IMG/VR virus record: IMGVR_UViG_3300036770_007495
Coordinates: 124,001 to 188,000 of that record
Strand: one strand, 5' to 3'
Length of the DNA: 64,000 nucleotides
Shown in pieces: positions 1-64,000 of this stretch (within the stretch, counting starts at the first letter, position 1; the number at the start of each line of letters is the position of its first letter). The notes beneath the pieces are model-generated. The model saw only the letters and a program-made list of their open reading frames with translations, had not been told where the DNA came from and searched no databases. Both the position numbers and the translations under genes were made by a program.

Positions 1-216
1 CATCATTGTGCCTTGAGAATGAGCACGATGTTGTTTGCCATTGCATACAAATGTTACAATGGCACCATCATCTTTGATGTCTGTTGCATGCAACACATTG
101 TGTCCATCATTGCCTGTATCAGCTTTGGCATCAAAAGCGCCAATGTTGTGAACTTCAATGCGCACTGTTGGTGGTATTGCGTGTTTTTCAAAAAAGAACT
201 GCTTGAATGTTTGCAC
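1..216 (-). CDS. Retropepsin-like/RimK-associated 'ATP-dependent zinc protease' family protein (partial, runs off the window edge)
   Basis: Not in the ORF track. Hand translation from GTG 216: MQTFKQFFFEKHAIPPTVRIEVHNIGAFDAKADTGNDGHNVLHATDIK; AK(A)DTG...LHA matches the family motif AKxDTG...LHA. TAAATA lies 5 nt upstream. Confidence 0.7.
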   Translation of the reverse strand, partial: MQTFKQFFFEKHAIPPTVRIEVHNIGAFDAKADTGNDGHNVLHATDIKDDGAIVTFVCNGKQHRAHSQGTMM

Positions 217-224
217 GCAGTTAT

Positions 225-1280
225 TTATTTTGCAAATTTGATTTTGTATCCACTAGAATCGTAGCATGCAGAGAAAGTTACATCACATGCTCGCAACTCT
301 TTGAACAATCTGATGCAGCTCCATGCATCATACTCTATGCATGCATTGTTGATGATGAATGCTGTACCAAATGGTGCTGTCTTTTTGCCTGGATGCTTAA
401 ACAATACAAACCAGTCATCTTTTTTGCTGCAAATGTATTCAAGAAGTTGAGCTGCTCCTAAAAAATGCATTGCATCTTCTTTGCATTTGATCAAATTCTC
501 GCAGCAAGCAGCACGAGCCATGCAACCAATGCTGTAAGGCAGCATTGAAAAATCATATGGCACTTCATAAATCTTTGATATTTCAGCAAACTGAAATTCA
601 AACTGCATGGCACTAACTACAGGGCGATCTTTTGCAAACTGATTGATGAATTTTTCAATGTTTGCACGATTGCCAATCCATTTGCTTGATTCTCCAATGC
701 GACCGCCATCGCCTTTCAACTCAATGAGGTTGTTGTTGATCATGATGTCGCCTTTGTCAGCTTTGTATCCACCAGCAAGCAACAACAAAGGCAACTCTGC
801 AGGACCAGAATAGCCACGAGTCTTGCCTTCATCAGAAATGGGACGCATTTTTGTCCACACTTCAGCAGTCAATGCACTTGCTTTAAAATCTGCTTTGTAA
901 TATTCACCCAAGAAATCAACAATGTTGGTTCTTTTGAATGCATTTTCTTGCAGATGCTTCAAGAATAATGGAGCAATTGCATCAGTTGATATCGTTTCCA
1001 ACATCTGCAACACACATTCATTGGATACATCACACAAGTAACCAAACAATTTGTTGAGTTCAGTCAATCTATCAATGACTCTGTTGGCAGCAATGAGCTT
1101 GTTGCTTCTTTTGATTAGATTGTCATTGATAACTTTGAAGCATTTGCCAATTTGTGCATGCTGCTTTTGCAGATCAATGTAATGAACAATTATTTCATCC
1201 CACAAACACCCATCAATAACGTATTCCTTTGCATCATCTGTTGCATCATTTGTTGCTACAACGTTGATCATGCAAATCAA
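225..1280 (-). CDS. Hypothetical protein with probable PD-(D/E)XK nuclease-like C-terminal domain
   Basis: 351-aa ORF; segment GPAE...KGDIMINNNLIELKGDGGR resembles an E...GD...ExK restriction-fold active site. Confidence 0.45.
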   Translation of the reverse strand: MICMINVVATNDATDDAKEYVIDGCLWDEIIVHYIDLQKQHAQIGKCFKVINDNLIKRSNKLIAANRVIDRLTELNKLFGYLCDVSNECVLQMLETISTDAIAPLFLKHLQENAFKRTNIVDFLGEYYKADFKASALTAEVWTKMRPISDEGKTRGYSGPAELPLLLLAGGYKADKGDIMINNNLIELKGDGGRIGESSKWIGNRANIEKFINQFAKDRPVVSAMQFEFQFAEISKIYEVPYDFSMLPYSIGCMARAACCENLIKCKEDAMHFLGAAQLLEYICSKKDDWFVLFKHPGKKTAPFGTAFIINNACIEYDAWSCIRLFKELRACDVTFSACYDSSGYKIKFAK

Positions 1281-1687
1281 GGTGCAGTTGACAAATCCTT
1301 GAGTACCGCACTTACTATCTGCTCAACTTGTGCAGGATCTGAGGTGGACAACTGAGAAATTGCAATGTTGATTTGTTTCTCAACATCAGCTGGAATGCTT
1401 GACCTTACTGCTTGAAGTCTGTCACTATCATTGCCTTCAATTGCACCTGCTGTTTGAGCAACAAGTCTAAGCAATTGAATAATGATGGTTCTGAATGTAT
1501 CATAACCGCTCTGAATTTGCTCAGTTGTTTTGTCTGGCTGTTGTGCCATTGCTGCATCAGGTTGAGCAGGAGCTGCTTGTTGATCTTGTGCTGGCGCTTG
1601 CTGCATAGCTACATCAGCAGCTTCATCTTGCTCCATCAAGTAAGTTGCACGAGCTTCTCTAATTACACTGTCAAATATACTTTGCAT
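1277..1687 (-). CDS. Late hypothetical protein, candidate internal head protein
   Basis: TAAATA 6 nt upstream; N-terminus MQSIFDSVIRE..YLME; Q/A/P-rich linker. Confidence 0.6.
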   Translation of the reverse strand: MQSIFDSVIREARATYLMEQDEAADVAMQQAPAQDQQAAPAQPDAAMAQQPDKTTEQIQSGYDTFRTIIIQLLRLVAQTAGAIEGNDSDRLQAVRSSIPADVEKQINIAISQLSTSDPAQVEQIVSAVLKDLSTAP

Positions 1688-1688
1688 T

Positions 1689-2207
1689 TCAGGTATTTAG
1701 GAGCATGCATTTGGTTTTCAAACAGTTGAAGTAGTTGTTGTTGAGAAAAACCAACTTGTATTTGTCAATGAATCTTGTAGCCTTGTCATAGCTATATTTT
1801 ATCTTGTCACCATTGCTGATTTGCATCAAAAATGATGTGCCTTGATTGTTGCTTATGAGTTTGTTGTAATATTCAATAGGTTTGCTGCTGCAATACCATG
1901 TCAAAGGAAGTTTTTTGGTTGCTTCCATGATGAGTTTGTGAATAAACTCCTTGATTTTACCATTTTCATCATCTGGCACCTGGATGCACTCAGAGCTGTA
2001 ATAGAATACTACTTTGCCTTGTGTTATCCCCATTGCAACATCACAACAATGCTTTATTATGCAATGTGTGAGAACCCTCTTAGCATTAGAATCAAACCGT
2101 TTTATATGATACTGTTGCACCAAATCATTGTATTCAATGAGAATGCATTGCAATAGCTCGCAAAAGTTGCAGATGGTTACATTGTAAAGAGGAAAAGAGT
2201 GCAACAT
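1689..2207 (-). CDS. Hypothetical protein
   Basis: 172-aa ORF tightly packed between its neighbours (1-nt gaps). Confidence 0.65.
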   Translation of the reverse strand: MLHSFPLYNVTICNFCELLQCILIEYNDLVQQYHIKRFDSNAKRVLTHCIIKHCCDVAMGITQGKVVFYYSSECIQVPDDENGKIKEFIHKLIMEATKKLPLTWYCSSKPIEYYNKLISNNQGTSFLMQISNGDKIKYSYDKATRFIDKYKLVFLNNNYFNCLKTKCMLLNT

Positions 2208-2208
2208 G

Positions 2209-2622
2209 TTAGCGGTGTTCTTTTAATTTACACAGCCTGCAGTTGATAATCCCGTTGTAATATTCCTTTTTTGTCAGAACCTCTCTTTTGATTTGTTCCT
2301 GAATTTCATAATAACCAAGTTCCCACTTGCTGTTGCAAAACTTTATGATTTCAAATTTAAAATTCTCTTTGCCAGAGTTTTTGATATCATCATTTAATTC
2401 ATTACAACTTCCAGTGTATGATTTCCAATCTGATTCTTTGATTACTGTTTCACGCTTTTTCTTTCCTTTGCGCAACGGCTTCTTTCTTTTAGATAAGCAC
2501 TGTTTTTTACCAATGTACTTTTTATCATTGAGTTTATTGGTTATACAATATACAAAACCATAGAATTCATCAGGTATTGTTATATTACATTCCCAGTGTC
2601 CTAAATTTTCACATTCATTCAT
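2209..2622 (-). CDS. denA: GIY-YIG endonuclease II (DenA-like)
   Basis: YGFVYCITN...KYIGKK, ESDWKSYTGS, FKFEII, YYE..Q...VL...YYNG pattern of T4-like EndoII; ATG 2622 preferred over TTG 2631. Confidence 0.8.
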   Translation of the reverse strand: MNECENLGHWECNITIPDEFYGFVYCITNKLNDKKYIGKKQCLSKRKKPLRKGKKKRETVIKESDWKSYTGSCNELNDDIKNSGKENFKFEIIKFCNSKWELGYYEIQEQIKREVLTKKEYYNGIINCRLCKLKEHR

Positions 2623-2662
2623 CTTATGCAATTAGTTATTCAATTGCAGAATCTAATGCAAC

Positions 2663-2905
2663 TCACTTTTTCTTACCTTTTTTAACTTTGCCAGTTAAAA
2701 ATACTGTTTCTGGAAAAGTTCTGCGGCCAATTTTCTTCTTTGCACCTAGAATTTTTGGCACTCTCATATCATTGGGCTGCGGAAAATCAGCATTTGGTTC
2801 ACCCATGTTGTTGTAATATTGAGCATTTGAACCAAAGGCAGCAGATGTATTGTCTTCTGCAATGAAATGTTTATAAAAAGTTGCAAAGTTAGTAGCCTTC
2901 TGCAT
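2663..2905 (-). CDS. Small basic late protein, candidate internal head protein
   Basis: Likely start ATG 2905 (MQKATNFATFYKHFIAE); Lys-rich C-terminus; TAAATA at 2917-2922. The longer 5' extension overlaps the uvsY-like gene and is rejected. Confidence 0.65.
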   Translation of the reverse strand: MQKATNFATFYKHFIAEDNTSAAFGSNAQYYNNMGEPNADFPQPNDMRVPKILGAKKKIGRRTFPETVFLTGKVKKGKKK

Positions 2906-2927
2906 AATATATCTTATATTTACGCCA

Positions 2928-3326
2928 ATGAACGAACTGCTCACCAAATACATTGAGCAAATCAAGGCGGATTTGGAAATTAACCAAATCAACATTGCAT
3001 CTGTTGCACGCAACTTGCCTGCACGCAGACACTTTTGGACTGCGCGTCTCATTGAGCACAAGATCAAAATTTCTGCACTTGAGAAACAAAAGCAAAAGAT
3101 TCTCAAAGATGTGTCACAAAAGCTTTCTGATGATTCTCCAGTAAAGATTGATGCAAAAAACATCAGCAGAGCTGCAGAGCAAAGCGATCAAATACAAAAA
3201 ATCAATGAAGAAATAACTGACAACAAAAACATTGTCGAATTTCTTGAGCAGGTGCAGAGAAACTTTTTTTCTGCAACCTATGACGTAAAAAACGTCATTG
3301 ACATCATGAAGCTTGAGCAGTCATGA
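2928..3326 (+). CDS. uvsY: UvsY-like recombination mediator
   Basis: 132-aa helical coiled-coil protein directly upstream of uvsW; size and pattern (I.ADL.I ... VKNVID..K) fit UvsY. Confidence 0.65.
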   Translation: MNELLTKYIEQIKADLEINQINIASVARNLPARRHFWTARLIEHKIKISALEKQKQKILKDVSQKLSDDSPVKIDAKNISRAAEQSDQIQKINEEITDNKNIVEFLEQVQRNFFSATYDVKNVIDIMKLEQS

Positions 3327-3341
3327 TGCAGCATGCATTAG

Positions 3342-4796
3342 ATGTTTGTAAAATTTGACATTGTAGATGATAAACCTTGCATCATTGCAGAGGATCATGT
3401 GTTGGAAGCAATCAGACATGAATTCAGCATTGAAAATGCAGCCAAGTCATTTACAACTGGGTACAAGAAAAAATTTATTCCCAGCAGGTTGTATGCAATT
3501 GCTGCAACAGGCAAGTTTGAAATTGGACTTACGCATGACATTCTGCGCACCATTGCTGCAAAACAATTGGCAAGCAATGTGGAGTTGACGGACAAGTTCA
3601 AAAGAAAGCTGCAACCCACCATTGATACATCAGTCTATGATGATTTGGCTCATGAATTGAGATACTATCAAAAAGAAGGTGTTGAAAAGGCTCTGCACAA
3701 TGGCAGAGGCATTTGTCAGCTTGCAACTGGCGCAGGCAAGACGCTCATCATTGCAAGCTTGGCTGCAAGTGCATATGCAAAATTTGAGAATTTTAGATGT
3801 CTCATTCTGGTACCAGATCCTGGACTTGCTCTGCAGACATTCAATGACTTCAAAAACTATCAAGTGCCATTCAAGACATGTTTGTGGACTGGTACAAATG
3901 AACTAGACTTGTCTGCAAATGTCATCATTGCCAATCAGCGCATTGTGCTCACAAGAGCAGAAGAAAATGAATGGATTGAATATGTTGATGTGTTGATTGT
4001 TGATGAAGTTCACACCATCAAAAAAGACAACAAGATCAACAAAATCATCAGCAAAATAAAAACCAATCATCGATTTGGTTTCACAGGCACTTTGCCTACT
4101 CATGCTGTTGATCGATGGAATGTGTTGGGTGCATTTGGCGACGTTGTCATCATCAAGTCAAGTGCAGAATTGCGCAGTGAAGGATTCTTGACCAATGTTG
4201 AAGCTAAAATTTTGAGCATTGCATACAAAAGCAAAGTTCAAAAGCCCATTGCCACACACAACGACAAAGGCAAAAAAATCTCAACAGCCAAGTACAAAGC
4301 AGAATTGGATTTCATTTATCACAATGAATATCGCAACAATATTCTGCAGCAACTGTGTTGCAACTTTAACAACAACATCTTGGTGCTCATCAATCATTTG
4401 GATCATGGGGAGACGCTGGTAAAGACATTGCAAGCTTGCACCACCAAGCAAGTGTTTTATGTGCACGGTGATGTTGAATTGCAAGACAGAGAAACCATCA
4501 AGCAAATGATGGAAAAACACAATGACGTCATTGTCATTGCCATGAGCAAAATTTTCTCAACAGGCATCAGCATCAACAACATTCACATGATTGTATTTGC
4601 TGCAGGTGGCAAGAGTTTTGTACGTGTGGTGCAGAGCATTGGACGTGGATTGCGATTGCATGAGAGCAAAGATCGTCTCATCATCATTGATGTGTTGGAT
4701 CAATTGCCATATGCTAGTGAACATGCTCAGCAAAGACAAACCATTTACAATTCTGAAAAAATCAAATATTCCATTGTTCCTTTTGTAGAAAAATAA
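3342..4796 (+). CDS. uvsW: UvsW SF2 DNA helicase
   Basis: LRYYQ Q-motif, ATGAGKT Walker A, DEVH, TGT, QSIGRGLR. Confidence 0.93.
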   Translation: MFVKFDIVDDKPCIIAEDHVLEAIRHEFSIENAAKSFTTGYKKKFIPSRLYAIAATGKFEIGLTHDILRTIAAKQLASNVELTDKFKRKLQPTIDTSVYDDLAHELRYYQKEGVEKALHNGRGICQLATGAGKTLIIASLAASAYAKFENFRCLILVPDPGLALQTFNDFKNYQVPFKTCLWTGTNELDLSANVIIANQRIVLTRAEENEWIEYVDVLIVDEVHTIKKDNKINKIISKIKTNHRFGFTGTLPTHAVDRWNVLGAFGDVVIIKSSAELRSEGFLTNVEAKILSIAYKSKVQKPIATHNDKGKKISTAKYKAELDFIYHNEYRNNILQQLCCNFNNNILVLINHLDHGETLVKTLQACTTKQVFYVHGDVELQDRETIKQMMEKHNDVIVIAMSKIFSTGISINNIHMIVFAAGGKSFVRVVQSIGRGLRLHESKDRLIIIDVLDQLPYASEHAQQRQTIYNSEKIKYSIVPFVEK

Positions 4797-4813
4797 CAAC
4801 CCCACACTATACT
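4786..4813 (+). promoter_or_regulatory. Sigma70-like promoter of gp55
   Basis: TAGAAA-N16-TATACT, 10 nt before ATG 4824. Confidence 0.55.
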
Positions 4814-4823
4814 AACAAACATT

Positions 4824-5306
4824 ATGTCTGTCAACGGAAAAAAACCAACAACAAAATTTAGCAAAGAGCAATTTTATGTAGATCCAGATGTGCTCAAACA
4901 ACAAATTACTGAGTTTTACCAAACAGAAGTTTGTACTACAGCACTTGGTGAAAGCATCAACAAAATTGCTCAGGGGCTAAGTTTCTCACCCAGCTTCATC
5001 AATTACACTTATCGTGATGAAATGATTGGTGATGCCATTGTAAAAATGTATAGTGCACTCAAGCACAAAAAGTACAATGTAAACACAGAAACAAATCCCT
5101 TCTCATACTTTACCACCATTGCATTCCATGCTTTCATCAATCGCATCAAGAAAGAAAAAAAGCATCATGAAGCTGTTGAGCAGTATCGTGCAAATGAATA
5201 CGAGAAGCTTCTGACTGCTGGAGAAATACATGACGAAAAATATCACATCTACACCAAACCCAACTGCGATGATTCAGACGACCAGCAAGATAGCGATCTT
5301 CAGTGA
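4824..5306 (+). CDS. 55: Late-transcription sigma factor gp55
   Basis: FINYTYRDEMIGDA and NPFSYFTTIAFHAFINRIKKEKK motifs; directly upstream of gp47/gp46. Confidence 0.93.
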   Translation: MSVNGKKPTTKFSKEQFYVDPDVLKQQITEFYQTEVCTTALGESINKIAQGLSFSPSFINYTYRDEMIGDAIVKMYSALKHKKYNVNTETNPFSYFTTIAFHAFINRIKKEKKHHEAVEQYRANEYEKLLTAGEIHDEKYHIYTKPNCDDSDDQQDSDLQ

Positions 5307-6315
5307 TTTGCATGTGGGTGTGCATTGCAACAGTGCAATGTGGCACGACATTGCCATCAAATGGGCAGAGTGGTTTGCACAAGATTTACGCAGCAAAAAC
5401 ATCACTGAGATAATTTTTTGTGGTGACTTTTTTCATGAGCGTGATGCTGTTGCAGTAAACACCATTCATGTTGCATGCAAGATTCTCAACATCTTGTCAG
5501 AGTTTAAGCTGCATGTGTTTCCTGGCAATCACGACTGCTTTTACAAAGAAAAGAGTGATGTGCATTCGCTTGCCATCATGCAAGGTCGCAGCAATGTGCA
5601 TGTGTATAGTGAGCCATGTGCAATAAAGATTGGCAACAATTGTGATGCATTTGTGTGTCCTTGGGGCACTTCATTGGAGCAAATTTCCAATTGTGATGTA
5701 GTGTTTGGCCATTTTGAAATTCAAACTTTCAAGATGAACACATTCAAAATGTGTGATCATGGTTTTAGCATCAGACCATTGCTTGAAAAAACACCGCTTG
5801 TCTTCTCTGGTCACTTTCATTTTAGAGATGAGAGATTGTTTGAGATTGGTAAAATTGTGTATGTTGGTAATCCATTTCAAATGGATTTGAATGATACCAA
5901 CAATGACAAAGGCTATTACATTTTTGATGGTGATTCCAAGCAGTATGAGTTTGTGCAGAATGAACACTCACCACTCATTTACAAATTCAAACTGTCCACC
6001 ATTGCAATGCAGCAAATGGACATTGAAGAATTGCATCACAAAGTTGCCAACAACATCATCACATTTATCATTGATGAGCATTTGCAAGATGATGATGTAA
6101 ATTTGATCAAAAATAAACTGCTTGCTTTCAAGCCATTGCAAATCAATTTTGAGAGTGAAATTACAACTGAAGCATCTGATGGTGAATCAAAAGACCACCA
6201 CTTTGATGGCATTGACACAGAGCAGGCCATCATTGAATTCATTGAACTAATGAACTACCCCAACAAAGCAGCATTGCAGAAATACGCTGTTGACATTTAT
6301 CGCAAATATTCATGA
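5269..6315 (+). CDS. 47: gp47 Mre11/SbcD-like recombination nuclease
   Basis: SDLH, GDFF, GNHD, GHF and SGHFH phosphoesterase motifs; start may be 5230 or 5269. Confidence 0.92.
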   Translation: MIQTTSKIAIFSDLHVGVHCNSAMWHDIAIKWAEWFAQDLRSKNITEIIFCGDFFHERDAVAVNTIHVACKILNILSEFKLHVFPGNHDCFYKEKSDVHSLAIMQGRSNVHVYSEPCAIKIGNNCDAFVCPWGTSLEQISNCDVVFGHFEIQTFKMNTFKMCDHGFSIRPLLEKTPLVFSGHFHFRDERLFEIGKIVYVGNPFQMDLNDTNNDKGYYIFDGDSKQYEFVQNEHSPLIYKFKLSTIAMQQMDIEELHHKVANNIITFIIDEHLQDDDVNLIKNKLLAFKPLQINFESEITTEASDGESKDHHFDGIDTEQAIIEFIELMNYPNKAALQKYAVDIYRKYS

Positions 6316-8105
6316 AGCACATCAACTTCAAAAAACTCTCCATTGTAAATTTCTTGTCAGTTGGCAAGGAGCCTGTCACAATTCATTTTGAGCAGGGCAT
6401 CAACATCATCACAGGCATCAACAAAGACATGGCTGACAGACGCAATGGTGTTGGCAAGTCCACCATTGCTGATGCATTATACTTTGCAATCTTTGGTACA
6501 ACCATTCGTGAACTCAAAAAAGACTTCATCAGCAACAGCATCACCAATGCTACTTGTGCTGTTGAATTGGAGTTTGATGTTGTTAGCTATGATGCAACCA
6601 AATGCTACAGAGTTGTGAGAACACTCAGCCCAAGCAAATGCTATTTGTTTGAAGATGATGTGGATGTAACTCGCGACTCAATTGCAAATACATCACAATA
6701 CATTTGTGACATTGTTGAAGCTTCTCCAAGCATTTTTCAAAATTGCGTCATCATGACACTCAATGGAACAATTCCATTCATGGCGCAAAGCAAAGTTGAC
6801 AAGCGCAAGTTCATTGAAAGCATTTTCAATTTGCAGGTGTTTAGCAAAATGCTCTCACATGTGAGAGATGATTACAATGACAACAAAAAATTGTATGATT
6901 TGGAGTTGTTTAAACTCAATGAAACGCAATCAAATCTCACCAAGTTTGAAAATCAGAAACAATCAATTCTTACTGACAGAGCATCCAAGCTTAGCAATCT
7001 GCAAGCATCCATTGATTCAAAGCAGAATGAAAAGCAACAATTGGAACAGCAACTGCAGGCAATTGTACCCATTGATGTTGATAAAATCAATGCAACCATT
7101 GAAGCACTCAACAAGGGATGTGACAAGTGTCAAGAAATCATTGATGAAATGATTCAAAAAACTGCTGTTGCAGAAATTCAAATCAAAAATTTAGCAGCCA
7201 AAAAAAATGCTATTGGCACAGATGAGGATGTGTGTCCCAAGTGTTTGAAACCACTTGAGTGCAATGATCATGAACATCTAGAAAAAGAAAAGCAATCTCT
7301 GCAAGAACAGATTGAAAGCTTGCAGCAACAGCTCAATGTTGACAAAAACAAATTGTCTGATGCAAAAAGCAAGAAGGAAGAAATCAAAAAGCTCATCACC
7401 AAAAACAATCAAAAGCTTACTCAGCATGAGCAAAATGAACGCAGCAAAAATGACATCAACAGAAAAATTGACGTCATTGATGAGCATTTGAAGACTGTTG
7501 ATGAATATGCAAATACACTCAAATGCACAACAACAGAAGTTGATGATGTAATTGTTGATAGCAAAGATAAGCTGCAAAAAATTGAAAAACAGGTTGCAGG
7601 TCAGCTTGAAAATGTAAACCTTCTCAACACAATGAAAGTCATTGTTTCAGAAGAAGGTGTAAAAGCATACATCATCAAGAAGATCTTGGCAATTCTCAAC
7701 AACAAGTTGCAACACTATTTGAATCGAATTGGCTTCAACTGCACATGCAAATTCAATGAATTGTTTGAAGAAGAGATTTACAATGACAAAGGCAAAGCAT
7801 GCAGCTATTTCAATTTCTCTGGTGCAGAGCGCAAGAGCATTGACTTGGCGTGCTTGTTTGCTTTCATTGACATTCGCAGAATGCAGGGCAATGTTGCATA
7901 CAATGTAGTATTTTATGATGAGCTTTTAGATACAAGTCTTGACGACAAAGGTGTTGAGCTCGTGCATGACATCATTGCTGATAGAGCCAAGAAGTTTAAT
8001 GAATGTGCGTACATCATCACACACCGCAAAGAAAGCGCATTCTTTGCAACAAGCAAAGTAATTCATCTGGAAAAGCATAATGGCATCACAAAGCGTGTTG
8101 AATGA
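6312..8105 (+). CDS. 46: gp46 Rad50/SbcC-like ATPase
   Basis: NFLSVG, NGVGKST Walker A, coiled coil with CPKC hook, FSGAE signature, YDELLD, ITH; ATGA overlap with gp47. Confidence 0.95.
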   Translation: MKHINFKKLSIVNFLSVGKEPVTIHFEQGINIITGINKDMADRRNGVGKSTIADALYFAIFGTTIRELKKDFISNSITNATCAVELEFDVVSYDATKCYRVVRTLSPSKCYLFEDDVDVTRDSIANTSQYICDIVEASPSIFQNCVIMTLNGTIPFMAQSKVDKRKFIESIFNLQVFSKMLSHVRDDYNDNKKLYDLELFKLNETQSNLTKFENQKQSILTDRASKLSNLQASIDSKQNEKQQLEQQLQAIVPIDVDKINATIEALNKGCDKCQEIIDEMIQKTAVAEIQIKNLAAKKNAIGTDEDVCPKCLKPLECNDHEHLEKEKQSLQEQIESLQQQLNVDKNKLSDAKSKKEEIKKLITKNNQKLTQHEQNERSKNDINRKIDVIDEHLKTVDEYANTLKCTTTEVDDVIVDSKDKLQKIEKQVAGQLENVNLLNTMKVIVSEEGVKAYIIKKILAILNNKLQHYLNRIGFNCTCKFNELFEEEIYNDKGKACSYFNFSGAERKSIDLACLFAFIDIRRMQGNVAYNVVFYDELLDTSLDDKGVELVHDIIADRAKKFNECAYIITHRKESAFFATSKVIHLEKHNGITKRVE

Positions 8106-8125
8106 TGCATAGACACGAATACATA
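8098..8125 (+). promoter_or_regulatory. Sigma70-like promoter
   Basis: TTGAAT-N16-TACATA, 7 nt before ATG 8133. Confidence 0.5.
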
Positions 8126-8132
8126 CAACATA

Positions 8133-9353
8133 ATGAATCATTCACCCTTTAGGCAACCTTTCAGAGCACCATTTGCGCCACCTGCCAGCATTGCGCCATT
8201 GGCTTCTGTGCCTGTTGCTGCACCAACAGTCAATACCCCTGAAGAAAATTTGCCTCGTGCATTGCAGTATGCTGCTGATACATCTGGGTGCGGTTTTTGG
8301 AGAATGATCTGGCCAGAGCATATTTTGAATGCCAATCAAAAAGCAATGATCACTACTACAACAGTGATGAATGCAAGTGAGAGCTTTTATGCACCTCTCA
8401 AAGCAATTCGCATTCAAAGACAAGCTACAGCACCTCAGCTTGAGTTTGTCAAATATTTGAAAGCTCTTCAGGGCAAATACGGTTTTCGCATCATTTACGA
8501 AATTGATGATGTTGTATTCCATGAAGATATTCCTGATTACAACAAATTTAAGTTTGCATTTGAATCACAGGAAATCAGAAACAACATCATGCAAATCATC
8601 AATTTGTGTGATGAGGTTACTGTGACCAACGAATTCATGCGCGATTATTTCCGCGAGAAAACAAACAAGCGCGAAATCTCTGTCATTCCAAACTTCCCAC
8701 CTGAATGGTGGATTGGTAGATACTATGATCCAAAGCGCAGCTACAATGCACTCTTGAAACACAAAAAGAAGCCACGCATTCTTTATGCTGGATCTGGTGC
8801 ACACTTTGATGTTGAAAACAAAGCTGGTCAGAAAGATGACTTTGAAGACATTGTAAAGCACATCATTGATACTCGGCACAAGTATACTTGGATTTTTATT
8901 GGTGCTGCTCCAATGCAGTTGATTCCATACATTCAGCGCAATGAGATTGAATTTCATCCATGGCAGCGCTTGTATGACTTTCCCAAGAAGATCTTTGAAT
9001 TGGAAGTGCAGATGCTCATTGCACCTTTGCAAGACAACAACTTCAACAGGTGCAAGAGTGACATCAAGTTCATTGAAGCATGCTGCATGGGATTGCCTGT
9101 TGCATGTCAGGACATGGTCACCTACAAAGATGCGCTCATCAAGTTTAAGACTGGTGAAGAAATGATGCACAAGATTGAAGAAACTCTCAAGCGTACCAAC
9201 AGGTATGTTGAAGATTCATATTCATTGCGCAAAATTGGTGAAAAGAGATTCTTGGAGCGTGATGAAAATCATGACTGCTACTTGGAATTGATTACAACAT
9301 CATATGGCAGCCCTGAGCGCAAAAATCTTTTGAGATACAATGATAGCATTTGA
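8133..9353 (+). CDS. GT-B fold glycosyltransferase
   Basis: SGCGFWRM..P, YEIDD, VIPN and IAPLQDNNFNRCKSDIKFIE..GLP donor-binding motif. Confidence 0.85.
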   Translation: MNHSPFRQPFRAPFAPPASIAPLASVPVAAPTVNTPEENLPRALQYAADTSGCGFWRMIWPEHILNANQKAMITTTTVMNASESFYAPLKAIRIQRQATAPQLEFVKYLKALQGKYGFRIIYEIDDVVFHEDIPDYNKFKFAFESQEIRNNIMQIINLCDEVTVTNEFMRDYFREKTNKREISVIPNFPPEWWIGRYYDPKRSYNALLKHKKKPRILYAGSGAHFDVENKAGQKDDFEDIVKHIIDTRHKYTWIFIGAAPMQLIPYIQRNEIEFHPWQRLYDFPKKIFELEVQMLIAPLQDNNFNRCKSDIKFIEACCMGLPVACQDMVTYKDALIKFKTGEEMMHKIEETLKRTNRYVEDSYSLRKIGEKRFLERDENHDCYLELITTSYGSPERKNLLRYNDSI

Positions 9354-9377
9354 TTTCCATTGATATGCACTTATAGT
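9350..9377 (+). promoter_or_regulatory. Sigma70-like promoter of gp43; -35 box contains the upstream TGA stop
   Basis: TTGATT-N16-TATAGT, 8 nt before ATG 9386. Confidence 0.6.
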
Positions 9378-9385
9378 GTATTCAT

Positions 9386-11935
9386 ATGATCGGCTATCGC
9401 AATGCAGTTTATCTGCCTCAAGAAGAATGCGTGAGAGTGTTCACATGGGATGAACATGGCAACAGAACTAAGTTTGATGCACATTACAGTCCGTATGTAA
9501 TGATTGAAGATCCTAACGGCAAAGAAGTTAGCATTTTCAATACCAAGTTGCGCACACGCAAGTTCAAAACTCAATACGATCGCAACAAGTTCATCAAAGA
9601 ATGTGGTACTCGTCGATTGTTTGAAAATCTCAATCCGGTGCAGCAATTCTTGGTTGATGCATATTGGAAGCATAATGCAGAAGCAGACTTTGGTAAATTT
9701 GCTGTGCGTGTCATCACCATTGACATTGAGGTGTATTCACCTTCAGAGTTTCCAACCGCAGAGCATGCTCGTCATCCCATCAACATCATTACGTTTCATG
9801 ACTCTCTTACCAACAGATTCTATTCATGGGGCACTAAAGAATATCATCATAATCGTGATGATTTAACTTATGTGTATTGCAAGACAGAGCGACAGCTGCT
9901 GCTTGACTTTATGGAGTTTTTTGGTACGCTTGAAGTGGATCTTCTCACAGGCTGGAACAGCGCAGGATTCGATATTCCGTACATCATCAATCGCATTGGT
10001 AATGTTCTTGGTGATGAATACTACCAGCAATTGTCTCCTGTGAAGCGTGTTTACAACAGAACACTCAATTCGGGTTTGTTTGGCAAGCAGCAAATTCGCT
10101 GGTACATTGATGGCATCTCTTGCGTAGATTACATTGACATCTACAAGCGCTTTAGTTTTGCCAACAGAGAAAGCTACAAGCTTGACTACATTGCAGAACT
10201 TGAATTGGGCGAGAAGAAGGTGGATTATGGTAATACAAATCTTGCAAGCTTAGCCAATGATGATTGGCAATTGTTTGTAGATTACAACTTGCAAGACGTT
10301 GCGTTGCTTGTGAAGATGGATCAGAAGCTGCAATACATTGAGTTGTTGAGAATGCTTGCATACATGGGTCTTACTACCATGGAAAATGCCATGAGCACCC
10401 TGTCAACCATCTCCGGAACTGCAGCCATCCGAGCCAGACAAAAAGGTCAGTTTTTGCCAACGTTTTTGCGTGGTGAAGATGATGGCAAGAATCCTGGTGC
10501 ATTTGTTGCAGAACCATTGGAAGGATTCCAGACTAGTGTTGTATCATTTGATGCAAACTCTCTGTATCCCAACATCATGATTAGTCTCAACATGTCACCT
10601 GAAACCAAGGTGGGTAAAATCATTGAGAGTGGCGATGAAGGTGTAGTGATTCAACACATCAATGGATCCACTTACAACTTATCACTTGCTAAATTTGCCA
10701 AGTTTGTCAAAGATGAGCAGATTGCCATTTCCAAAGCAAAGGTGTTGTTCAGTCAAAAGAACAAAGGCATCTTGCCTGAAATTGTGGATGAATACTACAA
10801 AGAGCGTGTTGCTGTTCGCAAAGAGATGATGAATCTTAAAAAGAGTGGCAACAAAAGCAAAGATGTACAAGACAAGATCACACAGCTCAATGCCAAGCAA
10901 TTGTGCATCAAGATTTTCATCAATAGCGTATATGGATACATGGGCAACAAAAATGCTCCATTGGGTGATGATGACATTGCTTCATCCATTACTCTGACTG
11001 GTCAGTTTGTAAACAAGTCGTCCAGATCATTGGCACGTGAGTATGTTGCAAGCATTGTAGGCAACAATGACTTTGAAGACATTGCTGTTGCTGGTGATAC
11101 TGACTCTGTCTACTTGTCCATTGCACCTTTGCTGAGACATCACAATGTGCCACTTGCAACTAATGGCAAGGTGACACCCAAGGTGTATGACATCATTGAT
11201 GGTCTCAACAATTACATCAATGAAAAGATCAACGAGAGAATGATCAATGAACTCAATTCAAAAGATCCTCGCATTTTCTTCAAACGAGAATCCATCATTG
11301 ATAAAGCATTGTTCTTGCAGAAAAAGCGGTATGTAGCTCACGTCATTGATGATGAAGGCATTGAGTGTGCCAAGTGGAAGTATGTGGGCGTTGAAGTGGT
11401 ACGAACTGCCATGCCCAAGGCTATCAAGCCCTATGTCAAGAAAATCATTGAGACAATGATTACTTCGCAGAATCGTGCTGATACCAACAAGGTATTGAAT
11501 GAAGCATATGAAGTACTCAAGACTCTCAAGCCAGAAGAAATTGCATATGTCATGGGTGTCAAAGATTATGACAAGTATGCATCTCAATGCAAAGAGTTTA
11601 CAACTGTCAAAGGTATGCCTGTGCATGTTAAATCTGCATATTACTACAACACTCTGCTCAACAAGTTGGAACTGTCGAGCAAATATGAAAAGCTGCAATC
11701 CGGAGACAAATTGAGATGGATGTATCTCAAGACACCCAACAAGTATGGGATGAAGACCATTGCATTCAAGTACTACTATCCAGAAGAATTTCACGCATTG
11801 TTTCAGATTGACTATGAAACAATGTTTGAGAAAATTGTATTCAGTGTTGTGGAGAGATTCTTTGCATGTGTCAAATGGCCTGCGCACAAGCCAAATGAGC
11901 AAATGAGCGCAGATTTATTTGATTTATTTGGTTGA
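9386..11935 (+). CDS. 43: Family B DNA polymerase gp43
   Basis: Exonuclease motifs DIE, GWNS.GFD.PY, YN.QD; polymerase motifs SFDANSLYP, K..INS.YG, GDTDS, KKRY. Confidence 0.97.
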   Translation: MIGYRNAVYLPQEECVRVFTWDEHGNRTKFDAHYSPYVMIEDPNGKEVSIFNTKLRTRKFKTQYDRNKFIKECGTRRLFENLNPVQQFLVDAYWKHNAEADFGKFAVRVITIDIEVYSPSEFPTAEHARHPINIITFHDSLTNRFYSWGTKEYHHNRDDLTYVYCKTERQLLLDFMEFFGTLEVDLLTGWNSAGFDIPYIINRIGNVLGDEYYQQLSPVKRVYNRTLNSGLFGKQQIRWYIDGISCVDYIDIYKRFSFANRESYKLDYIAELELGEKKVDYGNTNLASLANDDWQLFVDYNLQDVALLVKMDQKLQYIELLRMLAYMGLTTMENAMSTLSTISGTAAIRARQKGQFLPTFLRGEDDGKNPGAFVAEPLEGFQTSVVSFDANSLYPNIMISLNMSPETKVGKIIESGDEGVVIQHINGSTYNLSLAKFAKFVKDEQIAISKAKVLFSQKNKGILPEIVDEYYKERVAVRKEMMNLKKSGNKSKDVQDKITQLNAKQLCIKIFINSVYGYMGNKNAPLGDDDIASSITLTGQFVNKSSRSLAREYVASIVGNNDFEDIAVAGDTDSVYLSIAPLLRHHNVPLATNGKVTPKVYDIIDGLNNYINEKINERMINELNSKDPRIFFKRESIIDKALFLQKKRYVAHVIDDEGIECAKWKYVGVEVVRTAMPKAIKPYVKKIIETMITSQNRADTNKVLNEAYEVLKTLKPEEIAYVMGVKDYDKYASQCKEFTTVKGMPVHVKSAYYYNTLLNKLELSSKYEKLQSGDKLRWMYLKTPNKYGMKTIAFKYYYPEEFHALFQIDYETMFEKIVFSVVERFFACVKWPAHKPNEQMSADLFDLFG

Positions 11936-11959
11936 AAAACCAACAACAGAGGGTAAATT
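11932..11959 (+). promoter_or_regulatory. Sigma70-like promoter; -35 box contains the gp43 TGA stop
   Basis: TTGAAA-N16-TAAATT, 5 nt before ATG 11965. Confidence 0.55.
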
Positions 11960-11964
11960 ACTGC

Positions 11965-12315
11965 ATGAGTCAAAATCTTATCGCAATCAAGAGTCAAGGT
12001 GAAACAGTCATTGGTGAGCTCATCGAGCGCACCGAAACCAGTGTAAAGGTCAAGAATCCAGCAAGCTTGTATATTCAGCCAACGCAGAATGGTCAGCTTA
12101 CTGTGCAGTTGTTCCCAGTATTTTTTGGTGAGTTGCTTGATGCTGTAAAGCGCAGCGAAGGCACCGTCTGGACATACAATGTTGCAGGTGCAGGTGTTGG
12201 TGAAGACATTGCTTTTGATGAAAAGCTTGTTGCTCAATACACCAAGATTTTCAATCCTAGCCCCATCATCACCCCAGAAGGATCTGGCAAGGTTGTGAAG
12301 CTTTTCGATGATTGA
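11965..12315 (+). CDS. Small beta-rich hypothetical protein
   Basis: ATG 11965 follows the promoter; GETVIGEL...VKNPA pattern is typical of small SH3/Sm-like T4-type proteins. Confidence 0.7.
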   Translation: MSQNLIAIKSQGETVIGELIERTETSVKVKNPASLYIQPTQNGQLTVQLFPVFFGELLDAVKRSEGTVWTYNVAGAGVGEDIAFDEKLVAQYTKIFNPSPIITPEGSGKVVKLFDD

Positions 12316-12337
12316 GATCATTGAAAAACAATGAATT

Positions 12338-12365
12338 AGAGCCGCAGAAATGCGGCTCTTTTTTT
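12338..12365 (+). terminator. Intrinsic terminator
   Basis: AGAGCCGCA-GAAA-TGCGGCTCT followed by a T run. Confidence 0.9.
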
Positions 12366-12376
12366 GTGGTTTGATC

Positions 12377-12404
12377 TTGATTTTCACTGGTGTCGCCATA
12401 CATA
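12377..12404 (+). promoter_or_regulatory. Sigma70-like promoter of uvsX
   Basis: TTGATT-N16-TACATA, 5 nt before ATG 12410, just after the terminator. Confidence 0.6.
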
Positions 12405-12409
12405 TTAAC

Positions 12410-13522
12410 ATGGACAAAGACATCATTTCAGCACTTGATAGCATCAACGAAATCAACCCCTACGCAACTTATCTCAACAACAATACACTCAGCACAGTCA
12501 AAGAATGGATTGATACTGGTTCTTATGTCTTGAATTCAATCATTTCTGGTTCACGCAATGGAGGTATTCCCAAGGGAAGAGTAACAATGATTGCAGGTGA
12601 ATCCATGACTGGTAAGTCTCTTTTTGTGCAAAAAATTCTTGCAAATGCACAGAAGATGGGTTTATTTCCTGTGATCTTTGACACTGAATCTGCCATTGAT
12701 CCTGAAGGTGCAAGTAGATTGGGATTGGATATTAGCAAAGTAAAGTATGTCCCATGTGTTAGCATTGAACAAACTAGAAATGCAGTATATAAATTTTTAG
12801 AAAGCATCAAAGAAAAAGGACTTGAAGGCAAGTTCATCGTAGCCATTGATTCTCTTGGCAACTTACAATCAGAATTGGAGTTGAAGCGCATGGATAAAGA
12901 AAGCACCAGCGCAGACATGGGCACCAAAGCTCGTGCCATGAAGTCACTTTTGCAAACATGCACCAACCTCGGAGCCATTACTCAAACAACTTTCGTAATA
13001 ACTAATCACGTATATGATGATCCAGCAGCAATGTATCCTAGCATTGAGAAGAATATGCCTGGCGGTAAATCAGTGGTATATCTCCCATCTGTCACTATTC
13101 AATTGGCTCGCAAGCCTCTGAAAGATGATGGAGGCAAAACTGTATCCAACAGCGATCTTGCAGTTGGTCAGAAGAATTATGGTGGCATCATCATCAGAGC
13201 ACTCACTCGCAAAAATCGATTCATCAAGCAGTACTTGGAGGGTGAAATGTACCTTTCATTCTCAACTGGGTTGGATCGCTATTACGGACTGCTTGATCTT
13301 GCTGTAGGCATGGGCGTTGTTGTGCAGAATGGTGCAACATATGCACTTGCTGATGGCACCAAACTTGGTTATGCTAAGAATTGGCGCAATGATGTAAAGT
13401 TGTGGGAAGAAACAATTCTTCCACAGCTTGAAGAAAAAATGAAAATTGAATGGGCATACGGCAACAAAAACAGCGAAGAAATTCCAGAAGAAGGAGGCAT
13501 TGAAGATGAAACCCAAGATTGA
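12410..13522 (+). CDS. uvsX: UvsX RecA-like recombinase
   Basis: IDTGSY.LN, GESMTGKS, FDTE, IDSLGNL, ADMG, TNHVY, PGG; the true start is ATG 12410. Confidence 0.95.
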   Translation: MDKDIISALDSINEINPYATYLNNNTLSTVKEWIDTGSYVLNSIISGSRNGGIPKGRVTMIAGESMTGKSLFVQKILANAQKMGLFPVIFDTESAIDPEGASRLGLDISKVKYVPCVSIEQTRNAVYKFLESIKEKGLEGKFIVAIDSLGNLQSELELKRMDKESTSADMGTKARAMKSLLQTCTNLGAITQTTFVITNHVYDDPAAMYPSIEKNMPGGKSVVYLPSVTIQLARKPLKDDGGKTVSNSDLAVGQKNYGGIIIRALTRKNRFIKQYLEGEMYLSFSTGLDRYYGLLDLAVGMGVVVQNGATYALADGTKLGYAKNWRNDVKLWEETILPQLEEKMKIEWAYGNKNSEEIPEEGGIEDETQD

Positions 13523-13775
13523 AATTCTATATTTTAGTGCAACATGGTGCGGTCCATGCAAGATGTTCAAACCCATTTTTGATCAATTCATCAGTGAGCA
13601 TCCTGAAGTTGAATGCAAATTCATTGATGTTGAACAGAGTGAAGGGTATGAACATTTCAGAGTAATGGCTGTACCCACCATTATTTTTCTTAAGAATGGC
13701 ATTGAGTGTGAAAGACTCTCTGGTTCAAAAAGTAAAAAAGTGCTTGAACAGACATTAGAAGACATTACATTCTAA
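13506..13775 (+). CDS. Thioredoxin
   Basis: FSATWCGPCK active site and cis-Pro loop AVPT. Confidence 0.92.
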   Translation: MKPKIEILYFSATWCGPCKMFKPIFDQFISEHPEVECKFIDVEQSEGYEHFRVMAVPTIIFLKNGIECERLSGSKSKKVLEQTLEDITF

Positions 13776-13776
13776 C

Positions 13777-14511
13777 ATGAAGAAAATTGTTGTACCTCTT
13801 TCTGGTGGCATGGACTCTGCAGTGCTGCTTTACAAGGCAGTTGAAGAAGCAGATGAAGTGCATTGCATCACATTTGATTATAGTCAGAGGCACAACAGAG
13901 AGTTGCAGTGTGCAGGATGGTTGTATGCAGATGCAAAATACAAAAGCAAGAAGCCAGTATTCTTGAAAAATGTAGATGCATCTTTTATTCGCCATCTTGC
14001 ACCAACTTCTTCTCTCACCAATGATTATATTGAAACACCAGACATCAGAAAGATTGCTGGAGAAGCACAGCCCAAGAGCTATGTACCATTTCGCAATCTG
14101 ATGTTTTTGAGCATTGCATTGTCTCATGCTGAGGCAGTTGGTGCAACAGAGGTGTGGCATGGTGCAACATCAGTTGATTCTTTGGCAGGGTATTGGGATG
14201 CTTCTCCTGAGTTTCTCCCACAGTTAAATGCTGTTGCAGCTCTCAATAGAGAGCACAAGATTCAAGTTGTTGCTCCATTGATTGCTTGTGATAAAGCAGA
14301 CATTGTGAAGATGGGTGTACAGTTGCAAGTACCATTTGCCAAGACATACACTTGCTATTCAGGTGAAGAGCTTGCAGATGCAACAACTCCAAGCAGCAGT
14401 CTCAGAATTCAAGGATTCCTCAAAGCAGGATACAAAGATCCCATCAAATACAAACAGCAAGAACAGATTGACAAGCTGTACATTCAGCACAACTGCCAAG
14501 ACATTGCTTAA
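13777..14511 (+). CDS. queC: QueC-family PP-loop ATPase, atypical (Zn-binding cysteines absent)
   Basis: LSGGMDS PP-loop, FDYSQRH..E, YVPFRNL.FLSIA, APL...KA.IV, TYTCY; YPDC is replaced by YWDA and CGxCxxC by ADATTPSS. Confidence 0.85.
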   Translation: MKKIVVPLSGGMDSAVLLYKAVEEADEVHCITFDYSQRHNRELQCAGWLYADAKYKSKKPVFLKNVDASFIRHLAPTSSLTNDYIETPDIRKIAGEAQPKSYVPFRNLMFLSIALSHAEAVGATEVWHGATSVDSLAGYWDASPEFLPQLNAVAALNREHKIQVVAPLIACDKADIVKMGVQLQVPFAKTYTCYSGEELADATTPSSSLRIQGFLKAGYKDPIKYKQQEQIDKLYIQHNCQDIA

Positions 14512-15518
14512 TAATAGCGATAGCGCTCTTCAATGCGCTGCATGTGCTGCTTGCGAGCAATTCTCATTTGTTCAGCAAGAATAGTTTGCTGTTTAGAATT
14601 GAGTTTGACGCTCTCTTCCAAATCCAATTGAATAGGACGTGCTTCACGAGCTTCTGGTTCTGGAGCAGGAGCAGCAGCTGCTGGAGCAGCAACTTGACCA
14701 AGCTTGTATTTTTCTGATCTATCACCACGCTCCAGCTCAATTTCTGTGACGTGAGATGCAAGAAGTTCATTGCTGACAATGTCACCAACCTTCTTAACAG
14801 CCTTGAGTGCAGAACTGTATTGAGGAGTTCTTGGTACATCCTTCAAACGCACATAGGTAAGCTTGTCACCATCCTGACCCATGAATGAAATGGATGCAAA
14901 TGTTCTCTGATCTTCAGAACGAATTGCTCCCTGTGGCTTGATGTCATTGTTGGTGATGCGCTGCATCAATTCTGCAGGCATTTCTTCTAAATCACCTGCT
15001 GGTGCAGCAGCTGCTGGTTCAGCTTCAACATCACCTTCTTCTGGAACTTCATCTTCAATTTCTTGAGCAATGTCTTGAACAGCAGCACGAACTTGACGTT
15101 CTCTTTGATTGGCAACATTGGCGAGATCCATGCCAAATGTTTCTTGAGCATATTCAATCCAACCTTGAATCCATTCATCTACTGAATTGTATCCTTTTTC
15201 TTGCAATTTTTCAGCAGTCAATTCTCGAAGAATTTCTTTGACCTCTTTGGTAGCAATGACGTTTTCAGCAATTTCAAGTGATTCTGCACAATATCTTGCA
15301 AAAGCAAGTTCTGCTTCACGATAAGATGTGCCTGCAACTTTGCGCAATCTACCATATCGACCTGTAGGAACTTCTTCGCCAATCTTGCCTGCAAAGAATT
15401 TTTTTGCTTCTTTGCCAGGGCCCCATCCAGGAATAGTCTTTTCAACATCTCCAATTTTGACCTTTTCATTCAAAATGTTGTGAGATGCCCAGCCTGGTCT
15501 TTTCAAAATATTGCTCAT
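14508..15518 (-). CDS. Late hypothetical protein, candidate internal head protein
   Basis: TAAATA 5 nt upstream; acidic with A/P-rich linkers; N-terminal segment ends ..ILNE. Confidence 0.75.
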   Translation of the reverse strand: MSNILKRPGWASHNILNEKVKIGDVEKTIPGWGPGKEAKKFFAGKIGEEVPTGRYGRLRKVAGTSYREAELAFARYCAESLEIAENVIATKEVKEILRELTAEKLQEKGYNSVDEWIQGWIEYAQETFGMDLANVANQRERQVRAAVQDIAQEIEDEVPEEGDVEAEPAAAAPAGDLEEMPAELMQRITNNDIKPQGAIRSEDQRTFASISFMGQDGDKLTYVRLKDVPRTPQYSSALKAVKKVGDIVSNELLASHVTEIELERGDRSEKYKLGQVAAPAAAAPAPEPEAREARPIQLDLEESVKLNSKQQTILAEQMRIARKQHMQRIEERYRYY

Positions 15519-15549
15519 GTTTTTATTTATTTATCTCACAACATAATTG

Positions 15550-15577
15550 TTGAAAAATGAATGGCTTAATGTATATT
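15550..15577 (+). promoter_or_regulatory. Sigma70-like promoter of the GATase gene
   Basis: TTGAAA-N16-TATATT, 7 nt before ATG 15585. Confidence 0.6.
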
Positions 15578-15584
15578 GTTGAAT

Positions 15585-16286
15585 ATGTGTGCCATTTTTG
15601 GATCATTTGACCGCAGCATGTACGATGTTTTGTTTGAATCAAACAATGCAAGAGGCAATTTTGCTTACAGTCATTGTTTTCTCAACTCAAAAAGTGCTGC
15701 ACCTTTTCACATCAAAAAGTTCAATAAAATTCCAAAAATCAATGATATTACAGATGTGAGTTCAAATGTGTATCATTTTGGTCATTTTCAAGCACCCACC
15801 AGTTCAGTAAGAACATGGAAAGAAGAAACAAGTCACCCATTTGAGCATGGTGATTGGATTGTTGCTCACAATGGCGTTCTCACCAACTTTAAAGAGCTTG
15901 CTGATGAATATGCGCCCATGCTCAACATCAAAGTTGATAGTGCAATCATTCCAATGATGCTTGCAAATCATACATTTGAAATTGATGCCAAGCAAAAAGA
16001 TGCAGCAATGATTGAAAATGCTGTAAAAACTGTTTTGGAAAAACTCAAAGGCACATTTGCATTGTGGATCATCAATCGCAAGCACAAACGAGCTTTTGTT
16101 GCGCGTCAAGGCAGCACTCTTTTTGCAAATGCTAGCACCGGGAGCTTTTGTTCTGTTGAATGCAAAAGTGAAGGGTGGAGTGAACTATCAGAAGGTTACA
16201 TCTACGAAGTGCTCTTCAAAGCAAAGTGCCTTGCTCCATTTGCTAAGTTTAGCATTGACTCTCCATTCTTGTTTATTCAAGAGTAA
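15585..16286 (+). CDS. Stand-alone class II (Ntn) glutamine amidotransferase
   Basis: Starts M-C-A-I-F-G (catalytic Cys1); RG, GHFQAPT, HPF, VAHNG.LTN..EL, VDS, LKGTFA, AR motifs. Confidence 0.88.
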   Translation: MCAIFGSFDRSMYDVLFESNNARGNFAYSHCFLNSKSAAPFHIKKFNKIPKINDITDVSSNVYHFGHFQAPTSSVRTWKEETSHPFEHGDWIVAHNGVLTNFKELADEYAPMLNIKVDSAIIPMMLANHTFEIDAKQKDAAMIENAVKTVLEKLKGTFALWIINRKHKRAFVARQGSTLFANASTGSFCSVECKSEGWSELSEGYIYEVLFKAKCLAPFAKFSIDSPFLFIQE

Positions 16287-16629
16287 GGAGATATCTGAGA
16301 TGATTCATTGCTCCAATCATCTCATCTCTAATGTTGAGCAAATCAGAATGAGATTGAATGTCTTCAACTTCATTGGTGAGCATTGAAATTGCATTGGTGA
16401 GAATCTTTTCAAGGTCAGTGGTTTCATCCAAATTTCTCAAATCCAGGCTCTGTGCAAATGCAACGCGGCCATAAATGCCCTGATAAGTTTCAACAAATGT
16501 ATCCAACAAATCGCCCAAAGAATCATAGAATTTGCCAAAAGCTTTGTGACGAGCATATGATTTGGTTTGCCAATGATAAATTCTAATCTGAAGTTGCAGA
16601 TAAATGAGCTGAGCAATAATTCTTGACAT
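16273..16629 (-). CDS. Ferritin/Dps-like four-helix protein (DUF5856-like)
   Basis: IYHWQTKSYARHKA..FY..L..LLDTFVE.YQG.YGR ... NIRDEM...YLLTL; TAAATA 5 nt before ATG 16629. Confidence 0.8.
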   Translation of the reverse strand: MSRIIAQLIYLQLQIRIYHWQTKSYARHKAFGKFYDSLGDLLDTFVETYQGIYGRVAFAQSLDLRNLDETTDLEKILTNAISMLTNEVEDIQSHSDLLNIRDEMIGAMNHLRYLLTLE

Positions 16630-16639
16630 ACATGTATTT

Positions 16640-16954
16640 ATGAGCGAAATAAGAAAATTTGAAACTGGTGCACACAGAAATGATGATGCTAACAAACCCA
16701 AAATGTCATTGATTCCGCATGCTGAATTGATGCGAGTGCTTGCACGATATCGAGCAGGTGCTGATAAATTTGGAGCACACAATTGGAAAAATGGCATGCA
16801 ATTGTCTGAATTGTATGATAGTGCTCAGCGACATTTGACCAGCTGGTACATGAAAGATCAGAGTGAGGATCATGCTGCAGCTGCAGTTTGGAATATTCTT
16901 TGTGCCATGTGGATGGAACAAAACAAACCTCAAATGGATGACAGAATTTTATGA
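16640..16954 (+). CDS. DUF5664-like (dATP/dGTP diphosphohydrolase N-terminal domain) protein
   Basis: FETGA.R....KP..SLIP, GA.K.G..NW..G, SA.RHL..W, EDH.AA..WN. Confidence 0.8.
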   Translation: MSEIRKFETGAHRNDDANKPKMSLIPHAELMRVLARYRAGADKFGAHNWKNGMQLSELYDSAQRHLTSWYMKDQSEDHAAAAVWNILCAMWMEQNKPQMDDRIL

Positions 16955-17628
16955 AAACAACGTTGTATGTGAGTTGCACACAAAAAAGCAATGAAGAGGA
17001 TACTTTGATTAATCAGAGTGCGTACAATACAGGCTTCTTGGGTGAAGATGATACACTGCACATTGTTACCAACAATCGCAGAGGTCTCAGCAAAGTTTAC
17101 AATGAGTTCATCAATGAAAAAATTGCCAAAGAGCATGACCGCATCGTTTTCGTTCATGATGATGTCTACATTGATGATGTCATGATCAATGTGAAGCTCA
17201 ATGAAGCAATGTATGGTGAATCAAAGTTTGACATTGTGGGTCTTGCTGGAACACGCAACCCACAAATTAAACACCCTGCATTGTGGCACATCATGGGCAA
17301 GCGCGAAGATCATCGCGGATATGCTGGTCACATTTTTGGCAAACACAAAGTCATGACTGGGTTTGGACCCACTCCAGATCGTGTTGCCATCATTGATGGT
17401 TTGTTTGTTGCAGTCAATGTTGCTCGTGCACTTGAAACTGGATGGAGGTGGAATGAAAACTTTGATTTTCATCATTATGACATTGCAAGCTGCATTGATG
17501 CAAATGCCAAAGGCATGCGCATTGGAGTATGGCCCATCAATGTGTTTCATGCATCTCCTGGACTTGCAAGCCTAGAAGATGTTGCATGGAGCAAGAGCAA
17601 TGAAAAATTCTTACAGTTGTATTCCTGA
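16951..17628 (+). CDS. GT-A fold glycosyltransferase
   Basis: GLSKVYN, FVHDDV (DxD-like), GLAG, IDGLF, FHHYD; ATGA overlap with the DUF5664-like gene. Confidence 0.85.
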   Translation: MKTTLYVSCTQKSNEEDTLINQSAYNTGFLGEDDTLHIVTNNRRGLSKVYNEFINEKIAKEHDRIVFVHDDVYIDDVMINVKLNEAMYGESKFDIVGLAGTRNPQIKHPALWHIMGKREDHRGYAGHIFGKHKVMTGFGPTPDRVAIIDGLFVAVNVARALETGWRWNENFDFHHYDIASCIDANAKGMRIGVWPINVFHASPGLASLEDVAWSKSNEKFLQLYS

Positions 17629-17651
17629 TTTTTGACATATCTTACTAACAC

Positions 17652-18974
17652 ATGAATTTAGACTTGGATTGGATGGAAAAAGTAGTGACATACAAGTCAC
17701 TGGTGGATGAAGAATATTTGCTAACAATCATTGATCATGTAAAGCCAGAGTATTTCACAGACAAGAATCTGCAGGTTGTGTTTGATGTAGTATGCAATTT
17801 CTACAACAAACGCAAAGCATTGCCTACCAACTCTGAAATCAGAGCATATCTTGATACAGATGAAAAACGAGAGAGCTTCAAGAAAGCACTCAACATCATT
17901 TCAACTGTTGACAAGAATCTCAACAGAGATGAATTGTATGACAATACAGAGCGCTTTTTAAAAGAACGCGGCATTTATCAGACCATGATGTCTGTTGCCA
18001 AAGATGTTGGCAGTGGCAACATTGATACCAGTAAAATTCTGGATCAGTTTGAAAAATCATGCACTGTTACTTTGGTGCATGACATTGGATTGGATCTGCT
18101 CACAAATTTTGATCGAGTAGTTCAAGATCTCAAGCGAGTTGATCCTACAATTTCAACTGGATACAAATGGCTTGATGAAAAGCTTGGTGGGGGTTTCATG
18201 CAAGATGGAAGAGCCATGTATGTGTTTGCTGGTGAGACCAACATTGGCAAAAGCATCATTCTAGGCAATTTTGCAGTCAACATTGCCAAGCAAAAGAAAA
18301 CTGTGCTGGTAATTTCTCTTGAAATGTCAGAGATGGTTTATGCTAAACGTCTAACAGCTCAAATTGCAAAAACACCAACTGGCAAACTTGCCGATGATGT
18401 TGAAGTTGTTGAAGCAAAAATGCACAACTTCAAAGATGCGACTGGCGGCAGAATCATCATCAAAGAGTTTCCGCCAAGCTGCATGTCTCCAAGAGACATT
18501 CAAGGTTACATCACCAAAGTTATCAAGAAAGGTATTCACATTGATGCAATTGTTCTAGACTACATCAACTTGCTTACAACCACACGAGGCAAAGATTCAT
18601 ATGAACGCATCAAATACATCAGTGAAGAAACTCGTGCACTGACATACATCTTCAAATGCCCCATCATCACTGTTACTCAGCTCAACAGAACAGGTTACTC
18701 TGTGAGTGAACCAGGACTGACATCATTGAGTGAGAGTTATGCTCTTGGTGCAACTGCTGACTTCATTGCCAGTGCATGGCAAGGTGAAGGTGACAATGAA
18801 GCAGGCATTTTGAGACAATCCATTCTTAAAAATCGCTTTGGTCGTAATCTCGGAACCAATGCATTCAAGATTGATTATTCAACACTCACCATCTCTGAAG
18901 ATCAAGCGCTCAACAACATGACTCAAGATTCTGAAGATGTAGCCAAGGCACTCAGCATCTTAACACAAGGTTGA
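17652..18974 (+). CDS. 41: gp41 DnaB-family replicative helicase
   Basis: GETNIGKS, SLEMSE, IIKEFP, LDYINL, TQLNR, KNRFG. Confidence 0.95.
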   Translation: MNLDLDWMEKVVTYKSLVDEEYLLTIIDHVKPEYFTDKNLQVVFDVVCNFYNKRKALPTNSEIRAYLDTDEKRESFKKALNIISTVDKNLNRDELYDNTERFLKERGIYQTMMSVAKDVGSGNIDTSKILDQFEKSCTVTLVHDIGLDLLTNFDRVVQDLKRVDPTISTGYKWLDEKLGGGFMQDGRAMYVFAGETNIGKSIILGNFAVNIAKQKKTVLVISLEMSEMVYAKRLTAQIAKTPTGKLADDVEVVEAKMHNFKDATGGRIIIKEFPPSCMSPRDIQGYITKVIKKGIHIDAIVLDYINLLTTTRGKDSYERIKYISEETRALTYIFKCPIITVTQLNRTGYSVSEPGLTSLSESYALGATADFIASAWQGEGDNEAGILRQSILKNRFGRNLGTNAFKIDYSTLTISEDQALNNMTQDSEDVAKALSILTQG

Positions 18975-19002
18975 TTTTTATCAAAATCATGTAAATACCC
19001 AG

Positions 19003-19896
19003 ATGTCAAAGCAAAAAATAGTTGTTTGGTCTGATGTAGATCTTGATGGCGCCATGTGCCAGCTCATGTTGCGATGGCTGCATGGAGCGGAAAACATTGA
19101 GATGCGCATTTGCAATGTGGCGCGTCTGCGTGAGGAGTTGCTCAAATGGTTGATGACTCACAAATTCGCTGATTACAATCAAGTAGTTTTTGCTGATCTT
19201 GATACCACACATGTGGCAGATTTGATTGATGTAGCAAATGTTACCATTTACGATCACCACAGTTCACATGCAGCAAACATCTATACCAAAGCCAAGACCA
19301 ACATCATTGCATGCAAATCTGCTGCAGAAGTAATTTACAGATGCAACAAAGAAGCATTCAGCAAATGCTTGACAGCAGAGAAGATGAAACTGCTGTTGCT
19401 AGTGAGCGATTTTGATAGTTACACTCTTGAACTCAAAGACTCTAAAAATTTGAGCATTGTATTTTGGAGTCAAACAGGCAACAGAGTGGAGCAGTTCTGC
19501 AAAGACTTTGCCAATGGTTTCAAAGGTTTTACACAGCTGCAGCACAATGCCATTGTTTTGTATGGCAAAAAACTGCAAGACATTTTGAGCAACTTGCAGC
19601 TGTTTGTAGGAAGCATCAAAGAAAACAAAGTCATTAGCTGTTTTTGTGATACCGCCCACAATGATGTTGCAACTCACATCATTAATACTCACAAAGCTGA
19701 TGTTGTGATGCTTGTGAATCCCAAAACTCAAACTGTATCTTTTCGCAAACATGATGATTGCAAAATTAATCTTGCAGAATTAGCTGCCAAACTTTGTGAA
19801 AATGGCGGTGGTCATGAAGATGCTGCTGGTGGCAAAATTTCCGAAAATTTCCTTCTGTTTACCAAAACTTTGACACCATATGAACTTAGCGAGTGA
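19003..19896 (+). CDS. DHH/DHHA1 phosphoesterase
   Basis: DxDLDG, DHH, SFR and GGGH..AAG motifs; TTGATT-N15-TAAATA upstream. Confidence 0.88.
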   Translation: MSKQKIVVWSDVDLDGAMCQLMLRWLHGAENIEMRICNVARLREELLKWLMTHKFADYNQVVFADLDTTHVADLIDVANVTIYDHHSSHAANIYTKAKTNIIACKSAAEVIYRCNKEAFSKCLTAEKMKLLLLVSDFDSYTLELKDSKNLSIVFWSQTGNRVEQFCKDFANGFKGFTQLQHNAIVLYGKKLQDILSNLQLFVGSIKENKVISCFCDTAHNDVATHIINTHKADVVMLVNPKTQTVSFRKHDDCKINLAELAAKLCENGGGHEDAAGGKISENFLLFTKTLTPYELSE

Positions 19897-20146
19897 ATTT
19901 GAACAAGAGTATAACATGCTCGCATTTTGTAGCTTTCTTACCATCATTCATGGCAAGAAACTCAATCTGCCCAACATCTTTTTGTTGTTGCTGAAGAACA
20001 AAAAATACAGAGAACTGTTCAAAACCATGCTTGATTTGGAATGCGATTACCAAATATTCAAGATGTTCATTGATTACGATCCTACACTTTACAAAAGCAA
20101 ATACATTTCAAAATACCTCAACAAAACCAAAGATGCACTTAAGTGA
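19880..20146 (+). CDS. Hypothetical protein (sits where T4 has gp33)
   Basis: 88-aa ORF overlapping both neighbours; the gp33 link is positional only. Confidence 0.55.
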   Translation: MNLASEFEQEYNMLAFCSFLTIIHGKKLNLPNIFLLLLKNKKYRELFKTMLDLECDYQIFKMFIDYDPTLYKSKYISKYLNKTKDALK

Positions 20147-20783
20147 GTTTGAGAAACGCATTTACAACGAATATCTAAAAGCACTTCGCAGAGGCAAGCC
20201 ATACAGCACAAGAAAAAATTTCGACAAGGTAGATGATGAGACGTTTGTTTGCTTGAAGCAACTGTCGCAGTTTTTTCTTTCTTTTCCGCACATCAGAATA
20301 GATGCTTTTTTTGATGCAGGATTCAAAGATGCAGAATATCAGCCCTTGTCTTTTTTCAAGAGCATGCGAGCCATCAAACTGTATAATGTTTACATGAATG
20401 ATAAGCTCAACAAAGCAGATGATGAATGGGTGCTGAGTTTTGTCAAAGAGTCTTTGCAATTTGTGTATAAATTCTGCAAAGACAACAACATCAACATAGA
20501 TGAATACATTGACAGTGAATCACCTAGCGGTGTACCTTGGTATGCAATTCATCTGAAAGAATTTAAGGTATGCATATATTTGTTACTTGCATTTCCAATG
20601 TTTGAGAATAAATTAATGCAGCATAGTGATGAGATTGAATTGATTCTTGGTAAAGAATTTATCCAGAATTTTGCCCGTCACAGAACTATGTTTGTCACGT
20701 CCAACAAATGCAAAAAAATTGCACGAGCTGGCCTTGACATCTTAAAAACAGAAACCAAACTAAAACAAACCAAACCTAACTAA
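20133..20783 (+). CDS. Hypothetical protein, candidate gp59 helicase loader
   Basis: 216 aa, helical and basic, directly upstream of gp32 as gene 59 is in T4; no diagnostic motif recognised. Confidence 0.5.
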   Translation: MHLSEFEKRIYNEYLKALRRGKPYSTRKNFDKVDDETFVCLKQLSQFFLSFPHIRIDAFFDAGFKDAEYQPLSFFKSMRAIKLYNVYMNDKLNKADDEWVLSFVKESLQFVYKFCKDNNINIDEYIDSESPSGVPWYAIHLKEFKVCIYLLLAFPMFENKLMQHSDEIELILGKEFIQNFARHRTMFVTSNKCKKIARAGLDILKTETKLKQTKPN

Positions 20784-20791
20784 ACTAACCA
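20752..20791 (+). promoter_or_regulatory. G-free A/C-rich leader of gp32, candidate translational autoregulation operator
   Basis: 40 nt without G, built from AAAC/TAAC units, ending at the gp32 ATG. Confidence 0.55.
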
Positions 20792-21646
20792 ATGAAATAC
20801 AGCACCAACATGTTTGATAGCATCAGAGATGCTCTCAACAACCAACAACAGAAACAAAACACTGGCACACGTGACATTCTTACTCTTGAAAAGGGTAATA
20901 CTTATGTGGTGCGCCTTCTGCCTAACATCAAGGATCCAGACAAGACCTGGTTCAAGTATTCCACCTTTGGATGGAACAGCTTTGCAACTGGTGCATATGT
21001 CAGCGCCATTTCTCCAACCAGTTGGAATGAGCGTGATCCCATTGCTGAAGAACGCGTTCGCATCTACCGCAATGGATCTGAGGCAGACAAGGAGAAGATC
21101 AAGAACATTCGCCGCAGTGATCGTTGGATCATGAATGCTTATGTTGTCTCTGATCCAACCAACCCAGACAACAATGGCAAGGTGAAGCTCATTCGCTTTG
21201 GCAAGCAGCTCTTCAACATCATCAACAACGCAATCAGCGGTGAAGATGCAGATGAGTTTGGTGCCAAGATCTTTGACCTCACTTCTGCAGGTGTCAACCT
21301 CAAGATCAAGGTTGATGATCAGGGCGGTTTTGCAAACTACACTGCAAGCCGTTTCACCAGCCCAGCTGATTTGAAGCTCACCGAAGATCAGATTGAAAGC
21401 ATCTACAATTCCGTCAAGGAACTTGACAAGGTGTTCACAATTCGCTCTTATGATGATCTCAAAAAGCTGTTGGATGATCATTACCACTGTCAGGCTTCTG
21501 CTCCTGCTGCAGCTCATGTGCCTGCCAAGGCACCAATCAGCCATGCAGAGCAGTTCACACCAAGTGAAACTACTTCTGAAACCTCTTATGTTGATGAAGA
21601 GGATGACGAAGAAAAAATGCGTAAACTCATCAACGACCTCGGCTAA
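20792..21646 (+). CDS. 32: gp32 single-stranded DNA-binding protein
   Basis: VRLLP, N.YVVSDP.NPDNNGKVK..RFGK.L, FD...G.NLKIK, ANY..SRF; acidic C-terminal tail. Confidence 0.9.
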   Translation: MKYSTNMFDSIRDALNNQQQKQNTGTRDILTLEKGNTYVVRLLPNIKDPDKTWFKYSTFGWNSFATGAYVSAISPTSWNERDPIAEERVRIYRNGSEADKEKIKNIRRSDRWIMNAYVVSDPTNPDNNGKVKLIRFGKQLFNIINNAISGEDADEFGAKIFDLTSAGVNLKIKVDDQGGFANYTASRFTSPADLKLTEDQIESIYNSVKELDKVFTIRSYDDLKKLLDDHYHCQASAPAAAHVPAKAPISHAEQFTPSETTSETSYVDEEDDEEKMRKLINDLG

Positions 21647-21648
21647 TT

Positions 21649-22245
21649 ATGGACGACAGATCTGCAATTCTCAATTTCGTAGGCCAAATGTATGGCCAAA
21701 TGAAGGAAATCGATTCTAACATTGCTGCTGCTGGCAGTAATGCAAAATTCGGTGGACGAAGTGCAGAAATCAAAAAGGTGTTTGAGGAGGTTGCAGTAAA
21801 TCTGCAACCTCCCGCACCAACTACTGTTGCACCACAAATGATGCAGCAGCCTGTGTTTATACCTGCTCCAATGCCTGCACCTGCTTTGATGCCGGTGCCG
21901 CAACCAGCAGCTGCACAGGAGACACAAGAAGAGCAATTGGAGCTCAAATTTTCATCTTCAGACAAAGATGTTCTCAACAGCATTTACAATGTGCTGTTTG
22001 ACATCAAGAAGCTCTTGTCTGAAGCCATTGATTTGCAAAAGCAGCAACTACAAATGCCTGCAGTTAAGAAGGAAAAGAAAGCATCAACATTAGCTTCATG
22101 CTGTCTATGCGGTGGAGCAGCCAAAGGCAAGAAAGTGAATGAAAAGCTCTACACTGTAACTTGTGAAAGCTGCAAAAATTCAGAAGATGGCGTCAATGAA
22201 TCTGTTGCAAAAGTAGCCTGGAATAACAAAAACAAGCAATTATAG
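21649..22245 (+). CDS. Hypothetical protein with Pro-rich linker and C-terminal Lar-like Zn ribbon
   Basis: CCLCGG...VTCESC...A..AWN. Confidence 0.65.
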   Translation: MDDRSAILNFVGQMYGQMKEIDSNIAAAGSNAKFGGRSAEIKKVFEEVAVNLQPPAPTTVAPQMMQQPVFIPAPMPAPALMPVPQPAAAQETQEEQLELKFSSSDKDVLNSIYNVLFDIKKLLSEAIDLQKQQLQMPAVKKEKKASTLASCCLCGGAAKGKKVNEKLYTVTCESCKNSEDGVNESVAKVAWNNKNKQL

Positions 22246-22251
22246 TTCTAA

Positions 22252-22968
22252 ATGAACCAAATTTGTGTAGATAAGAAAGACTTCTCATCTTTTGTCAAAA
22301 GTCTCGTTAAAATCAACGACTCAGCAATTTTTGCAGTCAGAGAAAATCAAATCACGTGCCTCATTGGATCACCAGACAATGTAACCATTGCATACGGAAC
22401 CTTCAAGTGTGGTACTTCATATGAAGGATGCATCAACATTTCAAGCTTGGTGAAGTTGGGCAAAGCCATTGACCAGATTGGTGAAAATACACCACAACTC
22501 ACTGTCAATGCAAACAATCTTGAATACAAGTCACCTTCTTTGCGATTCAAGTATCATTTGTTGGATCATGGCATCATCAATCAGCCAGCCATCAATGTAA
22601 AGAAAATCAATGAATTTATATTCAACATTGAATTTAGACTTGCTTCTAGCAAGCTCATTGATTTGAGCAAATTCAGTGCATTCAGCACTGACAGCAACAA
22701 AGTGTATTTGTCTTGTGATGGGGAGTCAGTGTTTGCTAACCTGACAGATAGAGCACGCTCCAATGTGGATAACATTGAGTTTGAATTTGCAAAATGTTCA
22801 ACTCCTTTTGATGCTATGCCATTCAATTTGGACTTTTTCCGCAGTCTCAGCTACACAAATGAGAGCAACATCAATGTCAGCATCAATTCTACAAAGCCAG
22901 TTATTGCCATTGATATAGAAAATGAGCGGTATAAATTAAAGTACATCACATCAGCATTTACGTCATGA
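22252..22968 (+). CDS. 45: Sliding clamp gp45-like
   Basis: 238 aa with two alpha/beta repeats, L.KIN near the N-terminus, FKY..LD..I..P interdomain segment; replication context. Confidence 0.65.
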   Translation: MNQICVDKKDFSSFVKSLVKINDSAIFAVRENQITCLIGSPDNVTIAYGTFKCGTSYEGCINISSLVKLGKAIDQIGENTPQLTVNANNLEYKSPSLRFKYHLLDHGIINQPAINVKKINEFIFNIEFRLASSKLIDLSKFSAFSTDSNKVYLSCDGESVFANLTDRARSNVDNIEFEFAKCSTPFDAMPFNLDFFRSLSYTNESNINVSINSTKPVIAIDIENERYKLKYITSAFTS

Positions 22969-23312
22969 GAAAACAACGCAACAAAATTAGTACACCGAGC
23001 TACTTCATCAAGAGACTCAAAGACAACAAGTTCGTTACTTTTAGGATCTTCAATGATTATGCTCCAAGTGATCCACGTCGTTGGACCATTTTGGTAGAGC
23101 CAGGAATTTACAGCGTCTTCATTACGTGTTATGAGAACAAAGAGTTTGCCAATGACATCATGTTTGAATTCAATGATGGCGGCCTTTTGTTTCCTAAAAA
23201 TTTCAGCCTCAAAACTGATTCAATTGAAGTGGTGATCACACATCTCATTAGCAAAGGTGTTAACCCTAGTGCATCAACTTCCATCCATGAAAAAAGACAA
23301 CAACAGCAGTGA
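22965..23312 (+). CDS. Hypothetical protein
   Basis: ATGA overlap with the clamp-like gene; 115 aa. Confidence 0.7.
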   Translation: MRKQRNKISTPSYFIKRLKDNKFVTFRIFNDYAPSDPRRWTILVEPGIYSVFITCYENKEFANDIMFEFNDGGLLFPKNFSLKTDSIEVVITHLISKGVNPSASTSIHEKRQQQQ

Positions 23313-23652
23313 GTTTGTAAATCTTTCTGGTAATTCAGACAACAAAAAGCCTCGCAAAAAGCAGATCAAAGTAACATCTGGTGAGCAGAAGCTTTTGAAT
23401 GCACTCATCAAAGATGCTCTGTTGCAAAATGTAACTGTCAACAAAGAGCGCATGTACAAGGAACAATGTGCTCAAGCAGTCATTGCTGTGCTGAGTGAGT
23501 TCTTGGCAAGTTACATGGTCATTGGTTATGACTTTGAAGGCACCCCCATTCGCATTGTATCAGCCAAAACAGGCATGGATGCTGATGCACTTGCTCAAGC
23601 AATTCAACGATACATAATGACGTCTCATTTAGGCAATGATTTCAATTCTTGA
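23287..23652 (+). CDS. Hypothetical protein
   Basis: ATG 23287; overlaps both neighbours in the operon. Confidence 0.65.
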   Translation: MKKDNNSSEFVNLSGNSDNKKPRKKQIKVTSGEQKLLNALIKDALLQNVTVNKERMYKEQCAQAVIAVLSEFLASYMVIGYDFEGTPIRIVSAKTGMDADALAQAIQRYIMTSHLGNDFNS

Positions 23653-23914
23653 AAAATGGCTAAAACATGAACATCACAGAAAAATTTTTGCTGTTACCAA
23701 AGGCACGTTTTTAGGTGAAATGTTGGTGTTCATAAAAGAGGAGGGAAGCAATTTTTGCTTCCTTTCTCTCCCTTCTTGTACAAACAGAAAAATACCCAAA
23801 GAAAAATTTGACTTTGGAATAGAAAATGGTATATTGGACTTTGTTGAGAAATCTCCAAGAGATGTCTACAAAGTAACAGTCAAACAATACCAAAAAAATG
23901 AATCTAATCATTGA
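23636..23914 (+). CDS. Hypothetical protein
   Basis: 92-aa ORF filling the gap before rnh. Confidence 0.6.
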   Translation: MISILEKWLKHEHHRKIFAVTKGTFLGEMLVFIKEEGSNFCFLSLPSCTNRKIPKEKFDFGIENGILDFVEKSPRDVYKVTVKQYQKNESNH

Positions 23915-24776
23915 CGCAAGCAACATCATCCACCGCTCTTTTTGGATGGCCAACAAGAATGCAGGTGATGAGCAAAACAATGGAAGCTTGCATGCATACA
24001 TCTTTTTGCGCTCTCTAAAAAGTTATTGCGACAAGTTCAAGCCAGACAATGTATATTGCGTCTGGGATAAGAAGCTTGAACCCAAAGTGCCAAGCTTTCG
24101 CAAAGTCATTGCTGCAGAGACGTATAAAACCAATCGAGATGCAGAAAAGACCAAAAGTGTCTACACAGACTTTGACATCATTGAGCAATTCGTTAGTGCT
24201 CTTGGGTGCTTTAATGTCTACCCCTTTGCACTTGAGGGGGACGATGTTATTGCATATCTCACTAGAAAGATCAAAGAACCCAAGCTAATCATTAGTGCAG
24301 ATCGTGATTTGCTGCAGCTCATTGATGCAACAACGAGCTATTATGATGTAAACAAAAAAGCCATCATCAATTTGAGCAACTTTGAATCCACTTTTGACAT
24401 TGCATTCAATGACTTTGTCAAATACAAATGCCTCATTGGTGATGCTGCTGACAACATTGCCAAAGTGCTCACACCTGCCAAAGCCAAAAAGGTCATCAAA
24501 GGTGATATGCAACTCACCGAAGAACAACAACAGCAGTTTGAGTTCAATTTTAAGCTGACTGATTTGCACAATTCATATGAACACCAGCCCGGTGAACTGG
24601 AAAAAATGGATGAACAATTTGAGCATATGACTCACAATGGCAGCTTCAAGCTGTTTCAAACCATGTGCAGGCAGCATCAAATGAATGACATCATTGCCAA
24701 AGATCAAGATTGGCAGCAAACTTTCTTCGGGCGCAAAAGCCTATTTAACATTGTAAATATGTTCAAAGACGCCTAA
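23898..24776 (+). CDS. rnh: T4 RNase H-like 5'-3' exonuclease
   Basis: IIDASN, WD, FRK....YK.NR, EGDD, SADRDL.QL, GD.ADNI. Confidence 0.92.
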   Translation: MNLIIDASNIIHRSFWMANKNAGDEQNNGSLHAYIFLRSLKSYCDKFKPDNVYCVWDKKLEPKVPSFRKVIAAETYKTNRDAEKTKSVYTDFDIIEQFVSALGCFNVYPFALEGDDVIAYLTRKIKEPKLIISADRDLLQLIDATTSYYDVNKKAIINLSNFESTFDIAFNDFVKYKCLIGDAADNIAKVLTPAKAKKVIKGDMQLTEEQQQQFEFNFKLTDLHNSYEHQPGELEKMDEQFEHMTHNGSFKLFQTMCRQHQMNDIIAKDQDWQQTFFGRKSLFNIVNMFKDA

Positions 24777-24786
24777 ATACATTCAT

Positions 24787-24975
24787 ATGAACTTTGTACG
24801 TCCAGTCAGAATGGTATCTCCATCAGGAGCAATGACCAATCCACGCATTGTAGAGCAGCGCGTGGGAGATAAAATCTATGTTGAAGCACATTGGTATGAT
24901 CCCAACAATGGCACCTTTTTTCACAAAGGTACTGTTGAGATCAAGGATGCCAATCCAGATGCTAACAAACATTAA
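24787..24975 (+). CDS. Small late hypothetical protein
   Basis: TAAATA (built on the rnh TAA stop) 7 nt upstream; 62 aa. Confidence 0.7.
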   Translation: MNFVRPVRMVSPSGAMTNPRIVEQRVGDKIYVEAHWYDPNNGTFFHKGTVEIKDANPDANKH

Positions 24976-24989
24976 ATCTGATATATCAG

Positions 24990-25018
24990 TTGATAAAAGG
25001 TAAAAGAGACATTACATT
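24990..25018 (+). promoter_or_regulatory. Sigma70-like promoter of primase
   Basis: TTGATA-N17-TACATT, 5 nt before ATG 25024. Confidence 0.65.
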
Positions 25019-25023
25019 TGGTA

Positions 25024-26094
25024 ATGCAATTGCCTGAAGCATATGTAGTCAACAAATTCTACCAATTTGCTGGTGCACCAAAATACAACAGGTACACCAA
25101 GACATATCAAGCATCTTGCCCCATTTGCAGAGAAGGCAAAAGTTGGCTCAAAAAGCGCAGATGCTACTACATTCCAAATCGCAACAATGTGTTTTGTCAC
25201 AACTGCGGTTGGAATGGTACAGCATACAAATGGGTCAAAGAAGTAACTGGATTGAGTTACAATGAAATTATGCTGGATAGTCTCAACTATGAGACTTTTG
25301 ATTGCAACAAATCAAACGCAGAAGAGACTGCAGCATTTGAGGTAGCACCAACACTGCCAGGAGATTGCATCAATTTGTTTGATGAGCAGCAAGTCAAGTT
25401 TTACAAAGACAATGACATTGTTGCAAAAGCAGTGCAATACATTGAGCATCGCAAATTGCATCAAGCCATCAACAAGCCAGATGCATTGTATTTGTGCTTT
25501 GATAGAGAACAGAAAACTGGCCACGACAAGCGCATTGTGATTCCATTTGTTGATTGCAACGGCAAAATCATCTTTTATCAATCACGCAGCTTCTTGCAAA
25601 ATCCTGATGATGTGTTGCCAAAATACCTCTCCAAAGCAGGTGGAGACCGATCATTGTTTAACATCAACAAGCTTGATGCTTCTGCTACAACAATGTTTGT
25701 ATTTGAAGGTCCGTTCAATGCATTCTTCTGCAAAAACTCTGTTGCTGTAGGCGGCATTCAAGAACGAAGCATGATGCTGTTCTCCAACAAACAACAAGAA
25801 CAGATTGATGTTTATTGCAAATTCTATGATGTTGTGTGGGTGCTTGATTCACAATGGATTGACAATGCAAGCTACCTCAAAACACAAAAGCTCATTGAAA
25901 TGAAGCAAAAGGTGTTCATTTGGCCCAAATTGATTGGAATGAAATGCAAAGACTTCAATGATGTTTGCATGGCATTAAATGCCAAAGAAATACCCCCTCA
26001 TTTTATTCTCAAGAACACTTATGAGGGGGTACAGGCTCAACTGATGCTGTCAAGCATGCGTCAAAACAACAGCATGCCAATCAGTGCAGCTTAA
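25024..26094 (+). CDS. 61: gp61 DNA primase
   Basis: CPIC...CHNC Zn ribbon, RIVIPF, Q.R, KY, TOPRIM EGP, KD.ND. Confidence 0.92.
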   Translation: MQLPEAYVVNKFYQFAGAPKYNRYTKTYQASCPICREGKSWLKKRRCYYIPNRNNVFCHNCGWNGTAYKWVKEVTGLSYNEIMLDSLNYETFDCNKSNAEETAAFEVAPTLPGDCINLFDEQQVKFYKDNDIVAKAVQYIEHRKLHQAINKPDALYLCFDREQKTGHDKRIVIPFVDCNGKIIFYQSRSFLQNPDDVLPKYLSKAGGDRSLFNINKLDASATTMFVFEGPFNAFFCKNSVAVGGIQERSMMLFSNKQQEQIDVYCKFYDVVWVLDSQWIDNASYLKTQKLIEMKQKVFIWPKLIGMKCKDFNDVCMALNAKEIPPHFILKNTYEGVQAQLMLSSMRQNNSMPISAA

Positions 26095-26546
26095 ACAAAG
26101 CGATATTTTGGCTCATTGCTGGTTGCAAGATAACCCTTGAAGGTTTCTGCAAGAGCAGAGATTTCTTTGGCAACACGAGCAATCTTCTTGGCTTCAGCAG
26201 TGCGCATCTTGTCAAAAATGGTGTCAGGTACAGCTTTCTTGAGCTGCATCTGAATGGAATTGCCATCAGTTCCGTTGAGATAATCAACCATGCCATCCAA
26301 CTGCTCAATCCATCCTTGCAAATTCTTGATCATTTGCATTTCACGCTGAGCGGCATGCTGCAAAATCTGACGATCTTCTGGGCTGATGTCTGAAGCACCG
26401 AGATCAGCAGCATTGCTACCCTCATCTCCTGCTCTAAAATCAGGTTGTGCGGGTGCTGCATTGTCGCTAGCCTGCGCAGGTGTTGGAAGACCTTCATCTT
26501 GCTCCAACAGAGTTGAGAAAACATTGCTGAAAATATTTTGTGACAT
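26091..26546 (-). CDS. Late hypothetical protein, candidate internal head protein
   Basis: TAAATA 5 nt upstream; N-terminus MSQNIFSNVFSTLLE. Confidence 0.75.
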   Translation of the reverse strand: MSQNIFSNVFSTLLEQDEGLPTPAQASDNAAPAQPDFRAGDEGSNAADLGASDISPEDRQILQHAAQREMQMIKNLQGWIEQLDGMVDYLNGTDGNSIQMQLKKAVPDTIFDKMRTAEAKKIARVAKEISALAETFKGYLATSNEPKYRFV

Positions 26547-26551
26547 GTAGT

Positions 26552-26574
26552 TATTTATTGTCTTGCTCTAAATA
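26552..26574. promoter_or_regulatory. Back-to-back divergent late promoters
   Basis: TATTTA 26552-26557 (-) and TAAATA 26569-26574 (+). Confidence 0.75.
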
Positions 26575-26580
26575 TTCACG

Positions 26581-26985
26581 ATGGATAATAACTTTATGAG
26601 CAATCAGCAACGCAGCTTTGGTCCAGGAGCTGCAAACACAACTGGCCCAGGCAAGGGCCGATCAGGTGCTGATGGTGAGGGCAAAATGGAACCATTGATG
26701 AAAGTTGCTCCAGTCAATGGACCAACTGTGCAGAATAAACCAGTTGCAGAGCAATTGCTTCCACATGAACTCAATCAAATGGTTCAAAAGTTTGGATCTC
26801 TCATTTACACCATCAGCAACATTACAGAAGATCTGCGCAAGTCTCTTGACAACCCAAGCTTGAAAGATCACCAGAAAGTTATCATCATTGCTGTGATTAG
26901 AATTCTCAGACCACTTGGCAAAAAGATATTCAATGCAGGCATGAAGCTGCAAGATGCACTCTTGCCATTTGAGAAAAACAAGTAA
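26581..26985 (+). CDS. Late hypothetical protein
   Basis: TAAATA 6 nt upstream; 134 aa. Confidence 0.7.
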   Translation: MDNNFMSNQQRSFGPGAANTTGPGKGRSGADGEGKMEPLMKVAPVNGPTVQNKPVAEQLLPHELNQMVQKFGSLIYTISNITEDLRKSLDNPSLKDHQKVIIIAVIRILRPLGKKIFNAGMKLQDALLPFEKNK

Positions 26986-26993
26986 ATTACTGC

Positions 26994-27437
26994 ATGGAAC
27001 GTCCATGGATCCCCATCGTAATTGCATTGGTTGTTAGCACCATTGGCGGCTTTGTTTTGCAAAACATTTTAGGTTTTTGGCCTGGTTTTGGAGCTGTTAC
27101 ATTGCTGCAAATCATCATTGGAAGTGCAACCAACCAAATGGCAAGAGTCAAGACTTCTCTTGAAATGGAGAATCAGCTCACACAGCGCATCAAAGATGCA
27201 GCCAAGCAGACTCTGAAGCTCAAATGTCCTTGCACCAACATGGTTGAGCAAATTGTACCAATTCGATTGGATGAACCCAATTTTTACAAATGCCTCAATT
27301 GCGAAAAGAACATCAGTGTCAATTTGCAAGCATCCACTGCTCTCATGACTGACATCATCAACATTGATGCAACTCACAGTCAAGTGGTAAAAACCATGGA
27401 AGAAGTTTCAAAAGAAGAAAAGTATGATGACCAGTGA
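26994..27437 (+). CDS. Membrane protein with two N-terminal TM segments and a CxC...CxxC motif
   Basis: Hydrophobic residues ~5-42; CPC...CLNC. Confidence 0.7.
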   Translation: MERPWIPIVIALVVSTIGGFVLQNILGFWPGFGAVTLLQIIIGSATNQMARVKTSLEMENQLTQRIKDAAKQTLKLKCPCTNMVEQIVPIRLDEPNFYKCLNCEKNISVNLQASTALMTDIINIDATHSQVVKTMEEVSKEEKYDDQ

Positions 27438-27822
27438 ACGATTCATTGAAAGCTTGCCTGAAGTAGCTGCATCAATTACACAACCACTCAAGCCTGAAGT
27501 ACCAGATGTTGAGCAAGTTGTAAAGCTATTTGATCAAATTGTCGCAGATGTTGCAAAAGCAGGAGACTATGTTGCAATCATGAACATTTACAATGCTGCG
27601 CAACTGTATGGTAAAAATGGTTCCTTGGAACACTTCATTCAAGCTCTCACAGAAATGTTCAAGAAGAGCGCCAAACAAGAGCATTTGCACACCATTGATT
27701 TGCTTTGCAAAAACATCAAGAACACCACTACATGCATCAATGCATTTTCTGATTACAAAAAAGAGATGCTCATGGTTGCATTTTTAGGATTTACAGGATC
27801 CATTTTGACACAAAACAGTTGA
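27424..27822 (+). CDS. Hypothetical protein
   Basis: 132-aa ORF overlapping the previous gene. Confidence 0.65.
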   Translation: MMTSERFIESLPEVAASITQPLKPEVPDVEQVVKLFDQIVADVAKAGDYVAIMNIYNAAQLYGKNGSLEHFIQALTEMFKKSAKQEHLHTIDLLCKNIKNTTTCINAFSDYKKEMLMVAFLGFTGSILTQNS

Positions 27823-27852
27823 TCAAAATTGGAAACGCATTTACATTGTGGA

Positions 27853-28119
27853 ATGAATACCACTGATATCCAAAATGCTCCCTCCAAGACAATGTCTCTT
27901 GATGAAATCGTTCGCTGGAACTGTTTGATTGAAGCCATCAAAGTTGCAGACATTCAAATGAAACATCTAGGCATTGATCCAGAAAAGTACGATTGGGTCA
28001 AGCCTGTTGCCATTGAAAAATACATTGATGAGCGATTTCATTCCATGAAACACGACATTGTGTATGAGATCAAAAATGGTGTGGAGGTGGAAAAAGAAGA
28101 AGATCTGTTTTTCAAATGA
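27853..28119 (+). CDS. Hypothetical protein
   Basis: ATG 27853 lies 5 nt after TTGATC-N17-TACATT (27819-27847). Confidence 0.7.
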   Translation: MNTTDIQNAPSKTMSLDEIVRWNCLIEAIKVADIQMKHLGIDPEKYDWVKPVAIEKYIDERFHSMKHDIVYEIKNGVEVEKEEDLFFK

Positions 28120-29093
28120 TATACGTTGTAAGCTCAACAAACAAAACAGGAATTAGCATGTCGGCGCAGGGTTACCTGCGCCCTCTGCGTGTTGCCGGCA
28201 TTGATCATGAGTTTGTTGATTACAGAGATTTTTTGAAAGATGTTGCTGCTTATCAAAACAAGAAGTGTTTGATTGTGCCAGTTCCATCTGCATGGAGATT
28301 CACCTTAAAAGATCAAGTGCCTTTCATCAATGCATTTGTTTGTGAGTCCAACGTAATACCAGAATCTGATGCAAAGAAATTGAGATACATTGAACAAATC
28401 TGGACACCCAGCAGATTTTGTCAAAAGGTGCTTTTCAACAATCATTTTGCAAGCAAGTATGTTCCATACAGCATGGAAATGCCTTTGAGAGAATGCACCA
28501 AAAATCAAAAGGTGTATACATTTCTTTGTTCCTTTGACGGCAAGTTTACCATTCATCGCAAAGGTATTATTCATGCCATCACTGCATTCAAAAGAGCATT
28601 TGAAGATATTGAGAATGTTGCAATGGTGATCAAAACATTTGACCTCAAGCCAGCAAGTGAAAAGCTTTTGAATGAATGCATCAATGGTGACAAAAGAATA
28701 ACAATCAAAACCAATTTTGTCGAGACAGTTGATGAAATCTATGATGATGTAGACTGCTATGTTTCATTGCATGCATCAGAAGGTTTTGGACGACACATTG
28801 CAGAAGCAATGCTTCGCAAAATAACTGTCATTTGCACCAACTATGGAGGCAATACTGATTTTTGCACACCTGAAACAGCCAAACTTGTAGACGGTGAATT
28901 TATTAACCACAAACATGATGCACAATATCATTGGAATGGGCTCTGGATTTATCCCAACATTCTTCACGCACAATTGCACATGCGCCGATTGTATGAAGGA
29001 TGGGTGCATACAGATGTTGAAAAAGCTTATAAACAAGTTAAATCTATGTATAGTGATGAAGCTGTAGCAAACATCATTAAGAAAATTTTATGA
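28116..29093 (+). CDS. GT4-family glycosyltransferase
   Basis: IWTPS.F, RKG, DCYVSLHASEGFG..IAEAM...VI.TNYGGN. Confidence 0.9.
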   Translation: MIYVVSSTNKTGISMSAQGYLRPLRVAGIDHEFVDYRDFLKDVAAYQNKKCLIVPVPSAWRFTLKDQVPFINAFVCESNVIPESDAKKLRYIEQIWTPSRFCQKVLFNNHFASKYVPYSMEMPLRECTKNQKVYTFLCSFDGKFTIHRKGIIHAITAFKRAFEDIENVAMVIKTFDLKPASEKLLNECINGDKRITIKTNFVETVDEIYDDVDCYVSLHASEGFGRHIAEAMLRKITVICTNYGGNTDFCTPETAKLVDGEFINHKHDAQYHWNGLWIYPNILHAQLHMRRLYEGWVHTDVEKAYKQVKSMYSDEAVANIIKKIL

Positions 29094-29827
29094 ATATACT
29101 ATTTTTTCATATTCCTAAAACAGCAGGAACTTTTTTTGCTAATCAACTAAAACACACACTCAAGCTTAATCTGTATAGATATTTTACACAGAGCAAAATA
29201 CTCGAAGCATTGAACTGTAATACAATGCCTGAAAACTCTCTAGAGGCTCTCAAGAATGTAAGATGCATCAAGACCTCACAATATGAACCTTGTATAAATG
29301 CAGATACTATTTTTGATAATGATGATATAGCTTTATATGCACATGAATTTGATGAATCAATACAAAAATTTTTTAATTCAGATAAATGGATAAAGACAAC
29401 CATTGTGCGTGATCCTACAGAGAGATTATTTTCTGCATACGCGCAGCGCCAGCGCAATAATGATTTAAATGAGTTTGCGCATTGTGTAGACTTATATCAG
29501 TTTTATTTTGTCTATCATTCACTTACACGTGATGAGCATAAGATGGAATTAAATGATGATACTGCCCCCATTATTCTAGAGCAGTCAATTAAAATTATGA
29601 AAGATAAATTTAATACTATCTTTCATCAAACTCATTTAACTCAGCAATTTACAAGAGTTTTCTCACATGTAAATAGTTTAAATGTAATAAGTGAAAGAAG
29701 TTGCAATATTACAGACGATCATGAGATACTAACAATAGATTATTCAACAGCAAAAAAACTCTGCAAATTTATTAACTATGATTATGAGTTTGTAAGAATT
29801 TTTAATGAAAGTCTACTTTACGCATGA
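29090..29827 (+). CDS. Sulfotransferase (family 2-like)
   Basis: FFHIPKTAGT (5'-PSB) and RDP.ERL.SAY (3'-PB) motifs. Confidence 0.85.
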   Translation: MNILFFHIPKTAGTFFANQLKHTLKLNLYRYFTQSKILEALNCNTMPENSLEALKNVRCIKTSQYEPCINADTIFDNDDIALYAHEFDESIQKFFNSDKWIKTTIVRDPTERLFSAYAQRQRNNDLNEFAHCVDLYQFYFVYHSLTRDEHKMELNDDTAPIILEQSIKIMKDKFNTIFHQTHLTQQFTRVFSHVNSLNVISERSCNITDDHEILTIDYSTAKKLCKFINYDYEFVRIFNESLLYA

Positions 29828-31089
29828 AAAAACAATTAGTAGTTGCAAGATACAAAGAGAATTTAGATTGGGTTAAAGACATTGCGTGTGTAGACAATAT
29901 AGTAATTTACAACAAAGGTGATGAAATTGTTGATTGTGATTTAAAAAGACACACAATAATACAATTATCAAATGTTGGCAGAGAAGCTCATACATATCTA
30001 TTTCATATTATAGAAAATTATTATAATTTAGAAGACATAATAATTTTTTCACAGGGTGATCCTTTCCCACACATACATACTCATAAAATAAACAAAGGAA
30101 CAACACTCAACGAGCACCTGTCAGCTGTTAATTTTAACACACTTGACTGCAATTCGTTGTTTGGTAAAGATTATGATGAGAGTGTAGGTCTTTTTGCAAA
30201 AAGTCTCTTTGAATACTGTTTCAAAAATGAGCTACCACCCGCGGTAAATTTTTCACCAGGTGCACAATATATAGTACCAAAATCTTGCATACTCACTAAA
30301 TCTCTTAATTTTTACAAAGACTTATATGAGAGTTTATGCATACATAGAACTGGTGTAAAAGACGGAATTTGCAATGCATGGACTGTAGAAAGAATATGGA
30401 CGTACATTTTCAATAATAAATACAAAGAAAGAGATGTATTTGCAAACTCCTCAGTAGCTACAATGTATAGTACAAAATACAATATTGAACACCTGACTCA
30501 AAAAGAAGATCAAGCAGTTATTGGTCCGCTGCAGGATGATGAAGCGCTTCTGTTGTATGCTATGATACGAGTTACAAGAATAAAGAATATCATTGAAGTC
30601 GGATTTGGACAAGGTCACTCAGCTCGCAATTTCTTAAAGGCTGTTGGCTTAGACGGAAAAGTCGTAAGTATAGACAGTAGTACAGCTCATCAACTTTCAC
30701 CCAATCATACGCCAATTTTGCAGAATGCAGAAAACATTAAAGCATCAGATATCCCATTTACAAAAGCAGATTTAGTTTTTTATGATTGTCATCACTACGA
30801 TGCACAAATGTCGCTGCATAAAAAATTGCTTGAGAGTAATATTATTACAGATGATACTATTTTGGCGTTGCATGATACAGGTCTTCATCCATACAAGGTA
30901 GTAAATTGGTCATATGAAATAGATGGTGGATGGGTACATCAAGCTGTAGAGAGAAGAATGGTTAACACTCTCAAGAGTCAGGGGTGGGATGCAATGTGCT
31001 TGGATACAAAAAAAGAAGATTATGATTGTGGGCTACTTTATAGACATGGTATTACAATTATGAAAAAATTTAAGCAGCTTATCACATGA
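29824..31089 (+). CDS. DUF3431-like domain fused to class I SAM methyltransferase (Methyltransf_24-like)
   Basis: N-terminal VVARYKE.LDW, NVGREAHTYL.HI..NY, F.QG.PF.H, GAQY.V; C-terminal IIEVG..G.S, D..H.Y, LHDT. Confidence 0.85.
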   Translation: MKKQLVVARYKENLDWVKDIACVDNIVIYNKGDEIVDCDLKRHTIIQLSNVGREAHTYLFHIIENYYNLEDIIIFSQGDPFPHIHTHKINKGTTLNEHLSAVNFNTLDCNSLFGKDYDESVGLFAKSLFEYCFKNELPPAVNFSPGAQYIVPKSCILTKSLNFYKDLYESLCIHRTGVKDGICNAWTVERIWTYIFNNKYKERDVFANSSVATMYSTKYNIEHLTQKEDQAVIGPLQDDEALLLYAMIRVTRIKNIIEVGFGQGHSARNFLKAVGLDGKVVSIDSSTAHQLSPNHTPILQNAENIKASDIPFTKADLVFYDCHHYDAQMSLHKKLLESNIITDDTILALHDTGLHPYKVVNWSYEIDGGWVHQAVERRMVNTLKSQGWDAMCLDTKKEDYDCGLLYRHGITIMKKFKQLIT

Positions 31090-32072
31090 AGATTGTAATA
31101 GTAGGTGCAGGATTGTCTGGTGCTGTAGCAGGTCGGCTACTAGTAGAAAAAGGACATTCTGTGACTATTTTTGAAACACGGAGCCACATAGCAGGTAATT
31201 GCTACGACTCAAATGTATGTGGCACAATGGTACACAACTACGGACCGCACATCTTTCACACAGATGATGAAGAGGTCTTTGCATTTTTATCTCAATTTAC
31301 TGAATGGGTGCCTTTTGAGTATAAGCCAAAAGGTATAACACGGCTTGGTGTTATTTCTTTACCATACAGCAAAAAAACACAGAATGAACTCAAAAGAGAA
31401 CTTTCACAGGAAGAAATTATTGATGTAATATTCAAAGACTATTCAGAAAAACAATGGGGCACATCATTTGATCAAATTCCTAAATCTATTACTAATAGAA
31501 TTCCCAAGACAAAGGATTGTGAAGATCCAACATGGTATGAAGGACAAAAATACCAATGTATCCCTAAAGATGGGTATACAAAAATGTTTGAAAAAATGCT
31601 GCAGGGAATTGATGTAAAACTAAATTGTTCCAGTAATGATTGGAGAGAGGAGTTTGCGGACCTTGTAATTTTTACAGGCAAAATAGATGAGTATTTTGAT
31701 TACTGTTTCGGACATCTTCCATATCGATCTCTTTGGTTTAAACACATCACATCTGAAAATAAATTTGATGTTGTTGCCTACAACCAGAATACAAAAATGG
31801 TTGATTTTACTAGAACGTATGATCATAGTTTTTTTACACCCAATCACAAAGGCACCACTATAATTACAGAAGAATATCCAGAGCCATACAATGGCAAAAA
31901 TACTCCTTTTTACCCAATTCCATGGGGTGAGGGATTACAGATGTATGCAAAATATAAAGAACTTGCTGATAAAGAGCAAAACACTATTTTTATAGGTAGA
32001 CTCGCAACATATACTTATCTCGATATGTGGATGGCAGTCAAGCAAGCATTTTTAAAGCTCAAAAACATATAG
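31086..32072 (+). CDS. glf: UDP-galactopyranose mutase
   Basis: GAGLSG, GNCYD, HNYGPHIFHT, YQ.IP.DGYT, LPYRSL, PFYP, GRLATY.Y.DM. Confidence 0.95.
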   Translation: MKIVIVGAGLSGAVAGRLLVEKGHSVTIFETRSHIAGNCYDSNVCGTMVHNYGPHIFHTDDEEVFAFLSQFTEWVPFEYKPKGITRLGVISLPYSKKTQNELKRELSQEEIIDVIFKDYSEKQWGTSFDQIPKSITNRIPKTKDCEDPTWYEGQKYQCIPKDGYTKMFEKMLQGIDVKLNCSSNDWREEFADLVIFTGKIDEYFDYCFGHLPYRSLWFKHITSENKFDVVAYNQNTKMVDFTRTYDHSFFTPNHKGTTIITEEYPEPYNGKNTPFYPIPWGEGLQMYAKYKELADKEQNTIFIGRLATYTYLDMWMAVKQAFLKLKNI

Positions 32073-32101
32073 AAAAATCAAAATTTATGCATATGATATC
32101 A

Positions 32102-33121
32102 CTAAAAATGAAAGTTAATTGACGCAAAAGAATCTTTTACTATTTTCCAAACATGATCCTGATATGTATTATCAGGCAGTAGTTCAAAATATTCCTGATA
32201 TGTTTCATATGATTTCTGTGCCCGTATTATAGACTCATCTACCTTTTTAATTGAATCTGTAAGTACTAGCTCAAAGTTTGACAGATCGTTTTTTAAAAAA
32301 TAAAAGCTATTATTAAACATATTTTGAAATAACCATTCACCGGAGTCACTTGATAATTCAAAAGAAATTATTGTATTCCTACACACTAAAGAGTGCAAAT
32401 GACGATACCCCCATGCAGTATTGCCAGGCAAACACAAAGAAATTTGATATTTTTTGAGTTCTGAATAATACTCAGCTAATGATAAAAGCTTATCTTTAGC
32501 TCCTACAACTGACAAGTAATAATCTTTACCTCTCAATCTTTCAGGCAATACTCTATCATCAGGATGCAGCCAGCCATAAAAATTATCCTTTAGAAATGAA
32601 TTATTTAATATCTTATTAAATGCTTCAATTCTCCAATTCTTGTTGTTAAAAAAATCACTACCAGTTATCTTTCCAACAAAGAAAATTTTATTTTCCCTTG
32701 CGAGATCATTAGAGTGCGGTGTGAAGTCAATCGTAAATCTAGGTATTAAGATAGTTTTTTTGGATATGCCTCTGCTATGTGGGCTGCTTTCTTCAAACTT
32801 GTTGAGAACAATTACACCATTAATTCTTTCAATTAAGTCGCTATTCAATTTAGCAGTGAGGGTAGGACATGAGTCACCTACATTCAGAAGAAATACCCCG
32901 CCTTTAAATTTCAATATTTGTGGAAGCAAAGAGTTAAATCTATCTATATTATCTTGTGCGTAATTTGAAGTATAGACATAGTCAATTATCCATATATCTG
33001 ATTGTGGAATTTTTGCTATGTCTATGTGTTCTACAATTTCATGCTTATCTCTTTTTAATGTATTTAAAAAATGCTTATAGCGTAATTGTAGTGTATTTGA
33101 AGAAGTAACAGCTATGCGCAT
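32102..33121 (-). CDS. Glycosyltransferase, GT90/CAP10- or GT47-like
   Basis: FFVG..TG...R and Y...LKKY.I.L.LPGN.AW.YR...SL; TAAATA 5 nt before ATG 33121. Confidence 0.6.
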   Translation of the reverse strand: MRIAVTSSNTLQLRYKHFLNTLKRDKHEIVEHIDIAKIPQSDIWIIDYVYTSNYAQDNIDRFNSLLPQILKFKGGVFLLNVGDSCPTLTAKLNSDLIERINGVIVLNKFEESSPHSRGISKKTILIPRFTIDFTPHSNDLARENKIFFVGKITGSDFFNNKNWRIEAFNKILNNSFLKDNFYGWLHPDDRVLPERLRGKDYYLSVVGAKDKLLSLAEYYSELKKYQISLCLPGNTAWGYRHLHSLVCRNTIISFELSSDSGEWLFQNMFNNSFYFLKNDLSNFELVLTDSIKKVDESIIRAQKSYETYQEYFELLPDNTYQDHVWKIVKDSFASINFHF

Positions 33122-33129
33122 ACTGCTAT

Positions 33130-34860
33130 TTACGCACCATAGCACTTGATGGCAAACTGCCATTCTGCATCATCAAATGGTGTCTCAACAACAATTTTGA
33201 GGCTGCTTGGTGTTGCATTGCCCTTGGTCATTGCAAGAGTACCAGTCAGTGCAGTTGTTGTAATTGCCGCATAACCCAAAGCTGTCAATGCAGCATTGTA
33301 TGTCTGACTGCCAATGAAGCAAGAGCTGCTGATGTTGGGTCCCCAAATGACGCTAAAGCGTGCAGGAGCCGCAGATGCAGCGCTGTATGTAACACTATAT
33401 GGTCCAGTCTGTGAACCAGCATCAAATGCAAAGTTGTATGTGCCTCTTGCACCAGCACCACGTACAGGAGTATCGCAATATACAAATGGCAATGCAGGGC
33501 AGCTTGGGAAGTAATCGTACTTGACAACAGGTGACTCTGTGATGTAATCAGAATATTTTGTATTCTCATCTGTAACAGAGCTTCCAATGTTCATCCATGC
33601 TGCATCTGCATAATCATTGAGCATTTGATTAACTGTGAATGCACCATATGTGTTGTTAGCAAAATCAGCTGTATCTGTTATGAAATACACATACTTTTTG
33701 TACGTGGTATTATAATCACGCAAGATGGTTGCAGCAAGATACAATGCATCAATGCCGTTTTCTGGTGCTTCTGCACCACCTGCATCACAATAGAAAGCAT
33801 TGCCACCTTTTGCGGCTTCAAGCAAAAATTGCTGTGCATCACTCACTGAATCATTAAATGTAATGACTTGCGGACAAACAATATTTCCAAAAGAGATGAT
33901 GGAAACTTTCTTGACAGCATTGGTGTGTTCTGCAAGCACTTGCAATGCAAATTGTGCGCTTCGTGTTCCCATGCTTGCGGTTTGATCCAAAACAAACACC
34001 AACACAAATGGATCCAAGCAAAGATTTGGGCATGCAACTGCTTCAGGAACTGGTGGCTCAATTGCAGCATATGCACCACCAAGCATGGTTGTTGGCAATG
34101 GCTTCAGCGGAATGGATTGTGGTGATTCAATGGAGAGGTTTTGAATCACTGGAAACTGATAAACAAAAGGAGCAGCAGGAACAGATACAACTGGTACTGC
34201 ATCAAATCCTTCAACATGAAAGTTTTTGATGGCAAATTTTGCTGCTGGTGCATTGCCGCACAATGGTGCAGCATATGAAACACCCACTTTGTAAAAAGAT
34301 GATGTTGCAACATTAAGTGATACTGGATAATCAAGCAGCACTTTGTATGCATCACCATCAAAGCGCGCTATTTCTATGAACGAGCCTGCACTATGAAGAC
34401 GAAACCTAAGAGTCTCATATGCAAGTGCAGAGCTCATGAGAGCATAGGAGGAATCCAGTGCAGACAATGCAATGGTGGTAAGATATACAAAGGTGGATCC
34501 TGTTCTGATGGTTAGTGAAGCAACATTGTTGGCTGCAACACCTGTATCCTTGCCATTACCTGATGCTGCAAACAACCCATGTGTATCAAATCCAATGCCC
34601 AAGACACCACCACTCAATCCAGAGATGGAAGCAAATGCATTGTATCCAGAACTTGGCGCATATCCAAGTGATGCGCCAATTCCGCCTCCTGTTAGTGTCG
34701 CAACAGCTGCATCATACAAGAACGTGCAAAAGCCGCCTTGTGCATTGTTGGCACCGCACAAAGCATACTGCAATGACCAAACAATGTCTTGATATGCATT
34801 GAAAGGTTCATCATGAGCAATGCTTGCTGCAAAAGCAGAGTTGGATATTTGTGTTGGCAT
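33130..34860 (-). CDS. Virion protein with legume-lectin/ConA-like and vWA domains
   Basis: GGFC.FL...LGY...LGIGFDT (L-lectin-like); FVLDQTASM...GG..PEN..DAL...FITD (vWA MIDAS). Confidence 0.75.
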   Translation of the reverse strand: MPTQISNSAFAASIAHDEPFNAYQDIVWSLQYALCGANNAQGGFCTFLYDAAVATLTGGGIGASLGYAPSSGYNAFASISGLSGGVLGIGFDTHGLFAASGNGKDTGVAANNVASLTIRTGSTFVYLTTIALSALDSSYALMSSALAYETLRFRLHSAGSFIEIARFDGDAYKVLLDYPVSLNVATSSFYKVGVSYAAPLCGNAPAAKFAIKNFHVEGFDAVPVVSVPAAPFVYQFPVIQNLSIESPQSIPLKPLPTTMLGGAYAAIEPPVPEAVACPNLCLDPFVLVFVLDQTASMGTRSAQFALQVLAEHTNAVKKVSIISFGNIVCPQVITFNDSVSDAQQFLLEAAKGGNAFYCDAGGAEAPENGIDALYLAATILRDYNTTYKKYVYFITDTADFANNTYGAFTVNQMLNDYADAAWMNIGSSVTDENTKYSDYITESPVVKYDYFPSCPALPFVYCDTPVRGAGARGTYNFAFDAGSQTGPYSVTYSAASAAPARFSVIWGPNISSSCFIGSQTYNAALTALGYAAITTTALTGTLAMTKGNATPSSLKIVVETPFDDAEWQFAIKCYGA

Positions 34861-34863
34861 TGA

Positions 34864-37440
34864 TTAGAGCTGTACAAGTGTAGGTACGAGAACGTTTGCA
34901 ATGGATGTCGGCAAACCACATTGTCCATTTGTATTTTTCCCCCATGCATACAAGTCTTTCTGTATTACACTGTCAGTGATTGCATAAACTGTTTTGTTTG
35001 ATGCATAACCAATTACAATGAAATCATCAAACTTGTTGCGCTGAATTTTTACTGCTTTGGTTTTTGTTGTTGTAGCAGCAGTTGTTGTACCATCGCCTGC
35101 AGCACCATCTGTATTAACACCACCAACACTGTACAATTCACCTGCTGTGGTGAGCATAAACAGTGTATCTGTGTGGTATTGAATTTTTTTGATGCCAGTA
35201 AATGGTGCAAGTGGCACTTTAGGAATAGTTCTATCAGTTGTTGTACCGTCTCCCAACTGATAAGCTCCGTTTTCACCCCATGTAACAATGTTGTTGCCAG
35301 TTAGTCGTGCAGCTATGCTTAGCAAGTTAGTACTGTCAGCATTGATTGTGAGAGCTACAACACCTGACAATTGAAAAGCACCAGATACACTTGAAACAGG
35401 CTTGAATACGGTTTGATCTGCTACAGCATTGTTGCCAAGAGCACCACTATTAAAGCTGCCTACGCTCCACAAATAATTTTTATCATCTGTAGTGACATAT
35501 GCATTAGAATTAGTCGTATACCCGCCAGCATATACATTGTTTACAGTTGATATGTTTGCTGATACCTTGTAGAAGATAGTTCTATTTGACTTGTTGGTCA
35601 AGCCAAGATTACCATTTTGATTGTTGCCTGCAGCATGCAATTCATCATTTTCATCAATTACAAATGCAAATTGAGTTGCTGCAGAGTTGCTAGTTGTTAC
35701 CTTTTTAACTTTGAGTGCACTCAAGCTTGAATAGTTTCCATCTTGAATGTAAATTGTTTCATTTATTTTTACTGGGGTTGTTTGATCTGTAGTTGAGCCA
35801 ATTCCAAGACACCCACTAGAGCCTTCACCCCAACCGTACAAATTGCCTGCATCAGTAATTGCAAACATACATACTTCTGGTACTGCATCTGAAGCATTTG
35901 TATATGATCCTGCAATTTGTGTTACCTTCTCATAATTAAAATACAGAGGATTAATTTGTTTGAAAGTGTTGTTAACAGTTGTTGCACCTGCACCTAGCAG
36001 ACCTACGGAACTTTTACCAGCTGTATATACATTACCTTCACTTGTTAAAAGTGCAGAGAAATTACCAATGGAGTATGCACTAATTGCATATTCATTAGCA
36101 CTAAATCCAACAGCAATGGAGAAGAAAAATGGTACATCCACATTGTTGCTGCCATAGCCAATTGCTGATCCATATGTTGCAGTGTCTGAATTACCTGCGC
36201 CTCTAACATTGTTTGCAGCATCCAAAACAAATCCATGTTTGTAACACACCATGGTTGTACCTGTATTTAGAGTAGGAATAATGATGCGGCTTGCAAATCT
36301 TGGATTTTGTGACTGTAGTACATCTACTGTTGCACTCAAGCTGCTGATTTGAGAATCAACAGCTGTTTTGCTGATGTAATCATTGATGCCCAATTGATAT
36401 TGAATTCCTTGATTTGGGAAAACTAAATTTGTAGTTGATGTATCAGTTGTTACATTGTATGCTGTAAGGGCAACATTGTCTACAGTTACAGTTGAAGGTT
36501 CAAAAATTACATCTTGCAGATACTTGATGATGTAAACAAAATTTGATGCAGTGAGCAAAGGAACATTGAAGTTTGTTCCTGTGCCACCATAATACTGGCC
36601 AATGGCTGCACACAGTGCTGAATAAACTGTACCATCTTTTGTAGAACCATCACACAAGAAATAGCCATGAGGTACTGTGGTTGAAGTTGCATTGAAATTG
36701 CCGCCTGATCCATATGGCACAATGCTGCCCACTGGAACCTGATTGCTGCTCAACACCATGTATTGAGTTTGATAAGTTCCAGGAGTTGCAAACACAAGAT
36801 TGCCAAAGCTGTCAGTTGTCAAGACAGATCCTGCAGCACCATCAAATGCGGGCATGTTGAATACTGCTGCACCACCAGCTGCACCAAACTGAATTGCTTG
36901 TGACAATTGCAAAAATGCATTGTTGCGAGGTGTAATTTGATCAAACTGTTGATTTGCAGTTGTTTGAAGCTCACGCGCACCAACAAATTCTAATCCTAAT
37001 CCTGCAAGTTCAGTGTCAAGTTGCGCTGCACTCACAGTCTTGACACTCATGACACCAGTTGTTGCATTCAACTGCAATGTCTCATCATCAACTCTGTTGG
37101 CAAGAGGTCCAGAGAAAAGTGTCCAATTGCCAGCGGTGCTGTATGGCTTTGCTGCAAGGCGATAAATGCCACCAGCAATGCTGTCATATGCTACATCACC
37201 TGCTTCTGCTTCTGCAGCCCATGTGCTTGGATGCCCTGTTCCAAAATAAAGAAACAAAGATGTTGGAAGTGCACCAGTTGTTACACCATCACCAACAAAA
37301 AGTCTGCGAGTATCAACAGTGTAGCCCAGTTCTCCTTCAGAGAGTACAACATTTGTACGTTCAGTATTAGAGCCGCGACGAATAAGCAGCTTTAAAAGTG
37401 TATTTTCTGTGATTTCAATTCTACCAGCACTATTGCTCAT
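34864..37440 (-). CDS. Tail fibre: Mtd_N-like + tail collar + RCC1-like beta-propeller
   Basis: IRRG....L.EGELGY..DT.RLFVGDG; PVGSI.PY...P.GYFLCDG...Y.AL...IG; repeated G.LY.WG.N..G.LG.G. Confidence 0.85.
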   Translation of the reverse strand: MSNSAGRIEITENTLLKLLIRRGSNTERTNVVLSEGELGYTVDTRRLFVGDGVTTGALPTSLFLYFGTGHPSTWAAEAEAGDVAYDSIAGGIYRLAAKPYSTAGNWTLFSGPLANRVDDETLQLNATTGVMSVKTVSAAQLDTELAGLGLEFVGARELQTTANQQFDQITPRNNAFLQLSQAIQFGAAGGAAVFNMPAFDGAAGSVLTTDSFGNLVFATPGTYQTQYMVLSSNQVPVGSIVPYGSGGNFNATSTTVPHGYFLCDGSTKDGTVYSALCAAIGQYYGGTGTNFNVPLLTASNFVYIIKYLQDVIFEPSTVTVDNVALTAYNVTTDTSTTNLVFPNQGIQYQLGINDYISKTAVDSQISSLSATVDVLQSQNPRFASRIIIPTLNTGTTMVCYKHGFVLDAANNVRGAGNSDTATYGSAIGYGSNNVDVPFFFSIAVGFSANEYAISAYSIGNFSALLTSEGNVYTAGKSSVGLLGAGATTVNNTFKQINPLYFNYEKVTQIAGSYTNASDAVPEVCMFAITDAGNLYGWGEGSSGCLGIGSTTDQTTPVKINETIYIQDGNYSSLSALKVKKVTTSNSAATQFAFVIDENDELHAAGNNQNGNLGLTNKSNRTIFYKVSANISTVNNVYAGGYTTNSNAYVTTDDKNYLWSVGSFNSGALGNNAVADQTVFKPVSSVSGAFQLSGVVALTINADSTNLLSIAARLTGNNIVTWGENGAYQLGDGTTTDRTIPKVPLAPFTGIKKIQYHTDTLFMLTTAGELYSVGGVNTDGAAGDGTTTAATTTKTKAVKIQRNKFDDFIVIGYASNKTVYAITDSVIQKDLYAWGKNTNGQCGLPTSIANVLVPTLVQL

Positions 37441-37448
37441 GCTTATAT

Positions 37449-38288
37449 TTAGCTAAGAGCCATCAATTCGCTAGGAATATCAAACACAGGAATTGCTTTT
37501 TTACCATATGGTGCGCCCATGTCAACAACAATGAATCCTGCTGATGACAGAGTGTATGTTGCAGAACCTGTTCCAGTGGATGCAAGATACTGAGTTGTGC
37601 CTTCTTTTGAACCCAACGGAAACTGGTTGTAGAACCCTCCAAATGCACCATATGAGCTCAAAGGCAAACGTGATGCATTGTAGAGTGATGACAATGCAAT
37701 GGCATTGCTCTTGATCTGAAGAGATTGTTCATCAATTGCTGCACACAAAGTCATTGAAGCTGTTGAGCCAATGCCCTGACCCAGCAAAGTTGAAACATTG
37801 ATGTTTGCATTTGTGATTGTACCAACACGCAATTGATTGCTGCTAATGATGATGGTGGAATTATCCACTCTTGCACTCAATCCTTGTGTTGTTGCTGCAA
37901 TTGCACCAGACAAGAATACAAGTGAAGAACTTGCAGTATTGATGGTGAGTTGATTGGATCCATTAAATTTGATGGAAGTACCATCAACTTGTGCACCAAT
38001 ATACTTCCATGCTGATGTTTGCGTTGCATCAGTACCAGTCAATTGGTACAGCAAACTGTTTTCAACAACCAAGTCACCTTGATATGCTGCAAGAGATGTC
38101 TTGTTTGCAGCAATGGGTGTAAATGATTTAGACCCCACAACCAATCCGCCCATTGTTGCACCATCACCAACAAAAACTCTTTTGGAGTCAATGGTGTAAC
38201 CCAATTCACCTTGATCAAGAGTAATCAGCAGTCTTTGTGATTCAAGACCGCGGCGCAATTTGAGTTTAATGATTTTTATGTCAGGCAT
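37449..38288 (-). CDS. Tail fibre-associated protein with Mtd_N-like N-terminus
   Basis: LRRG....LDQGELGY..D.KRVFVGDG; VD..SI/TI repeats; start ATG 38288. Confidence 0.8.
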   Translation of the reverse strand: MPDIKIIKLKLRRGLESQRLLITLDQGELGYTIDSKRVFVGDGATMGGLVVGSKSFTPIAANKTSLAAYQGDLVVENSLLYQLTGTDATQTSAWKYIGAQVDGTSIKFNGSNQLTINTASSSLVFLSGAIAATTQGLSARVDNSTIIISSNQLRVGTITNANINVSTLLGQGIGSTASMTLCAAIDEQSLQIKSNAIALSSLYNASRLPLSSYGAFGGFYNQFPLGSKEGTTQYLASTGTGSATYTLSSAGFIVVDMGAPYGKKAIPVFDIPSELMALS

Positions 38289-38293
38289 ATTGT

Positions 38294-39895
38294 TTAGGGA
38301 ATATAAAATTCTTTGACGTACTTCCACACACCAATGCCGCCATCACATTCACCGCTGTGTGCAGCTCTGAAGCTTGTAGAGATAGTAGCGGATTTGATGC
38401 GAATAAAACCAGTTGCAACTGCAGGCTGCAATCCATACTTTGTCAAATAATCAGTGATGTATGAAGTTGTAGTTCCTGTGCCAGATCTATTCTTGTAACA
38501 GAAAGCAATGTTGCGCTTGTCAATGTTGGGTGCATTGTTTGCGTCTGTTGTCTTGATGTCTACAGCAGAAGAAGTTGTTACATTTGTGACACTTGCATAG
38601 AAATTCTTGTAATACAATTGATTGTCAAGATAAATGATGAGAGTTGTTACTCTATCAATAACTTTTGGTCTGCTGCTTGTGCCTGTTGATCTTGTGAAAG
38701 AAGAATTGTAAACATTGTCGCTGATGTCTGTTACAGAATTGTTGACAGTGAATGTGTAAAAACCGTCTCTGCACTTGTCATATGCGCGTGTAACAATTTC
38801 TACAGCAATGAGTTTATTCTGCGCCATGTATTCAGGTGTTATTGTGTAAGTTTGAACACCAGTATTAATTGAGCAGCTGCCTTTCTCACCCTTTTCAGCA
38901 AGATAGTAGTAATCTTTGTATCTGAAATTTGTGTAGAACATTTGAGGTTCATCAATTGCATAAAAGAGCGTATTGCCAATTGTGAGAACATTCATGTTGG
39001 TGCTGTCACCATTTTGACTGTACACACTAACTGATGATACTCCTTGTGAAAGTACAATTGCCCATCCATTGTCACCTGTTGCAGGAGTTGCAGGATTTGC
39101 TGCAGGGTTCACATGAGATCCTTTGGATACCTGAGTCATGTACATGTTGTTGTTGTACTGCTCATTGAACCAAACGGTGTATCTTCCTGCACCGCTGCGA
39201 GATACACTTGCAACATTGTATGCAGAACGAATAGTGGTGCTAACGCCCAGTGTGCCGGGTGCTGCAGTAACATTTTGTGGCAGCGGAAATGTAAAGTTGT
39301 TTGTATCAGTTCTTGTAACTGGGTATGAACCATTAAGTGTTGCATCAGAAGCAGTGAGGCTAATGATTTGTCCTGTAGCAAGACCATGATTAGCTTTGGT
39401 GCACTGTACAATGCCACCGCTTGAACCTGTATCAACTGTATATGAAATTCCTGTGATGGGCTTGCCATCAAAATTTACCCAGCATTGACGAATGGGGCTA
39501 AGAAAAATTTGCTCAACAAGTCCTTTGCTGTTGACGTTGATGGTATCAATTTGAGAATATGATCCTTCAGGATTTGGATCCAAGTCAGGCAATGCTTCCA
39601 AAACAACTTGACCAAAATCTACATGTCCATTGCCATCTGTCACAAGTGGAAACCCTTCACCAGAAACAGAATCAGTGTTAGTGTATTCCAACTCACCAGC
39701 AGAAAGTTTGCCAGAAATTGTGACGCTGCCACTCACCTGAATGCCATTGCCAGATACACCCAAAGCAAGTGCAGAAGCTTGACCACTACCATCATACATG
39801 GTTTGCAATCCCTGTGTAGGAAGTGCTGCACCTTCAGCATGCAATACACCCTCGTAGGTAGATTCAACTGTTTGATCGAGTAAACTGGTAGGCAT
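38294..39895 (-). CDS. Tail fibre-like structural protein
   Basis: INVNSKG.V, WVNFDG, HGL.TG, IRSAYNVASV.R.G.G.Y.V.F; TAAATA 7 nt upstream. Confidence 0.75.
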   Translation of the reverse strand: MPTSLLDQTVESTYEGVLHAEGAALPTQGLQTMYDGSGQASALALGVSGNGIQVSGSVTISGKLSAGELEYTNTDSVSGEGFPLVTDGNGHVDFGQVVLEALPDLDPNPEGSYSQIDTINVNSKGLVEQIFLSPIRQCWVNFDGKPITGISYTVDTGSSGGIVQCTKANHGLATGQIISLTASDATLNGSYPVTRTDTNNFTFPLPQNVTAAPGTLGVSTTIRSAYNVASVSRSGAGRYTVWFNEQYNNNMYMTQVSKGSHVNPAANPATPATGDNGWAIVLSQGVSSVSVYSQNGDSTNMNVLTIGNTLFYAIDEPQMFYTNFRYKDYYYLAEKGEKGSCSINTGVQTYTITPEYMAQNKLIAVEIVTRAYDKCRDGFYTFTVNNSVTDISDNVYNSSFTRSTGTSSRPKVIDRVTTLIIYLDNQLYYKNFYASVTNVTTSSAVDIKTTDANNAPNIDKRNIAFCYKNRSGTGTTTSYITDYLTKYGLQPAVATGFIRIKSATISTSFRAAHSGECDGGIGVWKYVKEFYIP

Positions 39896-39918
39896 TTGCT
39901 TTTATTTATCGCAATCGG

Positions 39919-41802
39919 TTAGTTTAACAATACTGTTTTAGAGCCTGATACAGAAGGTACAAAATTATTGATGCGTGTTTTTGTAATTTGAAGCACATCA
40001 TTTTGCAAATCCCATATTTGCTTCAAAACTCTGTTGAGTGTACCTGGACTTGATGCAATTTCATTGTCATGCACATAGAAGTTGTTGGCATTGTCAATGG
40101 TAATGCTGTTGAATTCATCATTTGTCAAAGCAACAATGCCTTGATTTACAAGATTGCCGATGTAGTCATAACTTGCTGCATATCTACCAGCAAGATAATT
40201 CTTTATGTACATTGTATTGGAGATGATTTTGTGCAATTCTTTGTTGAGAACAAATGCTTGAATCATTTCTGAATCATTAACTCTCAAGTTGTTGATTGCA
40301 TAAATGGTGAAGTCAGTTGATCCGAGCACACTTGTGTAGAGTGTTGGTTCTGTGTAATGTAAAATTCTGTTGAATGACTCACTCAAATATCCTGCAAAAA
40401 CAAAAATCTCATCAGCATCCAAGTTGCTAGGCAAGAGTGACATGCTGCTTACTGCAATGCCTTTTCTCACAATGGCTCTTCCATCATTCCAGCGCCATTT
40501 TGCGCGATTGTAACGAGAAAACTCATTGTTCCAAATGTGGTCATTTGTAAATCCGCTTTTGTAAAATAGCCATTTGCCAATGCTTACATCTGGTCTGTTG
40601 ACAAACTTTTTGAACACGTTTACATTGGTAAACATGTACATGATGTTGCTGTCATTGTATGAAAACTGCAATCCCTTGAAATATTCACCATCAATCAATT
40701 CATCCTGCAAAATGTATTCTTGCTCAATGTTGAGATCCACATCACAAATTTGCAGAGTATTTGTTTTGGTTGTTAAATTGCTCACAATTACATAGACCTT
40801 GTCAAAAACATCATTGTATTGAAAAGCACGTGCAACTGTTGATGTGCCAATGGTGAATGCTCTGGTTGTTATGTATGATAGATTAGAATCATACACTTTG
40901 ATGCATCTGTTGCCCTTGTCATGCACATACACACGATCAATGGAATCATTTGCATAAATTAAATCAGGGCCATTGAATTTTGTCTTGGCAAGAGCATTAC
41001 CCTCACCACCAATTGATGCAACTAAAAATCTCTTGTTGGTAAGAGGTACATCATTGTTGTAAAAGCCACCAACATCATATTTGTAGACATTGTTTTGCTT
41101 AACATCACAAACATACATGAAATTGTTAGTGATGCTGAAGCTGCTGAGTTGCAAAAATGTTAAATCGCTGTTGGTATCAACATTTGCATTGTCATGAGTC
41201 ACTTGCAATGATGTTAAATCAGGATTGCTACTCAACGCAATGATGGATGTAGGCGAAATGCCCAAGAAAGCATAGCCTACTTCATCTTGAATTTTTACAG
41301 CTTGCAGCTGAATTGCATTACCAATTGCACCAAGACCAACACCAGAAAAAGGTGTAAAAGTTGTAGCATCAGTTGGATCCTGTGCAATCCATGCTGGCAA
41401 TGCACTTAAACAACCTGCTGCACGATCAAAATTGTGTGGAATATCATTGCTTGCAATGAAGCATTTGGAATACAGATACAAAGAGTTGTTGTAGAGCTTA
41501 TACAGTCGGTCATTCAAAACTCTACCATTGAATGTCTCATTTGCTGCAATTTGTACATCAACATTGAAGTCATATGGCAGAGACAATTCATCTTTCAGAA
41601 TTCTATCTCTAAAAAACTTTGAAGTCACCACATCTGCTGCATACGTATTTTTATCTGCAAGTTCTGCTGCATTATCAGCAATGTCTCTAGAAGCATAGAT
41701 GTTTCCATCAACTACATGGTAGTATCCAACGTAGTCATTTCCGGTCAATGCAAAGTCTTTGCCGTTGGTGTATCCAACTTTGATGGAGGAGTAATCAATC
41801 AC
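39919..41802 (-). CDS. Virion structural protein with NHL-like beta-propeller
   Basis: YV.D..N.V.KY, KFNGP..I, VYV.D.GN..IKVYD repeats; GTG start 5 nt after TAAATA. Confidence 0.7.
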   Translation of the reverse strand: MIDYSSIKVGYTNGKDFALTGNDYVGYYHVVDGNIYASRDIADNAAELADKNTYAADVVTSKFFRDRILKDELSLPYDFNVDVQIAANETFNGRVLNDRLYKLYNNSLYLYSKCFIASNDIPHNFDRAAGCLSALPAWIAQDPTDATTFTPFSGVGLGAIGNAIQLQAVKIQDEVGYAFLGISPTSIIALSSNPDLTSLQVTHDNANVDTNSDLTFLQLSSFSITNNFMYVCDVKQNNVYKYDVGGFYNNDVPLTNKRFLVASIGGEGNALAKTKFNGPDLIYANDSIDRVYVHDKGNRCIKVYDSNLSYITTRAFTIGTSTVARAFQYNDVFDKVYVIVSNLTTKTNTLQICDVDLNIEQEYILQDELIDGEYFKGLQFSYNDSNIMYMFTNVNVFKKFVNRPDVSIGKWLFYKSGFTNDHIWNNEFSRYNRAKWRWNDGRAIVRKGIAVSSMSLLPSNLDADEIFVFAGYLSESFNRILHYTEPTLYTSVLGSTDFTIYAINNLRVNDSEMIQAFVLNKELHKIISNTMYIKNYLAGRYAASYDYIGNLVNQGIVALTNDEFNSITIDNANNFYVHDNEIASSPGTLNRVLKQIWDLQNDVLQITKTRINNFVPSVSGSKTVLLN

Positions 41803-41810
41803 ATGAATAT

Positions 41811-44800
41811 TTACTCATAGTCAACAAATTCAACACCCAAGATGTTGATTGTTGCTGGCAGAGATTGTGAAACTTGGCTCAAGACTTGTTGTTTGAGTGA
41901 TGTCTTGAGTGATTCATTTGCAATGCCAGAGTTTTTGATGATGATGGATACATTGTTGCTCTTCATGCCTGGTGCTCCAAATGCAAACATGCGCTTGATG
42001 ACATCAATGTTGTTGCGCATGCCACAAGGCAAATGGAATGTTAAGTCAGATACATTGTAATCCTGCATTGTGATGAATCTTACATCATTTTCTGAAAGAG
42101 CTTTAGCATAAATTTTCGGATACAGCAGTGTTGCATTGCTTGCAAAGTATGCTTGCGGCTGTTTCAAGAATTGAGCAAGTGTTGCACCATTGACAAATTG
42201 TGTAGTTCCAAATGCAATTGCATTTGAAATCAATGGCTGCTGCACAGCATATTTTGCTGCACCAAAATTAACTACATCTGCTGTCTTGCCATCAATGAAT
42301 ATGGTTGCATTGCCCTGAATGCCATCAAGTCTCAAAGCAAAATGCTTGGTTCCTGGCAAGATGTTGTCAAGATCCACAGTTGTTGTGACTGTTTTGATGT
42401 CTCTATTGTTGTATTTGTTAGCAAGCTTCACCACAAAATCAAGCTTGTTGCCGCGATTCTTGTATTTTTGCTGCAAATATTGTGAATTTGTGAGATTGAG
42501 CGTTGCATTTTCAGAGTAAAGCACATCAGTTGCAACAGATGCAATGATGTTGCCTTGTGTATCCAGCTTTGCAAGATGTATTTTGTTGTTTGCATCTTTG
42601 GATGCAACAATGGTTGTATGAACCAATGCACTGCCAATGTATTCATAGCAGTTGGTGATTGCAAAATTGATGGTGCTCAATGCATTGAGTGTACTGACAT
42701 TGTATTGCAACACACGCTCACTATTGTATTTTACAACCTTGAAGTCGCCATTGAGGATGTAAATGTTTTGATCCTTATCAACATCAAAATCTCTGATGTA
42801 GTTGATAACTTGAGCAGAGGAAAGTGACTTGAATGCTACATATTGCTCATTGGTTGCATAGTTGTAATTGACAATTTGATTGTTGTTATACAGATACAAG
42901 GCAGCATTGGTGCCATAAGGTATTGCTTTTGTGCCTAGAGTACCTACAATGCCACGATCACCATACAAAATACTCTTGGATGCAGGTGCTACTTCAAATG
43001 TTGACAGAGTCTCTGTAGCAAAATTGAAGCGAGATACAGTCGTCTCATCAGCATGAAGAATATACACATCATCATTGTTTTGAACAACATCAATCCAGTT
43101 GAAAGTTGATGGAGCATTTGACAAAAGGCCAATGTCGTTGAGTGTTCGTACAATTAAATCAGCATAAAAGCTTGGTGTACTTGCTGCCAACACATTGTAA
43201 GAATAGCTGATGTTGTTAAAATCAGACAATCCATTGGCGCCTGCATATGCACCATATCCATTTTGCACAGCTTCTAAAAATTGTCTAAAGCCTGTGTAAA
43301 GATTTGGACCAGTATTGACTTGAAATACAACTGCACTATAAGCATATGGTGAAGTTGTTAGCAAATCACGCGCAGTAACAATATCATTGTTGTAAGTTGC
43401 AGTAGAAGCATTGATGTTGAATGTTGTGGAATCAGCACCATAAGGAGATGATTCATCTTGAAACACCAAATTAACAACTCTGGTTATTGTTGATGTTGTT
43501 CTTGGTGCAGAGACAACAATCATTGTGCGTTCTGTAGCACCATATTCACTAAAGAGCCTCACATTGACACGTTCATCATACAATGCTTCATCATTATTGA
43601 AGTAAGGAAGCAGTGTTTGCTTGAGAATTGTATCACGCATTTGAATCAAAGGCTCAAGAGTTGAGTTCATGGACCCTGAATCATCAAACCAAATGTTGAG
43701 CTCTGTGTTTACATCAATGAGACCTGCATCAGCAAGATTGTATTTGTCATACAGAGTGCCATCAGCATGCATTTTGTACAATGCATAGTTGGAGATGGCA
43801 CCAAAGTCATCAATGGCATCAAAGCGTGGCACAAAAAGAGTTGGTTCAGGCAACAAAGTCTGTGTGATGCGATTGAAATCACTGTTGTAAATGTTGAGAG
43901 CAGATGTGCTCTGCAACATGATGAGTGGTGTTACAACAGGATCTTTGATGAGAGCAAATCCAGTATCAGTCAAATTGCCAAGAACTTGATAAGCATTGAG
44001 ATTTTTCCAATCATCACACTTGAGCCAGAAGGAAATGGTGAATGCATAATTTGCATTAATTGCATCATAGTTCTGAACTACATCATATGAATTGCCATTG
44101 AGTTCATATGCTTTGTTTGCAATGTAGGCATCTGAATACAGTTGATTGTTGCTTGTCTTCCACTGCAAACTATCAATGATGAGTGCATTGTCATGAGTTG
44201 CAAGATGTTCATTGATGCGTTTGTTGCCAATTCTGTAGTAGAAGTATTCTTGATTGGGTTCAAAAACTACATCACTCTTCTTATCAAAGAAATCATATGC
44301 AAATGATTGCTGTTGCAAGTATGCAGATACAAAATCCTCATATGTTCCATATGTTACATTAACAGCTTTAGCTGCATCCAATGGTGACATCTTGTTGGAA
44401 TTGTAGTATCTATCCACCCATTCAGCAGATGAATTATTTGGACCAGCAGATAGCCAGGTGCAAAGATATTGACCATCTTCACCTTGTGCAGCATTCTTGA
44501 GAGCAAGGATTTGATCAGCTGTGTAAGGTGAATCACCAGCATAAGCACCATCTGTTCTCAATGAAGCATCATTTACATTGAGTTGCTCATACGGATACAG
44601 AGATGCAGATGTTTTGAATGATGAATATGCATCAGACTTAGCAACAAAGTCATTGGAAAACATTGTGAAGTTGATGGTGATGTTTTCATCACCCTTTTCT
44701 TGACTGTTGCCTGCAAAAATGTTGGTGTAATCTCTGTTGATGGGACCAGCATTGTTGTTTCTTTGGTTGGTGTAACTTGCTTTGTCAAGAGTACCAAGTT

Positions 44801-45740
44801 GAGTTGACTGATTCTTGAGAACAATGGGTCTTGCTGGCACTTGCAGTGGAGTTGCATCTGCATATTGAGTAGCAACAAGCAAATTGCTTGGCAAATCATT
44901 GAGCAAAGTTGCATCATTGATGTTTAGCTTGTTGACATCATCAGTTGTGTATGAAGCCCATGAAGCATTCAATTTGCTACCCACTTGCAGTTCATTGGAC
45001 CTCACCAAAAAGTTAAAATTGTTGAACAGCAAGTAGTTGCTTGCATTGTATGCACTCAGCAATTGCAATTTGTTGCTATCAAAACCAGATACACCCAAAA
45101 ATTTGGTGCGATTGCCTGAGAGAGGCTTTCTTAAGAACAAAGACTCACCAGATGAATCAAAAATGTATTCAAAAATTGTTTCGTCAATGTAATTGAAGTT
45201 GAGATCATCGTAATCTGTGTATCCAGTAGCAAAAACTACATCTTCATTGCTGTTGATGGCAAGATAAAACTTCTCATGCTTGTATTTGTAGCAAATGCGT
45301 GCATACTTCTCATCAAGCATTTCAAAATTGAAGAATGACTGATCAGGCACAGGCATGGAATCAAGTGCAAGCAATCTATGTGAAGTTGCTGCATTGAAAT
45401 CAAATGTGAATGTCTCTCTTTGACCATCAAAATACAAATACTTGGTAGCAGCATTTTGAGTAGCATCAATTGATAGACCCAGCTGTGTGGTTATGATTGA
45501 GCCCGGTTTCTTTTGCAGAGGTCTTAACTCAAAAACATCATCAAGACTCAATTCATTGGACAGCACCAGCGCGCTGTAATTGTTCATGGCAACATCTCTT
45601 GCGCTCAACATGAAATTGTGCAAGAAAATGTTGATGCCTTGCTGATTGTTGCTTGTGTTGCCTTTGAATTTAAAATCAACATCATCATGATAAGTGCAGC
45701 TTGCACTAGTCATGTGTGTCGAATAATTGAATACCTGCAT
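41811..45740 (-). CDS. Large virion/baseplate protein with LamG-like and inserted vWA-like domain
   Basis: FTISFW.K...H.AL...IFIDG...IY.KALS (LamG-like halves); IWFDDSGSM (MIDAS-like). Confidence 0.7.
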   Translation of the reverse strand: MQVFNYSTHMTSASCTYHDDVDFKFKGNTSNNQQGINIFLHNFMLSARDVAMNNYSALVLSNELSLDDVFELRPLQKKPGSIITTQLGLSIDATQNAATKYLYFDGQRETFTFDFNAATSHRLLALDSMPVPDQSFFNFEMLDEKYARICYKYKHEKFYLAINSNEDVVFATGYTDYDDLNFNYIDETIFEYIFDSSGESLFLRKPLSGNRTKFLGVSGFDSNKLQLLSAYNASNYLLFNNFNFLVRSNELQVGSKLNASWASYTTDDVNKLNINDATLLNDLPSNLLVATQYADATPLQVPARPIVLKNQSTQLGTLDKASYTNQRNNNAGPINRDYTNIFAGNSQEKGDENITINFTMFSNDFVAKSDAYSSFKTSASLYPYEQLNVNDASLRTDGAYAGDSPYTADQILALKNAAQGEDGQYLCTWLSAGPNNSSAEWVDRYYNSNKMSPLDAAKAVNVTYGTYEDFVSAYLQQQSFAYDFFDKKSDVVFEPNQEYFYYRIGNKRINEHLATHDNALIIDSLQWKTSNNQLYSDAYIANKAYELNGNSYDVVQNYDAINANYAFTISFWLKCDDWKNLNAYQVLGNLTDTGFALIKDPVVTPLIMLQSTSALNIYNSDFNRITQTLLPEPTLFVPRFDAIDDFGAISNYALYKMHADGTLYDKYNLADAGLIDVNTELNIWFDDSGSMNSTLEPLIQMRDTILKQTLLPYFNNDEALYDERVNVRLFSEYGATERTMIVVSAPRTTSTITRVVNLVFQDESSPYGADSTTFNINASTATYNNDIVTARDLLTTSPYAYSAVVFQVNTGPNLYTGFRQFLEAVQNGYGAYAGANGLSDFNNISYSYNVLAASTPSFYADLIVRTLNDIGLLSNAPSTFNWIDVVQNNDDVYILHADETTVSRFNFATETLSTFEVAPASKSILYGDRGIVGTLGTKAIPYGTNAALYLYNNNQIVNYNYATNEQYVAFKSLSSAQVINYIRDFDVDKDQNIYILNGDFKVVKYNSERVLQYNVSTLNALSTINFAITNCYEYIGSALVHTTIVASKDANNKIHLAKLDTQGNIIASVATDVLYSENATLNLTNSQYLQQKYKNRGNKLDFVVKLANKYNNRDIKTVTTTVDLDNILPGTKHFALRLDGIQGNATIFIDGKTADVVNFGAAKYAVQQPLISNAIAFGTTQFVNGATLAQFLKQPQAYFASNATLLYPKIYAKALSENDVRFITMQDYNVSDLTFHLPCGMRNNIDVIKRMFAFGAPGMKSNNVSIIIKNSGIANESLKTSLKQQVLSQVSQSLPATINILGVEFVDYE

Positions 45741-45761
45741 ATGAGTATTTAACTCATTGCA

Positions 45762-46718
45762 TTAGTATTTGATGCAAGGAAGTAATGCAATGTTGCGTGG
45801 TCTGGTTTCTATACCCTGCAACTGAACATTGCTATTTTCAACTCTTGCTAGAGTATTTGATGGCGGGCTATTTACAAAAGAATCTGTAAATGCATTTGGA
45901 GAAGACTTAACAAATCCTGCTGCAAGAGCAGACTCAGATGTAAGATATCTAGCAGAAAATTCTGAACCTACATCTACTACGCGTGTCAGGAGATTGTGCT
46001 CACCAACTTGATGAGATTGATTGCTGCCAAAGGTTCTGCCTACATCAACATCAGCACGCTGATCACCGCCTGCTCGACTCCAGCCGCGAATAAATTCACC
46101 ACGCAAATCTGGTAGTTCACCGCCACTGCCATATGTAGCACCAAGAATAGCGTAAAGATTAGAGAAATCAGCAGCAATTCCTTGTGCTATACCATTGCCA
46201 TTCGGCACTTGACCACCACTGCAGATGAGATATCCAGTTGGCGCAGTTTGACCAGCAAACCAAAATACTGCGCCTGTTGGAACAGCAAATGCACCAGCAC
46301 CAACTGCTGCATCAACATATTGCTTGGTAACTGCATCCAGCAATTGAGTAGGATTTCCTGTGAGCGTCAAGTGTCCAGTCATGGTACCACCCGACAAAGC
46401 CAAAAATCCGGATTTTACATTGGCTAGAACTTGCGCGTCTTGTGTATCAACGTAGCCTTTGTTTGCTGCATCAAGAGTTTTAAATGGGCTGCCAGTAAGA
46501 GCCAAATAACCAGTCATTGCATCACCTGTTTTGCTCACTTTGTTGGTATAGATATCAGGTAGAATGATGCTGCTGATGGATTTGTAAAGTGTTGCAAAGC
46601 TTACTTTTTTGGTGTATCCATCACCACCAATTTGATCAACAACAAAAACATCGCCATTGTAAAGCAATGAAGCTGGTGGGAGTTGAGAAATGTTGACTTG
46701 TTGTGCTTGCTGGGCCAT
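45762..46718 (-). CDS. Tail collar domain fibre protein
   Basis: GD.MTG.L.L / DA.NK.YVD repeats, PTGAV..F..P.GYL.C.G, LPDLRGEFIRGW, ETRPRNIALLPCIKY. Confidence 0.92.
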   Translation of the reverse strand: MAQQAQQVNISQLPPASLLYNGDVFVVDQIGGDGYTKKVSFATLYKSISSIILPDIYTNKVSKTGDAMTGYLALTGSPFKTLDAANKGYVDTQDAQVLANVKSGFLALSGGTMTGHLTLTGNPTQLLDAVTKQYVDAAVGAGAFAVPTGAVFWFAGQTAPTGYLICSGGQVPNGNGIAQGIAADFSNLYAILGATYGSGGELPDLRGEFIRGWSRAGGDQRADVDVGRTFGSNQSHQVGEHNLLTRVVDVGSEFSARYLTSESALAAGFVKSSPNAFTDSFVNSPPSNTLARVENSNVQLQGIETRPRNIALLPCIKY

Positions 46719-46733
46719 ATGTGTATTTATGCG

Positions 46734-47381
46734 TCAAGAGGTGAGACGTGGAACGATGGAATACTGGAAAAAGCGTGTGGTGAGAGGCAACCCACTGCGA
46801 GTAGCAAGTTCTGCACCCACAACCTTGAGATTATCATCTTCTGCAACAATGGGCAGCTCGTTTTTGCTCAAATACAAATTGAAAGCATTGCCTTGAGCAT
46901 CACTTGCAACAGCAAAAACATCATGTGATGTAACAGGCATCAACTGTGTTGACATGATGTTGATCTCTTTTACAGTGTTGTAATAAGAATCTTTTGCCAA
47001 CTCAAACAACACCTTGTGAGTGCCTGTGTAGCTGGATGCATACTGCAAAACAAACAAAGCAGTTAATGTTGTGACAAATGAGGATGTCTGTTTGACATAA
47101 GTATGATTTATGTTTTGAGTGATGCTCATTATTTTGCCTGATTCAGCAATTTCAATGGCACCTGCAGATGCAATGGTGTTGTGCAAATCCAATGCATCTT
47201 CATATGTTGTTCCATCACCAAAATCCGCTACAATGTGCAGCACAGGATCTGTCTCTTCTTGAATTTGATACAAGTTGAAGTTGATGGGTGCAATGCCCTT
47301 GATGAAATAAGGTCCATACACACTCACATAATCAGCAACAGGCTGTGTAGCAGATAGGTTGATGTTTAAAGTTGCATTCAT
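46734..47381 (-). CDS. Structural protein with PKD-like Ig domain
   Basis: DFGDG...HTY motif; located in the tail block. Confidence 0.6.
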   Translation of the reverse strand: MNATLNINLSATQPVADYVSVYGPYFIKGIAPINFNLYQIQEETDPVLHIVADFGDGTTYEDALDLHNTIASAGAIEIAESGKIMSITQNINHTYVKQTSSFVTTLTALFVLQYASSYTGTHKVLFELAKDSYYNTVKEINIMSTQLMPVTSHDVFAVASDAQGNAFNLYLSKNELPIVAEDDNLKVVGAELATRSGLPLTTRFFQYSIVPRLTS

Positions 47382-50353
47382 TAGTTGAAGAAGAGAGCAC
47401 CATTTTGTGCATTGAAAGATGCATTGGCTGTTGACAACACATCAATGGTGGAGAATGTTGACAAAGCATTTACAAAGTTGTAAGTGAATGGCAAATCATC
47501 AGGAGCAAACACACCTGTCAAGTTGTCATCAAACACAATGGCATCACCAACCAAATTAAACCATGCGGCAAAAACATATGACATGTTGTTGAGGTCATAA
47601 CCTGTCCATGACAATGCATATTTGTCATTCTGCTGTGCATATGAAACATTTGCATTTCCATAACGAACAATGTTGACGCTGCTCAATGGATTTGCAAACA
47701 TTGAAGATAATGTTGATACATCTGCATTTGTTGGGAATTTCTTTTCAAATGCATTTGTTTTGACATTGTATCTGTAGATGGTTGGGTAAATGCATTTTGC
47801 ATTGGTTGCACTCAAAGCATCTTCAAGCAATGTTGTTTTGAATGTCCAGACATCATTTGTATGTTCCACAAAGAAGCTGTTGGAGCATTGCTCATTTGCA
47901 TTGATAGTGATGGTGCTGTTGAATGTGCCAGTTTTGATGAAGTTGCCTACATCATCCATTTCAATTTTATCAAACACAACATAGTGAGGTGTTTTGATGA
48001 TGATGGTGTTGTAAATGAGATTGAAATTCTCAACACTTGTTGAGTAAATTTCATTTTTAACTGCAGCAGGATACTTGAAGAAGGTTGCAGACAATGCTGA
48101 TGAGAGCGGCATCACCTGATTCTGAATGATGTTTTTCACAAGAATGCTACCAATCTTAGCTTTGATTTGCTCAAGTGTTTCATTGCTAATTTGTGCACTT
48201 GCTGCAACAATGGTAGTACATTCAGGATTTACTACTCCAATGTAATTGTCTAGTGATTCAGAATAATCATAATCAGCAATGGTGTAGCATTCATTGTTGA
48301 AGTAGTTGCTGTCAAACACCTGATAGATGTTGCTAGAGAGTGCTGGTGCTACAACAGTTGCTGTCAAAGCAGCCATGTTTCTACCAGGCACAAGCACATT
48401 GGTAGCGCTCAAACCTGCATCACACAAAATTGCATAATACACTTTGGAGTTGGCATTCCATGCAACAGAATCTGATGATACATCTGGTAAGATTGAATTG
48501 TCAGGTGCAGCAAAAAAGCCACCATCTCTGATGGAGCAAATGTAATTTGGATTGATGCTTGCGCATGCAAAGTATGGTGAGTATTCTCTAAAGTAAAGAG
48601 TGTATTTGCTGCCTGTGAGTGTAAACATTCCTGCACTTGCAAATGTGTATCCAGTGGAGAAGGTTCCACCTCCAGGAGGCAATGCATCAATGGTCTTTGC
48701 AGTCAATCCTGTTCTGATGGATCCAAAATAATCATCATCTACAATTGCATAGTCGAAACCAAATCCTTGTTCAACATCATTGAATACATGTCCATCAATG
48801 GTGATGCATTTGGAGTTGATGTTGTTGATGTTGTTGATGTTTTGATTGTAACGCTTGACATCTTTGAGCAAGCCAAATTCATTGCCATACACATCCTGCT
48901 TGTATTGTGTAAAGATGCCTTCATCAAAAACGCGCTGCAAATGCACATCAAATGCAGATGCATTGTGTGTGTCAGCATTGATGTACAGAGGTTCAGAAAA
49001 GTATGCAAAGAAGTTTTGCAAATACTCACTGCTCTTGATGTATCCATAAGCAAGACCTGCATCAAGCTTTTTGACATTGCCAGAATAGTCTATTGCAAAC
49101 TGCAAAGGATATGGCAAATTGCTGAAGTAAAAATTGGTTACATTGCCATAAATGTTTGGATCAGGAAATACGTAAACATGGTTGGGCTTCAAGCTGCCCT
49201 GATTTACATAATATGACTTGCTGGGAGCAGCAAATTGCAACACACCCATTTTGTCTGGGCGGAAAAACAATCCCAGCTGCTGGGCAGTTTTGAGTTGATC
49301 TTCTGGAACAGTTGCTGTGGTAACAAATCGTTTGTTGACAAGATTGCCACATGCATTTTCAGCCTTGAAAAGTGTGCCTGAAACAAACTGACTTTGCGAG
49401 TTGGTGGACAGGTAATAGAAGTCTGTACCAATGTATTTTTGCACCAATTTGCGCTTGAGTGCATATGTGGAAGACAATGCTTGTGTATCTGCATTGAGCA
49501 ACTCAGCAATGGGATTGATTTCGCAATTGAAATCAAACAAAGTTTTCTCAATGAAGCGCTGCGGATTAATGACCAAGCCTGCACCAATTTCTTTGAGATA
49601 AAAAGGTGTTGCAAAGATGTCTGCAAGAACAGCATTGCTAAATCCAAGAAACAATTGCGCAGAAATTGTATTCACATTGCTTGTGAAGTACTTGCGACGC
49701 AATTCATTTGTTATCTGCAAATCATCAGGTGTTGCAGATGGATCCAAATCAAAATAATTGCTGTATGTATCAAAGTAGTCAACTACATCAATTTGCAAAG
49801 TCTGCGCAATCTGCTGCAAATCAATGTTGATTGCGCCTTCATCTTCTGCTGCATACAAATAGTCAATGATGTTTTGAAATACTGTTTTCTCAATGGATGT
49901 TGTTGATCCTTTGATGCGTACTTCTTGAGATCTGGACTTTATTGCTTCACGCTTTTTAGCATAAAACAAGCAGATGTCTTTGAGCTTTTGAGCATAAAAT
50001 GGAATTGCAATGGCAAGATCTGATGCATCATCATAATCAAGATTGCTGAGAAATCGCTTCTCATCAATGGTAGTAAAATTGATGGCAATGTCTCTGAGCA
50101 GATCCACATAACGCTGCCTGATTTCATTGGTTTGAACTGCAGGTGTTTCATTGGTCTGCAAATACCATTGCTGCAAATAATCATTGTAGCCTTGAGTAAA
50201 TTGCTCTGGCGTAGCCACCTGCTTGGAATACTTGAGATATTCAAAGAAGGAGAATGGCTGAAAATTGTCCAAAGTGTCGGCGGTGCCAACGTTTGCATTG
50301 GTTATTGAGTAGTCAACTGTTGCAGACCCAAAGTTGAAGTTGTTAGATGCCAT
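47381..50353 (-). CDS. Large virion structural protein
   Basis: ~990 aa, first gene of the tail block; TAAATA 6 nt before ATG 50353. Confidence 0.7.
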   Translation of the reverse strand: MASNNFNFGSATVDYSITNANVGTADTLDNFQPFSFFEYLKYSKQVATPEQFTQGYNDYLQQWYLQTNETPAVQTNEIRQRYVDLLRDIAINFTTIDEKRFLSNLDYDDASDLAIAIPFYAQKLKDICLFYAKKREAIKSRSQEVRIKGSTTSIEKTVFQNIIDYLYAAEDEGAINIDLQQIAQTLQIDVVDYFDTYSNYFDLDPSATPDDLQITNELRRKYFTSNVNTISAQLFLGFSNAVLADIFATPFYLKEIGAGLVINPQRFIEKTLFDFNCEINPIAELLNADTQALSSTYALKRKLVQKYIGTDFYYLSTNSQSQFVSGTLFKAENACGNLVNKRFVTTATVPEDQLKTAQQLGLFFRPDKMGVLQFAAPSKSYYVNQGSLKPNHVYVFPDPNIYGNVTNFYFSNLPYPLQFAIDYSGNVKKLDAGLAYGYIKSSEYLQNFFAYFSEPLYINADTHNASAFDVHLQRVFDEGIFTQYKQDVYGNEFGLLKDVKRYNQNINNINNINSKCITIDGHVFNDVEQGFGFDYAIVDDDYFGSIRTGLTAKTIDALPPGGGTFSTGYTFASAGMFTLTGSKYTLYFREYSPYFACASINPNYICSIRDGGFFAAPDNSILPDVSSDSVAWNANSKVYYAILCDAGLSATNVLVPGRNMAALTATVVAPALSSNIYQVFDSNYFNNECYTIADYDYSESLDNYIGVVNPECTTIVAASAQISNETLEQIKAKIGSILVKNIIQNQVMPLSSALSATFFKYPAAVKNEIYSTSVENFNLIYNTIIIKTPHYVVFDKIEMDDVGNFIKTGTFNSTITINANEQCSNSFFVEHTNDVWTFKTTLLEDALSATNAKCIYPTIYRYNVKTNAFEKKFPTNADVSTLSSMFANPLSSVNIVRYGNANVSYAQQNDKYALSWTGYDLNNMSYVFAAWFNLVGDAIVFDDNLTGVFAPDDLPFTYNFVNALSTFSTIDVLSTANASFNAQNGALFFN
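48815..48841. repeat. Short tandem 9-mer repeat encoding NINNINNIN
   Basis: (GTTGATGTT)x3 on + strand; coordinates approximate. Confidence 0.6.
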
Positions 50354-50396
50354 CACAGTTATTTAAACGCATGGCGCAGAAATGTAAATCATTTTA

Positions 50397-50855
50397 TCAA
50401 CGGTACCAGGAATCATTACGCTCAAAAGCATCTTGAAGAGTTGATTCAGCAATTTCCATTTCTTCAAAAGTTACATCCTCAGTAACATCTACAGCATCTT
50501 TGTGTTCATCACCAACTTCAAAAATGCCTGTTACTTCCAAATCTTCAATTTCAGGCCAACGACTTCCAATGTATCCATTTGATGCATTTGGACGCTCTTC
50601 TTCTATGGTGTATGTAACTTCTCCTTCAAGCACATAATCACCTGGTCTGTTTGGAAATTTCACAGTAATGTCATCACCCTTCCATGTCTGCTGAACGAAT
50701 CTAAAATCATCATCAAGATCACCATCATAGTCACGTTCTTCTTCCTGCTCCGCAGCAGAAGCAGAATGATCGTACTGCTCAACGTTTTCTTCACGCTTCT
50801 GCTTTTCTTTGGTTTCATTGTATACAACTCGATTGTAGAGTCTGTTAAAATTCAT
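50397..50855 (-). CDS. Acidic late protein, candidate internal head protein
   Basis: TAAATA 5 nt upstream; N-terminus MNFNRLYNRVVYNE. Confidence 0.75.
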   Translation of the reverse strand: MNFNRLYNRVVYNETKEKQKREENVEQYDHSASAAEQEEERDYDGDLDDDFRFVQQTWKGDDITVKFPNRPGDYVLEGEVTYTIEEERPNASNGYIGSRWPEIEDLEVTGIFEVGDEHKDAVDVTEDVTFEEMEIAESTLQDAFERNDSWYR

Positions 50856-50863
50856 AATGCTAT

Positions 50864-51328
50864 TTAATACTCGCCAATTGTTATTTTTGACATGGTTTTG
50901 TACAGCTGCAGCACATATTTGAACTGTTTTTCATGCTTGCGGCACATTTTTTCTGCAGGTGAGCTAAAGTATTTGGACTCTGGCACAATTTGCTTTTCAT
51001 GCCACTTCATCACATTGAATTGATGCCAATGCATCATCTCATGCATGATGCTGATGAACAATTGTTTTTGTAGTTTTTTTGCATCAGTGCATTCAATTAT
51101 TCTGTTGCACAAAAAAACTTCATCCTCAAATGCATAATATCCATAATTTACATCATCTCTCTTGTCTACTCTCAATGCAATGTAATGATGCTTTACTGGT
51201 GTTGAATCACAGTCAAAATGAACATTGTAGAATGCTGTATATGCAGCACCAAAAGTGACGCAATCAAAATTACACTCATCAAGAATTTTCTTGGCTATGC
51301 CTGATGGATAAAAATGAAATACTTTCAT
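50864..51328 (-). CDS. Zincin-like metallopeptidase (HExxH)
   Basis: SIMHEMMHWHQ...Y..SP.E; likely start MKVFHF at 51328. Confidence 0.7.
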   Translation of the reverse strand: MKVFHFYPSGIAKKILDECNFDCVTFGAAYTAFYNVHFDCDSTPVKHHYIALRVDKRDDVNYGYYAFEDEVFLCNRIIECTDAKKLQKQLFISIMHEMMHWHQFNVMKWHEKQIVPESKYFSSPAEKMCRKHEKQFKYVLQLYKTMSKITIGEY

Positions 51329-51373
51329 AGCTTTTGCAAATGGGCATAAATAAACTTGTCCATTGTATTTACT

Positions 51374-51784
51374 ATGAGCTTTCCAACATTCAAAACATTT
51401 TTTGAAACTACTGCAACTGATCCGACTGTTAATAAAGCTGTCAATGGATATGGTGATGGAAATGCTGCAGGCAAAATGAGAACCAGCCGCATAACTGGCA
51501 CCAGCAAAAACCCAAATTTGCTTGCTCAAAGCTCCATCAACACTCAAACTGCAACTAAAAACAACAAGATTGACAAAGTTGCAAATAATCCTGCAGCACA
51601 AGAAGTTTTGAATGATCTTGATTTGCAAGAAATTCAAAACACTCACGGCATTGATTTGAATCAAATGCAAAATGATCAGCCCAAGCAAGTCAATGCAAAA
51701 ATTAATGCAGCAGTTGTAAAGTCTGTTGATGCAACAGGCAAGCCAATTTACAGATTGATTCACTACAAGCCAATTCAGCAATGA
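51374..51784 (+). CDS. Hypothetical protein, candidate internal head protein
   Basis: N-terminus MSFPTFKTFFE; ATGA overlap with gp14. Confidence 0.7.
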   Translation: MSFPTFKTFFETTATDPTVNKAVNGYGDGNAAGKMRTSRITGTSKNPNLLAQSSINTQTATKNNKIDKVANNPAAQEVLNDLDLQEIQNTHGIDLNQMQNDQPKQVNAKINAAVVKSVDATGKPIYRLIHYKPIQQ

Positions 51785-52575
51785 GTTACTACTCCGGAGC
51801 ATATCAAGCACCAACATGCGGCGTGTTTTACACTGGCGCTAACAATGGAAACTTTGATTGTCAAGTCAATGTCAACAACTTGAACAACAATGCTTCTGAA
51901 CGTGAAACCATCTCCAATTCCATTCAAGAAGCCATCAATCGATTTGGATCCACTGTAGCATACTATGTGAATACATACAATGTATCTGCTGCAAACAACA
52001 TTTATGGTGAAGATCCAACCAGCACATTCTTTGGTCCAACCAATGTGGTGATGTACATCAAATTGTCTGAAAATTCAGTTACATTGCGCAGATTTGGCTT
52101 TGATAGTGGTGATGACATTACAGCATATGTGCACATCAGTTCATATTATGCAACATTTGCACCATTGAGTGTGTATCCTGCATTGCAGCAAGCCATTGAA
52201 CCCAAAGCAGGTGATGTATTCCAGATGATTCAGTATGGTGCAACCAGACCAGGTGATCGCAATGGCAAATTCTTCGAAATCACTGAAAGAGTTGATCAAG
52301 AAATGGATGATCCAAGCATGAATCCATTGGGTGGACACTACATGTGGAAATTGCGTGCTCGCCGTCTTGACTTTAGCTTTGAGCCTGGATTGTCTGGTGA
52401 AAGAGGTGCTGCACAGGTGTTTGACAATGCTCTCAATGGCATCATGCCTGGCGGTACACAACAACCTTCACCTGACAAGACATATCCCGGCAGCGCAGAT
52501 GCAGAAAGCCTCAACATTTTTGATCAAAGTGTAAACAACACAAGTGTTTATGGAGAATATGGTTACAACCCTTGA
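51781..52575 (+). CDS. 14: gp14-like neck protein
   Basis: E.I..FG..V.Y...IYGED....F...MY...FG...D...PK.GD....FFEIT. Confidence 0.8.
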   Translation: MSYYSGAYQAPTCGVFYTGANNGNFDCQVNVNNLNNNASERETISNSIQEAINRFGSTVAYYVNTYNVSAANNIYGEDPTSTFFGPTNVVMYIKLSENSVTLRRFGFDSGDDITAYVHISSYYATFAPLSVYPALQQAIEPKAGDVFQMIQYGATRPGDRNGKFFEITERVDQEMDDPSMNPLGGHYMWKLRARRLDFSFEPGLSGERGAAQVFDNALNGIMPGGTQQPSPDKTYPGSADAESLNIFDQSVNNTSVYGEYGYNP

Positions 52576-52599
52576 TTTTTCATTGCATGGTGTTATTAT
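52572..52599 (+). promoter_or_regulatory. Sigma70-like promoter; -35 box contains the gp14 TGA stop
   Basis: TTGATT-N13-TGT-TATTAT (extended -10), 7 nt before ATG 52607. Confidence 0.65.
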
Positions 52600-52606
52600 T
52601 TGATAG

Positions 52607-53323
52607 ATGATCACATTTGATGAAGCAAATCACAAGTATTACAATGAGTTTGGCACTGAATACATTAGTGTAACAACTTTTTTGAATACATTAAAGAAGC
52701 CTTTTGATACTGAAAAGCACGCTGCACGTGTTGCTGAAAAGAACAATACTACACCTGATGCAATCAAAGCAACATGGAAAGCATTGACTGTTGAAGCTCA
52801 AGAAAAGGGCAAGGCTTTTCACAAAGCCATGGAAGATTACATCAAATATGGAGAGATTGATGCTCAATATTCAGATCTCATCAAAAGTCTCAACAAGGCC
52901 AGTGAAGGCTTCAAGGCCAACAAGAAGACAGCAGAAGGTTTGCTGTGGAATGATGAATCACAAATTGCAGGAACAGCGGATTTGGTGTTGGAAAATGATG
53001 ATGATTTCTTCATCTTGGACTTCAAAACCAACAAAAAGTTCACTTTTATGAATGCTTTTGGTGAAAAATTACTTGCACCTCTCGACTTCTTAGATTATTG
53101 TGAGTTTACAATTTACTCTTTGCAATTGTCCTTGTATGCTTACATGAAGCAAAAGCTCACTGGAAAGCACTGCAAGGGGTTGAAAGTGCTTTACTTGACT
53201 GTAAATACATTCAACAACACAAGATATTGGAGAGAAATTCCCATCATCTATTGCAAAGACACCATTGAAAAACTAATACAACATCGCAAAGCATCTCTAT
53301 CTACACAGCATGCAAATACATGA
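52607..53323 (+). CDS. PD-(D/E)XK exonuclease
   Basis: H.Y...SVTT, G..FH..ME, AGTADL, DFKT, Y.LQLS.YA. Confidence 0.88.
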   Translation: MITFDEANHKYYNEFGTEYISVTTFLNTLKKPFDTEKHAARVAEKNNTTPDAIKATWKALTVEAQEKGKAFHKAMEDYIKYGEIDAQYSDLIKSLNKASEGFKANKKTAEGLLWNDESQIAGTADLVLENDDDFFILDFKTNKKFTFMNAFGEKLLAPLDFLDYCEFTIYSLQLSLYAYMKQKLTGKHCKGLKVLYLTVNTFNNTRYWREIPIIYCKDTIEKLIQHRKASLSTQHANT

Positions 53324-53723
53324 TACTGCAAATAGTCGGTTCTCCAAATCCAAAGTTGAAGAGTTTTGGAGAATGGTTGAAGGGGTAAAATGGGAAGAAG
53401 GCCGTAGTGCTGAAACCATTAAATTGGATCTGATGAAAATCATGACTCCCTCTTGTGCTGAAACCAACAAGCGCATTGCTTATTTCTATGCTCTGCATTT
53501 GGTTGATGCTTTCAAAAAGTGGCAGCATACAGCAGGTGATGAAGAGAAGTATGACATGATTGATCTTGAATTTGCTGCAAGCAATGCAGTTGGTGGTGGT
53601 AAATTCAATTATGATCAGTTTGTTGCTGCACCGCAGTATCTTGCAGCAGAAGCTAATAATGTGTCTATTGAAGACAACTTCATGAAATGCTTGCCAACTG
53701 ATGATGATTACTACTATCAATAA
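53310..53723 (+). CDS. Hypothetical protein
   Basis: 137-aa ORF ending before the bidirectional terminator. Confidence 0.65.
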   Translation: MQIHDTANSRFSKSKVEEFWRMVEGVKWEEGRSAETIKLDLMKIMTPSCAETNKRIAYFYALHLVDAFKKWQHTAGDEEKYDMIDLEFAASNAVGGGKFNYDQFVAAPQYLAAEANNVSIEDNFMKCLPTDDDYYYQ

Positions 53724-53743
53724 TTAAAACAACAATCAACAAC

Positions 53744-53777
53744 AAAAAAAAAGAGCGGCATTTCTGCCGCTCTTTTT
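53744..53777. terminator. Bidirectional intrinsic terminator
   Basis: A-run + GAGCGGCA-TTTC-TGCCGCTC + T-run between convergent genes (GAAA loop on the - strand). Confidence 0.92.
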
Positions 53778-53800
53778 GTTTTCAATGTTCTCTTTTACTC

Positions 53801-54607
53801 TCAGTCAAAGATTGATTTGCCAGGAGTGAGCTTGCTGTTGACTTTCATGCTGCCTTTGCTCATGAGAGTCTTGCCCTTGTCACCAAGTGCCTTTGGTTCT
53901 GCTTCAAGATCAACGTTAACAGAGGCATCAGCCTTGCCGCCAGTCTTGCCTGTTACAGTACCGCCCACTTTCATCTTGCCCTTGCCCATGAGATCATGGC
54001 CTTTGTTGCCAATTGGCTTTGGAGAAGGCTCAACTACAACGCTTTCTGGAAATGCTCCTTCATCTTCGTCTTCATCATCCATCATCTCATCACCGAGATC
54101 AGCGCCAAGATCTTCTGCGCCCAATTCTTCATCGGTCATTTCATCTTCCATGCCGCCTTCAAGCTGGCCCATGAGTGCATCATGAAGCTTCTGTGCAAGT
54201 TCACGTGGAAGAGAAATTGTGATTTCTGTTTCATCACCCATGTCATCAGAAACATCAACATCAAGAGCTTCAAGGTCTTGGTTTTCAGTATCCATGTCAG
54301 ATGGGTTGTCCATCACTTCTTCGTAGAGAGTATCAAAAAGAGATTTTTGTGTCATACCGGTATTTAGGGCCACTGCCTGTGCTTTTTCAACTCCTAAAGA
54401 AAATTTTTGAGGCTCAAACAAATTATTTTTCTTGCCCTTCTTGGAGTCCAGTGCTGGTACAAAGCCTGAAGCATTGGCAGGGCCACCTTTTTTGTCCATG
54501 TCCATGATTTCAGCGCCCATGGTTGGCTTTTTAATTTTCATTGTTGGCAGTGGCTTGCCGCCTTTGCCGCCTTTGAGTTTGATTTTGACTGTAGATTTGC
54601 GTTGCAT
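53801..54607 (-). CDS. Late low-complexity protein (basic N-terminus, acidic core, two C-terminal repeats); possible prohead core/internal protein with an internal isoform from 54355
   Basis: TAAATA 5 nt before ATG 54607 and again 5 nt before in-frame ATG 54355. Confidence 0.75.
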   Translation of the reverse strand: MQRKSTVKIKLKGGKGGKPLPTMKIKKPTMGAEIMDMDKKGGPANASGFVPALDSKKGKKNNLFEPQKFSLGVEKAQAVALNTGMTQKSLFDTLYEEVMDNPSDMDTENQDLEALDVDVSDDMGDETEITISLPRELAQKLHDALMGQLEGGMEDEMTDEELGAEDLGADLGDEMMDDEDEDEGAFPESVVVEPSPKPIGNKGHDLMGKGKMKVGGTVTGKTGGKADASVNVDLEAEPKALGDKGKTLMSKGSMKVNSKLTPGKSIFD

Positions 54608-54612
54608 AGCAT

Positions 54613-54633
54613 TATTTAGGGCTGCAATAAATA
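54613..54633. promoter_or_regulatory. Back-to-back divergent late promoters
   Basis: TATTTA 54613-54618 (-) and TAAATA 54628-54633 (+). Confidence 0.75.
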
Positions 54634-54641
54634 AAAGCACT

Positions 54642-56360
54642 ATGGCAAATAAAAAAGGTGACTATTATCTCAACAATCCTGCGCTGCCTACCAGCAGGGC
54701 AGAGTTTGAGTATACACCAGAAATGTTGAAGGACATCAAAAAATGCGAGCAGAACTTGCTATTTTTTGCTGAAAACTATTTTTACATCATTGATCCAGAT
54801 GAGGGCAGAACCATCATCAAGCTCTACAAGTATCAAAAAGATGCTTTGAGAATGCTGCGAGACAACAGATACAATTTGTTGCTTGCAAGTCGACAAATTG
54901 GTAAAACCACATTGCTGACCATTTATGCACTGTGGATTGCATGTTTCAATGAAGATCAAAACATCATGATTGTGGCTAACAAAGAGAGCACAGCCATTGA
55001 AATCTTCCGAAGAGTGCGTCTAGCATATGAGCAATTGCCCAACTGGCTCAAGCCTGGTGTTGATGAATATGGCAAGACTAGTATGACGCTCAACAATGGT
55101 TCCAGAATTGGTATTTCCACAACAACAGGCAGTGCTGCTCGTGGTACTTCCTTGAATGTATTGATTCTTGATGAGTTGGCTTTCATTGATCCACCTTCCA
55201 TCATGGAAGATTTCTGGCGTTCTGTGTGGCCTACCATTTCTCGCTCTAAAAAATCCAAAGTTCTCATTGCATCCACTCCCAAAGGCACAGACAACTTGTT
55301 TTATCAATTGTATGATGGCTCAGTAAAAGGTGAAAATGGCTTTGCCAGCATGACCATCAAATGGGATGCTGTGCCAGGGCGTGATGAAAAGTGGAAAAAA
55401 GAACAAATCAAGCAAATTGGCAGCGTTGAATCATTCCTCCAAGAATATGAATGTGAATTTTTGCAGAGCGGTGAATCTTCCATTGACGTAGAAACATTTG
55501 AACGCCTCAAGCAAAATTGTTCCATTGCACCCTATTCTTTGGATGATGGCAAGTATATGATTTGGCAGCAGCCCAAAGCAGATAGATTATACATTGTGGG
55601 TGTTGACGTTGCTGAAGGTGTGGGTCAGAACTATTCTGTTGCACAAATTCTCGACATAACTGATTTGACCAACATTGAACAAGTTGCTGTGTATCGAGAC
55701 AATGTAATTGCACCTGCTCAATTCACAACAAAACTGTTTGAGATATTGCAGCAGTGGGGTAATCCATTGGTGCTCATTGAAAGAAACAATTGCGGTGCTC
55801 AAGTTGTTGACAATTTGCGCAACATTCATCAGTATGAGAACATTGTGAGCTATGGTGCTGAACTAGCAGGTCGCAAAAAAGACTTTTTGGGTGTTGTTGC
55901 TCATACCAACACCAAGCAGCGAGGTGTTCTCAACATGAGATATTGGGTGAATGTGCTCAATTGTGTTCGTTTCAATCACATGCAGACCATCATCGAGCTC
56001 AAAGACTTTGTGCGCAAAGCCAATGGCACATGGAGTGCACGAGGCAATGGCACAGATGACTGCGTCATGAGCCTCATTTGGGCACTTGTTGTTTTGGACA
56101 ATGATCCACAGTTTGGCATTTGCAGCCAATATTTTGAAGTTGTTGACTTGGATGAAAACAGCAAACCAAGAAGCATCAAGCCCATGGATTATGGCCTCAA
56201 ATATTTTACAGCCAACAACAAAAAATTTGATATGTTTGGCAACATGCTAGAGGCATCTAAATATGAAGATGCAGCTACTTTGCCAATTCTGTTTGGTTCT
56301 GCTGGTCAACAAAATGAAGATTTAGCTGACTTAGAATTGCAAGGCTGGAAAATTTTATGA
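54642..56360 (+). CDS. 17: Terminase large subunit gp17
   Basis: YL.NP.L, LY.YQ, SRQIGKTT, ANK, LP.WL, LDE.AFI, ASTP.G, QEYEC.F, GVDVAEG, DD.VM. Confidence 0.96.
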   Translation: MANKKGDYYLNNPALPTSRAEFEYTPEMLKDIKKCEQNLLFFAENYFYIIDPDEGRTIIKLYKYQKDALRMLRDNRYNLLLASRQIGKTTLLTIYALWIACFNEDQNIMIVANKESTAIEIFRRVRLAYEQLPNWLKPGVDEYGKTSMTLNNGSRIGISTTTGSAARGTSLNVLILDELAFIDPPSIMEDFWRSVWPTISRSKKSKVLIASTPKGTDNLFYQLYDGSVKGENGFASMTIKWDAVPGRDEKWKKEQIKQIGSVESFLQEYECEFLQSGESSIDVETFERLKQNCSIAPYSLDDGKYMIWQQPKADRLYIVGVDVAEGVGQNYSVAQILDITDLTNIEQVAVYRDNVIAPAQFTTKLFEILQQWGNPLVLIERNNCGAQVVDNLRNIHQYENIVSYGAELAGRKKDFLGVVAHTNTKQRGVLNMRYWVNVLNCVRFNHMQTIIELKDFVRKANGTWSARGNGTDDCVMSLIWALVVLDNDPQFGICSQYFEVVDLDENSKPRSIKPMDYGLKYFTANNKKFDMFGNMLEASKYEDAATLPILFGSAGQQNEDLADLELQGWKIL

Positions 56361-56935
56361 GCGACATTAGACAGGCACCATTCAACAAAGCACGCGTTGA
56401 CAAGTTTACACTGGTTGTAAATTTGCCGCCTGCTTTGAAAGGCATCAACAGCAAATTTGAACGCAACAACAAAACAGTGAATTTGGATGCATTGCAATTT
56501 TCTGTGTATGGAACCATCATTCCTGACATTGTTGTACCAGCCATTGAAACACGTTTTGGAGGCAGCACCATTTATGTATCATCTCACAACAGACCATCAT
56601 TTCCTGCTGTGAGCATCAATTTCACCATTGACAATGAGTTCAACAATTACTGGTACATCTATCAGTGGCTCAACTTGATGCGTGATGAAAAGGAAGGTGT
56701 ATTTGGCATTGTAAATGGCCGCGGCCTTGCTGAATCCAATGCTGCTCTCAAGCAATATTCCACCACTTTCACCTTGTATGGGCGTGATGAATTCAACAAC
56801 AATGTCATCAAATTTGACTATTTTAATGCTTTTCCTACAAAATTAGGCAGCATCACCTGGAATTATCAAGACAGCAAGGAAATAACATGCTCCTTTGATT
56901 TTGTGTTTTCCAACATTACTTCTGCCTTGCTTTAA
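56357..56935 (+). CDS. 3: gp3-like tail terminator/completion protein
   Basis: Tail-tube-like fold: IP.I..P, F.ID....NY..IY.W, F...FPT.LG. Confidence 0.6.
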   Translation: MSDIRQAPFNKARVDKFTLVVNLPPALKGINSKFERNNKTVNLDALQFSVYGTIIPDIVVPAIETRFGGSTIYVSSHNRPSFPAVSINFTIDNEFNNYWYIYQWLNLMRDEKEGVFGIVNGRGLAESNAALKQYSTTFTLYGRDEFNNNVIKFDYFNAFPTKLGSITWNYQDSKEITCSFDFVFSNITSALL

Positions 56936-56954
56936 ATTTGTGCCTGGATTTTCA

Positions 56955-56960
56955 TAAATA
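56955..56960 (+). promoter_or_regulatory. T4-type late promoter TAAATA (representative of 24 copies listed in findings)
   Basis: cATAAATA-tctac-ATG of gp18; gp55 is encoded in the window. Confidence 0.85.
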
Positions 56961-56965
56961 TCTAC

Positions 56966-59608
56966 ATGGCATCAAGAATTATCAACTCTCCAGGGGTTCA
57001 AATCAATGAAATCGATGAATCAGCAATTCAGGCAAATGTTTTTGGTACTGATGTATTGATCACTGGTTTCGCAAGCAAAGGCCCAACAGATGAAGTCATC
57101 AGTGTTTCTTCACTTTCTGAATTTGAACAGATTTTCGGCACACCAACCAATGCTGCAGAGCGTTATTTCTACTACTCTGTAAAGCCTCTGTTTGGAACAG
57201 GTGCTAATTTGCTGCTCAGCCGCTTGCCATATGGCGGCGGAAATGGTGATGGCTTTGGTTCACAATACAGCGCAGTAGTTTACCCTGTTGTTGCTGTATC
57301 TGGTAACCCAATTGATTTTAATCTTGCTGATGCTACTGCAACAGCTACAGCAGACATTAATCTTGCAACAGGTGCAGTATCATCTGTAGCAGTAGTACTG
57401 TCTGGTCAATATTATGCTGTTGCTCCAACAATCACAGTATCTGCTCCTCAGACACCTGGTACAACTGCAACATTTACAGCAAACATTACCCTTGCAGGCG
57501 CTGTATCTTCTCTTACTACTACTCAAGCAGGATCTGGATATACTTCTGCACCAACCATAACAATTGCTGCACCAAGCTACAACAACATTGGTGGTATTCT
57601 GCCAACACTTGATAGTGCAAGTGTTGATGCATATGTTCTTGGCAAGCCTCTTCACTTTACTCTTACCAAGGCTCAATATTTGTCATGCATCAATGGTGAA
57701 GCATTTGTGTGGAACAAAACTCCAACAACAGCAGGTGTTGTACAAAACATTGCAAGCATCAGCGATTTCGGCAAAGCTGGCGTTGTAATCTTCAACAAAG
57801 CACAAACAACCATCAATGACAAGTATGAAGGTTATTACATTGGCATGGTTGACAACACCAATGCAAATCCTGCAACTCAGTTTGATGGCATTGTTACAGC
57901 AACAACAGTTAACGTTGCTGCTCCAAACGTTGGCAGCAAGGATACAACAACACCTGTTCCTGCAACTCGCCTCAACTTTGCATTGTCGGGTAGCAATGCA
58001 TCCAATGGCACAATGTCGCAGGCATTTGAAAATGCTGCTTCATTCAACATTGGCACAAATCAATTCAACGATTACCTCACACTTGGAGTTGTGAAGCTTC
58101 GTCAGAGCATCTTCTCACCAGACACAATCAAGCTTGATTATGTTCTTGAAGAGAAGTTTGTTGCAAGCCTTGACTTCTACCGTCAGCGCACACCAGAAAA
58201 TGGTGGTCCAATCACTTCTGCATACATTGGCAATGAAGTTGATAATGGCTCACGCAACATCACCATCATGGTCAACGACTTTGTGTCAAATCGCAATGGC
58301 GCAACCTGGATTGGTCTTGATGGCTTGCCAAGCAAGAGTGTTAGAATGCTCAGCCGCGAGCTTGAAGGCTTGCTTACTGATGCAACAACATTTGCAAGTG
58401 TCTCTGGCACAATCGGCATTACACCTGGTGCATTCAATGCTGCAAAAACATCATTTGCAACTAATCTCAATGGTTATGCTGACGACTTGCTTGCACTTGG
58501 TGCATATGTAAATCCAGCACCTGCTGATAAGACCATTGGTAGCTTGCCAAACAAGATTGATCGCATCCTTCAGTTGGTTGAAAATGATGAATTGTTTGAC
58601 ATTGACATCTCTGTTGAAGCTGGTCTTGGTACCATCTATGCAACAACTTGCGCAGCACGCACAAGTTACTATGATGACACCTTGATGAATTCAACATTGC
58701 AGCAAGCTCTTGGTTACTTGCAGACAACTCTCAATTACACCGCACCATCTGATGATACATTGGACTTGAGAGGCAACTACAACACCATCTTCAGCAAGTT
58801 TGCTGACTTTGCACGTGACAGACTGGATCACATCTTCATTGCTGATCCAATTCGTCACATCTTGGTGCAGGGCAACAATTCCAAGACACTCAATGACAAT
58901 TCCAAGAGCTGGTCACAGCATGTGTTCTCACCATTGCGTCACCAGTTTGAGCTTGCCAACACCAGCTATGCAGCAGCATATGCAAACTGGGCACGAGTCA
59001 ATGATGGCTTCTCTCAGACAAATGTGTGGGTGCCATTCTCTGGCACAGTTGCATCAGACTTTGCTCGTTCCGACAGAGACTTTGCATACTGGGCAGCACC
59101 AGCAGGCTTCCGCCGCGGTTTGGTGAGCGAAGTGGATGACATTGCAATTGCTCCTAACCAGAAGCAGCGCGATGACTTGTACAAGTTCAACCTCAATCCA
59201 ATCACACAGTTTGTGCGCGAAGGCATTGTAATCTTTGGTCAGAAGACTCTCAACCGCATTCCAAGTGCATTTGACCGAGTCAACGTCCGCCGCTTGTTCA
59301 TCTTGCTTGAGAAGCAGACCAAGGCAATTGCTCGCTACTATGTGTTTGAGCCAAACACCTTGTACACTCGCACACGTCTTGTGGATGACTTGACACCAAA
59401 CTTTGAAGCTGCTAAAACAGCAACAATCAATCAGGGCATCTACGACTACATCATTGTTTGCGATGACAGAAACAACCCACCATCTGTCATTGATGCAAAC
59501 GAGCTTGTGGTTGACATTTACATCAAGCCAGTTCGCACTGCAGAGTTCATCTTGGTGAACTTCCATGCAACAAGAACAAGTGCCAACTTCCAAGAAATCT
59601 TGAGATAA
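56966..59608 (+). CDS. 18: Tail sheath protein gp18
   Basis: SPGVQINEID, G.A.KGP, F..IFG.P, WAAPAG..RG, NPI, GQKT, SAFDRVNVRRLF, FEPN, IKP.R.AEFI. Confidence 0.97.
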   Translation: MASRIINSPGVQINEIDESAIQANVFGTDVLITGFASKGPTDEVISVSSLSEFEQIFGTPTNAAERYFYYSVKPLFGTGANLLLSRLPYGGGNGDGFGSQYSAVVYPVVAVSGNPIDFNLADATATATADINLATGAVSSVAVVLSGQYYAVAPTITVSAPQTPGTTATFTANITLAGAVSSLTTTQAGSGYTSAPTITIAAPSYNNIGGILPTLDSASVDAYVLGKPLHFTLTKAQYLSCINGEAFVWNKTPTTAGVVQNIASISDFGKAGVVIFNKAQTTINDKYEGYYIGMVDNTNANPATQFDGIVTATTVNVAAPNVGSKDTTTPVPATRLNFALSGSNASNGTMSQAFENAASFNIGTNQFNDYLTLGVVKLRQSIFSPDTIKLDYVLEEKFVASLDFYRQRTPENGGPITSAYIGNEVDNGSRNITIMVNDFVSNRNGATWIGLDGLPSKSVRMLSRELEGLLTDATTFASVSGTIGITPGAFNAAKTSFATNLNGYADDLLALGAYVNPAPADKTIGSLPNKIDRILQLVENDELFDIDISVEAGLGTIYATTCAARTSYYDDTLMNSTLQQALGYLQTTLNYTAPSDDTLDLRGNYNTIFSKFADFARDRLDHIFIADPIRHILVQGNNSKTLNDNSKSWSQHVFSPLRHQFELANTSYAAAYANWARVNDGFSQTNVWVPFSGTVASDFARSDRDFAYWAAPAGFRRGLVSEVDDIAIAPNQKQRDDLYKFNLNPITQFVREGIVIFGQKTLNRIPSAFDRVNVRRLFILLEKQTKAIARYYVFEPNTLYTRTRLVDDLTPNFEAAKTATINQGIYDYIIVCDDRNNPPSVIDANELVVDIYIKPVRTAEFILVNFHATRTSANFQEILR

Positions 59609-59625
59609 GACACAAAAACAAAGAG

Positions 59626-59654
59626 GAGTGCAGCGCAAGCTGCACTCTTTTTTT
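59626..59654 (+). terminator. Intrinsic terminator after gp18
   Basis: GAGTGCAGC-GCAA-GCTGCACTC-TTTTTTT. Confidence 0.92.
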
Positions 59655-59675
59655 GTTTAAACCATAAATACTAAC

Positions 59676-60170
59676 ATGAACGAAGACCTAAAAGAGCTGC
59701 AAAACATCTATGAAAGTGCTGTCAATGAAGGCATTTTGAATAGAATTGGTGCCAACATTGCAGGTGCAGTTGGGACTGCAGGTGGTGCACTCAAGGGAGC
59801 ATATTATGGTGCAACAGGCAATGTGCAAGGTGCAGCTGATGCAGCATTAAAAGCAAAAAATGCTAAATTTGATTCATACAAAAAAGCTGCTGATGCAAAG
59901 TTAGAAAAAGTTTTTAACGAAGTGGTGACCGATCTTACAAAGCTCAATTTGGTAGATCAAGCAAGAATGAAGCCATACATTGATGGATTCAAACAAAACC
60001 TTGCAACTTCTTTTACTCAATTTTTGCAGGGATTGACTGCTACAGTTGCACAAGCTCCAGCAGCCCCCACTCAAACCACACAGCAAACTACTCAAACCAT
60101 CCCACCATCTCCACCAGCAAGTACTACTGCTACGCCTCCTGCTGCATCACAGCCGGTTGGTCCTATGTAA
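59676..60170 (+). CDS. Late protein with Gly/Ala-rich segment, candidate internal head protein
   Basis: TAAATA 5 nt upstream; MNEDLKELQNIYESAVNE followed by GILNRIGANIAGAVGTAGG; P/T-rich tail. Confidence 0.75.
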   Translation: MNEDLKELQNIYESAVNEGILNRIGANIAGAVGTAGGALKGAYYGATGNVQGAADAALKAKNAKFDSYKKAADAKLEKVFNEVVTDLTKLNLVDQARMKPYIDGFKQNLATSFTQFLQGLTATVAQAPAAPTQTTQQTTQTIPPSPPASTTATPPAASQPVGPM

Positions 60171-60186
60171 TGCATTTGCATAATTT

Positions 60187-60627
60187 ATGGCTCACAAAGA
60201 GTTTAAACAAGGCGTTTACAAGCCCATCAACAGGCAGAAATACATTGGTGATAAACTGCCTTTTTATAGATCAGGTTATGAGCTAAAATTCATGCGATGG
60301 GCTGATGCTAACCCCAATGTTTTGAAGTGGGGAAGTGAAAGCATCATTGTCCCTTACAAGAGCCCCATTGATGGTAAAATGCATCGCTATTTTGTAGATA
60401 ATGTGGTCATCATCAAAGAAGGAGAAAACATCAAAAAATATCTCATTGAGATCAAACCACACAAACAAACACAGCCGCCAACTGCTCATGGCAACAAAAA
60501 ACAGACCACCATTTTGTATGAGCAAGCTACATATGTCATCAATCAAGCCAAATGGGAAGCAGCAAAGAAGTGGTGCAAAGATCATGAATGGGAGTTTCTC
60601 ATCTTAACAGAGAAGCATTTGCCATAA
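60187..60627 (+). CDS. 4: gp4 head completion nuclease (TnsA-like)
   Basis: G.YKP.N..KY.GD, YRS.YE..FM.W.D.NP.V..W.SE, HRYF.D, EIKP..QT, NQAKW.AA, ILTE. Confidence 0.92.
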   Translation: MAHKEFKQGVYKPINRQKYIGDKLPFYRSGYELKFMRWADANPNVLKWGSESIIVPYKSPIDGKMHRYFVDNVVIIKEGENIKKYLIEIKPHKQTQPPTAHGNKKQTTILYEQATYVINQAKWEAAKKWCKDHEWEFLILTEKHLP

Positions 60628-60635
60628 ATACTATG

Positions 60636-61523
60636 ATGCAAGATTTTAAAACATTTTACAGACAGCACTTAATTGAAGAATCATTCAAACAAGATCTTGC
60701 AATGATGGCACTTGCTGTATCACTTGCACTCACAACTGGCATTGGGCTGCATAAAATTGGTTTCATACAAGACAGGGACAGCGTTGAATATGCATTGAGA
60801 AATGCACAAGACATGGGATACAATGTTCAGGAGATTGTACAGCAATCTAAACAGCCAGAGATTCAACAAAAAGCAAAAGAAATTCTGCAACAAAAACAAG
60901 ATGACAAGGCTGAACAGATGTACAAAAAAGCTGTTGAGCCGCCTGCTCAGCCTCTACAACCTTCTGTTTTGAAGCCTGCTAAAGAGACTGAACAAGAATT
61001 TCTCAGAGCAGCCATGGAATACATCAAAGAAAATGAGCTTGGTCAAGCAGGCATAGAATATCATAAACCATACCGAGATCACAAAGGCAAACCCACCATT
61101 GGCATTGGTCATTTGATTACACCCAAAGAGCAAAGCAAGGGCATTTTTAAGAAAGGCATTTCTGAAGATCAGGTTTATGAGTTGTTTACCAAAGATATTC
61201 AAACCAAGCTGCAAACAGCACGCAGAATATTTCCCAAGTATGATGAATTTCCGCTTGATTTGAAAATCAAGTTGTTGGATGGAATTTTCCGTGGTGATGT
61301 ATCAGGATCACCCACCACCATCAAGCTCATCAATGCAGGCAAATGGGAAAAAGCGGCAAATGAGTTTCTTGACAACAAAGAATACAAAGAAGCAGTTAAA
61401 AAAGGATATGGTACTGGGCCACGCATGAAGAAAATTGCAGATGCAATCAAAGCAATGGGTAATAAACAGCAGCCAGAAGCAACAAAACCTAAATTGCAAC
61501 CAGAAACAACGCCGTTTTATTAA
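60636..61523 (+). CDS. GH24-like lysozyme with N-terminal leader and hydrophobic anchor
   Basis: E...PY.D..G.PTIG.GHL, TI.LIN.G.W..AA.EF, GPR; TAAATA 5 nt before ATG 60636. Confidence 0.85.
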   Translation: MQDFKTFYRQHLIEESFKQDLAMMALAVSLALTTGIGLHKIGFIQDRDSVEYALRNAQDMGYNVQEIVQQSKQPEIQQKAKEILQQKQDDKAEQMYKKAVEPPAQPLQPSVLKPAKETEQEFLRAAMEYIKENELGQAGIEYHKPYRDHKGKPTIGIGHLITPKEQSKGIFKKGISEDQVYELFTKDIQTKLQTARRIFPKYDEFPLDLKIKLLDGIFRGDVSGSPTTIKLINAGKWEKAANEFLDNKEYKEAVKKGYGTGPRMKKIADAIKAMGNKQQPEATKPKLQPETTPFY

Positions 61524-61544
61524 CGGTGAACAATAAATACTCAT

Positions 61545-62093
61545 ATGGCACAGACAAATCAAACCATTGGAAACTTTTATGACCGCGCAGTAGCTCGTGA
61601 ATTCTCACGCGACTTCTTGTTTCGAGTTCTGAACATCACTTTTGCAGGCGGTGCTGTCTTCAATGAAGATGAGCTTGTTTATGCAAAAACAGCAAAACTA
61701 CCTGCTCGTCAAATTACCAACGTGCAGAGCAAGTACATGGGTCTCAACTTCAACTTAGCTGGCACAGCTGTATATCCAGGCAGCGACAGCTATGCAATTT
61801 CTTTTTATTGTGATGCCAATTCTTTGCTGAGAAACAAATTTTTGCAGGAATCTCGTCGTGTGTTCGATGATGCAACCAGCACAGGTGATTACAACATTGC
61901 TGGTCGTGCAAGTTCCATCACTTTGTTGCAGCTTGACAAGGCATTGGAACCAGTTTCCACATTCCGTCTTGTGGGTGCCAACATCAAAAACGTGGGTGAA
62001 ATTCAATACAACATGGCAGATGGCACTGGTCAGCCTGTTAATTTTGATGCTACCATCTCTTATCACTTCTTTGAAGAGAACGCACCAGCCTAA
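61545..62093 (+). CDS. 19: Tail tube protein gp19-like
   Basis: R.F.F.V, A.LP.R.I....YMG....AG...Y, L.QLD, VGEI.Y, F..TI.Y..F. Confidence 0.75.
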   Translation: MAQTNQTIGNFYDRAVAREFSRDFLFRVLNITFAGGAVFNEDELVYAKTAKLPARQITNVQSKYMGLNFNLAGTAVYPGSDSYAISFYCDANSLLRNKFLQESRRVFDDATSTGDYNIAGRASSITLLQLDKALEPVSTFRLVGANIKNVGEIQYNMADGTGQPVNFDATISYHFFEENAPA

Positions 62094-62104
62094 TAAATAG
62101 TTAG

Positions 62105-62812
62105 GTGCCACAGTCACCACGAGAAACCTATTTAGCACTCCTAGACAGATGGGAGTATAATCTTGCACTCAATTCTCAGTGGGTGCTCATCATTCACGAT
62201 TTGCCCCGCATTCAAGGCATTGTGAGAAAAGTACAGCCTCTAGAAGCATGGACACCCAACTCAGATTGGAACATCAATGAAGTCATCTACGAAAAACTCA
62301 CCAACGAGCAGGTGCAAACAACAGAAGCCATGGGATGCTTCTTTGTCAACAATGTTGTTGTGCCTGGTGAAGCATACAATCAAGAAGAAGCTACCATTTC
62401 CAACAGTGGTGGTTACATCAATGTGGGTGTAGCAGGCAAGAGAACATCTTTTTCTGGCAAACGAGTAGCAACATCATTCAGAGAAACCAATTTAGACTTT
62501 GTTGAGACAGTGCTGCGCCCATGGGTCATTGCATGTTCACACATTGGCTTCTTTGCTTTTCAGTCAGCTGCAGACAATGTTAAGATTCCTAGAATGCAGC
62601 TCATCAATTTTTCACGCCTCAAGCATACTCCTGTGTCACCTTATGATTCTGAAACATTCAGACCCATCAGAAAAATCTACAACTTCTACAATGTAGCACC
62701 CATTGAGATTGATACCAAGACATACGATTACACTGAAGACCAAGGAACACCGCAAATGAGACAAGTGGGCTGGATTTTTGACAATTACAGCATACAATAC
62801 TCTAGACAATGA
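62105..62812 (+). CDS. Baseplate tail-tube initiator (gp54/gp48-like)
   Basis: Tube-fold pattern V..PG, F.ET, W, Y.FYN..P; GTG start 5 nt after TAAATA. Confidence 0.6.
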   Translation: MPQSPRETYLALLDRWEYNLALNSQWVLIIHDLPRIQGIVRKVQPLEAWTPNSDWNINEVIYEKLTNEQVQTTEAMGCFFVNNVVVPGEAYNQEEATISNSGGYINVGVAGKRTSFSGKRVATSFRETNLDFVETVLRPWVIACSHIGFFAFQSAADNVKIPRMQLINFSRLKHTPVSPYDSETFRPIRKIYNFYNVAPIEIDTKTYDYTEDQGTPQMRQVGWIFDNYSIQYSRQ

Positions 62813-63669
62813 TGCAACATGCATTTTATTCAGAGCTAGACTTGCCTTGTGCTAAACAAAAAATGTTGGTGAGTCAAATGAGCAGCAGCATGTTTATGCA
62901 GCTGCAAAAGTATTTGTTGGAAAACAATGATGATCTCATTGAACAATATTTCAATTACATCATTACAAATTGCAACAAACATGCAATGGATGCAAAAAAG
63001 CTCAACTGCATTGATAAGCTTGCATGCTTGATGAAGATTCGAAGCATCAGTTGTGGAGATGCAGTCATTTTCACCAATCAACAAAACGTTCAAGCAAGCA
63101 TGAGCATGAACAGCATCATCAACTCATTGTTGTGCTGCAAAGAACATGTATTCAATGTTTCCAAAGATGTTCAAATAACCATTGGACTACCAAACAGCAT
63201 AAATTTGCATGAAGCATCCAGAGTAATTGAGCAATGCATCAAAAGCATCACTGCAAATGGTGCTTGCTTTGATGCAAATGACTTGACTGAACAACAGATG
63301 CAGCAATTCATGCAAAATTTGAATGCATCTGCTGTTGCACACATCAACAGATTCATTTCAATGCATGCAGATTTGAAAATCATTGCATTTCAAGGCAATC
63401 AACACCTGCAACTTGATGACATCATCTTGAGCCCATTCAATGACTCCATCATTGAATTTTGCAAGTTCATTTTCAAAGATGATTTGATGAATCAATACAA
63501 GAATATTCACACTCTGTGCAGCAAATCTCATCTGACACCTGACTTTTTGCTGAGCATTGCACCCATTGAGCAGCAATTGTATATCAAACTGTTGGCTGAA
63601 GAGATTGAAGCAACCAATGAGCAGTTGAAACAACAGGATAAATCAGTAAATATGCCAAATTATGGATAA
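62809..63669 (+). CDS. Baseplate hub gp26-like with gp51-like C-terminus
   Basis: LP, L...D....LMKIR..S.GD; C-terminal HL....L.I.P.E..LYI.LL.EE. Confidence 0.6.
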   Translation: MMQHAFYSELDLPCAKQKMLVSQMSSSMFMQLQKYLLENNDDLIEQYFNYIITNCNKHAMDAKKLNCIDKLACLMKIRSISCGDAVIFTNQQNVQASMSMNSIINSLLCCKEHVFNVSKDVQITIGLPNSINLHEASRVIEQCIKSITANGACFDANDLTEQQMQQFMQNLNASAVAHINRFISMHADLKIIAFQGNQHLQLDDIILSPFNDSIIEFCKFIFKDDLMNQYKNIHTLCSKSHLTPDFLLSIAPIEQQLYIKLLAEEIEATNEQLKQQDKSVNMPNYG

Positions 63670-64000
63670 CTTCTCAAATGTACTGACTCAACTCAAGAAA
63701 ATCAATGAAGAGTCAATCATTGACTGCTTTGTACCTTCTGCCAACAAGCAAGTCAAGTTCAAACCCATGACTGTTGCACAACAACAGCAAATCATCAAGA
63801 ATCTTGCCAATGGTGCATCTGACAACCTCAAAATCATCAACAGCATCAATGACATCATCATTGCCAACAGCATTGATTGCAATGATTTGAAAATCATTGA
63901 CAGAGAAGTTGTGTTGCTGCAATACAGACTGCATGATGCAACCATTGATGAACAAGATCAAACAAAAATCAAAGATGCAATCAAGAGCATCAAAAAAGAA
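63662..64000 (+). CDS. Second gp26-like baseplate hub protein (partial)
   Basis: Not in the ORF track; MDNFSNVLTQLKKINEESIIDCFVPSANKQVKFKPMTVAQQQQII...L.IIDR...LLQ.R. Confidence 0.65.
   Translation, partial: MDNFSNVLTQLKKINEESIIDCFVPSANKQVKFKPMTVAQQQQIIKNLANGASDNLKIINSINDIIIANSIDCNDLKIIDREVVLLQYRLHDATIDEQDQTKIKDAIKSIKKE

What the first reader, a model, noticed from the sequence alone, without database searches (positions are those of the whole stretch)
222..60630. Stop codons double as promoter elements, and stop identity predicts the next gene's promoter class
Seen: the TAA of the late box TAAATA is the upstream gene's stop at 225, 24774, 33130, 37449, 41811, 50864 and 60625 (variants TAAATT 26983, TAAACA 38294). 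The TGA inside the -35 TTGA is the upstream stop at 9351, 11933, 18972, 27820 and 52573, and the TAG in TAGAAA at 32070. Inference: stop-codon choice is under regulatory selection, with TAA-ATA announcing a late neighbour and T-TGA a sigma70-type neighbour. This compression rule could also help annotate relatives.
Basis: partly seen in the sequence, partly recalled or inferred. Interest (0 to 1): 0.7.

Follow-up and report, generated by a model that had tools for sequence, protein, structure and literature searches.

The report
Stop codons embedded in start-adjacent promoters
In this freshwater T4-like giant phage the promoters sit directly against the start codons, apparently giving leaderless mRNAs, so tightly packed upstream genes often end on the TAA or TGA inside the next gene's promoter; this is a by-product of packing, not a code in which the stop codon announces the promoter class.

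Summary
13 of the 15 listed sites are stops of long ORFs lying inside a promoter-like element that sits at a fixed short distance from the next start codon. TAAACA at 38294 and TAGAAA at 32070 fail.

The window belongs to a 224.7-kb T4-like phage that encodes a gp55-type late sigma factor (window 4824-5306). It has no Shine-Dalgarno sequences.
- 63 of 312 genes carry TAAATA 5-8 nt before the start, against 0.1% of control ATGs.
- 57 of 312 carry TTGAnn-N15-18-TAnnnT 4-8 nt before the start, against 1.4% of control ATGs.

With this spacing the predicted +1 is the A of ATG, which implies leaderless mRNAs. This is inferred, not shown.

The proposed rule fails. Stop codon against downstream class gives chi-square p=0.40 genome-wide. 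The weak TAA-late link (OR 1.96) falls to OR 1.01 once the 14 physically shared stops are removed. TGA does not predict a sigma70-type neighbour (OR 0.78); a third of TGA stops are ATGA overlaps.

Sharing occurs at 20-30% of every junction type. It is conserved or switches with junction geometry in relatives. T4 itself shows it at 6 of 32 TATAAATA boxes.

The more interesting result is the promoter-against-ATG, SD-free architecture in a T4-like clade. More distant relatives keep the same box but follow it with a longer leader, SD-containing in the most distant.

The parts
4824..5306 (+). gp55-family late sigma factor gene, next to gp47/gp46 homologues
   Evidence: T4 gp55 against the genome gives E=5e-9. 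PHROG 234 'late sigma transcription factor' gives E=1e-25.
222..227 (-). Late box TAAATA. Its TAA (227-225) is the stop of ORF 225-1271. N5 follows, then a GTG start at 216.
24774..24779 (+). Late box TAAATA. Its TAA is the stop of the exonuclease-like gene 23898-24776. N7 follows, then ATG 24787.
26983..26988 (+). Variant box TAAATT. Its TAA is the stop of 26581-26985. N5 follows, then ATG 26994. TTGCCA lies 15 nt upstream.
33127..33132 (-). Late box. Its TAA is the stop of the 576-aa ORF 33130-34860. N5 follows, then ATG 33121.
37446..37451 (-). Late box. Its TAA is the stop of ORF 37449-38288. N5 follows, then ATG 37440 (858-aa tail protein).
41808..41813 (-). Late box. Its TAA is the stop of the 1309-aa ORF. 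N5 follows, then GTG 41802 (627-aa ORF).
50861..50866 (-). Late box. Its TAA is the stop of ORF 50864-51328. N5 follows, then ATG 50855.
   Evidence: In relative L002 the same junction ends on the box-end TAG instead.
60625..60630 (+). Late box. Its TAA is the stop of the TnsA-like-N gene 60187-60627. N5 follows, then ATG 60636 (lysozyme/baseplate-hub-like).
   Evidence: TAA-in-box is conserved in focal plus L002, L003, L004, L005 and L008.
9350..9385 (+). Sigma70-type promoter TTGATT-16-TATAGT-N8 before the DNA polymerase ATG at 9386. The TGA of TTGA (9351-9353) is the stop of glycosyltransferase gene 8133-9353.
11932..11964 (+). TTGAAA-16-TAAATT-N5 before ATG 11965. The TGA is the stop of the DNA polymerase gene.
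18971..19002 (+). TTGATT-15-TAAATA-N5 before ATG 19003 (DHH phosphoesterase). The TGA is the stop of the DnaB-like helicase gene.
27819..27852 (+). TTGATC-17-TACATT-N5 before ATG 27853. The TGA is the stop of 27424-27822.
52572..52606 (+). TTGATT-16-TATTAT-N7 before ATG 52607 (exonuclease). The TGA is the stop of 51781-52575.
   Evidence: The TTGA stop is conserved in L002, L003, L004 and L008 while the -10 varies.
38286..38296 (-). TAAACAATATG. The stop lies 8 nt before the ATG and there is no box at N5-8. This is not a late box and is probably a coupled junction.
32070..32075 (+). TAGAAA. This is the stop of 31086-32072. The next gene is convergent (32102-33121, minus strand), so it is not a promoter element for a neighbour.
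56955..56960 (+). Late box N5 before the tail sheath ATG at 56966. It is not shared; the upstream stop lies 33 nt before the ATG.
59626..59670 (+). An intrinsic terminator after the sheath gene, followed directly by late box 59665-59670 and ATG 59676.
   Evidence: The stem ends 26 nt before the ATG.
61534..61539 (+). Late box N5 before the tail tube ATG at 61545.
   Evidence: An RNA contig spans 61556-62087, and RNA depth is 1.7 upstream against about 10 within the gene.
54613..54633 (.). Back-to-back divergent late boxes. The minus-strand box is 54618-54613, leading to ATG 54607. The plus-strand box is 54628-54633, followed by N8 and ATG 54642 (large terminase).
   Evidence: RNA depth drops from 33 to 0.9 across 54600.

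Best explanation
The phage is a distant T4 relative whose genes have no Shine-Dalgarno leader. Its promoters abut the start codon.
- Early and replication genes use host-type promoters: TTGAnn, a 15-18 nt spacer, TAnnnT, then 4-8 nt (mostly 5-6), then ATG.
- Structural genes use the single T4-type late box read by the phage's gp55 sigma: TAAATA, then 5-8 nt (mostly 5-7), then ATG.

With normal -10-to-start spacing, transcription should begin on or within 1-3 nt of the A of ATG, giving leaderless mRNAs. Genes without their own promoter mostly start by overlap or near-contact with the preceding stop (ATGA, TAATG).

A leaderless gene's promoter must occupy the 11-35 nt immediately upstream of its ATG, and the genome is about 92% coding. 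The upstream gene therefore has to end inside or just before that promoter. The only stop triplets the elements contain are TAA (and TA+A/G at the box end) in TAAATA, and TGA in TTGA. An upstream frame that reaches them ends there.

Shared stops are therefore a packing by-product of promoter-against-ATG architecture. The stop codon carries no information beyond the motif it lies in.

Shown: motifs, positions, statistics, gp55 homology, conservation in relatives. Inferred: promoter activity, timing and the exact 5' ends.
For: Motif position and enrichment:
- Bases upstream of starts are G-depleted, and TAAATA sits at -11..-6.
- SD-like 4-mers are at background level: 0/56 late, 18/199 other, background 8.3%.
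- Exact TAAATA at N5-8 occurs at 63/312 starts against 0.1% of control ATGs. Sigma70-type elements occur at 57/312 against 1.4%.
- The late class conserves only the hexamer and nothing at -35. The sigma70 class conserves gTTGA and TAnAnT.

Gene content:
- A gp55 homologue is present.
- Late-box genes include sheath, tube, tail fibres and a baseplate-lysozyme-like gene. Sigma70-type genes include DNA polymerase, primase, exonuclease and a QueC-like gene.

Transcription-unit boundaries:
- Terminators end 22-66 nt before eight starts, leaving room only for the promoter.

Comparative series at the sheath gene:
- The close clade has TAAATA-N5-ATG.
- The clade at about 44% identity has N6-N9.
- Others have N28.
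- The most distant have AGGAG-N9-ATG with the box far upstream.

T4 itself has a box-to-ATG distance of 13-34 nt with an SD.

Sharing frequency is similar for every signal type: 14/46 late, 10/48 sigma70, and 42/176 ATGA or TAATG.

No residual association remains after shared stops are removed, in three analyses: the caller-independent count, and relative genome G001.

Orthologous junctions switch between ATGA (TGA) and TAA-in-box. T4 shares stops at 6/32 boxes.

About 69% of genes are either promoter-adjacent or coupled.

RNA contigs do not extend upstream of three box-bearing starts.
Against: - No transcript 5' ends were mapped. The RNA evidence is Logan contigs from 90-95% relatives, which resolve ends only to 11-55 nt.
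- One RNA contig of a relative reads through a box, which could be read-through transcription or DNA carry-over.
- The full T4 octamer TATAAATA is rare here, with 4 in the genome.
- gp45 was not found by sequence and gp33 was not sought.
- An unanchored sigma70 scan of 20 kb shows no excess (45 found, 47.8 expected).
- 69 genes (22%) have neither an adjacent motif nor a coupled junction. Some of these have A/C-rich leaders, so not everything is leaderless.
- With my gene calls the upstream frame is in register with the box TAA somewhat more often than one third (18/35, p=0.02). A mild preference for sharing cannot be excluded.
- The host is unknown.
Confidence: 0.7

Rival explanations
1. Stop-codon identity is itself selected as a regulatory signal: TAA-ATA announces a late neighbour and T-TGA a sigma70-type neighbour. 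Stop choice would then predict promoter class and could guide annotation.
For: - Within the window, TAA is enriched before late-box genes (OR 6.5, p=0.006).
- In relative G001 the full table gives p=0.02.
- A gene end reading TAAATA is followed by a start at N5-8 in 14-15 of 19 cases.
- Shared junctions are conserved across genomes with 70-80% protein identity.
- With my gene calls the upstream frame is in register in 18/35 cases (p=0.02).
Against: - The genome-wide table gives p=0.40 and p=0.28.
- All the TAA excess disappears once shared stops are removed: OR 1.01 in the focal genome, and 16/9/5 against 59/45/10 in G001.
- TGA is not enriched before sigma70-type genes (OR 0.78), and the predictive value of T-TGA is 10/41.
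- 37 of 117 TGA stops are ATGA overlaps.
- The caller-independent frame test gives 15/36, p=0.19.
- The predictive value of TAAATA is simply detection of the promoter motif itself.
Confidence: 0.08
2. TAAATA, and the TAnnnT hexamers, are not promoters. They would be SD-independent translation-initiation or re-initiation signals on polycistronic mRNAs, for example A/U-rich ribosome or S1 landing sites. Embedded stops would then serve termination-reinitiation coupling.
For: - The motif sits at a fixed short distance from the start codon and there is no SD anywhere.
- An RNA contig in a relative crosses a box.
- 30% of the boxes contain the upstream stop.
- Some other genes have A/C-rich SD-less leaders.
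Against: - The hexamer is the core of the T4 late promoter, and a gp55 homologue is encoded.
- The TAnnnT hexamers come with a conserved gTTGA 15-18 nt upstream, which has no role in translation.
- Boxes follow intrinsic terminators. They also follow tRNA 3' ends and stand before first genes of divergent pairs, where no upstream ribosome arrives.
- In relatives the same box lies 9, 28 or more than 80 nt from the orthologous ATG, so the spacing to the ATG is not what is conserved.
- 70% of the boxes contain no stop.
Confidence: 0.12
3. Chance. In an AT-rich, tightly packed genome, TAA followed by ATA and TGA preceded by T arise often enough near gene ends with no functional element involved.
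For: - The total TAAATA count in the window is only modestly above the dinucleotide shuffles (40 against 27.3).
- Unanchored sigma70-like hits are at the shuffle level.
Against: - There is a 200-fold positional enrichment at starts.
- In relative G001, 42 TAAATA-N5-ATG occur against 4 for the reversed pattern.
- 14 shared stops are observed against 0.5 expected.
- The elements are conserved at orthologous junctions.
Confidence: 0.02

Closest known systems
Bacteriophage T4 late promoters (TATAAATA, gp55/gp33/gp45-dependent)
   Same: - A single A/T-rich box with no -35 element (PMC2988020).
- A gp55 homologue is encoded.
- The box precedes structural genes.
- In T4 itself the inner TAA of the box is the stop of an upstream ORF of at least 60 codons at 5 of 32 boxes, and the box-end TAG is such a stop at one more. 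Stop sharing is therefore not peculiar to this phage.
   Different: - Only the 6-bp core TAAATA is conserved here, with A at -1 in 54% of cases. TATAAATA occurs 4 times in the genome.
- The box lies 5-8 nt (mostly 5-7) from the start codon, against 13-34 nt in T4, and no SD lies in between.
- gp45 was not identified and gp33 was not tested.
Leaderless transcription programmes of Thermus phages phiYS40 and Lalka27a, and '-10 adjacent to ORF' expression in Deinococcus-Thermus
   Same: - The -10 element lies a few bp upstream of the ORF.
- Most transcripts begin at the A or G of the initiator codon.
- This holds for several temporal classes (10.64898/2026.04.20.719267; PMC3594737; PMC12340547).
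   Different: - The phage lineage is unrelated.
- Here the late class uses a T4-type gp55 box.
- This phage comes from mesophilic freshwater, soil and subsurface samples, and its host is unknown.
- Leaderless 5' ends are inferred here, not mapped.
Overlapping stop/start junctions (ATGA, TAATG) of compact phage and bacterial operons
   Same: A stop triplet is embedded in the next gene's initiation signal. These make up 42 of the 176 junctions without a promoter motif, about the same share as the promoter-embedded stops.
   Different: In those junctions the shared signal is the start codon, serving translational coupling. In the junctions studied here it is a transcriptional element.
Late promoters of more distant T4-like phages (IMG/VR loci L027-L032; Kyanoviridae-like phage C48C1)
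   Same: The TAAATA-containing box is kept, along with the gene order gp55-gp47-gp46 ... gp43.
   Different: These phages keep SD-containing leaders, for example TAAATAagaggaaatataaATG and AGGAG-N9-ATG.

Membership tests
T4-type late promoter / gp55-dependent late transcription | Phage encodes a gp55-family late sigma factor | tested here: met
   Window 4824-5306. T4 gp55 gives E=5e-9 with 39% identity over 78 aa. PHROG 234 gives E=1e-25.
T4-type late promoter / gp55-dependent late transcription | 8-bp TATAAATA box | tested here: not met
   There are only 4 TATAAATA in 224.7 kb. The conserved element is the 6-bp core TAAATA, with A at -1 in 54% of cases and no preference at -2.
T4-type late promoter / gp55-dependent late transcription | No -35 element | tested here: met
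   Information content is about 0 from -30 to -3 relative to the box in 56 late-class sites.
T4-type late promoter / gp55-dependent late transcription | Precedes late (virion) genes | tested here: met
   The box precedes sheath, tube, tail fibre/collar, baseplate-lysozyme-like and terminase genes. A few non-structural genes also carry it (DHH phosphoesterase, DUF5856).
T4-type late promoter / gp55-dependent late transcription | Box about one helical turn upstream of the mapped transcription start | not testable with these tools
   Only assembled RNA contigs of relatives are available. The geometry would place +1 on the A of ATG.
T4-type late promoter / gp55-dependent late transcription | Sliding clamp gp45 and co-activator gp33 present | tested here: inconclusive
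   Neither T4 gp45 nor C48C1 gp45 finds a match. Pfam and PHROGs are silent on three candidate ORFs. The clamp loader gp44 is present. gp33 was not sought.
Sigma70-type (host) promoter | TTGACA-like and TATAAT-like hexamers 16-18 bp apart | tested here: met
   57 genes qualify. The consensus is gTTGA(t/c)t and TA(t/c)A(t/a)T, with spacers mostly 16-17.
Sigma70-type (host) promoter | More frequent than chance | tested here: met
   Anchored on start codons, the frequency is 18% against 1.4% at control ATGs. An unanchored scan of 44001-64000 shows no excess (45 against 47.8), so the evidence lies in the position.
Leaderless mRNA | -10 element 5-8 nt upstream of the start codon, so that +1 falls on the start codon | tested here: met
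   Late box spacers: N5 38, N6 16, N7 7, N8 2. Sigma70 -10-to-ATG distances are mostly 5-6 nt.
Leaderless mRNA | No Shine-Dalgarno sequence | tested here: met
   G is depleted at -12..-4. SD-like 4-mers occur at 0/56 late and 3/50 sigma70 genes, against a background of 8.3%.
Leaderless mRNA | Transcript 5' end coincides with the A or G of the start codon | not testable with these tools
   There are no raw RNA reads. Contig ends lie 11, 25 and 55 nt inside three box-bearing ORFs and none extends upstream. This is consistent but not decisive.
Leaderless mRNA | AUG (or GUG) initiator | tested here: met
   Late class: 54 ATG and 2 GTG. Sigma70 class: 49 ATG and 1 GTG. No TTG in either.

The most novel reading that the evidence does not exclude
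A whole clade of freshwater T4-like jumbo phages has given up Shine-Dalgarno leaders. It would express both its host-sigma (early) genes and its gp55 (late) genes as leaderless mRNAs, with the late TAAATA box moved to 5 nt from the AUG, and the remaining genes would depend on stop-start coupling. This would be the first T4-family example of a near-complete leaderless programme, and a natural series (N5, N9, N28, SD-led) showing how the leader was lost.
Probability: 0.55. Interest if true: 0.6.

Novelty: new variant of a known kind. Interest (0 to 1): 0.45.

Why it matters
- **Annotation.** In this phage clade, start codons are best called from the adjacent promoter motif or from stop-start contact, not from an SD. 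Standard callers will misplace starts. My own first pass mis-started the terminase gene.
- **The proposed stop-codon rule.** The rule adds nothing beyond finding the motif, so it should not be used.
- **Biology.** A T4-type late system fused to leaderless initiation would show that the gp55 box can work with its +1 on the AUG. It would also extend mostly leaderless phage programmes beyond Thermus phages. The graded series of relatives offers material for studying how SD leaders are lost.
- **Genome evolution.** Wherever a fixed signal contains a stop triplet (ATGA, TAAATA, TTGA), about 20-30% of upstream genes end on it. This holds in T4 as well.

Tried and rejected
- **Megablast of 12 kb against GenBank phages** found no match.
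- **A 627-aa tail protein as query for relatives** returned nothing. The sheath protein worked.
- **RNA evidence.** Two read-laying runs on three metatranscriptomes and two runs of unknown kind gave only assembled contigs of 90-95% relatives. There were no read-level 5' ends, so no transcription starts could be mapped. A second run search found no better RNA runs.
- **Host clues.** No WhiB and no psbA were found. The host stays unknown.
- **gp45.** It was not found with the T4 or C48C1 protein, nor with Pfam or PHROGs on candidate ORFs.
- **Motif learner.** My first motif learner stuck at one spacer and gave a weak matrix. I replaced it with explicit patterns.
- **Terminator search.** A strict search found only 31 sites, 8 of them next to starts. 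This is supportive but a small sample.
- **Composition estimate.** A mononucleotide estimate suggested strong genome-wide avoidance of TAAATA. Dinucleotide shuffles show no such avoidance (40 against 27 in the window), so I dropped that argument.
- **Literature.** I found no paper describing stop codons inside T4-type late boxes, or a leaderless T4-like phage. Absence from this library is not proof of novelty.

Full report
**What the window is**

The 64-kb window is bases 124,001-188,000 of a 224,703-bp IMG/VR virus with direct terminal repeats and about 41% GC. It has no near relative among GenBank phages.

Its proteins are those of a distant T4-like phage:
- gp43-type DNA polymerase, about 30% identical to cyanophage, pelagiphage and methylophage polymerases
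- gp46 and gp47
- UvsW-like helicase and UvsX
- gp41-like helicase, gp32 and primase
- large terminase, tail sheath, tail tube and tail fibres

The clamp loader gp44 lies outside the window. Close and graded relatives are common in freshwater, soil and subsurface metagenomes.

**Checking the observation**

- Seven TAA stops are the first half of an exact TAAATA. A start codon follows 5 nt later, or 7 nt at 24774.
- The TAAATT at 26983 has the same geometry.
- Five TGA stops are the last three bases of a TTGAnn hexamer. A TAnnnT-like hexamer follows 15-17 nt later, and an ATG 5-8 nt after that.

Two items fail. TAAACA at 38294 is only 2 nt from the ATG. TAGAAA at 32070 is followed by a convergent gene.

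**What the elements are**

I called genes on the whole genome with a codon-usage caller: 312 genes, 92% coding. Three things stand out.

1. There is no Shine-Dalgarno signal. G is depleted upstream of starts, and SD-like 4-mers are at background frequency.
2. 63 genes have an exact TAAATA 5-8 nt before the start (N5 38, N6 16, N7 7, N8 2), against 13 of 12,684 other ATGs. Nothing else is conserved around it, in particular nothing at -35.
3. 57 genes have gTTGA(t/c)t, a 15-18 nt spacer, TA(t/c)A(t/a)T, then 4-8 nt (mostly 5-6) and ATG, against 1.4% of control ATGs.

The first class precedes sheath, tube, fibres, a baseplate-lysozyme-like gene and terminase. The second precedes DNA polymerase, primase, exonuclease and queuosine-type genes, plus the many small genes of the 8-50 kb region.

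The phage encodes a gp55-family late sigma factor at window 4824-5306. T4 late promoters are a single TATA-type box about one helical turn upstream of the start site, with no -35 element (PMC2988020).

**The spacing**

A -10-type hexamer 5-6 nt from the ATG puts the expected +1 on the A of ATG. Both promoter classes therefore predict leaderless mRNAs.

Supporting points:
- ATG or GTG is the start in all motif-bearing genes.
- Intrinsic terminators end 22-66 nt before eight starts, leaving room only for the promoter. An example is the terminator at 59626-59647, followed by the box at 59665 and the ATG at 59676.
- Boxes also directly follow tRNA 3' ends and stand back-to-back between divergent genes.
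- 102 further genes begin within 10 nt of, or overlapping, the preceding stop. This is the expected alternative for internal genes without an SD.

The comparative series is telling. Upstream of the orthologous sheath gene:
- the close clade has TAAATA-N5-ATG;
- the clade at about 44% identity has N6-N9;
- a third group has N28 without an SD;
- the most distant T4-likes have AGGAG-N9-ATG with the box far upstream.

T4 itself has 13-34 nt with an SD between box and ATG. The nearest named genome by polymerase, C48C1, uses SDs. The box is therefore the conserved promoter, and its distance to the ATG has shrunk in this clade.

RNA evidence is thin. Metatranscriptome contigs of 90-95% relatives stop 11, 25 and 55 nt inside three box-bearing ORFs, with low depth upstream. 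One contig, however, reads through a box. The 5' ends remain unmapped.

**Testing the interpretation**

Among 265 tandem junctions, the table of stop codon (TAA/TGA/TAG) by downstream class is:

| Class | TAA | TGA | TAG |
|---|---|---|---|
| late | 26 | 13 | 2 |
| sigma70 | 23 | 18 | 2 |
| none | 82 | 84 | 10 |

This gives chi-square p=0.40, or p=0.28 with motif-aware start calls.

- TAA before late genes has OR 1.96 (p=0.07), and OR 1.01 after removing the 14 stops that physically lie in the box.
- TGA before sigma70-type genes has OR 0.78. All but a few such TGAs are the shared ones.
- 37 of 117 TGA stops are ATGA overlaps.
- A caller-independent, motif-first count gives 11 shared among 41 tandem junctions. 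The non-shared stops there are TGA 14, TAA 12 and TAG 2, which is the background composition.
- In the 203.8-kb relative G001, 22 of 58 late junctions share the TAA. The full table gives p=0.02. Again the excess vanishes once shared stops are removed: 16/9/5 against 59/45/10.

As an annotation rule, a gene end reading TAAATA is followed by a start at N5-8 in 14-15 of 19 cases. That is just motif detection. T-TGA works in only 10 of 41 cases.

**Why stops are shared**

Sharing is far above what independent positioning gives: 14 observed against about 0.5 expected. But it is equally common for every signal that contains a stop triplet:
- 30% of late junctions;
- 21% of sigma70 junctions;
- 24% of promoter-less junctions (ATGA or TAATG).

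The upstream frame is in register with the box TAA in 18/35 cases (p=0.02) with my calls, and in 15/36 (p=0.19) in the caller-independent set. When it is in register, the box TAA is nearly always the stop. ORFs in the other frames end a few nucleotides before the box. This is what tight packing against a fixed element produces.

In orthologous junctions the stop changes with the geometry. Terminase-to-next-gene is ATGA in the focal genome and L002, but ttaTAAatagcaacATG in five other relatives. Other junctions move among ATGA, TAATG, TAAnATG and longer spacers. The 60625 and 52573 junctions are conserved across five or six genomes.

T4 shows the same embedding at 6 of 32 TATAAATA boxes.

**Comparison with known systems and novelty**

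Stop codons inside late boxes are not a new mechanism. They occur in T4 and follow from compaction.

A mostly leaderless phage programme is known for Thermus phages phiYS40 and Lalka27a (10.64898/2026.04.20.719267; PMC3594737). '-10 adjacent to the ORF' is known for Deinococcus-Thermus (PMC12340547).

What appears new is the combination:
- a T4-family phage with a gp55-type box;
- only the 6-bp core of that box conserved;
- the box 5 nt from the AUG, with no SD;
- a graded series of relatives.

I found no description of this in the searchable literature. I rate it a new variant of a known kind, with moderate interest.

**Limits**

- The gene calls are my own and imperfect. The terminase start was first miscalled and one minus-strand gene at 53801-54607 was missed.
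- The promoter classes are pattern-defined.
- 22% of genes fit neither class nor coupling.
- gp45 and gp33 are unidentified.
- The host is unknown.
- No 5' ends are mapped.

Noticed in passing
window 59676-60170 (with 59626-59670 upstream and 60187-60627 downstream): A 164-aa ORF with no family sits between the sheath terminator and a TnsA-like-N endonuclease gene (PF08722). It has no tblastn match in relatives L002-L008. An RNA contig of a relative joins 59654 directly to 60187 through TGTATAAATACCTTTGC. It looks like a strain-specific insertion that brought its own late box.
   Followed up: partly
genome 59057, 64878, 71669 (outside the window, tRNA region 58-70 kb): Three phage tRNA genes end in an encoded ...CCA that directly abuts TAAATA-N5-ATG. 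A late box and a start codon therefore follow the tRNA 3' end with no spacer.
   Followed up: no
window 54613-54633; 26552-26574; 24742-24759: Late boxes on opposite strands stand back-to-back, 6-11 nt apart. At the first two sites they lie between divergent genes. At the first site these are the large terminase and an unknown 268-aa gene.
   Followed up: partly
genome 17156, 19746, 41119, 70442 (outside the window): Some genes with no adjacent promoter motif have A/C-rich, SD-free leaders, for example aaagaaagaaacaaacaaaATG. This suggests a second, SD-independent mode of initiation.
   Followed up: no
window 13777-14511 and 15585-16286: A QueC-like gene and a glutamine amidotransferase-like gene, both with sigma70-type promoters, hint at 7-deazaguanine modification of the phage DNA.
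   Followed up: no
window 53748-53777: A perfect 13-bp-stem bidirectional terminator lies between the convergent genes ending at 53723 (+) and 53801 (-).
   Followed up: no
L034 (phage C48C1) 19845, 23245: In this otherwise SD-using Kyanoviridae-like phage, the DNA polymerase and primase genes have TTGACA/TTGACG-N17-TATAAT-N6-7-ATG. This is leaderless geometry at a few early genes.
   Followed up: no
window 54432-54642: The longest-ORF or TTG start for the large terminase (54432) is probably wrong. The PHROG match begins at residue 73, and a late box (54628-54633) precedes the ATG at 54642.
   Followed up: partly

What the first reader, a model, noticed from the sequence alone, without database searches (positions are those of the whole stretch)
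4786..52607. Early/middle genes also look leaderless: TTGA-nn-N15-17-TA-nn-(A/T)(A/T), 5-10 nt before ATG
Seen at 4786 (gp55; TAGAAA variant), 8098 (GT), 9350 (gp43), 11932, 12377 (uvsX), 15550 (GATase), 18971 (DHH), 24990 (primase), 27819 and 52572. The -10 box ends 5-10 nt before the ATG, leaving a leader of about 0-4 nt. Several -10 boxes (TAAATA, TAAATT, TACATA) are close to the late box and may be dual sigma70/gp55 promoters. Genes without a promoter mostly overlap the previous stop (ATGA), consistent with translational coupling. The canonical -35/-10 form argues against a Bacteroidetes-type host even though SD sites are missing (inference).
Basis: partly seen in the sequence, partly recalled or inferred. 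Interest (0 to 1): 0.7.

Follow-up and report, generated by a model that had tools for sequence, protein, structure and literature searches.

The report
Promoters fused to start codons
In this uncultured 225-kb T4-like phage, replication-gene promoters end 5-8 bases before the ATG and no ribosome-binding sites exist anywhere, so first genes are probably translated from leaderless messages: a known bacterial trick, here used genome-wide in a T4 relative.

Summary
All ten sites exist as written, and four more were found in the window. Genome-wide, a TAnnnT box ends 5-6 nt before 16% of 292 first-ATG starts, against about 1.2% per position at other ATGs. TTGA peaks 30 nt upstream. The base before the ATG is a pyrimidine in 85% of these genes.

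There is no Shine-Dalgarno signal: anti-SD pairing is weaker at starts (-0.71 kcal/mol) than at random ATGs (-1.42). The same test gives -5.65 for T4.

The promoter-to-start spacing is conserved in IMG/VR relatives from a 236-contig clade: uvsX 49/58, gp43 39/40, helicase 38/41. Internal control genes show 9/33 and 3/37.

Three things fix the start codons:
- A terminator sits directly before the uvsX -35 box.
- The amidotransferase begins Met-Cys.
- Only third-codon positions vary from the ATG onward.

No transcript 5' ends could be obtained, so "leaderless" stays a strong inference.

The window's boxes (TAyATT) differ from the early-region TATAAT and resemble the late box, which favours the dual-promoter idea. 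The host is unresolved.

The closest known parallels are the -10-next-to-ORF pattern of Deinococcus-Thermus and Thermus phage phiYS40. I rate this a new variant of a known kind.

The parts
4786..4826 (+). gp55 (late sigma) promoter-like site: -35 TAGAAA 4786-4791, 16-nt spacer, -10 TATACT 4808-4813, 10 nt, ATG 4824. Weakest site.
   Evidence: gp55 identity from PHROG 234, E=1e-25. One relative (L004) has TTGAGA-N16-TATAAT-N5-ATG.
8098..8135 (+). Glycosyltransferase promoter: -35 TTGAAT 8098-8103, 16-nt spacer, -10 TACATA 8120-8125, 7 nt, ATG 8133.
   Evidence: The box is one mismatch from the late TAAATA. Relatives carry TATATA or TAAATA at this place.
9350..9388 (+). DNA polymerase gp43 promoter: -35 TTGATT 9350-9355, 16-nt spacer, -10 TATAGT 9372-9377, 8 nt, ATG 9386.
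   Evidence: 39 of 40 distinct relatives have a -10 box 4-8 nt before the start. An in-frame stop lies 4 codons upstream.
11932..11967 (+). orf116 promoter: -35 TTGAAA 11932-11937, 16-nt spacer, -10 TAAATT 11954-11959, 5 nt, ATG 11965.
   Evidence: Conserved in 19 of 25 relatives.
12338..12366 (+). Intrinsic terminator (9-bp stem with 6 G-C pairs, then a T run) directly upstream of the uvsX -35 box. The ORF's first ATG (12350) lies in the hairpin loop.
   Evidence: Many relatives show a hairpin plus T run before the uvsX -35.
12377..12412 (+). uvsX promoter: -35 TTGATT 12377-12382, 16-nt spacer, -10 TACATA 12399-12404, 5 nt, ATG 12410 (the true start).
   Evidence: Relatives' UvsX alignments begin at residue 17-22 of the long ORF. 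49 of 58 relatives have the -10 box at d=4-8, and 44 of these also have TTG at -35.
13744..13779 (+). QueC promoter inside the end of the upstream gene: -35 TTGAAC, 16-nt spacer, -10 TACATT 13766-13771, 5 nt, ATG 13777.
   Evidence: QueC Pfam E=7e-51. Kept only in close relatives.
15550..15587 (+). Class-II glutamine amidotransferase promoter: -35 TTGAAA 15550-15555, 16-nt spacer, -10 TATATT 15572-15577, 7 nt, ATG 15585 followed by Cys codon 2.
   Evidence: The Met-Cys start is conserved, and 36 of 45 relatives have a -10 box at d=4-8.
17617..17654 (+). DnaB-like helicase promoter (weak here): -35 TTGTAT, 15-nt spacer, -10 TATCTT 17638-17643, 8 nt, ATG 17652.
   Evidence: 38 of 41 relatives have a -10 box at d=4-8, 26 of them at d=6. 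33 of the 41 relatives use GTG as the start codon.
18971..19005 (+). DHH phosphoesterase, candidate dual promoter: -35 TTGATT 18971-18976, 15-nt spacer, late-type box TAAATA 18992-18997, 5 nt, ATG 19003.
   Evidence: TAAATA lies 4-8 nt before the start in 18 of 26 relatives.
24751..24789 (+). orf62, candidate dual promoter: TTGTAA, 17-nt spacer, TAAATA 24774-24779, 7 nt, ATG 24787.
24990..25026 (+). Primase promoter: -35 TTGATA 24990-24995, 17-nt spacer, -10 TACATT 25013-25018, 5 nt, ATG 25024.
26962..26996 (+). orf147 promoter: TTGCCA, 15-nt spacer, TAAATT 26983-26988, 5 nt, ATG 26994.
27819..27855 (+). orf88 promoter: -35 TTGATC 27819-27824, 17-nt spacer containing GGAAAC, -10 TACATT 27842-27847, 5 nt, ATG 27853.
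52572..52609 (+). PD-(D/E)XK exonuclease promoter: -35 TTGATT 52572-52577, 16-nt spacer, -10 TATTAT 52594-52599, 7 nt, ATG 52607. An in-frame stop lies 1 codon upstream.
1685..1721 (-). Minus-strand gene 1277-1687: TTGAAA, 16-nt spacer, late box TAAATA 1699-1694, 6 nt, ATG 1687. Candidate dual promoter.
39893..39930 (-). Minus-strand gene 38294-39895: TTGTTA, 16-nt spacer, late box TAAATA 39908-39903, 7 nt, ATG 39895. Candidate dual promoter.

Best explanation
These are real promoters placed so that RNA polymerase starts on, or within about 3 nt of, the A of the ATG. The first cistron of each early or middle transcription unit is therefore made from a leaderless (0-3 nt leader) mRNA.

Proposed translation mechanism (inferred):
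- Ribosomes load on the 5'-terminal AUG without any Shine-Dalgarno pairing.
- Downstream cistrons, which have no promoter and no SD, are translated by coupling or re-initiation at overlapping or closely spaced stop-start junctions.
- SD-independent initiation on A-rich, G-poor, unstructured start regions also contributes.

The window's boxes (TTGAww-N15-17-TAyATT, mostly 5 nt before the ATG) form a subclass distinct from the early-region boxes (TTGACt-N16-TATAAT, mostly 6 nt). In sequence and geometry they resemble the late box (TAAATA, mostly 5 nt). They are therefore candidate middle or dual promoters.

Shown: the anatomy, the statistics, the conservation, the absence of SD and the start-codon identity.
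Inferred: the transcription start position, which sigma reads which box, and the translation mode.
For: Position and statistics:
- The motif-first distance peak lies at 5-7 nt, and the start-anchored peaks agree.
- 46 genes carry a sigma70-type promoter at d=4-8, and 51 carry a late box at d=4-8.
- Of sigma70-type boxes within 80 nt of starts, 32 lie at d=5-8. Only 13 are scattered at 9-66 nt, where about 6 are expected by chance.
- The -1 base is a pyrimidine in 85% of these genes, with A at +1. This fits the known pyrimidine(-1)/purine(+1) start-site preference.

No SD:
- Anti-SD pairing averages -0.71 at starts against -1.42 at control ATGs.
- G falls to 9-14% at -15 to -1.
- The same test gives -5.65 for T4, -4.26 for HTVC008M and -4.45 for C48C1.

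Geometry contrast: T4 late boxes sit 14-28 nt upstream of the ATG, mostly with an evident SD between.

Conservation: the adjacency holds in relatives while spacer sequence diverges, and internal-gene controls are negative. Across 79 loci the distance peak lies at 5-8 nt.

Start codons fixed independently:
- Terminator, then -35, then -10, then ATG at uvsX.
- Met-Cys at the amidotransferase.
- In-frame stops 1-15 codons upstream, with no upstream ATG at 15 of 16 sites.
- Only third positions vary from the ATG onward.

Structure: the first 35 nt from the AUG fold weakly, -1.7 against -4.5 kcal/mol. Internal start regions also fold weakly, -2.8 against -5.6.

Same geometry in validated leaderless systems: the -10 motif lies 6-7 bp before ORFs in D. 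radiodurans (PMC12340547), and the Pribnow box lies 6-8 nt before starts in GeneMarkS-2 group C genomes (PMC6028130).

Subclass split: position 5 of the -10 box is T in 17 of 25 promoters outside the early region, against 4 of 21 inside it (P=0.0012).
Against: - No transcript 5' ends are available. The metatranscriptome data exist only as assembled contigs of a 90-95% relative or as low-depth fragments.
- Some of those contigs cross the promoters (X19, 10802-13898; X28, 12359-12542). If they are RNA, leadered read-through transcripts of the same genes also exist.
- With d=5, the commonest spacing here, the A of the ATG is the 6th base after the hexamer. In E. coli the 7th is preferred (my own knowledge), so part of the class could start on the U unless this polymerase or sigma differs.
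- Sites with d=8-10 (gp43, helicase, gp55) would carry 1-4 nt leaders.
- Two boxes (TACATA) lack the near-invariant final T of sigma70 -10 elements.
- The loose pattern alone is only 2x chance in the window.
- The host and its translation apparatus are unknown.
Confidence: 0.7

Rival explanations
1. The promoters are real, but the tight spacing is a by-product of genome compaction. Most protein would then come from long read-through polycistronic RNAs by SD-independent internal initiation, and the 5'-AUG transcripts would contribute little.
For: - Intergenic gaps at these sites are only 27-48 nt, just enough for a promoter.
- RNA contigs span the promoters.
- Internal genes are clearly translated without SD or a promoter.
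Against: - Compaction does not predict a sharp 5-7 nt peak or pyrimidine enrichment at -1.
- It does not predict conservation of the exact spacing across a diverged clade.
- The uvsX terminator should stop read-through just before the promoter.
- Equally compact T4 keeps 14-28 nt leaders.
Confidence: 0.15
2. The AT-rich boxes next to the ATG are not promoters. They would be a non-SD translation signal of the kind seen upstream of Bacteroidetes genes.
For: - Start regions are A-rich and G-poor everywhere.
- The host appears not to use SD.
Against: - The boxes have a TTGA partner at fixed -35 spacing.
- They are absent before internal genes, 9/33 and 3/37 in relatives.
- They follow terminators.
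- The second box type equals the T4 late promoter core, and gp55 is present.
Confidence: 0.05
3. The pattern arises from chance matches plus wrong start-codon calls.
For: - The loose pattern is only 2x chance in the window.
- A generic sigma70 scan gives 61 sites against 46 +/- 7.
- My gene calls use a simple first-ATG rule.
Against: - 11 of 19 pattern ATGs are gene starts, P about 2e-15.
- The motif-first peak is independent of gene calls.
- The arrangement is conserved in relatives.
- Starts are fixed by Met-Cys, the terminator and upstream stops.
Confidence: 0.03

Closest known systems
The '-10 motif adjacent to ORF' leaderless pattern of Deinococcus-Thermus (D. deserti, D. radiodurans), and GeneMarkS-2 'group C' genomes (Actinobacteria, Deinococcus-Thermus)
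   Same: - TAnnnT lies about 6-7 nt before the start codon in roughly a third of genes.
- The transcript starts at the AUG or GUG.
- The geometry is the same as here (PMC12340547; PMC4007540; PMC6028130).
   Different: - Those genomes keep a GGAG SD on their leadered and internal genes; this phage has none at all.
- The -35 box is strong here.
- This is a virus of about 41% GC from fresh and subsurface water, not a high-GC bacterium.
Thermus thermophilus phage phiYS40
   Same: It is a large myovirus whose middle and late transcripts are mostly leaderless (review PMC3594737).
   Different: - It is not a T4-type phage.
- Its host phylum itself favours leaderless mRNAs.
- It is reported to shift host IF2 and IF3 levels. 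No IF3, S1 or S21 gene was found here.
- In the present phage the early class is leaderless too.
T4 early, middle and late promoter system, and the overlapping early+late 'middle' promoters proposed for RB49 and cyanophages S-PM2 and Syn9
   Same: - gp55 is present and the late box core is TAAATA.
- Early promoters are sigma70-like.
- The idea that middle expression comes from combined early and late boxes has a precedent (PMC2984593).
   Different: - T4 boxes lie 14-28 nt from the ATG, with SD sites between.
- No MotA box replaces the -35 here.
- AsiA and RegA were not detected, although those searches had silent controls.
- In the 50-kb stretch of cyanophage P-SSM4 that I sampled, late boxes are mostly 28-35 nt upstream.
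Pelagibacter phage HTVC008M and phage C48C1 (Kyanoviridae)
   Same: - HTVC008M has TAAATAG 4-5 nt before the ATG at about 10 of 62 sampled starts.
- C48C1 has TTGACx-N17-TATAAT 6-7 nt before the ATG of its polymerase and primase genes.
   Different: - Both still use SD widely: 47% of starts pair at -4.5 kcal/mol or better, against 9% here.
- They are only about 30% identical in gp43.
- I found no paper describing this feature in them.
SD-independent initiation in Bacteroidetes and cyanobacteria
   Same: SD is lacking, upstream regions are A-rich, and start regions are unstructured (PMC6847099 and PMC3121790 listed).
   Different: - Those organisms use leadered mRNAs.
- Bacteroidetes promoters are TTTG / TAnnTTTG (my own knowledge). 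Only 1 of 10 window boxes fits that form.

Membership tests
Bacterial leaderless genes (-10 box next to the start codon) | A TAnnnT-type -10 element ends about 5-8 nt before the start codon | tested here: met
   In the window, d=5-8 at 13 of the 14 sigma70-type or dual + strand sites; gp55 is the exception at d=10.
Bacterial leaderless genes (-10 box next to the start codon) | No Shine-Dalgarno sequence between the promoter and the start codon | tested here: met
   with T4 as positive control.
Bacterial leaderless genes (-10 box next to the start codon) | The mapped transcript 5' end lies at or within a few nt of the start codon | not testable with these tools
   Only assembled RNA contigs were available, with no 5'-end information.
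Bacterial leaderless genes (-10 box next to the start codon) | The abutting codon is the true translation start | tested here: met
   Supported by four lines, though without protein data:
- Met-Cys at the amidotransferase.
- uvsX relatives plus the terminator.
- Upstream in-frame stops.
- Codon-type variation beginning at the ATG.
Housekeeping sigma70-type promoter | A TTGACA-like -35, a 17 +/- 1 nt spacer and a TATAAT-like -10 | tested here: met
   The spacer mode is 16. Two window boxes (TACATA) lack the final T.
Housekeeping sigma70-type promoter | Recognised by the host primary sigma holoenzyme | not testable with these tools
   The host is unknown, and the phage also encodes an ECF-like sigma.
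T4 MotA/AsiA middle promoter | A MotA box near -30 replaces the -35, and AsiA and MotA genes are present | tested here: inconclusive
   The -35 TTGA is retained at all sites. The AsiA search was empty but its control rang nowhere. MotA was not searched.
T4-type late promoter (gp55) | A TATAAATA-like box and a gp55 gene | tested here: met
   This applies to the DHH, orf62, 1687 and 39895 sites only. The TAAATA core is shown; gp55. gp33 and gp45 were not examined.
Bacteroidetes-type promoter | TTTG at -33 and TAnnTTTG at -7 | tested here: not met
   Only the primase box reads TACATTTG; the other nine do not fit. The consensus is from my own knowledge.
Shine-Dalgarno-led initiation | Anti-SD complementarity 5-12 nt upstream of starts, above background | tested here: not met
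   It lies below background and G is depleted.

The most novel reading that the evidence does not exclude
A whole uncultured clade of T4-like phages, found in many water and soil metagenomes, runs all three temporal classes (early, middle-like, late) as leaderless, SD-free messages. At least 236 IMG/VR contigs carry a UvsX relative (the best 80 are 75-96% identical), and no cultured relative exceeds about 33%.

This would imply one of two things:
- A host lineage whose ribosomes start mainly on 5'-AUG or unstructured RNA while its sigma reads TTGACA/TATAAT.
- A phage-imposed switch of translation toward leaderless mRNAs.

The clade would additionally carry a clade-specific promoter element (GGAAC about 4 nt upstream of the -10 box) read by a phage factor such as its ECF-like sigma or an unknown regulator.
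Probability: 0.35. Interest if true: 0.75.

Novelty: new variant of a known kind. Interest (0 to 1): 0.6.

Why it matters
- T4 is the textbook case of SD-led, leader-regulated phage translation. A relative that drops leaders and SD sites entirely shows how far that programme can be rewired.
- Gene callers and promoter predictors mis-start such genes. Here the first ATG of uvsX lies inside a terminator loop.
- The pattern is a sequence-only clue to the translation habits of an unknown host.
- The clade offers compact promoter-ATG cassettes with a defined geometry.
- It makes a concrete question testable: whether gp55-type late promoters and sigma70-type promoters have converged on the same box position so that one ATG can serve two temporal classes.

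Tried and rejected
- **Transcript 5' ends from public runs.** Two run searches and two read layings gave only Logan contigs of a 90-95% relative or low-depth fragments. No starts could be read.
- **Iterative PWM refinement.** It drifted into low-information matches and was dropped in favour of anchored counts.
- **Host identification.**
  - There is no near DNA match in phage records.
  - The best cultured relatives are about 30-33% identical.
  - One GTDB scan found only a 2-kb Melainabacteria-MAG contig, which may be a binning artefact.
  - Relatives cannot be drawn for a virus record.
  - Atlas neighbours of QueC are mostly viral.
  - Atlas neighbours of the ECF-like sigma are only weakly Bacteroidota.
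- **Phage-encoded translation helpers.** S21, IF3 and S1 were not found. AsiA and RegA were not found either, but with silent controls.
- **GGAAC as an ECF -35 box.** Rejected, because no GGAAC peak lies 33-36 nt before starts.
- **Literature.** I found no description of leaderless T4-like phages. The phiYS40 primary paper is not held.

Full report
**What the window is.** The window is bases 124001-188000 of a complete 224,703-bp virus record with direct terminal repeats and about 41% GC. It encodes T4-type gp55, a family-B DNA polymerase, UvsX, a DnaB-like helicase and a primase. Its nearest cultured relatives share only 30-33% identity in gp43 and UvsX, and no phage record matches at the DNA level. 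The DNA occurs in subsurface, lake, freshwater, estuary, seawater and soil metagenomes. IMG/VR holds 236 contigs encoding a UvsX relative, and the best 80 are 75-96% identical to it. It is therefore an uncultured but widespread T4-like clade.

**Checking the observation.** The signal lies in where the matches fall. Eleven of the 19 matched ATGs are called gene starts, out of 3,725 ATGs and 67 starts in the window (P about 2e-15). A tighter pattern gives 9 against 3.0, reached by none of 100 shuffles.

Genome-wide, and without using gene calls, the distance from TTGAnn-N16-18-TAnnnT to the next ATG peaks at 5, 6 and 7 nt, 49 observed against about 12 expected. Anchored on the first ATG of each called ORF, a rule that ignores promoters:
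- TAnnnT ends 5 nt before 9.2% of 292 starts and 6 nt before 6.8%, against 1.2% at 12,691 other ATGs.
- TTGA peaks 30 nt upstream.
- The late core TAAATA ends 5-7 nt upstream at 17% of starts, against under 0.1% at other ATGs.

In all, 46 genes carry a sigma70-type promoter and 51 a late box at 4-8 nt. Sigma70-type boxes further from starts are near the chance level: 13 lie at 9-66 nt where about 6 are expected, against 32 at 5-8 nt. I found four more sites of the same kind in the window: QueC, helicase, orf62 and orf147.

**Are the ATGs the true starts?**
- At 15 of 16 window sites an in-frame stop lies 1-15 codons upstream, with no upstream in-frame ATG.
- The exception is uvsX, and it is instructive. 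The first ATG (12350) lies in the loop of a strong terminator hairpin (12338-12359, then a T run). Relatives' UvsX alignments begin at residue 17-22 of that long ORF.
- The layout there is terminator, -35, -10, ATG, which leaves no room for a leader. Many relatives show the same hairpin and T run before the -35.
- The glutamine amidotransferase begins Met-Cys, as class-II (N-terminal nucleophile) amidotransferases are expected to (my own knowledge). That ATG-TGY is conserved in relatives, 5-8 nt after a -10 box.
- From the ATG onward, relatives differ mainly at third codon positions. Upstream, only the two boxes are kept.

**Conservation.** Among distinct relatives, a -10 box ends 4-8 nt before the orthologous start in:
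- uvsX, 49 of 58 (44 of these also with TTG at -35);
- gp43, 39 of 40;
- helicase, 38 of 41;
- amidotransferase, 36 of 45;
- orf116, 19 of 25.

DHH keeps a late TAAATA in 18 of 26. Two genes that are internal to operons in the window serve as controls and show 9 of 33 and 3 of 37. A motif-first count over 79 related loci (1.1 Mb) shows the same 5-8 nt peak. In 33 of 41 relatives the helicase starts with GTG, usually 6 nt after the -10 box.

**No Shine-Dalgarno.** Anti-SD pairing averages -0.71 kcal/mol at starts, weaker than at random ATGs (-1.42). Only 3% of starts reach -6. G falls to 9-14% at -15 to -1. The same script gives:
- -5.65 against -1.39 for T4;
- -4.26 for HTVC008M;
- -4.45 for C48C1.

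**Where transcription should start.**
- With 6 nt between hexamer and ATG, the A is the canonical +1. The early-region TATAAT class has its mode at 6.
- The window's class and the late class have their mode at 5. As I recall, this is the T4 late-promoter geometry.
- The base before the ATG is C or T in 85% of sigma70-type cases and G in 2%. This fits the pyrimidine(-1)/purine(+1) start preference.
- The first 35 nt from the AUG fold weakly, -1.7 against -4.5 kcal/mol.
- The geometry equals that of experimentally validated leaderless genes: 6-7 bp in D. radiodurans (PMC12340547) and 6-8 nt in group C genomes (PMC6028130).
- T4 late boxes, by contrast, lie 14-28 nt upstream of the ATG, mostly with an evident SD between.

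**Genes without promoters.** In the + strand gene block at window 2928-32072, 13 of 20 promoterless genes overlap the upstream stop; six of these are the ATGA type and the rest overlap by 14-26 nt. Four more lie 2-15 nt away. Genome-wide, 73 of 201 overlap and 42 lie within 10 nt. Their start regions are A-rich, G-poor and unstructured, -2.8 against -5.6 kcal/mol. This fits coupling plus SD-independent initiation.

**Promoter classes.** In the early region (genome 8-51 kb, outside the window) the boxes are TTGACt-N16-TATAAT. Elsewhere, including the window, position 5 of the -10 box is T in 17 of 25, giving TAyATT, against 4 of 21 in the early region (P=0.0012). TAyATT is close to the late TAAATA.

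- Eleven of 51 late boxes have TTG at the -35 position, against 7% by chance (P=8e-4).
- Orthologous uvsX, GT and DHH boxes switch between TATAAT, TATATA/TACATA and TAAATA at the same place in relatives.
- There is a precedent in RB49, S-PM2 and Syn9 (PMC2984593).

The dual-promoter idea is not proven. The phage also encodes an early ECF-like sigma (genome 34454-35038) that might read some class.

**What could not be shown.** Public RNA runs gave only assembled contigs of a 90-95% relative or thin fragments, so no 5' ends could be read. Some contigs cross the promoters, so read-through transcripts may coexist with the leaderless ones.

The host remains unknown. The box form does not fit the Bacteroidetes consensus in 9 of 10 sites, whereas the SD-free, A-rich start regions do resemble that phylum. 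The other leads are weak.

**Comparison and novelty.** Leaderless expression from a -10 box next to the ORF is established in Deinococcus-Thermus and Actinobacteria, and in Thermus phage phiYS40 (PMC3594737). Partial versions sit unremarked in public T4-like genomes:
- HTVC008M has a late box 4-5 nt before about 10 of 62 sampled starts.
- C48C1 has sigma70-type boxes 6-7 nt before its polymerase and primase ATGs.
- Both still use SD widely.
- In the 50-kb stretch of cyanophage P-SSM4 sampled, late boxes lie mostly 28-35 nt upstream.

What is new here is the extreme form. All recognisable promoter classes are fused to start codons, and SD is lost completely, across a large uncultured T4-like clade. 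I found no paper describing this. I rate it a new variant of a known kind, of moderate to high interest. My confidence is about 0.7 that most of these genes are expressed from transcripts with leaders of 0-3 nt.

Noticed in passing
Genome 19-48 kb (outside the window), e.g. starts at 23268, 31795, 32257, 33879, 45507. In the window: 27831-27836. Also relatives L011-L068.: A third conserved promoter box, GGAA(A/C)(C/T), lies about 4 nt upstream of the -10 hexamer and 21-22 nt before the ATG.
- In G000 it occurs 6 times at spacing 4, against 0.8 expected.
- It recurs in relatives before both TATAAT and TAAATA boxes, for example at gp43 and DHH.
- Its function is unknown. It is not placed like an ECF -35 element.
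   Followed up: partly
Genome 34454-35038 (L082:1414-1998), outside the window: An early-region gene encodes a 194-aa ECF-like sigma factor. It has a Sigma70_r2 hit, and its Atlas structure neighbours carry regions 2 and 4. It could direct one promoter class. The commonest phylum among its neighbours is Bacteroidota, which is weak evidence.
   Followed up: partly
Window 13777-14511 and 15585-16286: QueC lies close to a class-II glutamine amidotransferase, separated by one opposite-strand gene. This suggests a 7-deazaguanine DNA-modification pathway in the phage.
   Followed up: no
Window 15519-15584: This 66-nt divergent intergenic region holds two promoters back to back. One is a late TAAATA box 5 nt before the minus-strand ATG at 15518. 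The other is the sigma70-type promoter of the amidotransferase on the plus strand.
   Followed up: partly
Relatives L015-L066, helicase homologue of window 17652; also genome 223733 (minus strand): Relatives' helicase genes mostly start with GTG, usually 6 nt after the -10 box, and so does one G000 gene. These would be leaderless GUG starts. As I recall, such starts work in mycobacteria and Deinococcus but poorly in E. coli.
   Followed up: partly
Genome 27.6-71.7 kb, outside the window: ARAGORN called 24 tRNA genes in this region and one doubtful tmRNA (58613-59056).
   Followed up: no
Genome 15331-15391 and 24690-24756, outside the window: There are a few exceptions with leaders. For example, a TTGACT-N17-TATAAT promoter lies 23 nt before the ATG at 15389, with an A-rich, SD-free leader. 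A tandem arrangement lies before 24754.
   Followed up: partly
Loci L005, L043, L055 (amidotransferase start): Three relatives have a GGAG-like stretch and ATT in place of ATG before the conserved Cys codon, unlike the rest of the clade.
   Followed up: no
L085 (HTVC008M 1-50000) and L086 (C48C1 1-50000): Two published phages show partial versions of the same architecture. HTVC008M has TAAATAG 4-5 nt before about 10 of 62 starts. C48C1 has sigma70-type boxes 6-7 nt before its polymerase and primase ATGs.
   Followed up: partly
L081 (CALBDR010000328.1): The only GTDB genome hit for UvsX (61% identity) is a 2-kb contig in a 'Candidatus Melainabacteria' MAG. It could be a host hint or a binning artefact.
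   Followed up: no
Window 5230-6315 against 4824-5306: The first-ATG ORF after gp55 overlaps gp55 by 77 nt, and my caller dropped gp55 because of it. The true start of the downstream gene is probably further in.
   Followed up: no

What the first reader, a model, noticed from the sequence alone, without database searches (positions are those of the whole stretch)
14185..14420. QueC has lost its Zn-cysteine cluster and YPDC motif
Seen: GYWDASPEF replaces canonical GYPDCRPEF, and TYTCYSGEELADATTPSSSLR replaces T.SCY..CGxCxSC..R, leaving only one of four Zn ligands. The spacing and downstream Arg are kept, with Asp/Thr/Ser at the Cys positions, which looks like purifying selection rather than decay. 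Known: QueC homologs have been repurposed in antiphage systems (QatC, type IV CBASS Cap9). Inference: a neofunctionalised or metal-independent enzyme, or a counter-defence mimic.
Basis: partly seen in the sequence, partly recalled or inferred. Interest (0 to 1): 0.7.

Follow-up and report, generated by a model that had tools for sequence, protein, structure and literature searches.

The report
Zinc-free QueC in a phage DNA-modification pathway
A large uncultured aquatic phage carries a well-conserved QueC (the enzyme that makes the 7-deazaguanine base preQ0) that has lost three of its four zinc-binding cysteines, and it most likely still works as part of a pathway that replaces guanine in the phage's DNA.

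Summary
ORF 13777-14511 (+) is a 244-aa QueC homologue with GYWDASPEF in place of GYPDCRxEF. Asp201, Thr204 and Ser207 sit exactly where zinc-ligand Cys 2, 3 and 4 lie in its nearest relatives.

This is a family trait, not decay. All 120 best metagenomic homologues (56-94% identity) share it, dN/dS is 0.03-0.11 in close pairs, and every other catalytic motif of canonical QueC is kept. The clade forms one well-supported branch inside a viral "YWD" QueC group whose nearest sisters keep the Cys cluster. It is essentially absent from cellular genomes.

The setting is biosynthetic, not defensive:
- The 224.7-kb phage genome also encodes FolE, QueD, QueE, QueF, a DpdA3 transglycosylase and a DpdN-like formyltransferase.
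- These are collinear with Flavobacterium phage immuto_2-6A, whose guanine is fully replaced by formyl-preQ1.
- The immuto_2-6A QueC also lacks the Cys cluster.
- A stand-alone class-II glutamine amidotransferase follows the gene in 42 of 42 loci.

Best reading: a zinc-independent but isofunctional preQ0 synthase, probably fed ammonia by the amidotransferase. The YPDC change is not specific, because many zinc-containing viral QueCs have it. The QatC, Cap9 and counter-defence readings are not supported. This is a new variant of a known enzyme, of moderate interest.

The parts
13777..14511 (+). QueC-family PP-loop ATPase (244 aa) lacking three of the four zinc-ligand cysteines; predicted zinc-independent preQ0 synthase
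   Evidence: Pfam PF06508 E 7e-51 and TIGR00364 155 bits. AF2 model pLDDT 95.3; best PDB folds are QueC 2pg3 and 3bl5, then Cap9. SGGMDS, Y35xQ37xH39xxE42, VPFRN, Y139, D141, K173 and C193-Y194 are conserved.
14188..14214 (+). GYWDASPEF, the variant of the YPDC substrate-pocket motif (Tyr and Asp kept; Pro to Trp, Cys to Ala)
   Evidence: The same YWDx variant occurs in many relatives that keep the zinc cluster.
14344..14406 (+). TYTCYSGEELADATTPSSSLR, the former zinc-knuckle region: C193 kept; D201, T204 and S207 replace Cys 2-4; helix 205-216 starts at P205
   Evidence: residues at ligand columns; secondary structure; pLDDT 89-93 in this stretch.
15585..16286 (+). Stand-alone class-II (N-terminal nucleophile) glutamine amidotransferase, 233 aa, starting Met-Cys; predicted ammonia-supplying partner of the QueC
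   Evidence: Pfam GATase_6 and GATase_7. Best phage matches are the Gat domain of Gat-QueC and phrog_10428. A homologue lies downstream of the QueC gene in 42 of 42 loci, mostly abutting it. Cys2, R23-G24, N96-G97 and D118 are conserved. Complex prediction gives weak support: 0.36 against a best control of 0.00.
14508..15518 (-). 336-aa opposite-strand gene of unknown function lying between QueC and the amidotransferase in this sub-lineage only; probably not part of the system
   Evidence: No Pfam, PHROG or PADLOC hit. Present in L007 and L008. In L009 and L010 a 291-aa opposite-strand gene lies after the pair, not between the two genes. In most other loci the two genes abut.
16640..16954 (+). 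104-aa protein with the N-terminal domain of dATP/dGTP diphosphohydrolases (MazZ-like); possible accessory that depletes or reshapes the dGTP pool
   Evidence: Pfam PF18909 E 2e-20 and phrog_801. Its role here is inference only.

Best explanation
The gene encodes a genuine QueC of a virus-specific lineage in which the C-terminal zinc knuckle has been replaced by a conserved cysteine-free motif, C-x7-D-x2-[ST]-x2-S.

Proposed mechanism (inferred):
- The enzyme still adenylates 7-carboxy-7-deazaguanine (CDG), made by the phage's own FolE, QueD and QueE.
- It amidates CDG and dehydrates the amide to preQ0.
- The ammonia is probably delivered by the class-II glutamine amidotransferase encoded next to it.
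- PreQ0 is then reduced by the phage QueF, installed in DNA by a DpdA3 transglycosylase, and probably formylated by a DpdN-like enzyme.
- The expected result is phage DNA in which guanine is largely or wholly replaced by formyl-preQ1 or a close relative, which protects it from host nucleases.

Shown here: the sequence features, their conservation, purifying selection, the phylogenetic position and the pathway gene content.

Inferred: the catalytic activity, the absence of bound metal, the amidotransferase partnership and the final DNA base. Also inferred is that Asp/Ser/Thr act as a hydrogen-bonded helix cap replacing the structural zinc.
For: 1. Identity. Pfam and NCBIfam QueC hits lie above their cut-offs. 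The model has pLDDT 95 and matches QueC crystal structures best.

2. Catalytic residues. Every residue that Libby et al. 2026 (PMC13329287) found essential or conserved, other than the zinc ligands and P/C of YPDC, is kept: SGGxDS, Y35, Q37, H39, E42, VPxRN with R106, Y139, K173 and Y194.

3. Selection. dN/dS is 0.03-0.11 for pairs with dS 0.08-0.9. D201, S/T204, S206 and S207 are near-invariant across 121 sequences.

4. Phylogeny. The zinc-free clade (23 of 23 sampled rows) has SH-aLRT 96 with or without the motif columns. It is nested among zinc-containing YWD-type QueCs, including KVP40 QueC.

5. Pathway in the same 224.7-kb genome:
- FolE, QueD-like and QueE-like.
- Bimodular QueF.
- Formyltransferase.
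- A 273-aa protein with a TGT fold, 51% identical to the DpdA3 of Flavobacterium phage immuto_2-6A and 45% identical to that of CP220.
- Gene order DpdA3, formyltransferase, kinase-like, QueF is the same as in immuto_2-6A.

6. Precedent. DNA of immuto_2-6A has no dG and 100% fdPreQ1. Its own QueC, gp028, has no cysteine in the zinc motif (TNTSY...SDYKSASSVER).

7. Conservation of the pathway in relatives. The P0134 lineage, also zinc-free, sits in a cluster with QueE, QueD, DpdA3, QueF, formyltransferase and the amidotransferase. A complete 229.7-kb relative also has QueF and DpdA3.

8. Amidotransferase. It is downstream in 42 of 42 loci, with catalytic residues conserved. Phage KVP40 has the same QueC plus GATase pair.
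Against: - No biochemical test exists for any zinc-free QueC. The literature states that zinc is required for QueC function.
- In immuto_2-6A and here, the host's own QueC could in principle supply preQ0.
- Absence of metal is inferred from sequence alone. C193, D201 and, in 52 of 121 members, C200 could still bind some ion.
- The complex prediction for QueC plus amidotransferase gives only weak support: median 0.36 against a best control of 0.00.
- immuto_2-6A has no adjacent amidotransferase.
- The nature of the DNA base in this uncultured phage is unknown.
Confidence: 0.68

Rival explanations
1. Split archaeosine synthase. The zinc-free QueC and the stand-alone amidotransferase together act like the fused Gat-QueC of phage 9g. 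They would convert CDG or preQ0 to the amidine G+ (archaeosine base), so the product of this pair is not preQ0.
For: - The amidotransferase's best phage matches are the Gat domains of Gat-QueC proteins.
- Both proteins hit phrog_10428, the Gat-QueC family, in the matching halves.
- 9g Gat-QueC makes dG+ in E. coli.
- The pair is strictly syntenic.
Against: - The QueC part is only 26-28% identical to the Gat-QueC C-domains and is far from them in the tree.
- Gat-QueC keeps the Cys cluster, so zinc loss is not a Gat-QueC signature.
- The genome encodes QueF and a DpdN-like formyltransferase in the immuto_2-6A arrangement. These need preQ0 and preQ1, not G+.
- The pairing with an amidotransferase predates zinc loss: it is seen in KVP40, L014 and L057, all with zinc-containing QueCs.
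Confidence: 0.12
2. Amide-stop enzyme (QueC*-like). Loss of the zinc domain disables the second, dehydrating half-reaction, so the enzyme makes only 7-amido-7-deazaguanine (ADG), as proposed for Campylobacter phage QueC*.
For: - A QueC* class of proposed ADG synthases exists in DpdA3 phages.
- This phage's DpdA3 is 45% identical to the Campylobacter phage homologues.
- An amidotransferase partner suits an amidation step.
Against: - Campylobacter phage QueC* keeps YPDC-like FPDC and the full Cys cluster, so zinc loss is not its hallmark.
- QueF is present here and in relatives, and it reduces a nitrile, not an amide.
- immuto_2-6A, which has a zinc-free QueC, ends at a preQ1 derivative.
Confidence: 0.1
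3. Repurposed protein-modifying enzyme or counter-defence mimic related to QatC or Cap9. It would ligate a deazaguanine to a protein N-terminus, or decoy host type IV CBASS or Qat systems.
For: - The QueC fold has been co-opted twice for defence.
- Cap9 (9nto) is the fourth-best structural match and a weak sequence hit.
Against: - The only PADLOC hit is a partial generic QueC model (60 bits, residues 99-198), with no QatC hit.
- QatC has remodelled motifs that are absent here, and Cap9 is about 185 aa and keeps the Cys cluster.
- No QatA/B/D, CD-NTase or Cap10 was seen in the regions annotated.
- The gene is embedded in replication and deazaguanine biosynthesis genes.
Confidence: 0.03
4. Decaying or catalytically dead QueC remnant kept by chance.
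For: Three metal ligands regarded as a hallmark of the family are gone.
Against: - dN/dS is 0.03-0.11.
- At least 120 protein clusters down to 56% identity keep the replacement residues and all catalytic motifs.
- The model is confident throughout.
- Synteny with the amidotransferase is strict.
Confidence: 0.02

Closest known systems
Canonical QueC (7-cyano-7-deazaguanine synthase, EC 6.3.4.20; PF06508 cluster 1; PDB 3BL5, 2PG3)
   Same: Same fold. Same P-loop SGGxDS, YxQxHxxE, VPxRN, Tyr and Asp of YPDC, conserved Lys, and the Cys-Tyr pair at the start of the C-terminal motif. Same genomic partners (FolE, QueD, QueE, QueF). Scores above the TIGR00364 cut-off.
   Different: Cys 2-4 of the Cx7-8CxxCxxC zinc site are replaced by Asp, Ser/Thr and Ser. 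Pro and Cys of YPDC are replaced by Trp and Ala/Gly. It is found in viruses only and always has a stand-alone class-II amidotransferase next to it.
[quoted passage not shown]
   Same: It also has no cysteine in the zinc motif, ends in ...SASSVER, and belongs to a phage with the same DpdA3, formyltransferase, kinase-like, QueF module.
   Different: It keeps YPDC, has also lost the first Cys, and carries a longer insert. It has no adjacent amidotransferase. It shares only a short detectable match with the window protein and is placed elsewhere in the tree, although a single origin is not rejected (AU p = 0.06).
QueC plus adjacent class-II amidotransferase of Vibrio phage KVP40 / nt-1 type phages
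   Same: Same YWD-type viral QueC clade (34-37% identity) and the same two-gene arrangement of QueC followed by a small Ntn amidotransferase.
   Different: KVP40 QueC keeps the complete Cys cluster and YWDC. Per the 2019 and 2023 papers, these phages use an ArcS-like protein and the low-efficiency DpdA2 subfamily.
Gat-QueC fusion (phage 9g, some Crenarchaeota), an archaeosine (G+) synthase
   Same: It combines a class-II amidotransferase with a QueC module. It also lacks the Cys of YPDC (YPDN).
   Different: It is fused in the order Gat then QueC and retains the Cys cluster. Its QueC domain is distant (26-28% identity), and its product is G+ rather than a QueF substrate.
QatC and Cap9 (defence-system QueC homologues that deazaguanylate protein N-termini)
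   Same: PP-loop QueC fold and ATP-dependent activation of CDG.
   Different: Both retain a zinc motif. QatC has remodelled motifs and extensions, and Cap9 is a truncated 185-aa form. Both are encoded with their protein targets in bacterial defence operons, none of which was seen around this gene.

Membership tests
Canonical QueC (preQ0 synthase) | PP-loop SGGxDS ATP-binding motif | tested here: met
   SGGMDS at residues 9-14. S9, G11, D13 and S14 are invariant in 100-sequence alignment A3.
Canonical QueC (preQ0 synthase) | YxQxHxxE and VPxRN motifs (Y35 and R99 of E. coli are essential; PMC13329287) | tested here: met
   Y35-S-Q37-R-H39-N-R-E42 and V103-P-F-R106-N107. Y35, E42, R106 and N107 are invariant.
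Canonical QueC (preQ0 synthase) | YPDC substrate-pocket motif | tested here: inconclusive
   Y139 and D141 are kept; P became W and C became A. Only the Tyr was shown to be essential. YWDx is frequent in zinc-containing relatives, and the active 9g Gat-QueC has YPDN.
Canonical QueC (preQ0 synthase) | C(x)7-8CxxCxxC zinc-binding motif | tested here: not met
   Only C193 remains. D201, T204 and S207 occupy the other ligand positions.
Canonical QueC (preQ0 synthase) | Essential Tyr inside the zinc region (E. coli Y189) and conserved Lys (K165) | tested here: met
   Y194 and K173 are invariant.
Canonical QueC (preQ0 synthase) | Profile score above the curated family cut-off | tested here: met
   TIGR00364 155.2 bits against 150.3; PF06508 173 bits against 22.
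Canonical QueC (preQ0 synthase) | Genomic association with queD, queE and folE, and a consumer of preQ0 | tested here: met
   FolE, QueD-like, QueE-like, QueF and DpdA3 are in the same genome.
Canonical QueC (preQ0 synthase) | ATP-dependent conversion of CDG to preQ0 via ADG | not testable with these tools
   This needs an enzyme assay or complementation of a queC mutant.
Gat-QueC (archaeosine synthase) | N-terminal class-II amidotransferase fused to a QueC domain | tested here: not met
   The two parts are separate genes in the order QueC then GATase. Here they lie 1 kb apart with an opposite-strand gene between them.
Gat-QueC (archaeosine synthase) | QueC domain groups with Gat-QueC C-domains | tested here: not met
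   26-28% identity. The 9g and BA3 domains fall in the other half of the tree.
QatC (QatABCD defence) | About 400 aa with N- and C-terminal extensions, remodelled motifs (D(x)4R(x)7WxR and others), and qatA/B/D neighbours | tested here: not met
   The protein is 244 aa, keeps the canonical motifs, has no PADLOC QatC hit, and its neighbours are replication and biosynthesis genes.
Cap9 (type IV CBASS) | About 185-aa minimal QueC with CE(x)6CxxCxxC, next to a CD-NTase and Cap10 | tested here: not met
   The protein is longer and its Cys cluster is absent. There is only a partial hit to PADLOC model PDLC00911 and to 9nto. No CD-NTase or Cap10 was seen in the annotated surroundings.
QueC* (proposed ADG synthase of Campylobacter phages) | Close kinship with Campylobacter phage QueC homologues | tested here: not met
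   26-27% identity, placed in the other half of the tree. That protein keeps the Cys cluster.

The most novel reading that the evidence does not exclude
The zinc-free QueC and its obligate Ntn-amidotransferase neighbour form a glutamine-dependent, metal-free two-subunit nitrile synthase. It would have evolved for the very high flux needed to replace every guanine in a 225-kb genome. Zinc loss would be an adaptive trait tied to the DpdA3/QueF/DpdN 'total replacement' module. Possible reasons are independence from host zinc, or a changed C-terminal domain that docks the amidotransferase or channels ammonia. All three zinc-free lineages seen here co-occur with that module.
Probability: 0.2. Interest if true: 0.65.

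Novelty: new variant of a known kind. Interest (0 to 1): 0.45.

Why it matters
The Cx8CxxCxxC zinc site is treated as a hallmark of QueC, and zinc as required for its function. A large lineage of QueCs under strong purifying selection has swapped three ligands for Asp, Ser and Thr. It sits in phages that apparently depend on preQ0 to rebuild all their guanines.

This is a natural experiment suggesting the zinc is structural and replaceable. It offers a ready test case for what the C-terminal domain does. It also flags a recurrent QueC plus stand-alone amidotransferase pair as a probable glutamine-dependent form of the enzyme.

Finally, it extends the DpdA3/QueF/DpdN (formyl-preQ1 type) hypermodification module from one cultured Flavobacterium phage to a widespread group of uncultured, roughly 225-kb, T4-like aquatic phages.

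Tried and rejected
- Nucleotide search of the region against 50,697 phage records found no match.
- Searches of the genome for a transglycosylase found nothing with Pfam TGT PF01702, DUF6610/DpdA4 PF20314, or DpdA PF23859. DpdA3 was found only through language-model and fold evidence and tblastn to immuto_2-6A and CP220.
- Two unknown proteins beside FolE and QueD were tested as DpdA candidates and rejected. The 335-aa low-complexity protein has no similarity to 9g DpdA. Window 225-1268 (-) has no TGT-like neighbours in the Atlas.
- A guessed accession for Cellulophaga phage phiST returned Vibrio phage nt-1 instead. Supplementary tables of the 2023 paper are not held.
- I asked whether zinc loss tracks acquisition of the amidotransferase. 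It does not: zinc-containing KVP40, L014 and L057 have the neighbour too.
- Contexts of the zinc-containing sisters P0125 and P0127 were uninformative because the contigs are only 1.5-1.7 kb.
It was rerun without that row.
- The number of independent zinc losses is unresolved. The free tree needs 5-6 changes, but the AU test does not reject one clade (p = 0.06 for all lineages; p = 0.29 without immuto_2-6A).

Full report
**What is there**

The window is bases 124001-188000 of a 224,703-bp virus record with direct terminal repeats, judged complete. ORF 13777-14511 (+) encodes a 244-aa protein. It matches Pfam QueC (E 7e-51) and NCBIfam TIGR00364 at 155.2 bits, just above the 150.3 cut-off.

HMMER alignments to the two solved QueC structures place YWDA opposite YPDC and the Cys-free stretch opposite the zinc knuckle. 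The closest zinc-containing relatives have ligands at alignment positions 193, 201, 204 and 207. The window protein has Cys, Asp, Thr and Ser there, with the same spacing to the invariant Arg210.

**It is a conserved family trait**

A search of 5.8 billion proteins returned 1,483 hits. All 120 best hits (56-94% identity, many on 200-229-kb contigs) carry the same replacement:
- C193, Y194, S206, S207 and R210 are invariant.
- D201 occurs in 117 of 121 sequences.
- Position 204 is always Ser or Thr.
- W140 occurs in 105 of 121.

From 39 IMG/VR loci plus others, pairwise dN/dS for pairs with unsaturated dS is 0.03-0.11. This is strong purifying selection, not decay.

The residues that Libby et al. 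2026 found essential or conserved in canonical QueC are all present: the SGGxDS loop, Y35, Q37, H39, E42, VPxRN with R106, the Tyr of YPDC, the conserved Lys, and the Tyr inside the zinc region. An AlphaFold2 model has mean pLDDT 95.3, with no disordered segment in the former zinc region. Its best PDB matches are QueC 2pg3 and 3bl5, then Cap9.

**Where it sits in the family**

An exhaustive profile search of 1.84 billion cluster representatives gave 150 relatives.
- About half carry YWD[C/T/G/A/V] instead of YPDC while keeping three further cysteines. The YPDC change is therefore a broader trait of a mostly viral QueC group.
- Phage 9g Gat-QueC, which is active in E. coli, has YPDN.
- In maximum-likelihood trees the window's zinc-free sequences form one clade (23 of 23 rows, SH-aLRT 96), with or without the motif columns. 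The clade is nested among zinc-containing YWD-type QueCs such as P0122, P0125, P0127, P0128 and KVP40 QueC.
- Other zinc-free sequences exist: P0134, P0177 and P0189, and the QueC of Flavobacterium phage immuto_2-6A.
- The free tree needs five or six changes of state. An AU test does not reject a single origin (p = 0.06; p = 0.29 without immuto_2-6A), so the number of losses is open.
- A scan of one genome for each of 185,579 prokaryotic species found only one zinc-free relative, on a 2-kb MAG contig. The clade is essentially viral.

**Genomic setting**

Just upstream of the window lie FolE, a QueD-like protein and a QueE-like radical-SAM protein.

About 35 kb away, on the minus strand, lie four collinear genes:
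- a 273-aa protein,
- a formyltransferase,
- an AAA_28 kinase-like protein,
- a bimodular QueF.

The 273-aa protein escapes the Pfam TGT and DpdA models. However, its model (pLDDT 93.5) matches only tRNA-guanine transglycosylases among the top 50 PDB hits. It is 51% identical to the annotated DNA guanine transglycosylase of immuto_2-6A and 45% identical to the Campylobacter phage CP220 homologue. This is the DpdA3 subfamily of Cui, Hutinet and colleagues.

The gene order DpdA3, formyltransferase, kinase-like, QueF is the same as in immuto_2-6A. In that phage dG is undetectable and fully replaced by formyl-preQ1.

A complete 229.7-kb relative with a 61%-identical QueC also has QueF and DpdA3. 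The P0134 contig carries the same module.

QueF reduces a nitrile, so the pathway needs preQ0, the ordinary product of QueC.

**The cultured precedent**

The QueC of immuto_2-6A (gp028, 293 aa) keeps YPDC but has no cysteine at all in the zinc motif (TNTSY ... SDYKSASSVER). I found no remark on this in the papers searched. The 2026 family survey treats the zinc motif as a hallmark and describes no zinc-free subgroup within canonical QueC.

**The amidotransferase**

ORF 15585-16286 (+) begins Met-Cys and matches class-II amidotransferase domains.
- Its nearest phage matches are the Gat domains of Gat-QueC fusions.
- A homologue follows the QueC gene in all 42 loci with enough flank. In most, its start abuts the QueC stop.
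- In the window's own sub-lineage, an unrelated opposite-strand gene (14508-15518) has been inserted between them.
- The catalytic Cys2, Arg-Gly, Asn-Gly and Asp are conserved, and close pairs give dN/dS of 0.03-0.08.
- KVP40 and other zinc-containing relatives have the same neighbour, so the pairing predates zinc loss.
- A complex prediction gave weak support only. The median score was 0.36 against a best control of 0.00. That mark was reached by 58 of 80 solved complexes and 2 of 110 mismatched pairs, and passes this low are more often wrong than right unless the guess was likely beforehand. The runs shared at least 91% of their contacts, and the partner's pLDDT was at least 84.

**Interpretation**

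The most economical reading is a zinc-independent but isofunctional preQ0 synthase, probably supplied with ammonia by its neighbour. It would feed a DpdA3-type pathway that replaces guanine in the phage DNA.

The helix predicted at 205-216 begins at Pro205. Asp, Ser and Thr are typical helix-capping residues. I therefore infer that a hydrogen-bonded cap replaces the structural zinc.

Rivals that remain possible but less likely are a split archaeosine synthase and an amide-stop enzyme like the proposed QueC*. A QatC- or Cap9-like role, a counter-defence mimic and a decaying gene are each contradicted by tested features.

**The phage**

Its family-B DNA polymerase is only 30-32% identical to those of pelagimyophages, Methylophilales phages and cyanomyophages. 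There is no nucleotide match in 50,697 phage records. It is a deep-branching T4-like aquatic phage with an unknown host.

**Verdict**

This is a new variant of a known enzyme family, of moderate interest.

Noticed in passing
Own genome outside the window: G000:C1 88552-91391 (= L019:6552-9391, minus strand): A collinear module of DpdA3-like transglycosylase (273 aa), DpdN-like formyltransferase, AAA_28 kinase-like protein and bimodular QueF. It has the same order as in Flavobacterium phage immuto_2-6A, whose DNA is fully fdPreQ1-substituted. This predicts total guanine replacement in this uncultured phage.
   Followed up: yes
[quoted passage not shown]: The annotated QueC of this cultured phage has no cysteine in the zinc-motif region (TNTSY...SDYKSASSVER) although it keeps YPDC. 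I found no mention of this in the literature searched.
   Followed up: partly
P0140 (594-aa QueC homologue from the representative search): It carries an insert of about 350 aa that looks like an intein with a LAGLIDADG-type endonuclease. The insert starts with Cys after TWT and ends ...VHN, immediately before the conserved Cys-Tyr, so the first zinc-ligand Cys would serve as the +1 residue.
   Followed up: no
window 16640-16954 (+): A 104-aa ORF with the N-terminal domain of dATP/dGTP diphosphohydrolases (PF18909, E 2e-20; MazZ-like) lies between the amidotransferase and a glycosyltransferase. It may act on the dGTP pool in a phage that replaces G. Cellulophaga phage phiST has a MazG/dUTPase-like gene in an analogous place.
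   Followed up: partly
L007:3557-7503 (relative on a 228.8-kb contig): The family-B DNA polymerase is called as two ORFs (554 and 331 aa) separated by a 293-aa opposite-strand gene. In the window it is one 849-aa ORF (9386-11935). This may be a split polymerase caused by a mobile insertion.
   Followed up: no
window 14508-15518 (-): A 336-aa acidic, Ala/Pro-rich protein with no family match is inserted between QueC and the amidotransferase in this sub-lineage. In L009 and L010 a 291-aa opposite-strand gene sits after the pair instead.
   Followed up: partly
Own genome G000:C1 122119-123129 (-) (= L003:17119-18126): A 335-aa protein between QueD and FolE has PANT/PPA-type low-complexity repeats and no Pfam hit. 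It shows no similarity to DpdA.
   Followed up: partly
L003:10110-12501 and window 16951-17628: Several glycosyltransferase genes (GT2, GT7C-like, GT10-like, Glyco_tranf_2_5) lie near the deazaguanine genes. The Glyco_tranf_2_5 gene is syntenic with QueC and the amidotransferase in relatives, including the zinc-containing L014. Whether it decorates DNA or a surface structure is unknown.
   Followed up: no
A4 alignment of DpdA3 homologues (L019:8567-9388 and 48 relatives): The DpdA3 family is short (about 265 aa) and has no invariant cysteines, so it appears to lack the C-terminal zinc subdomain of TGT. This would be a second enzyme of this pathway without the zinc site of its cellular homologues.
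   Followed up: no
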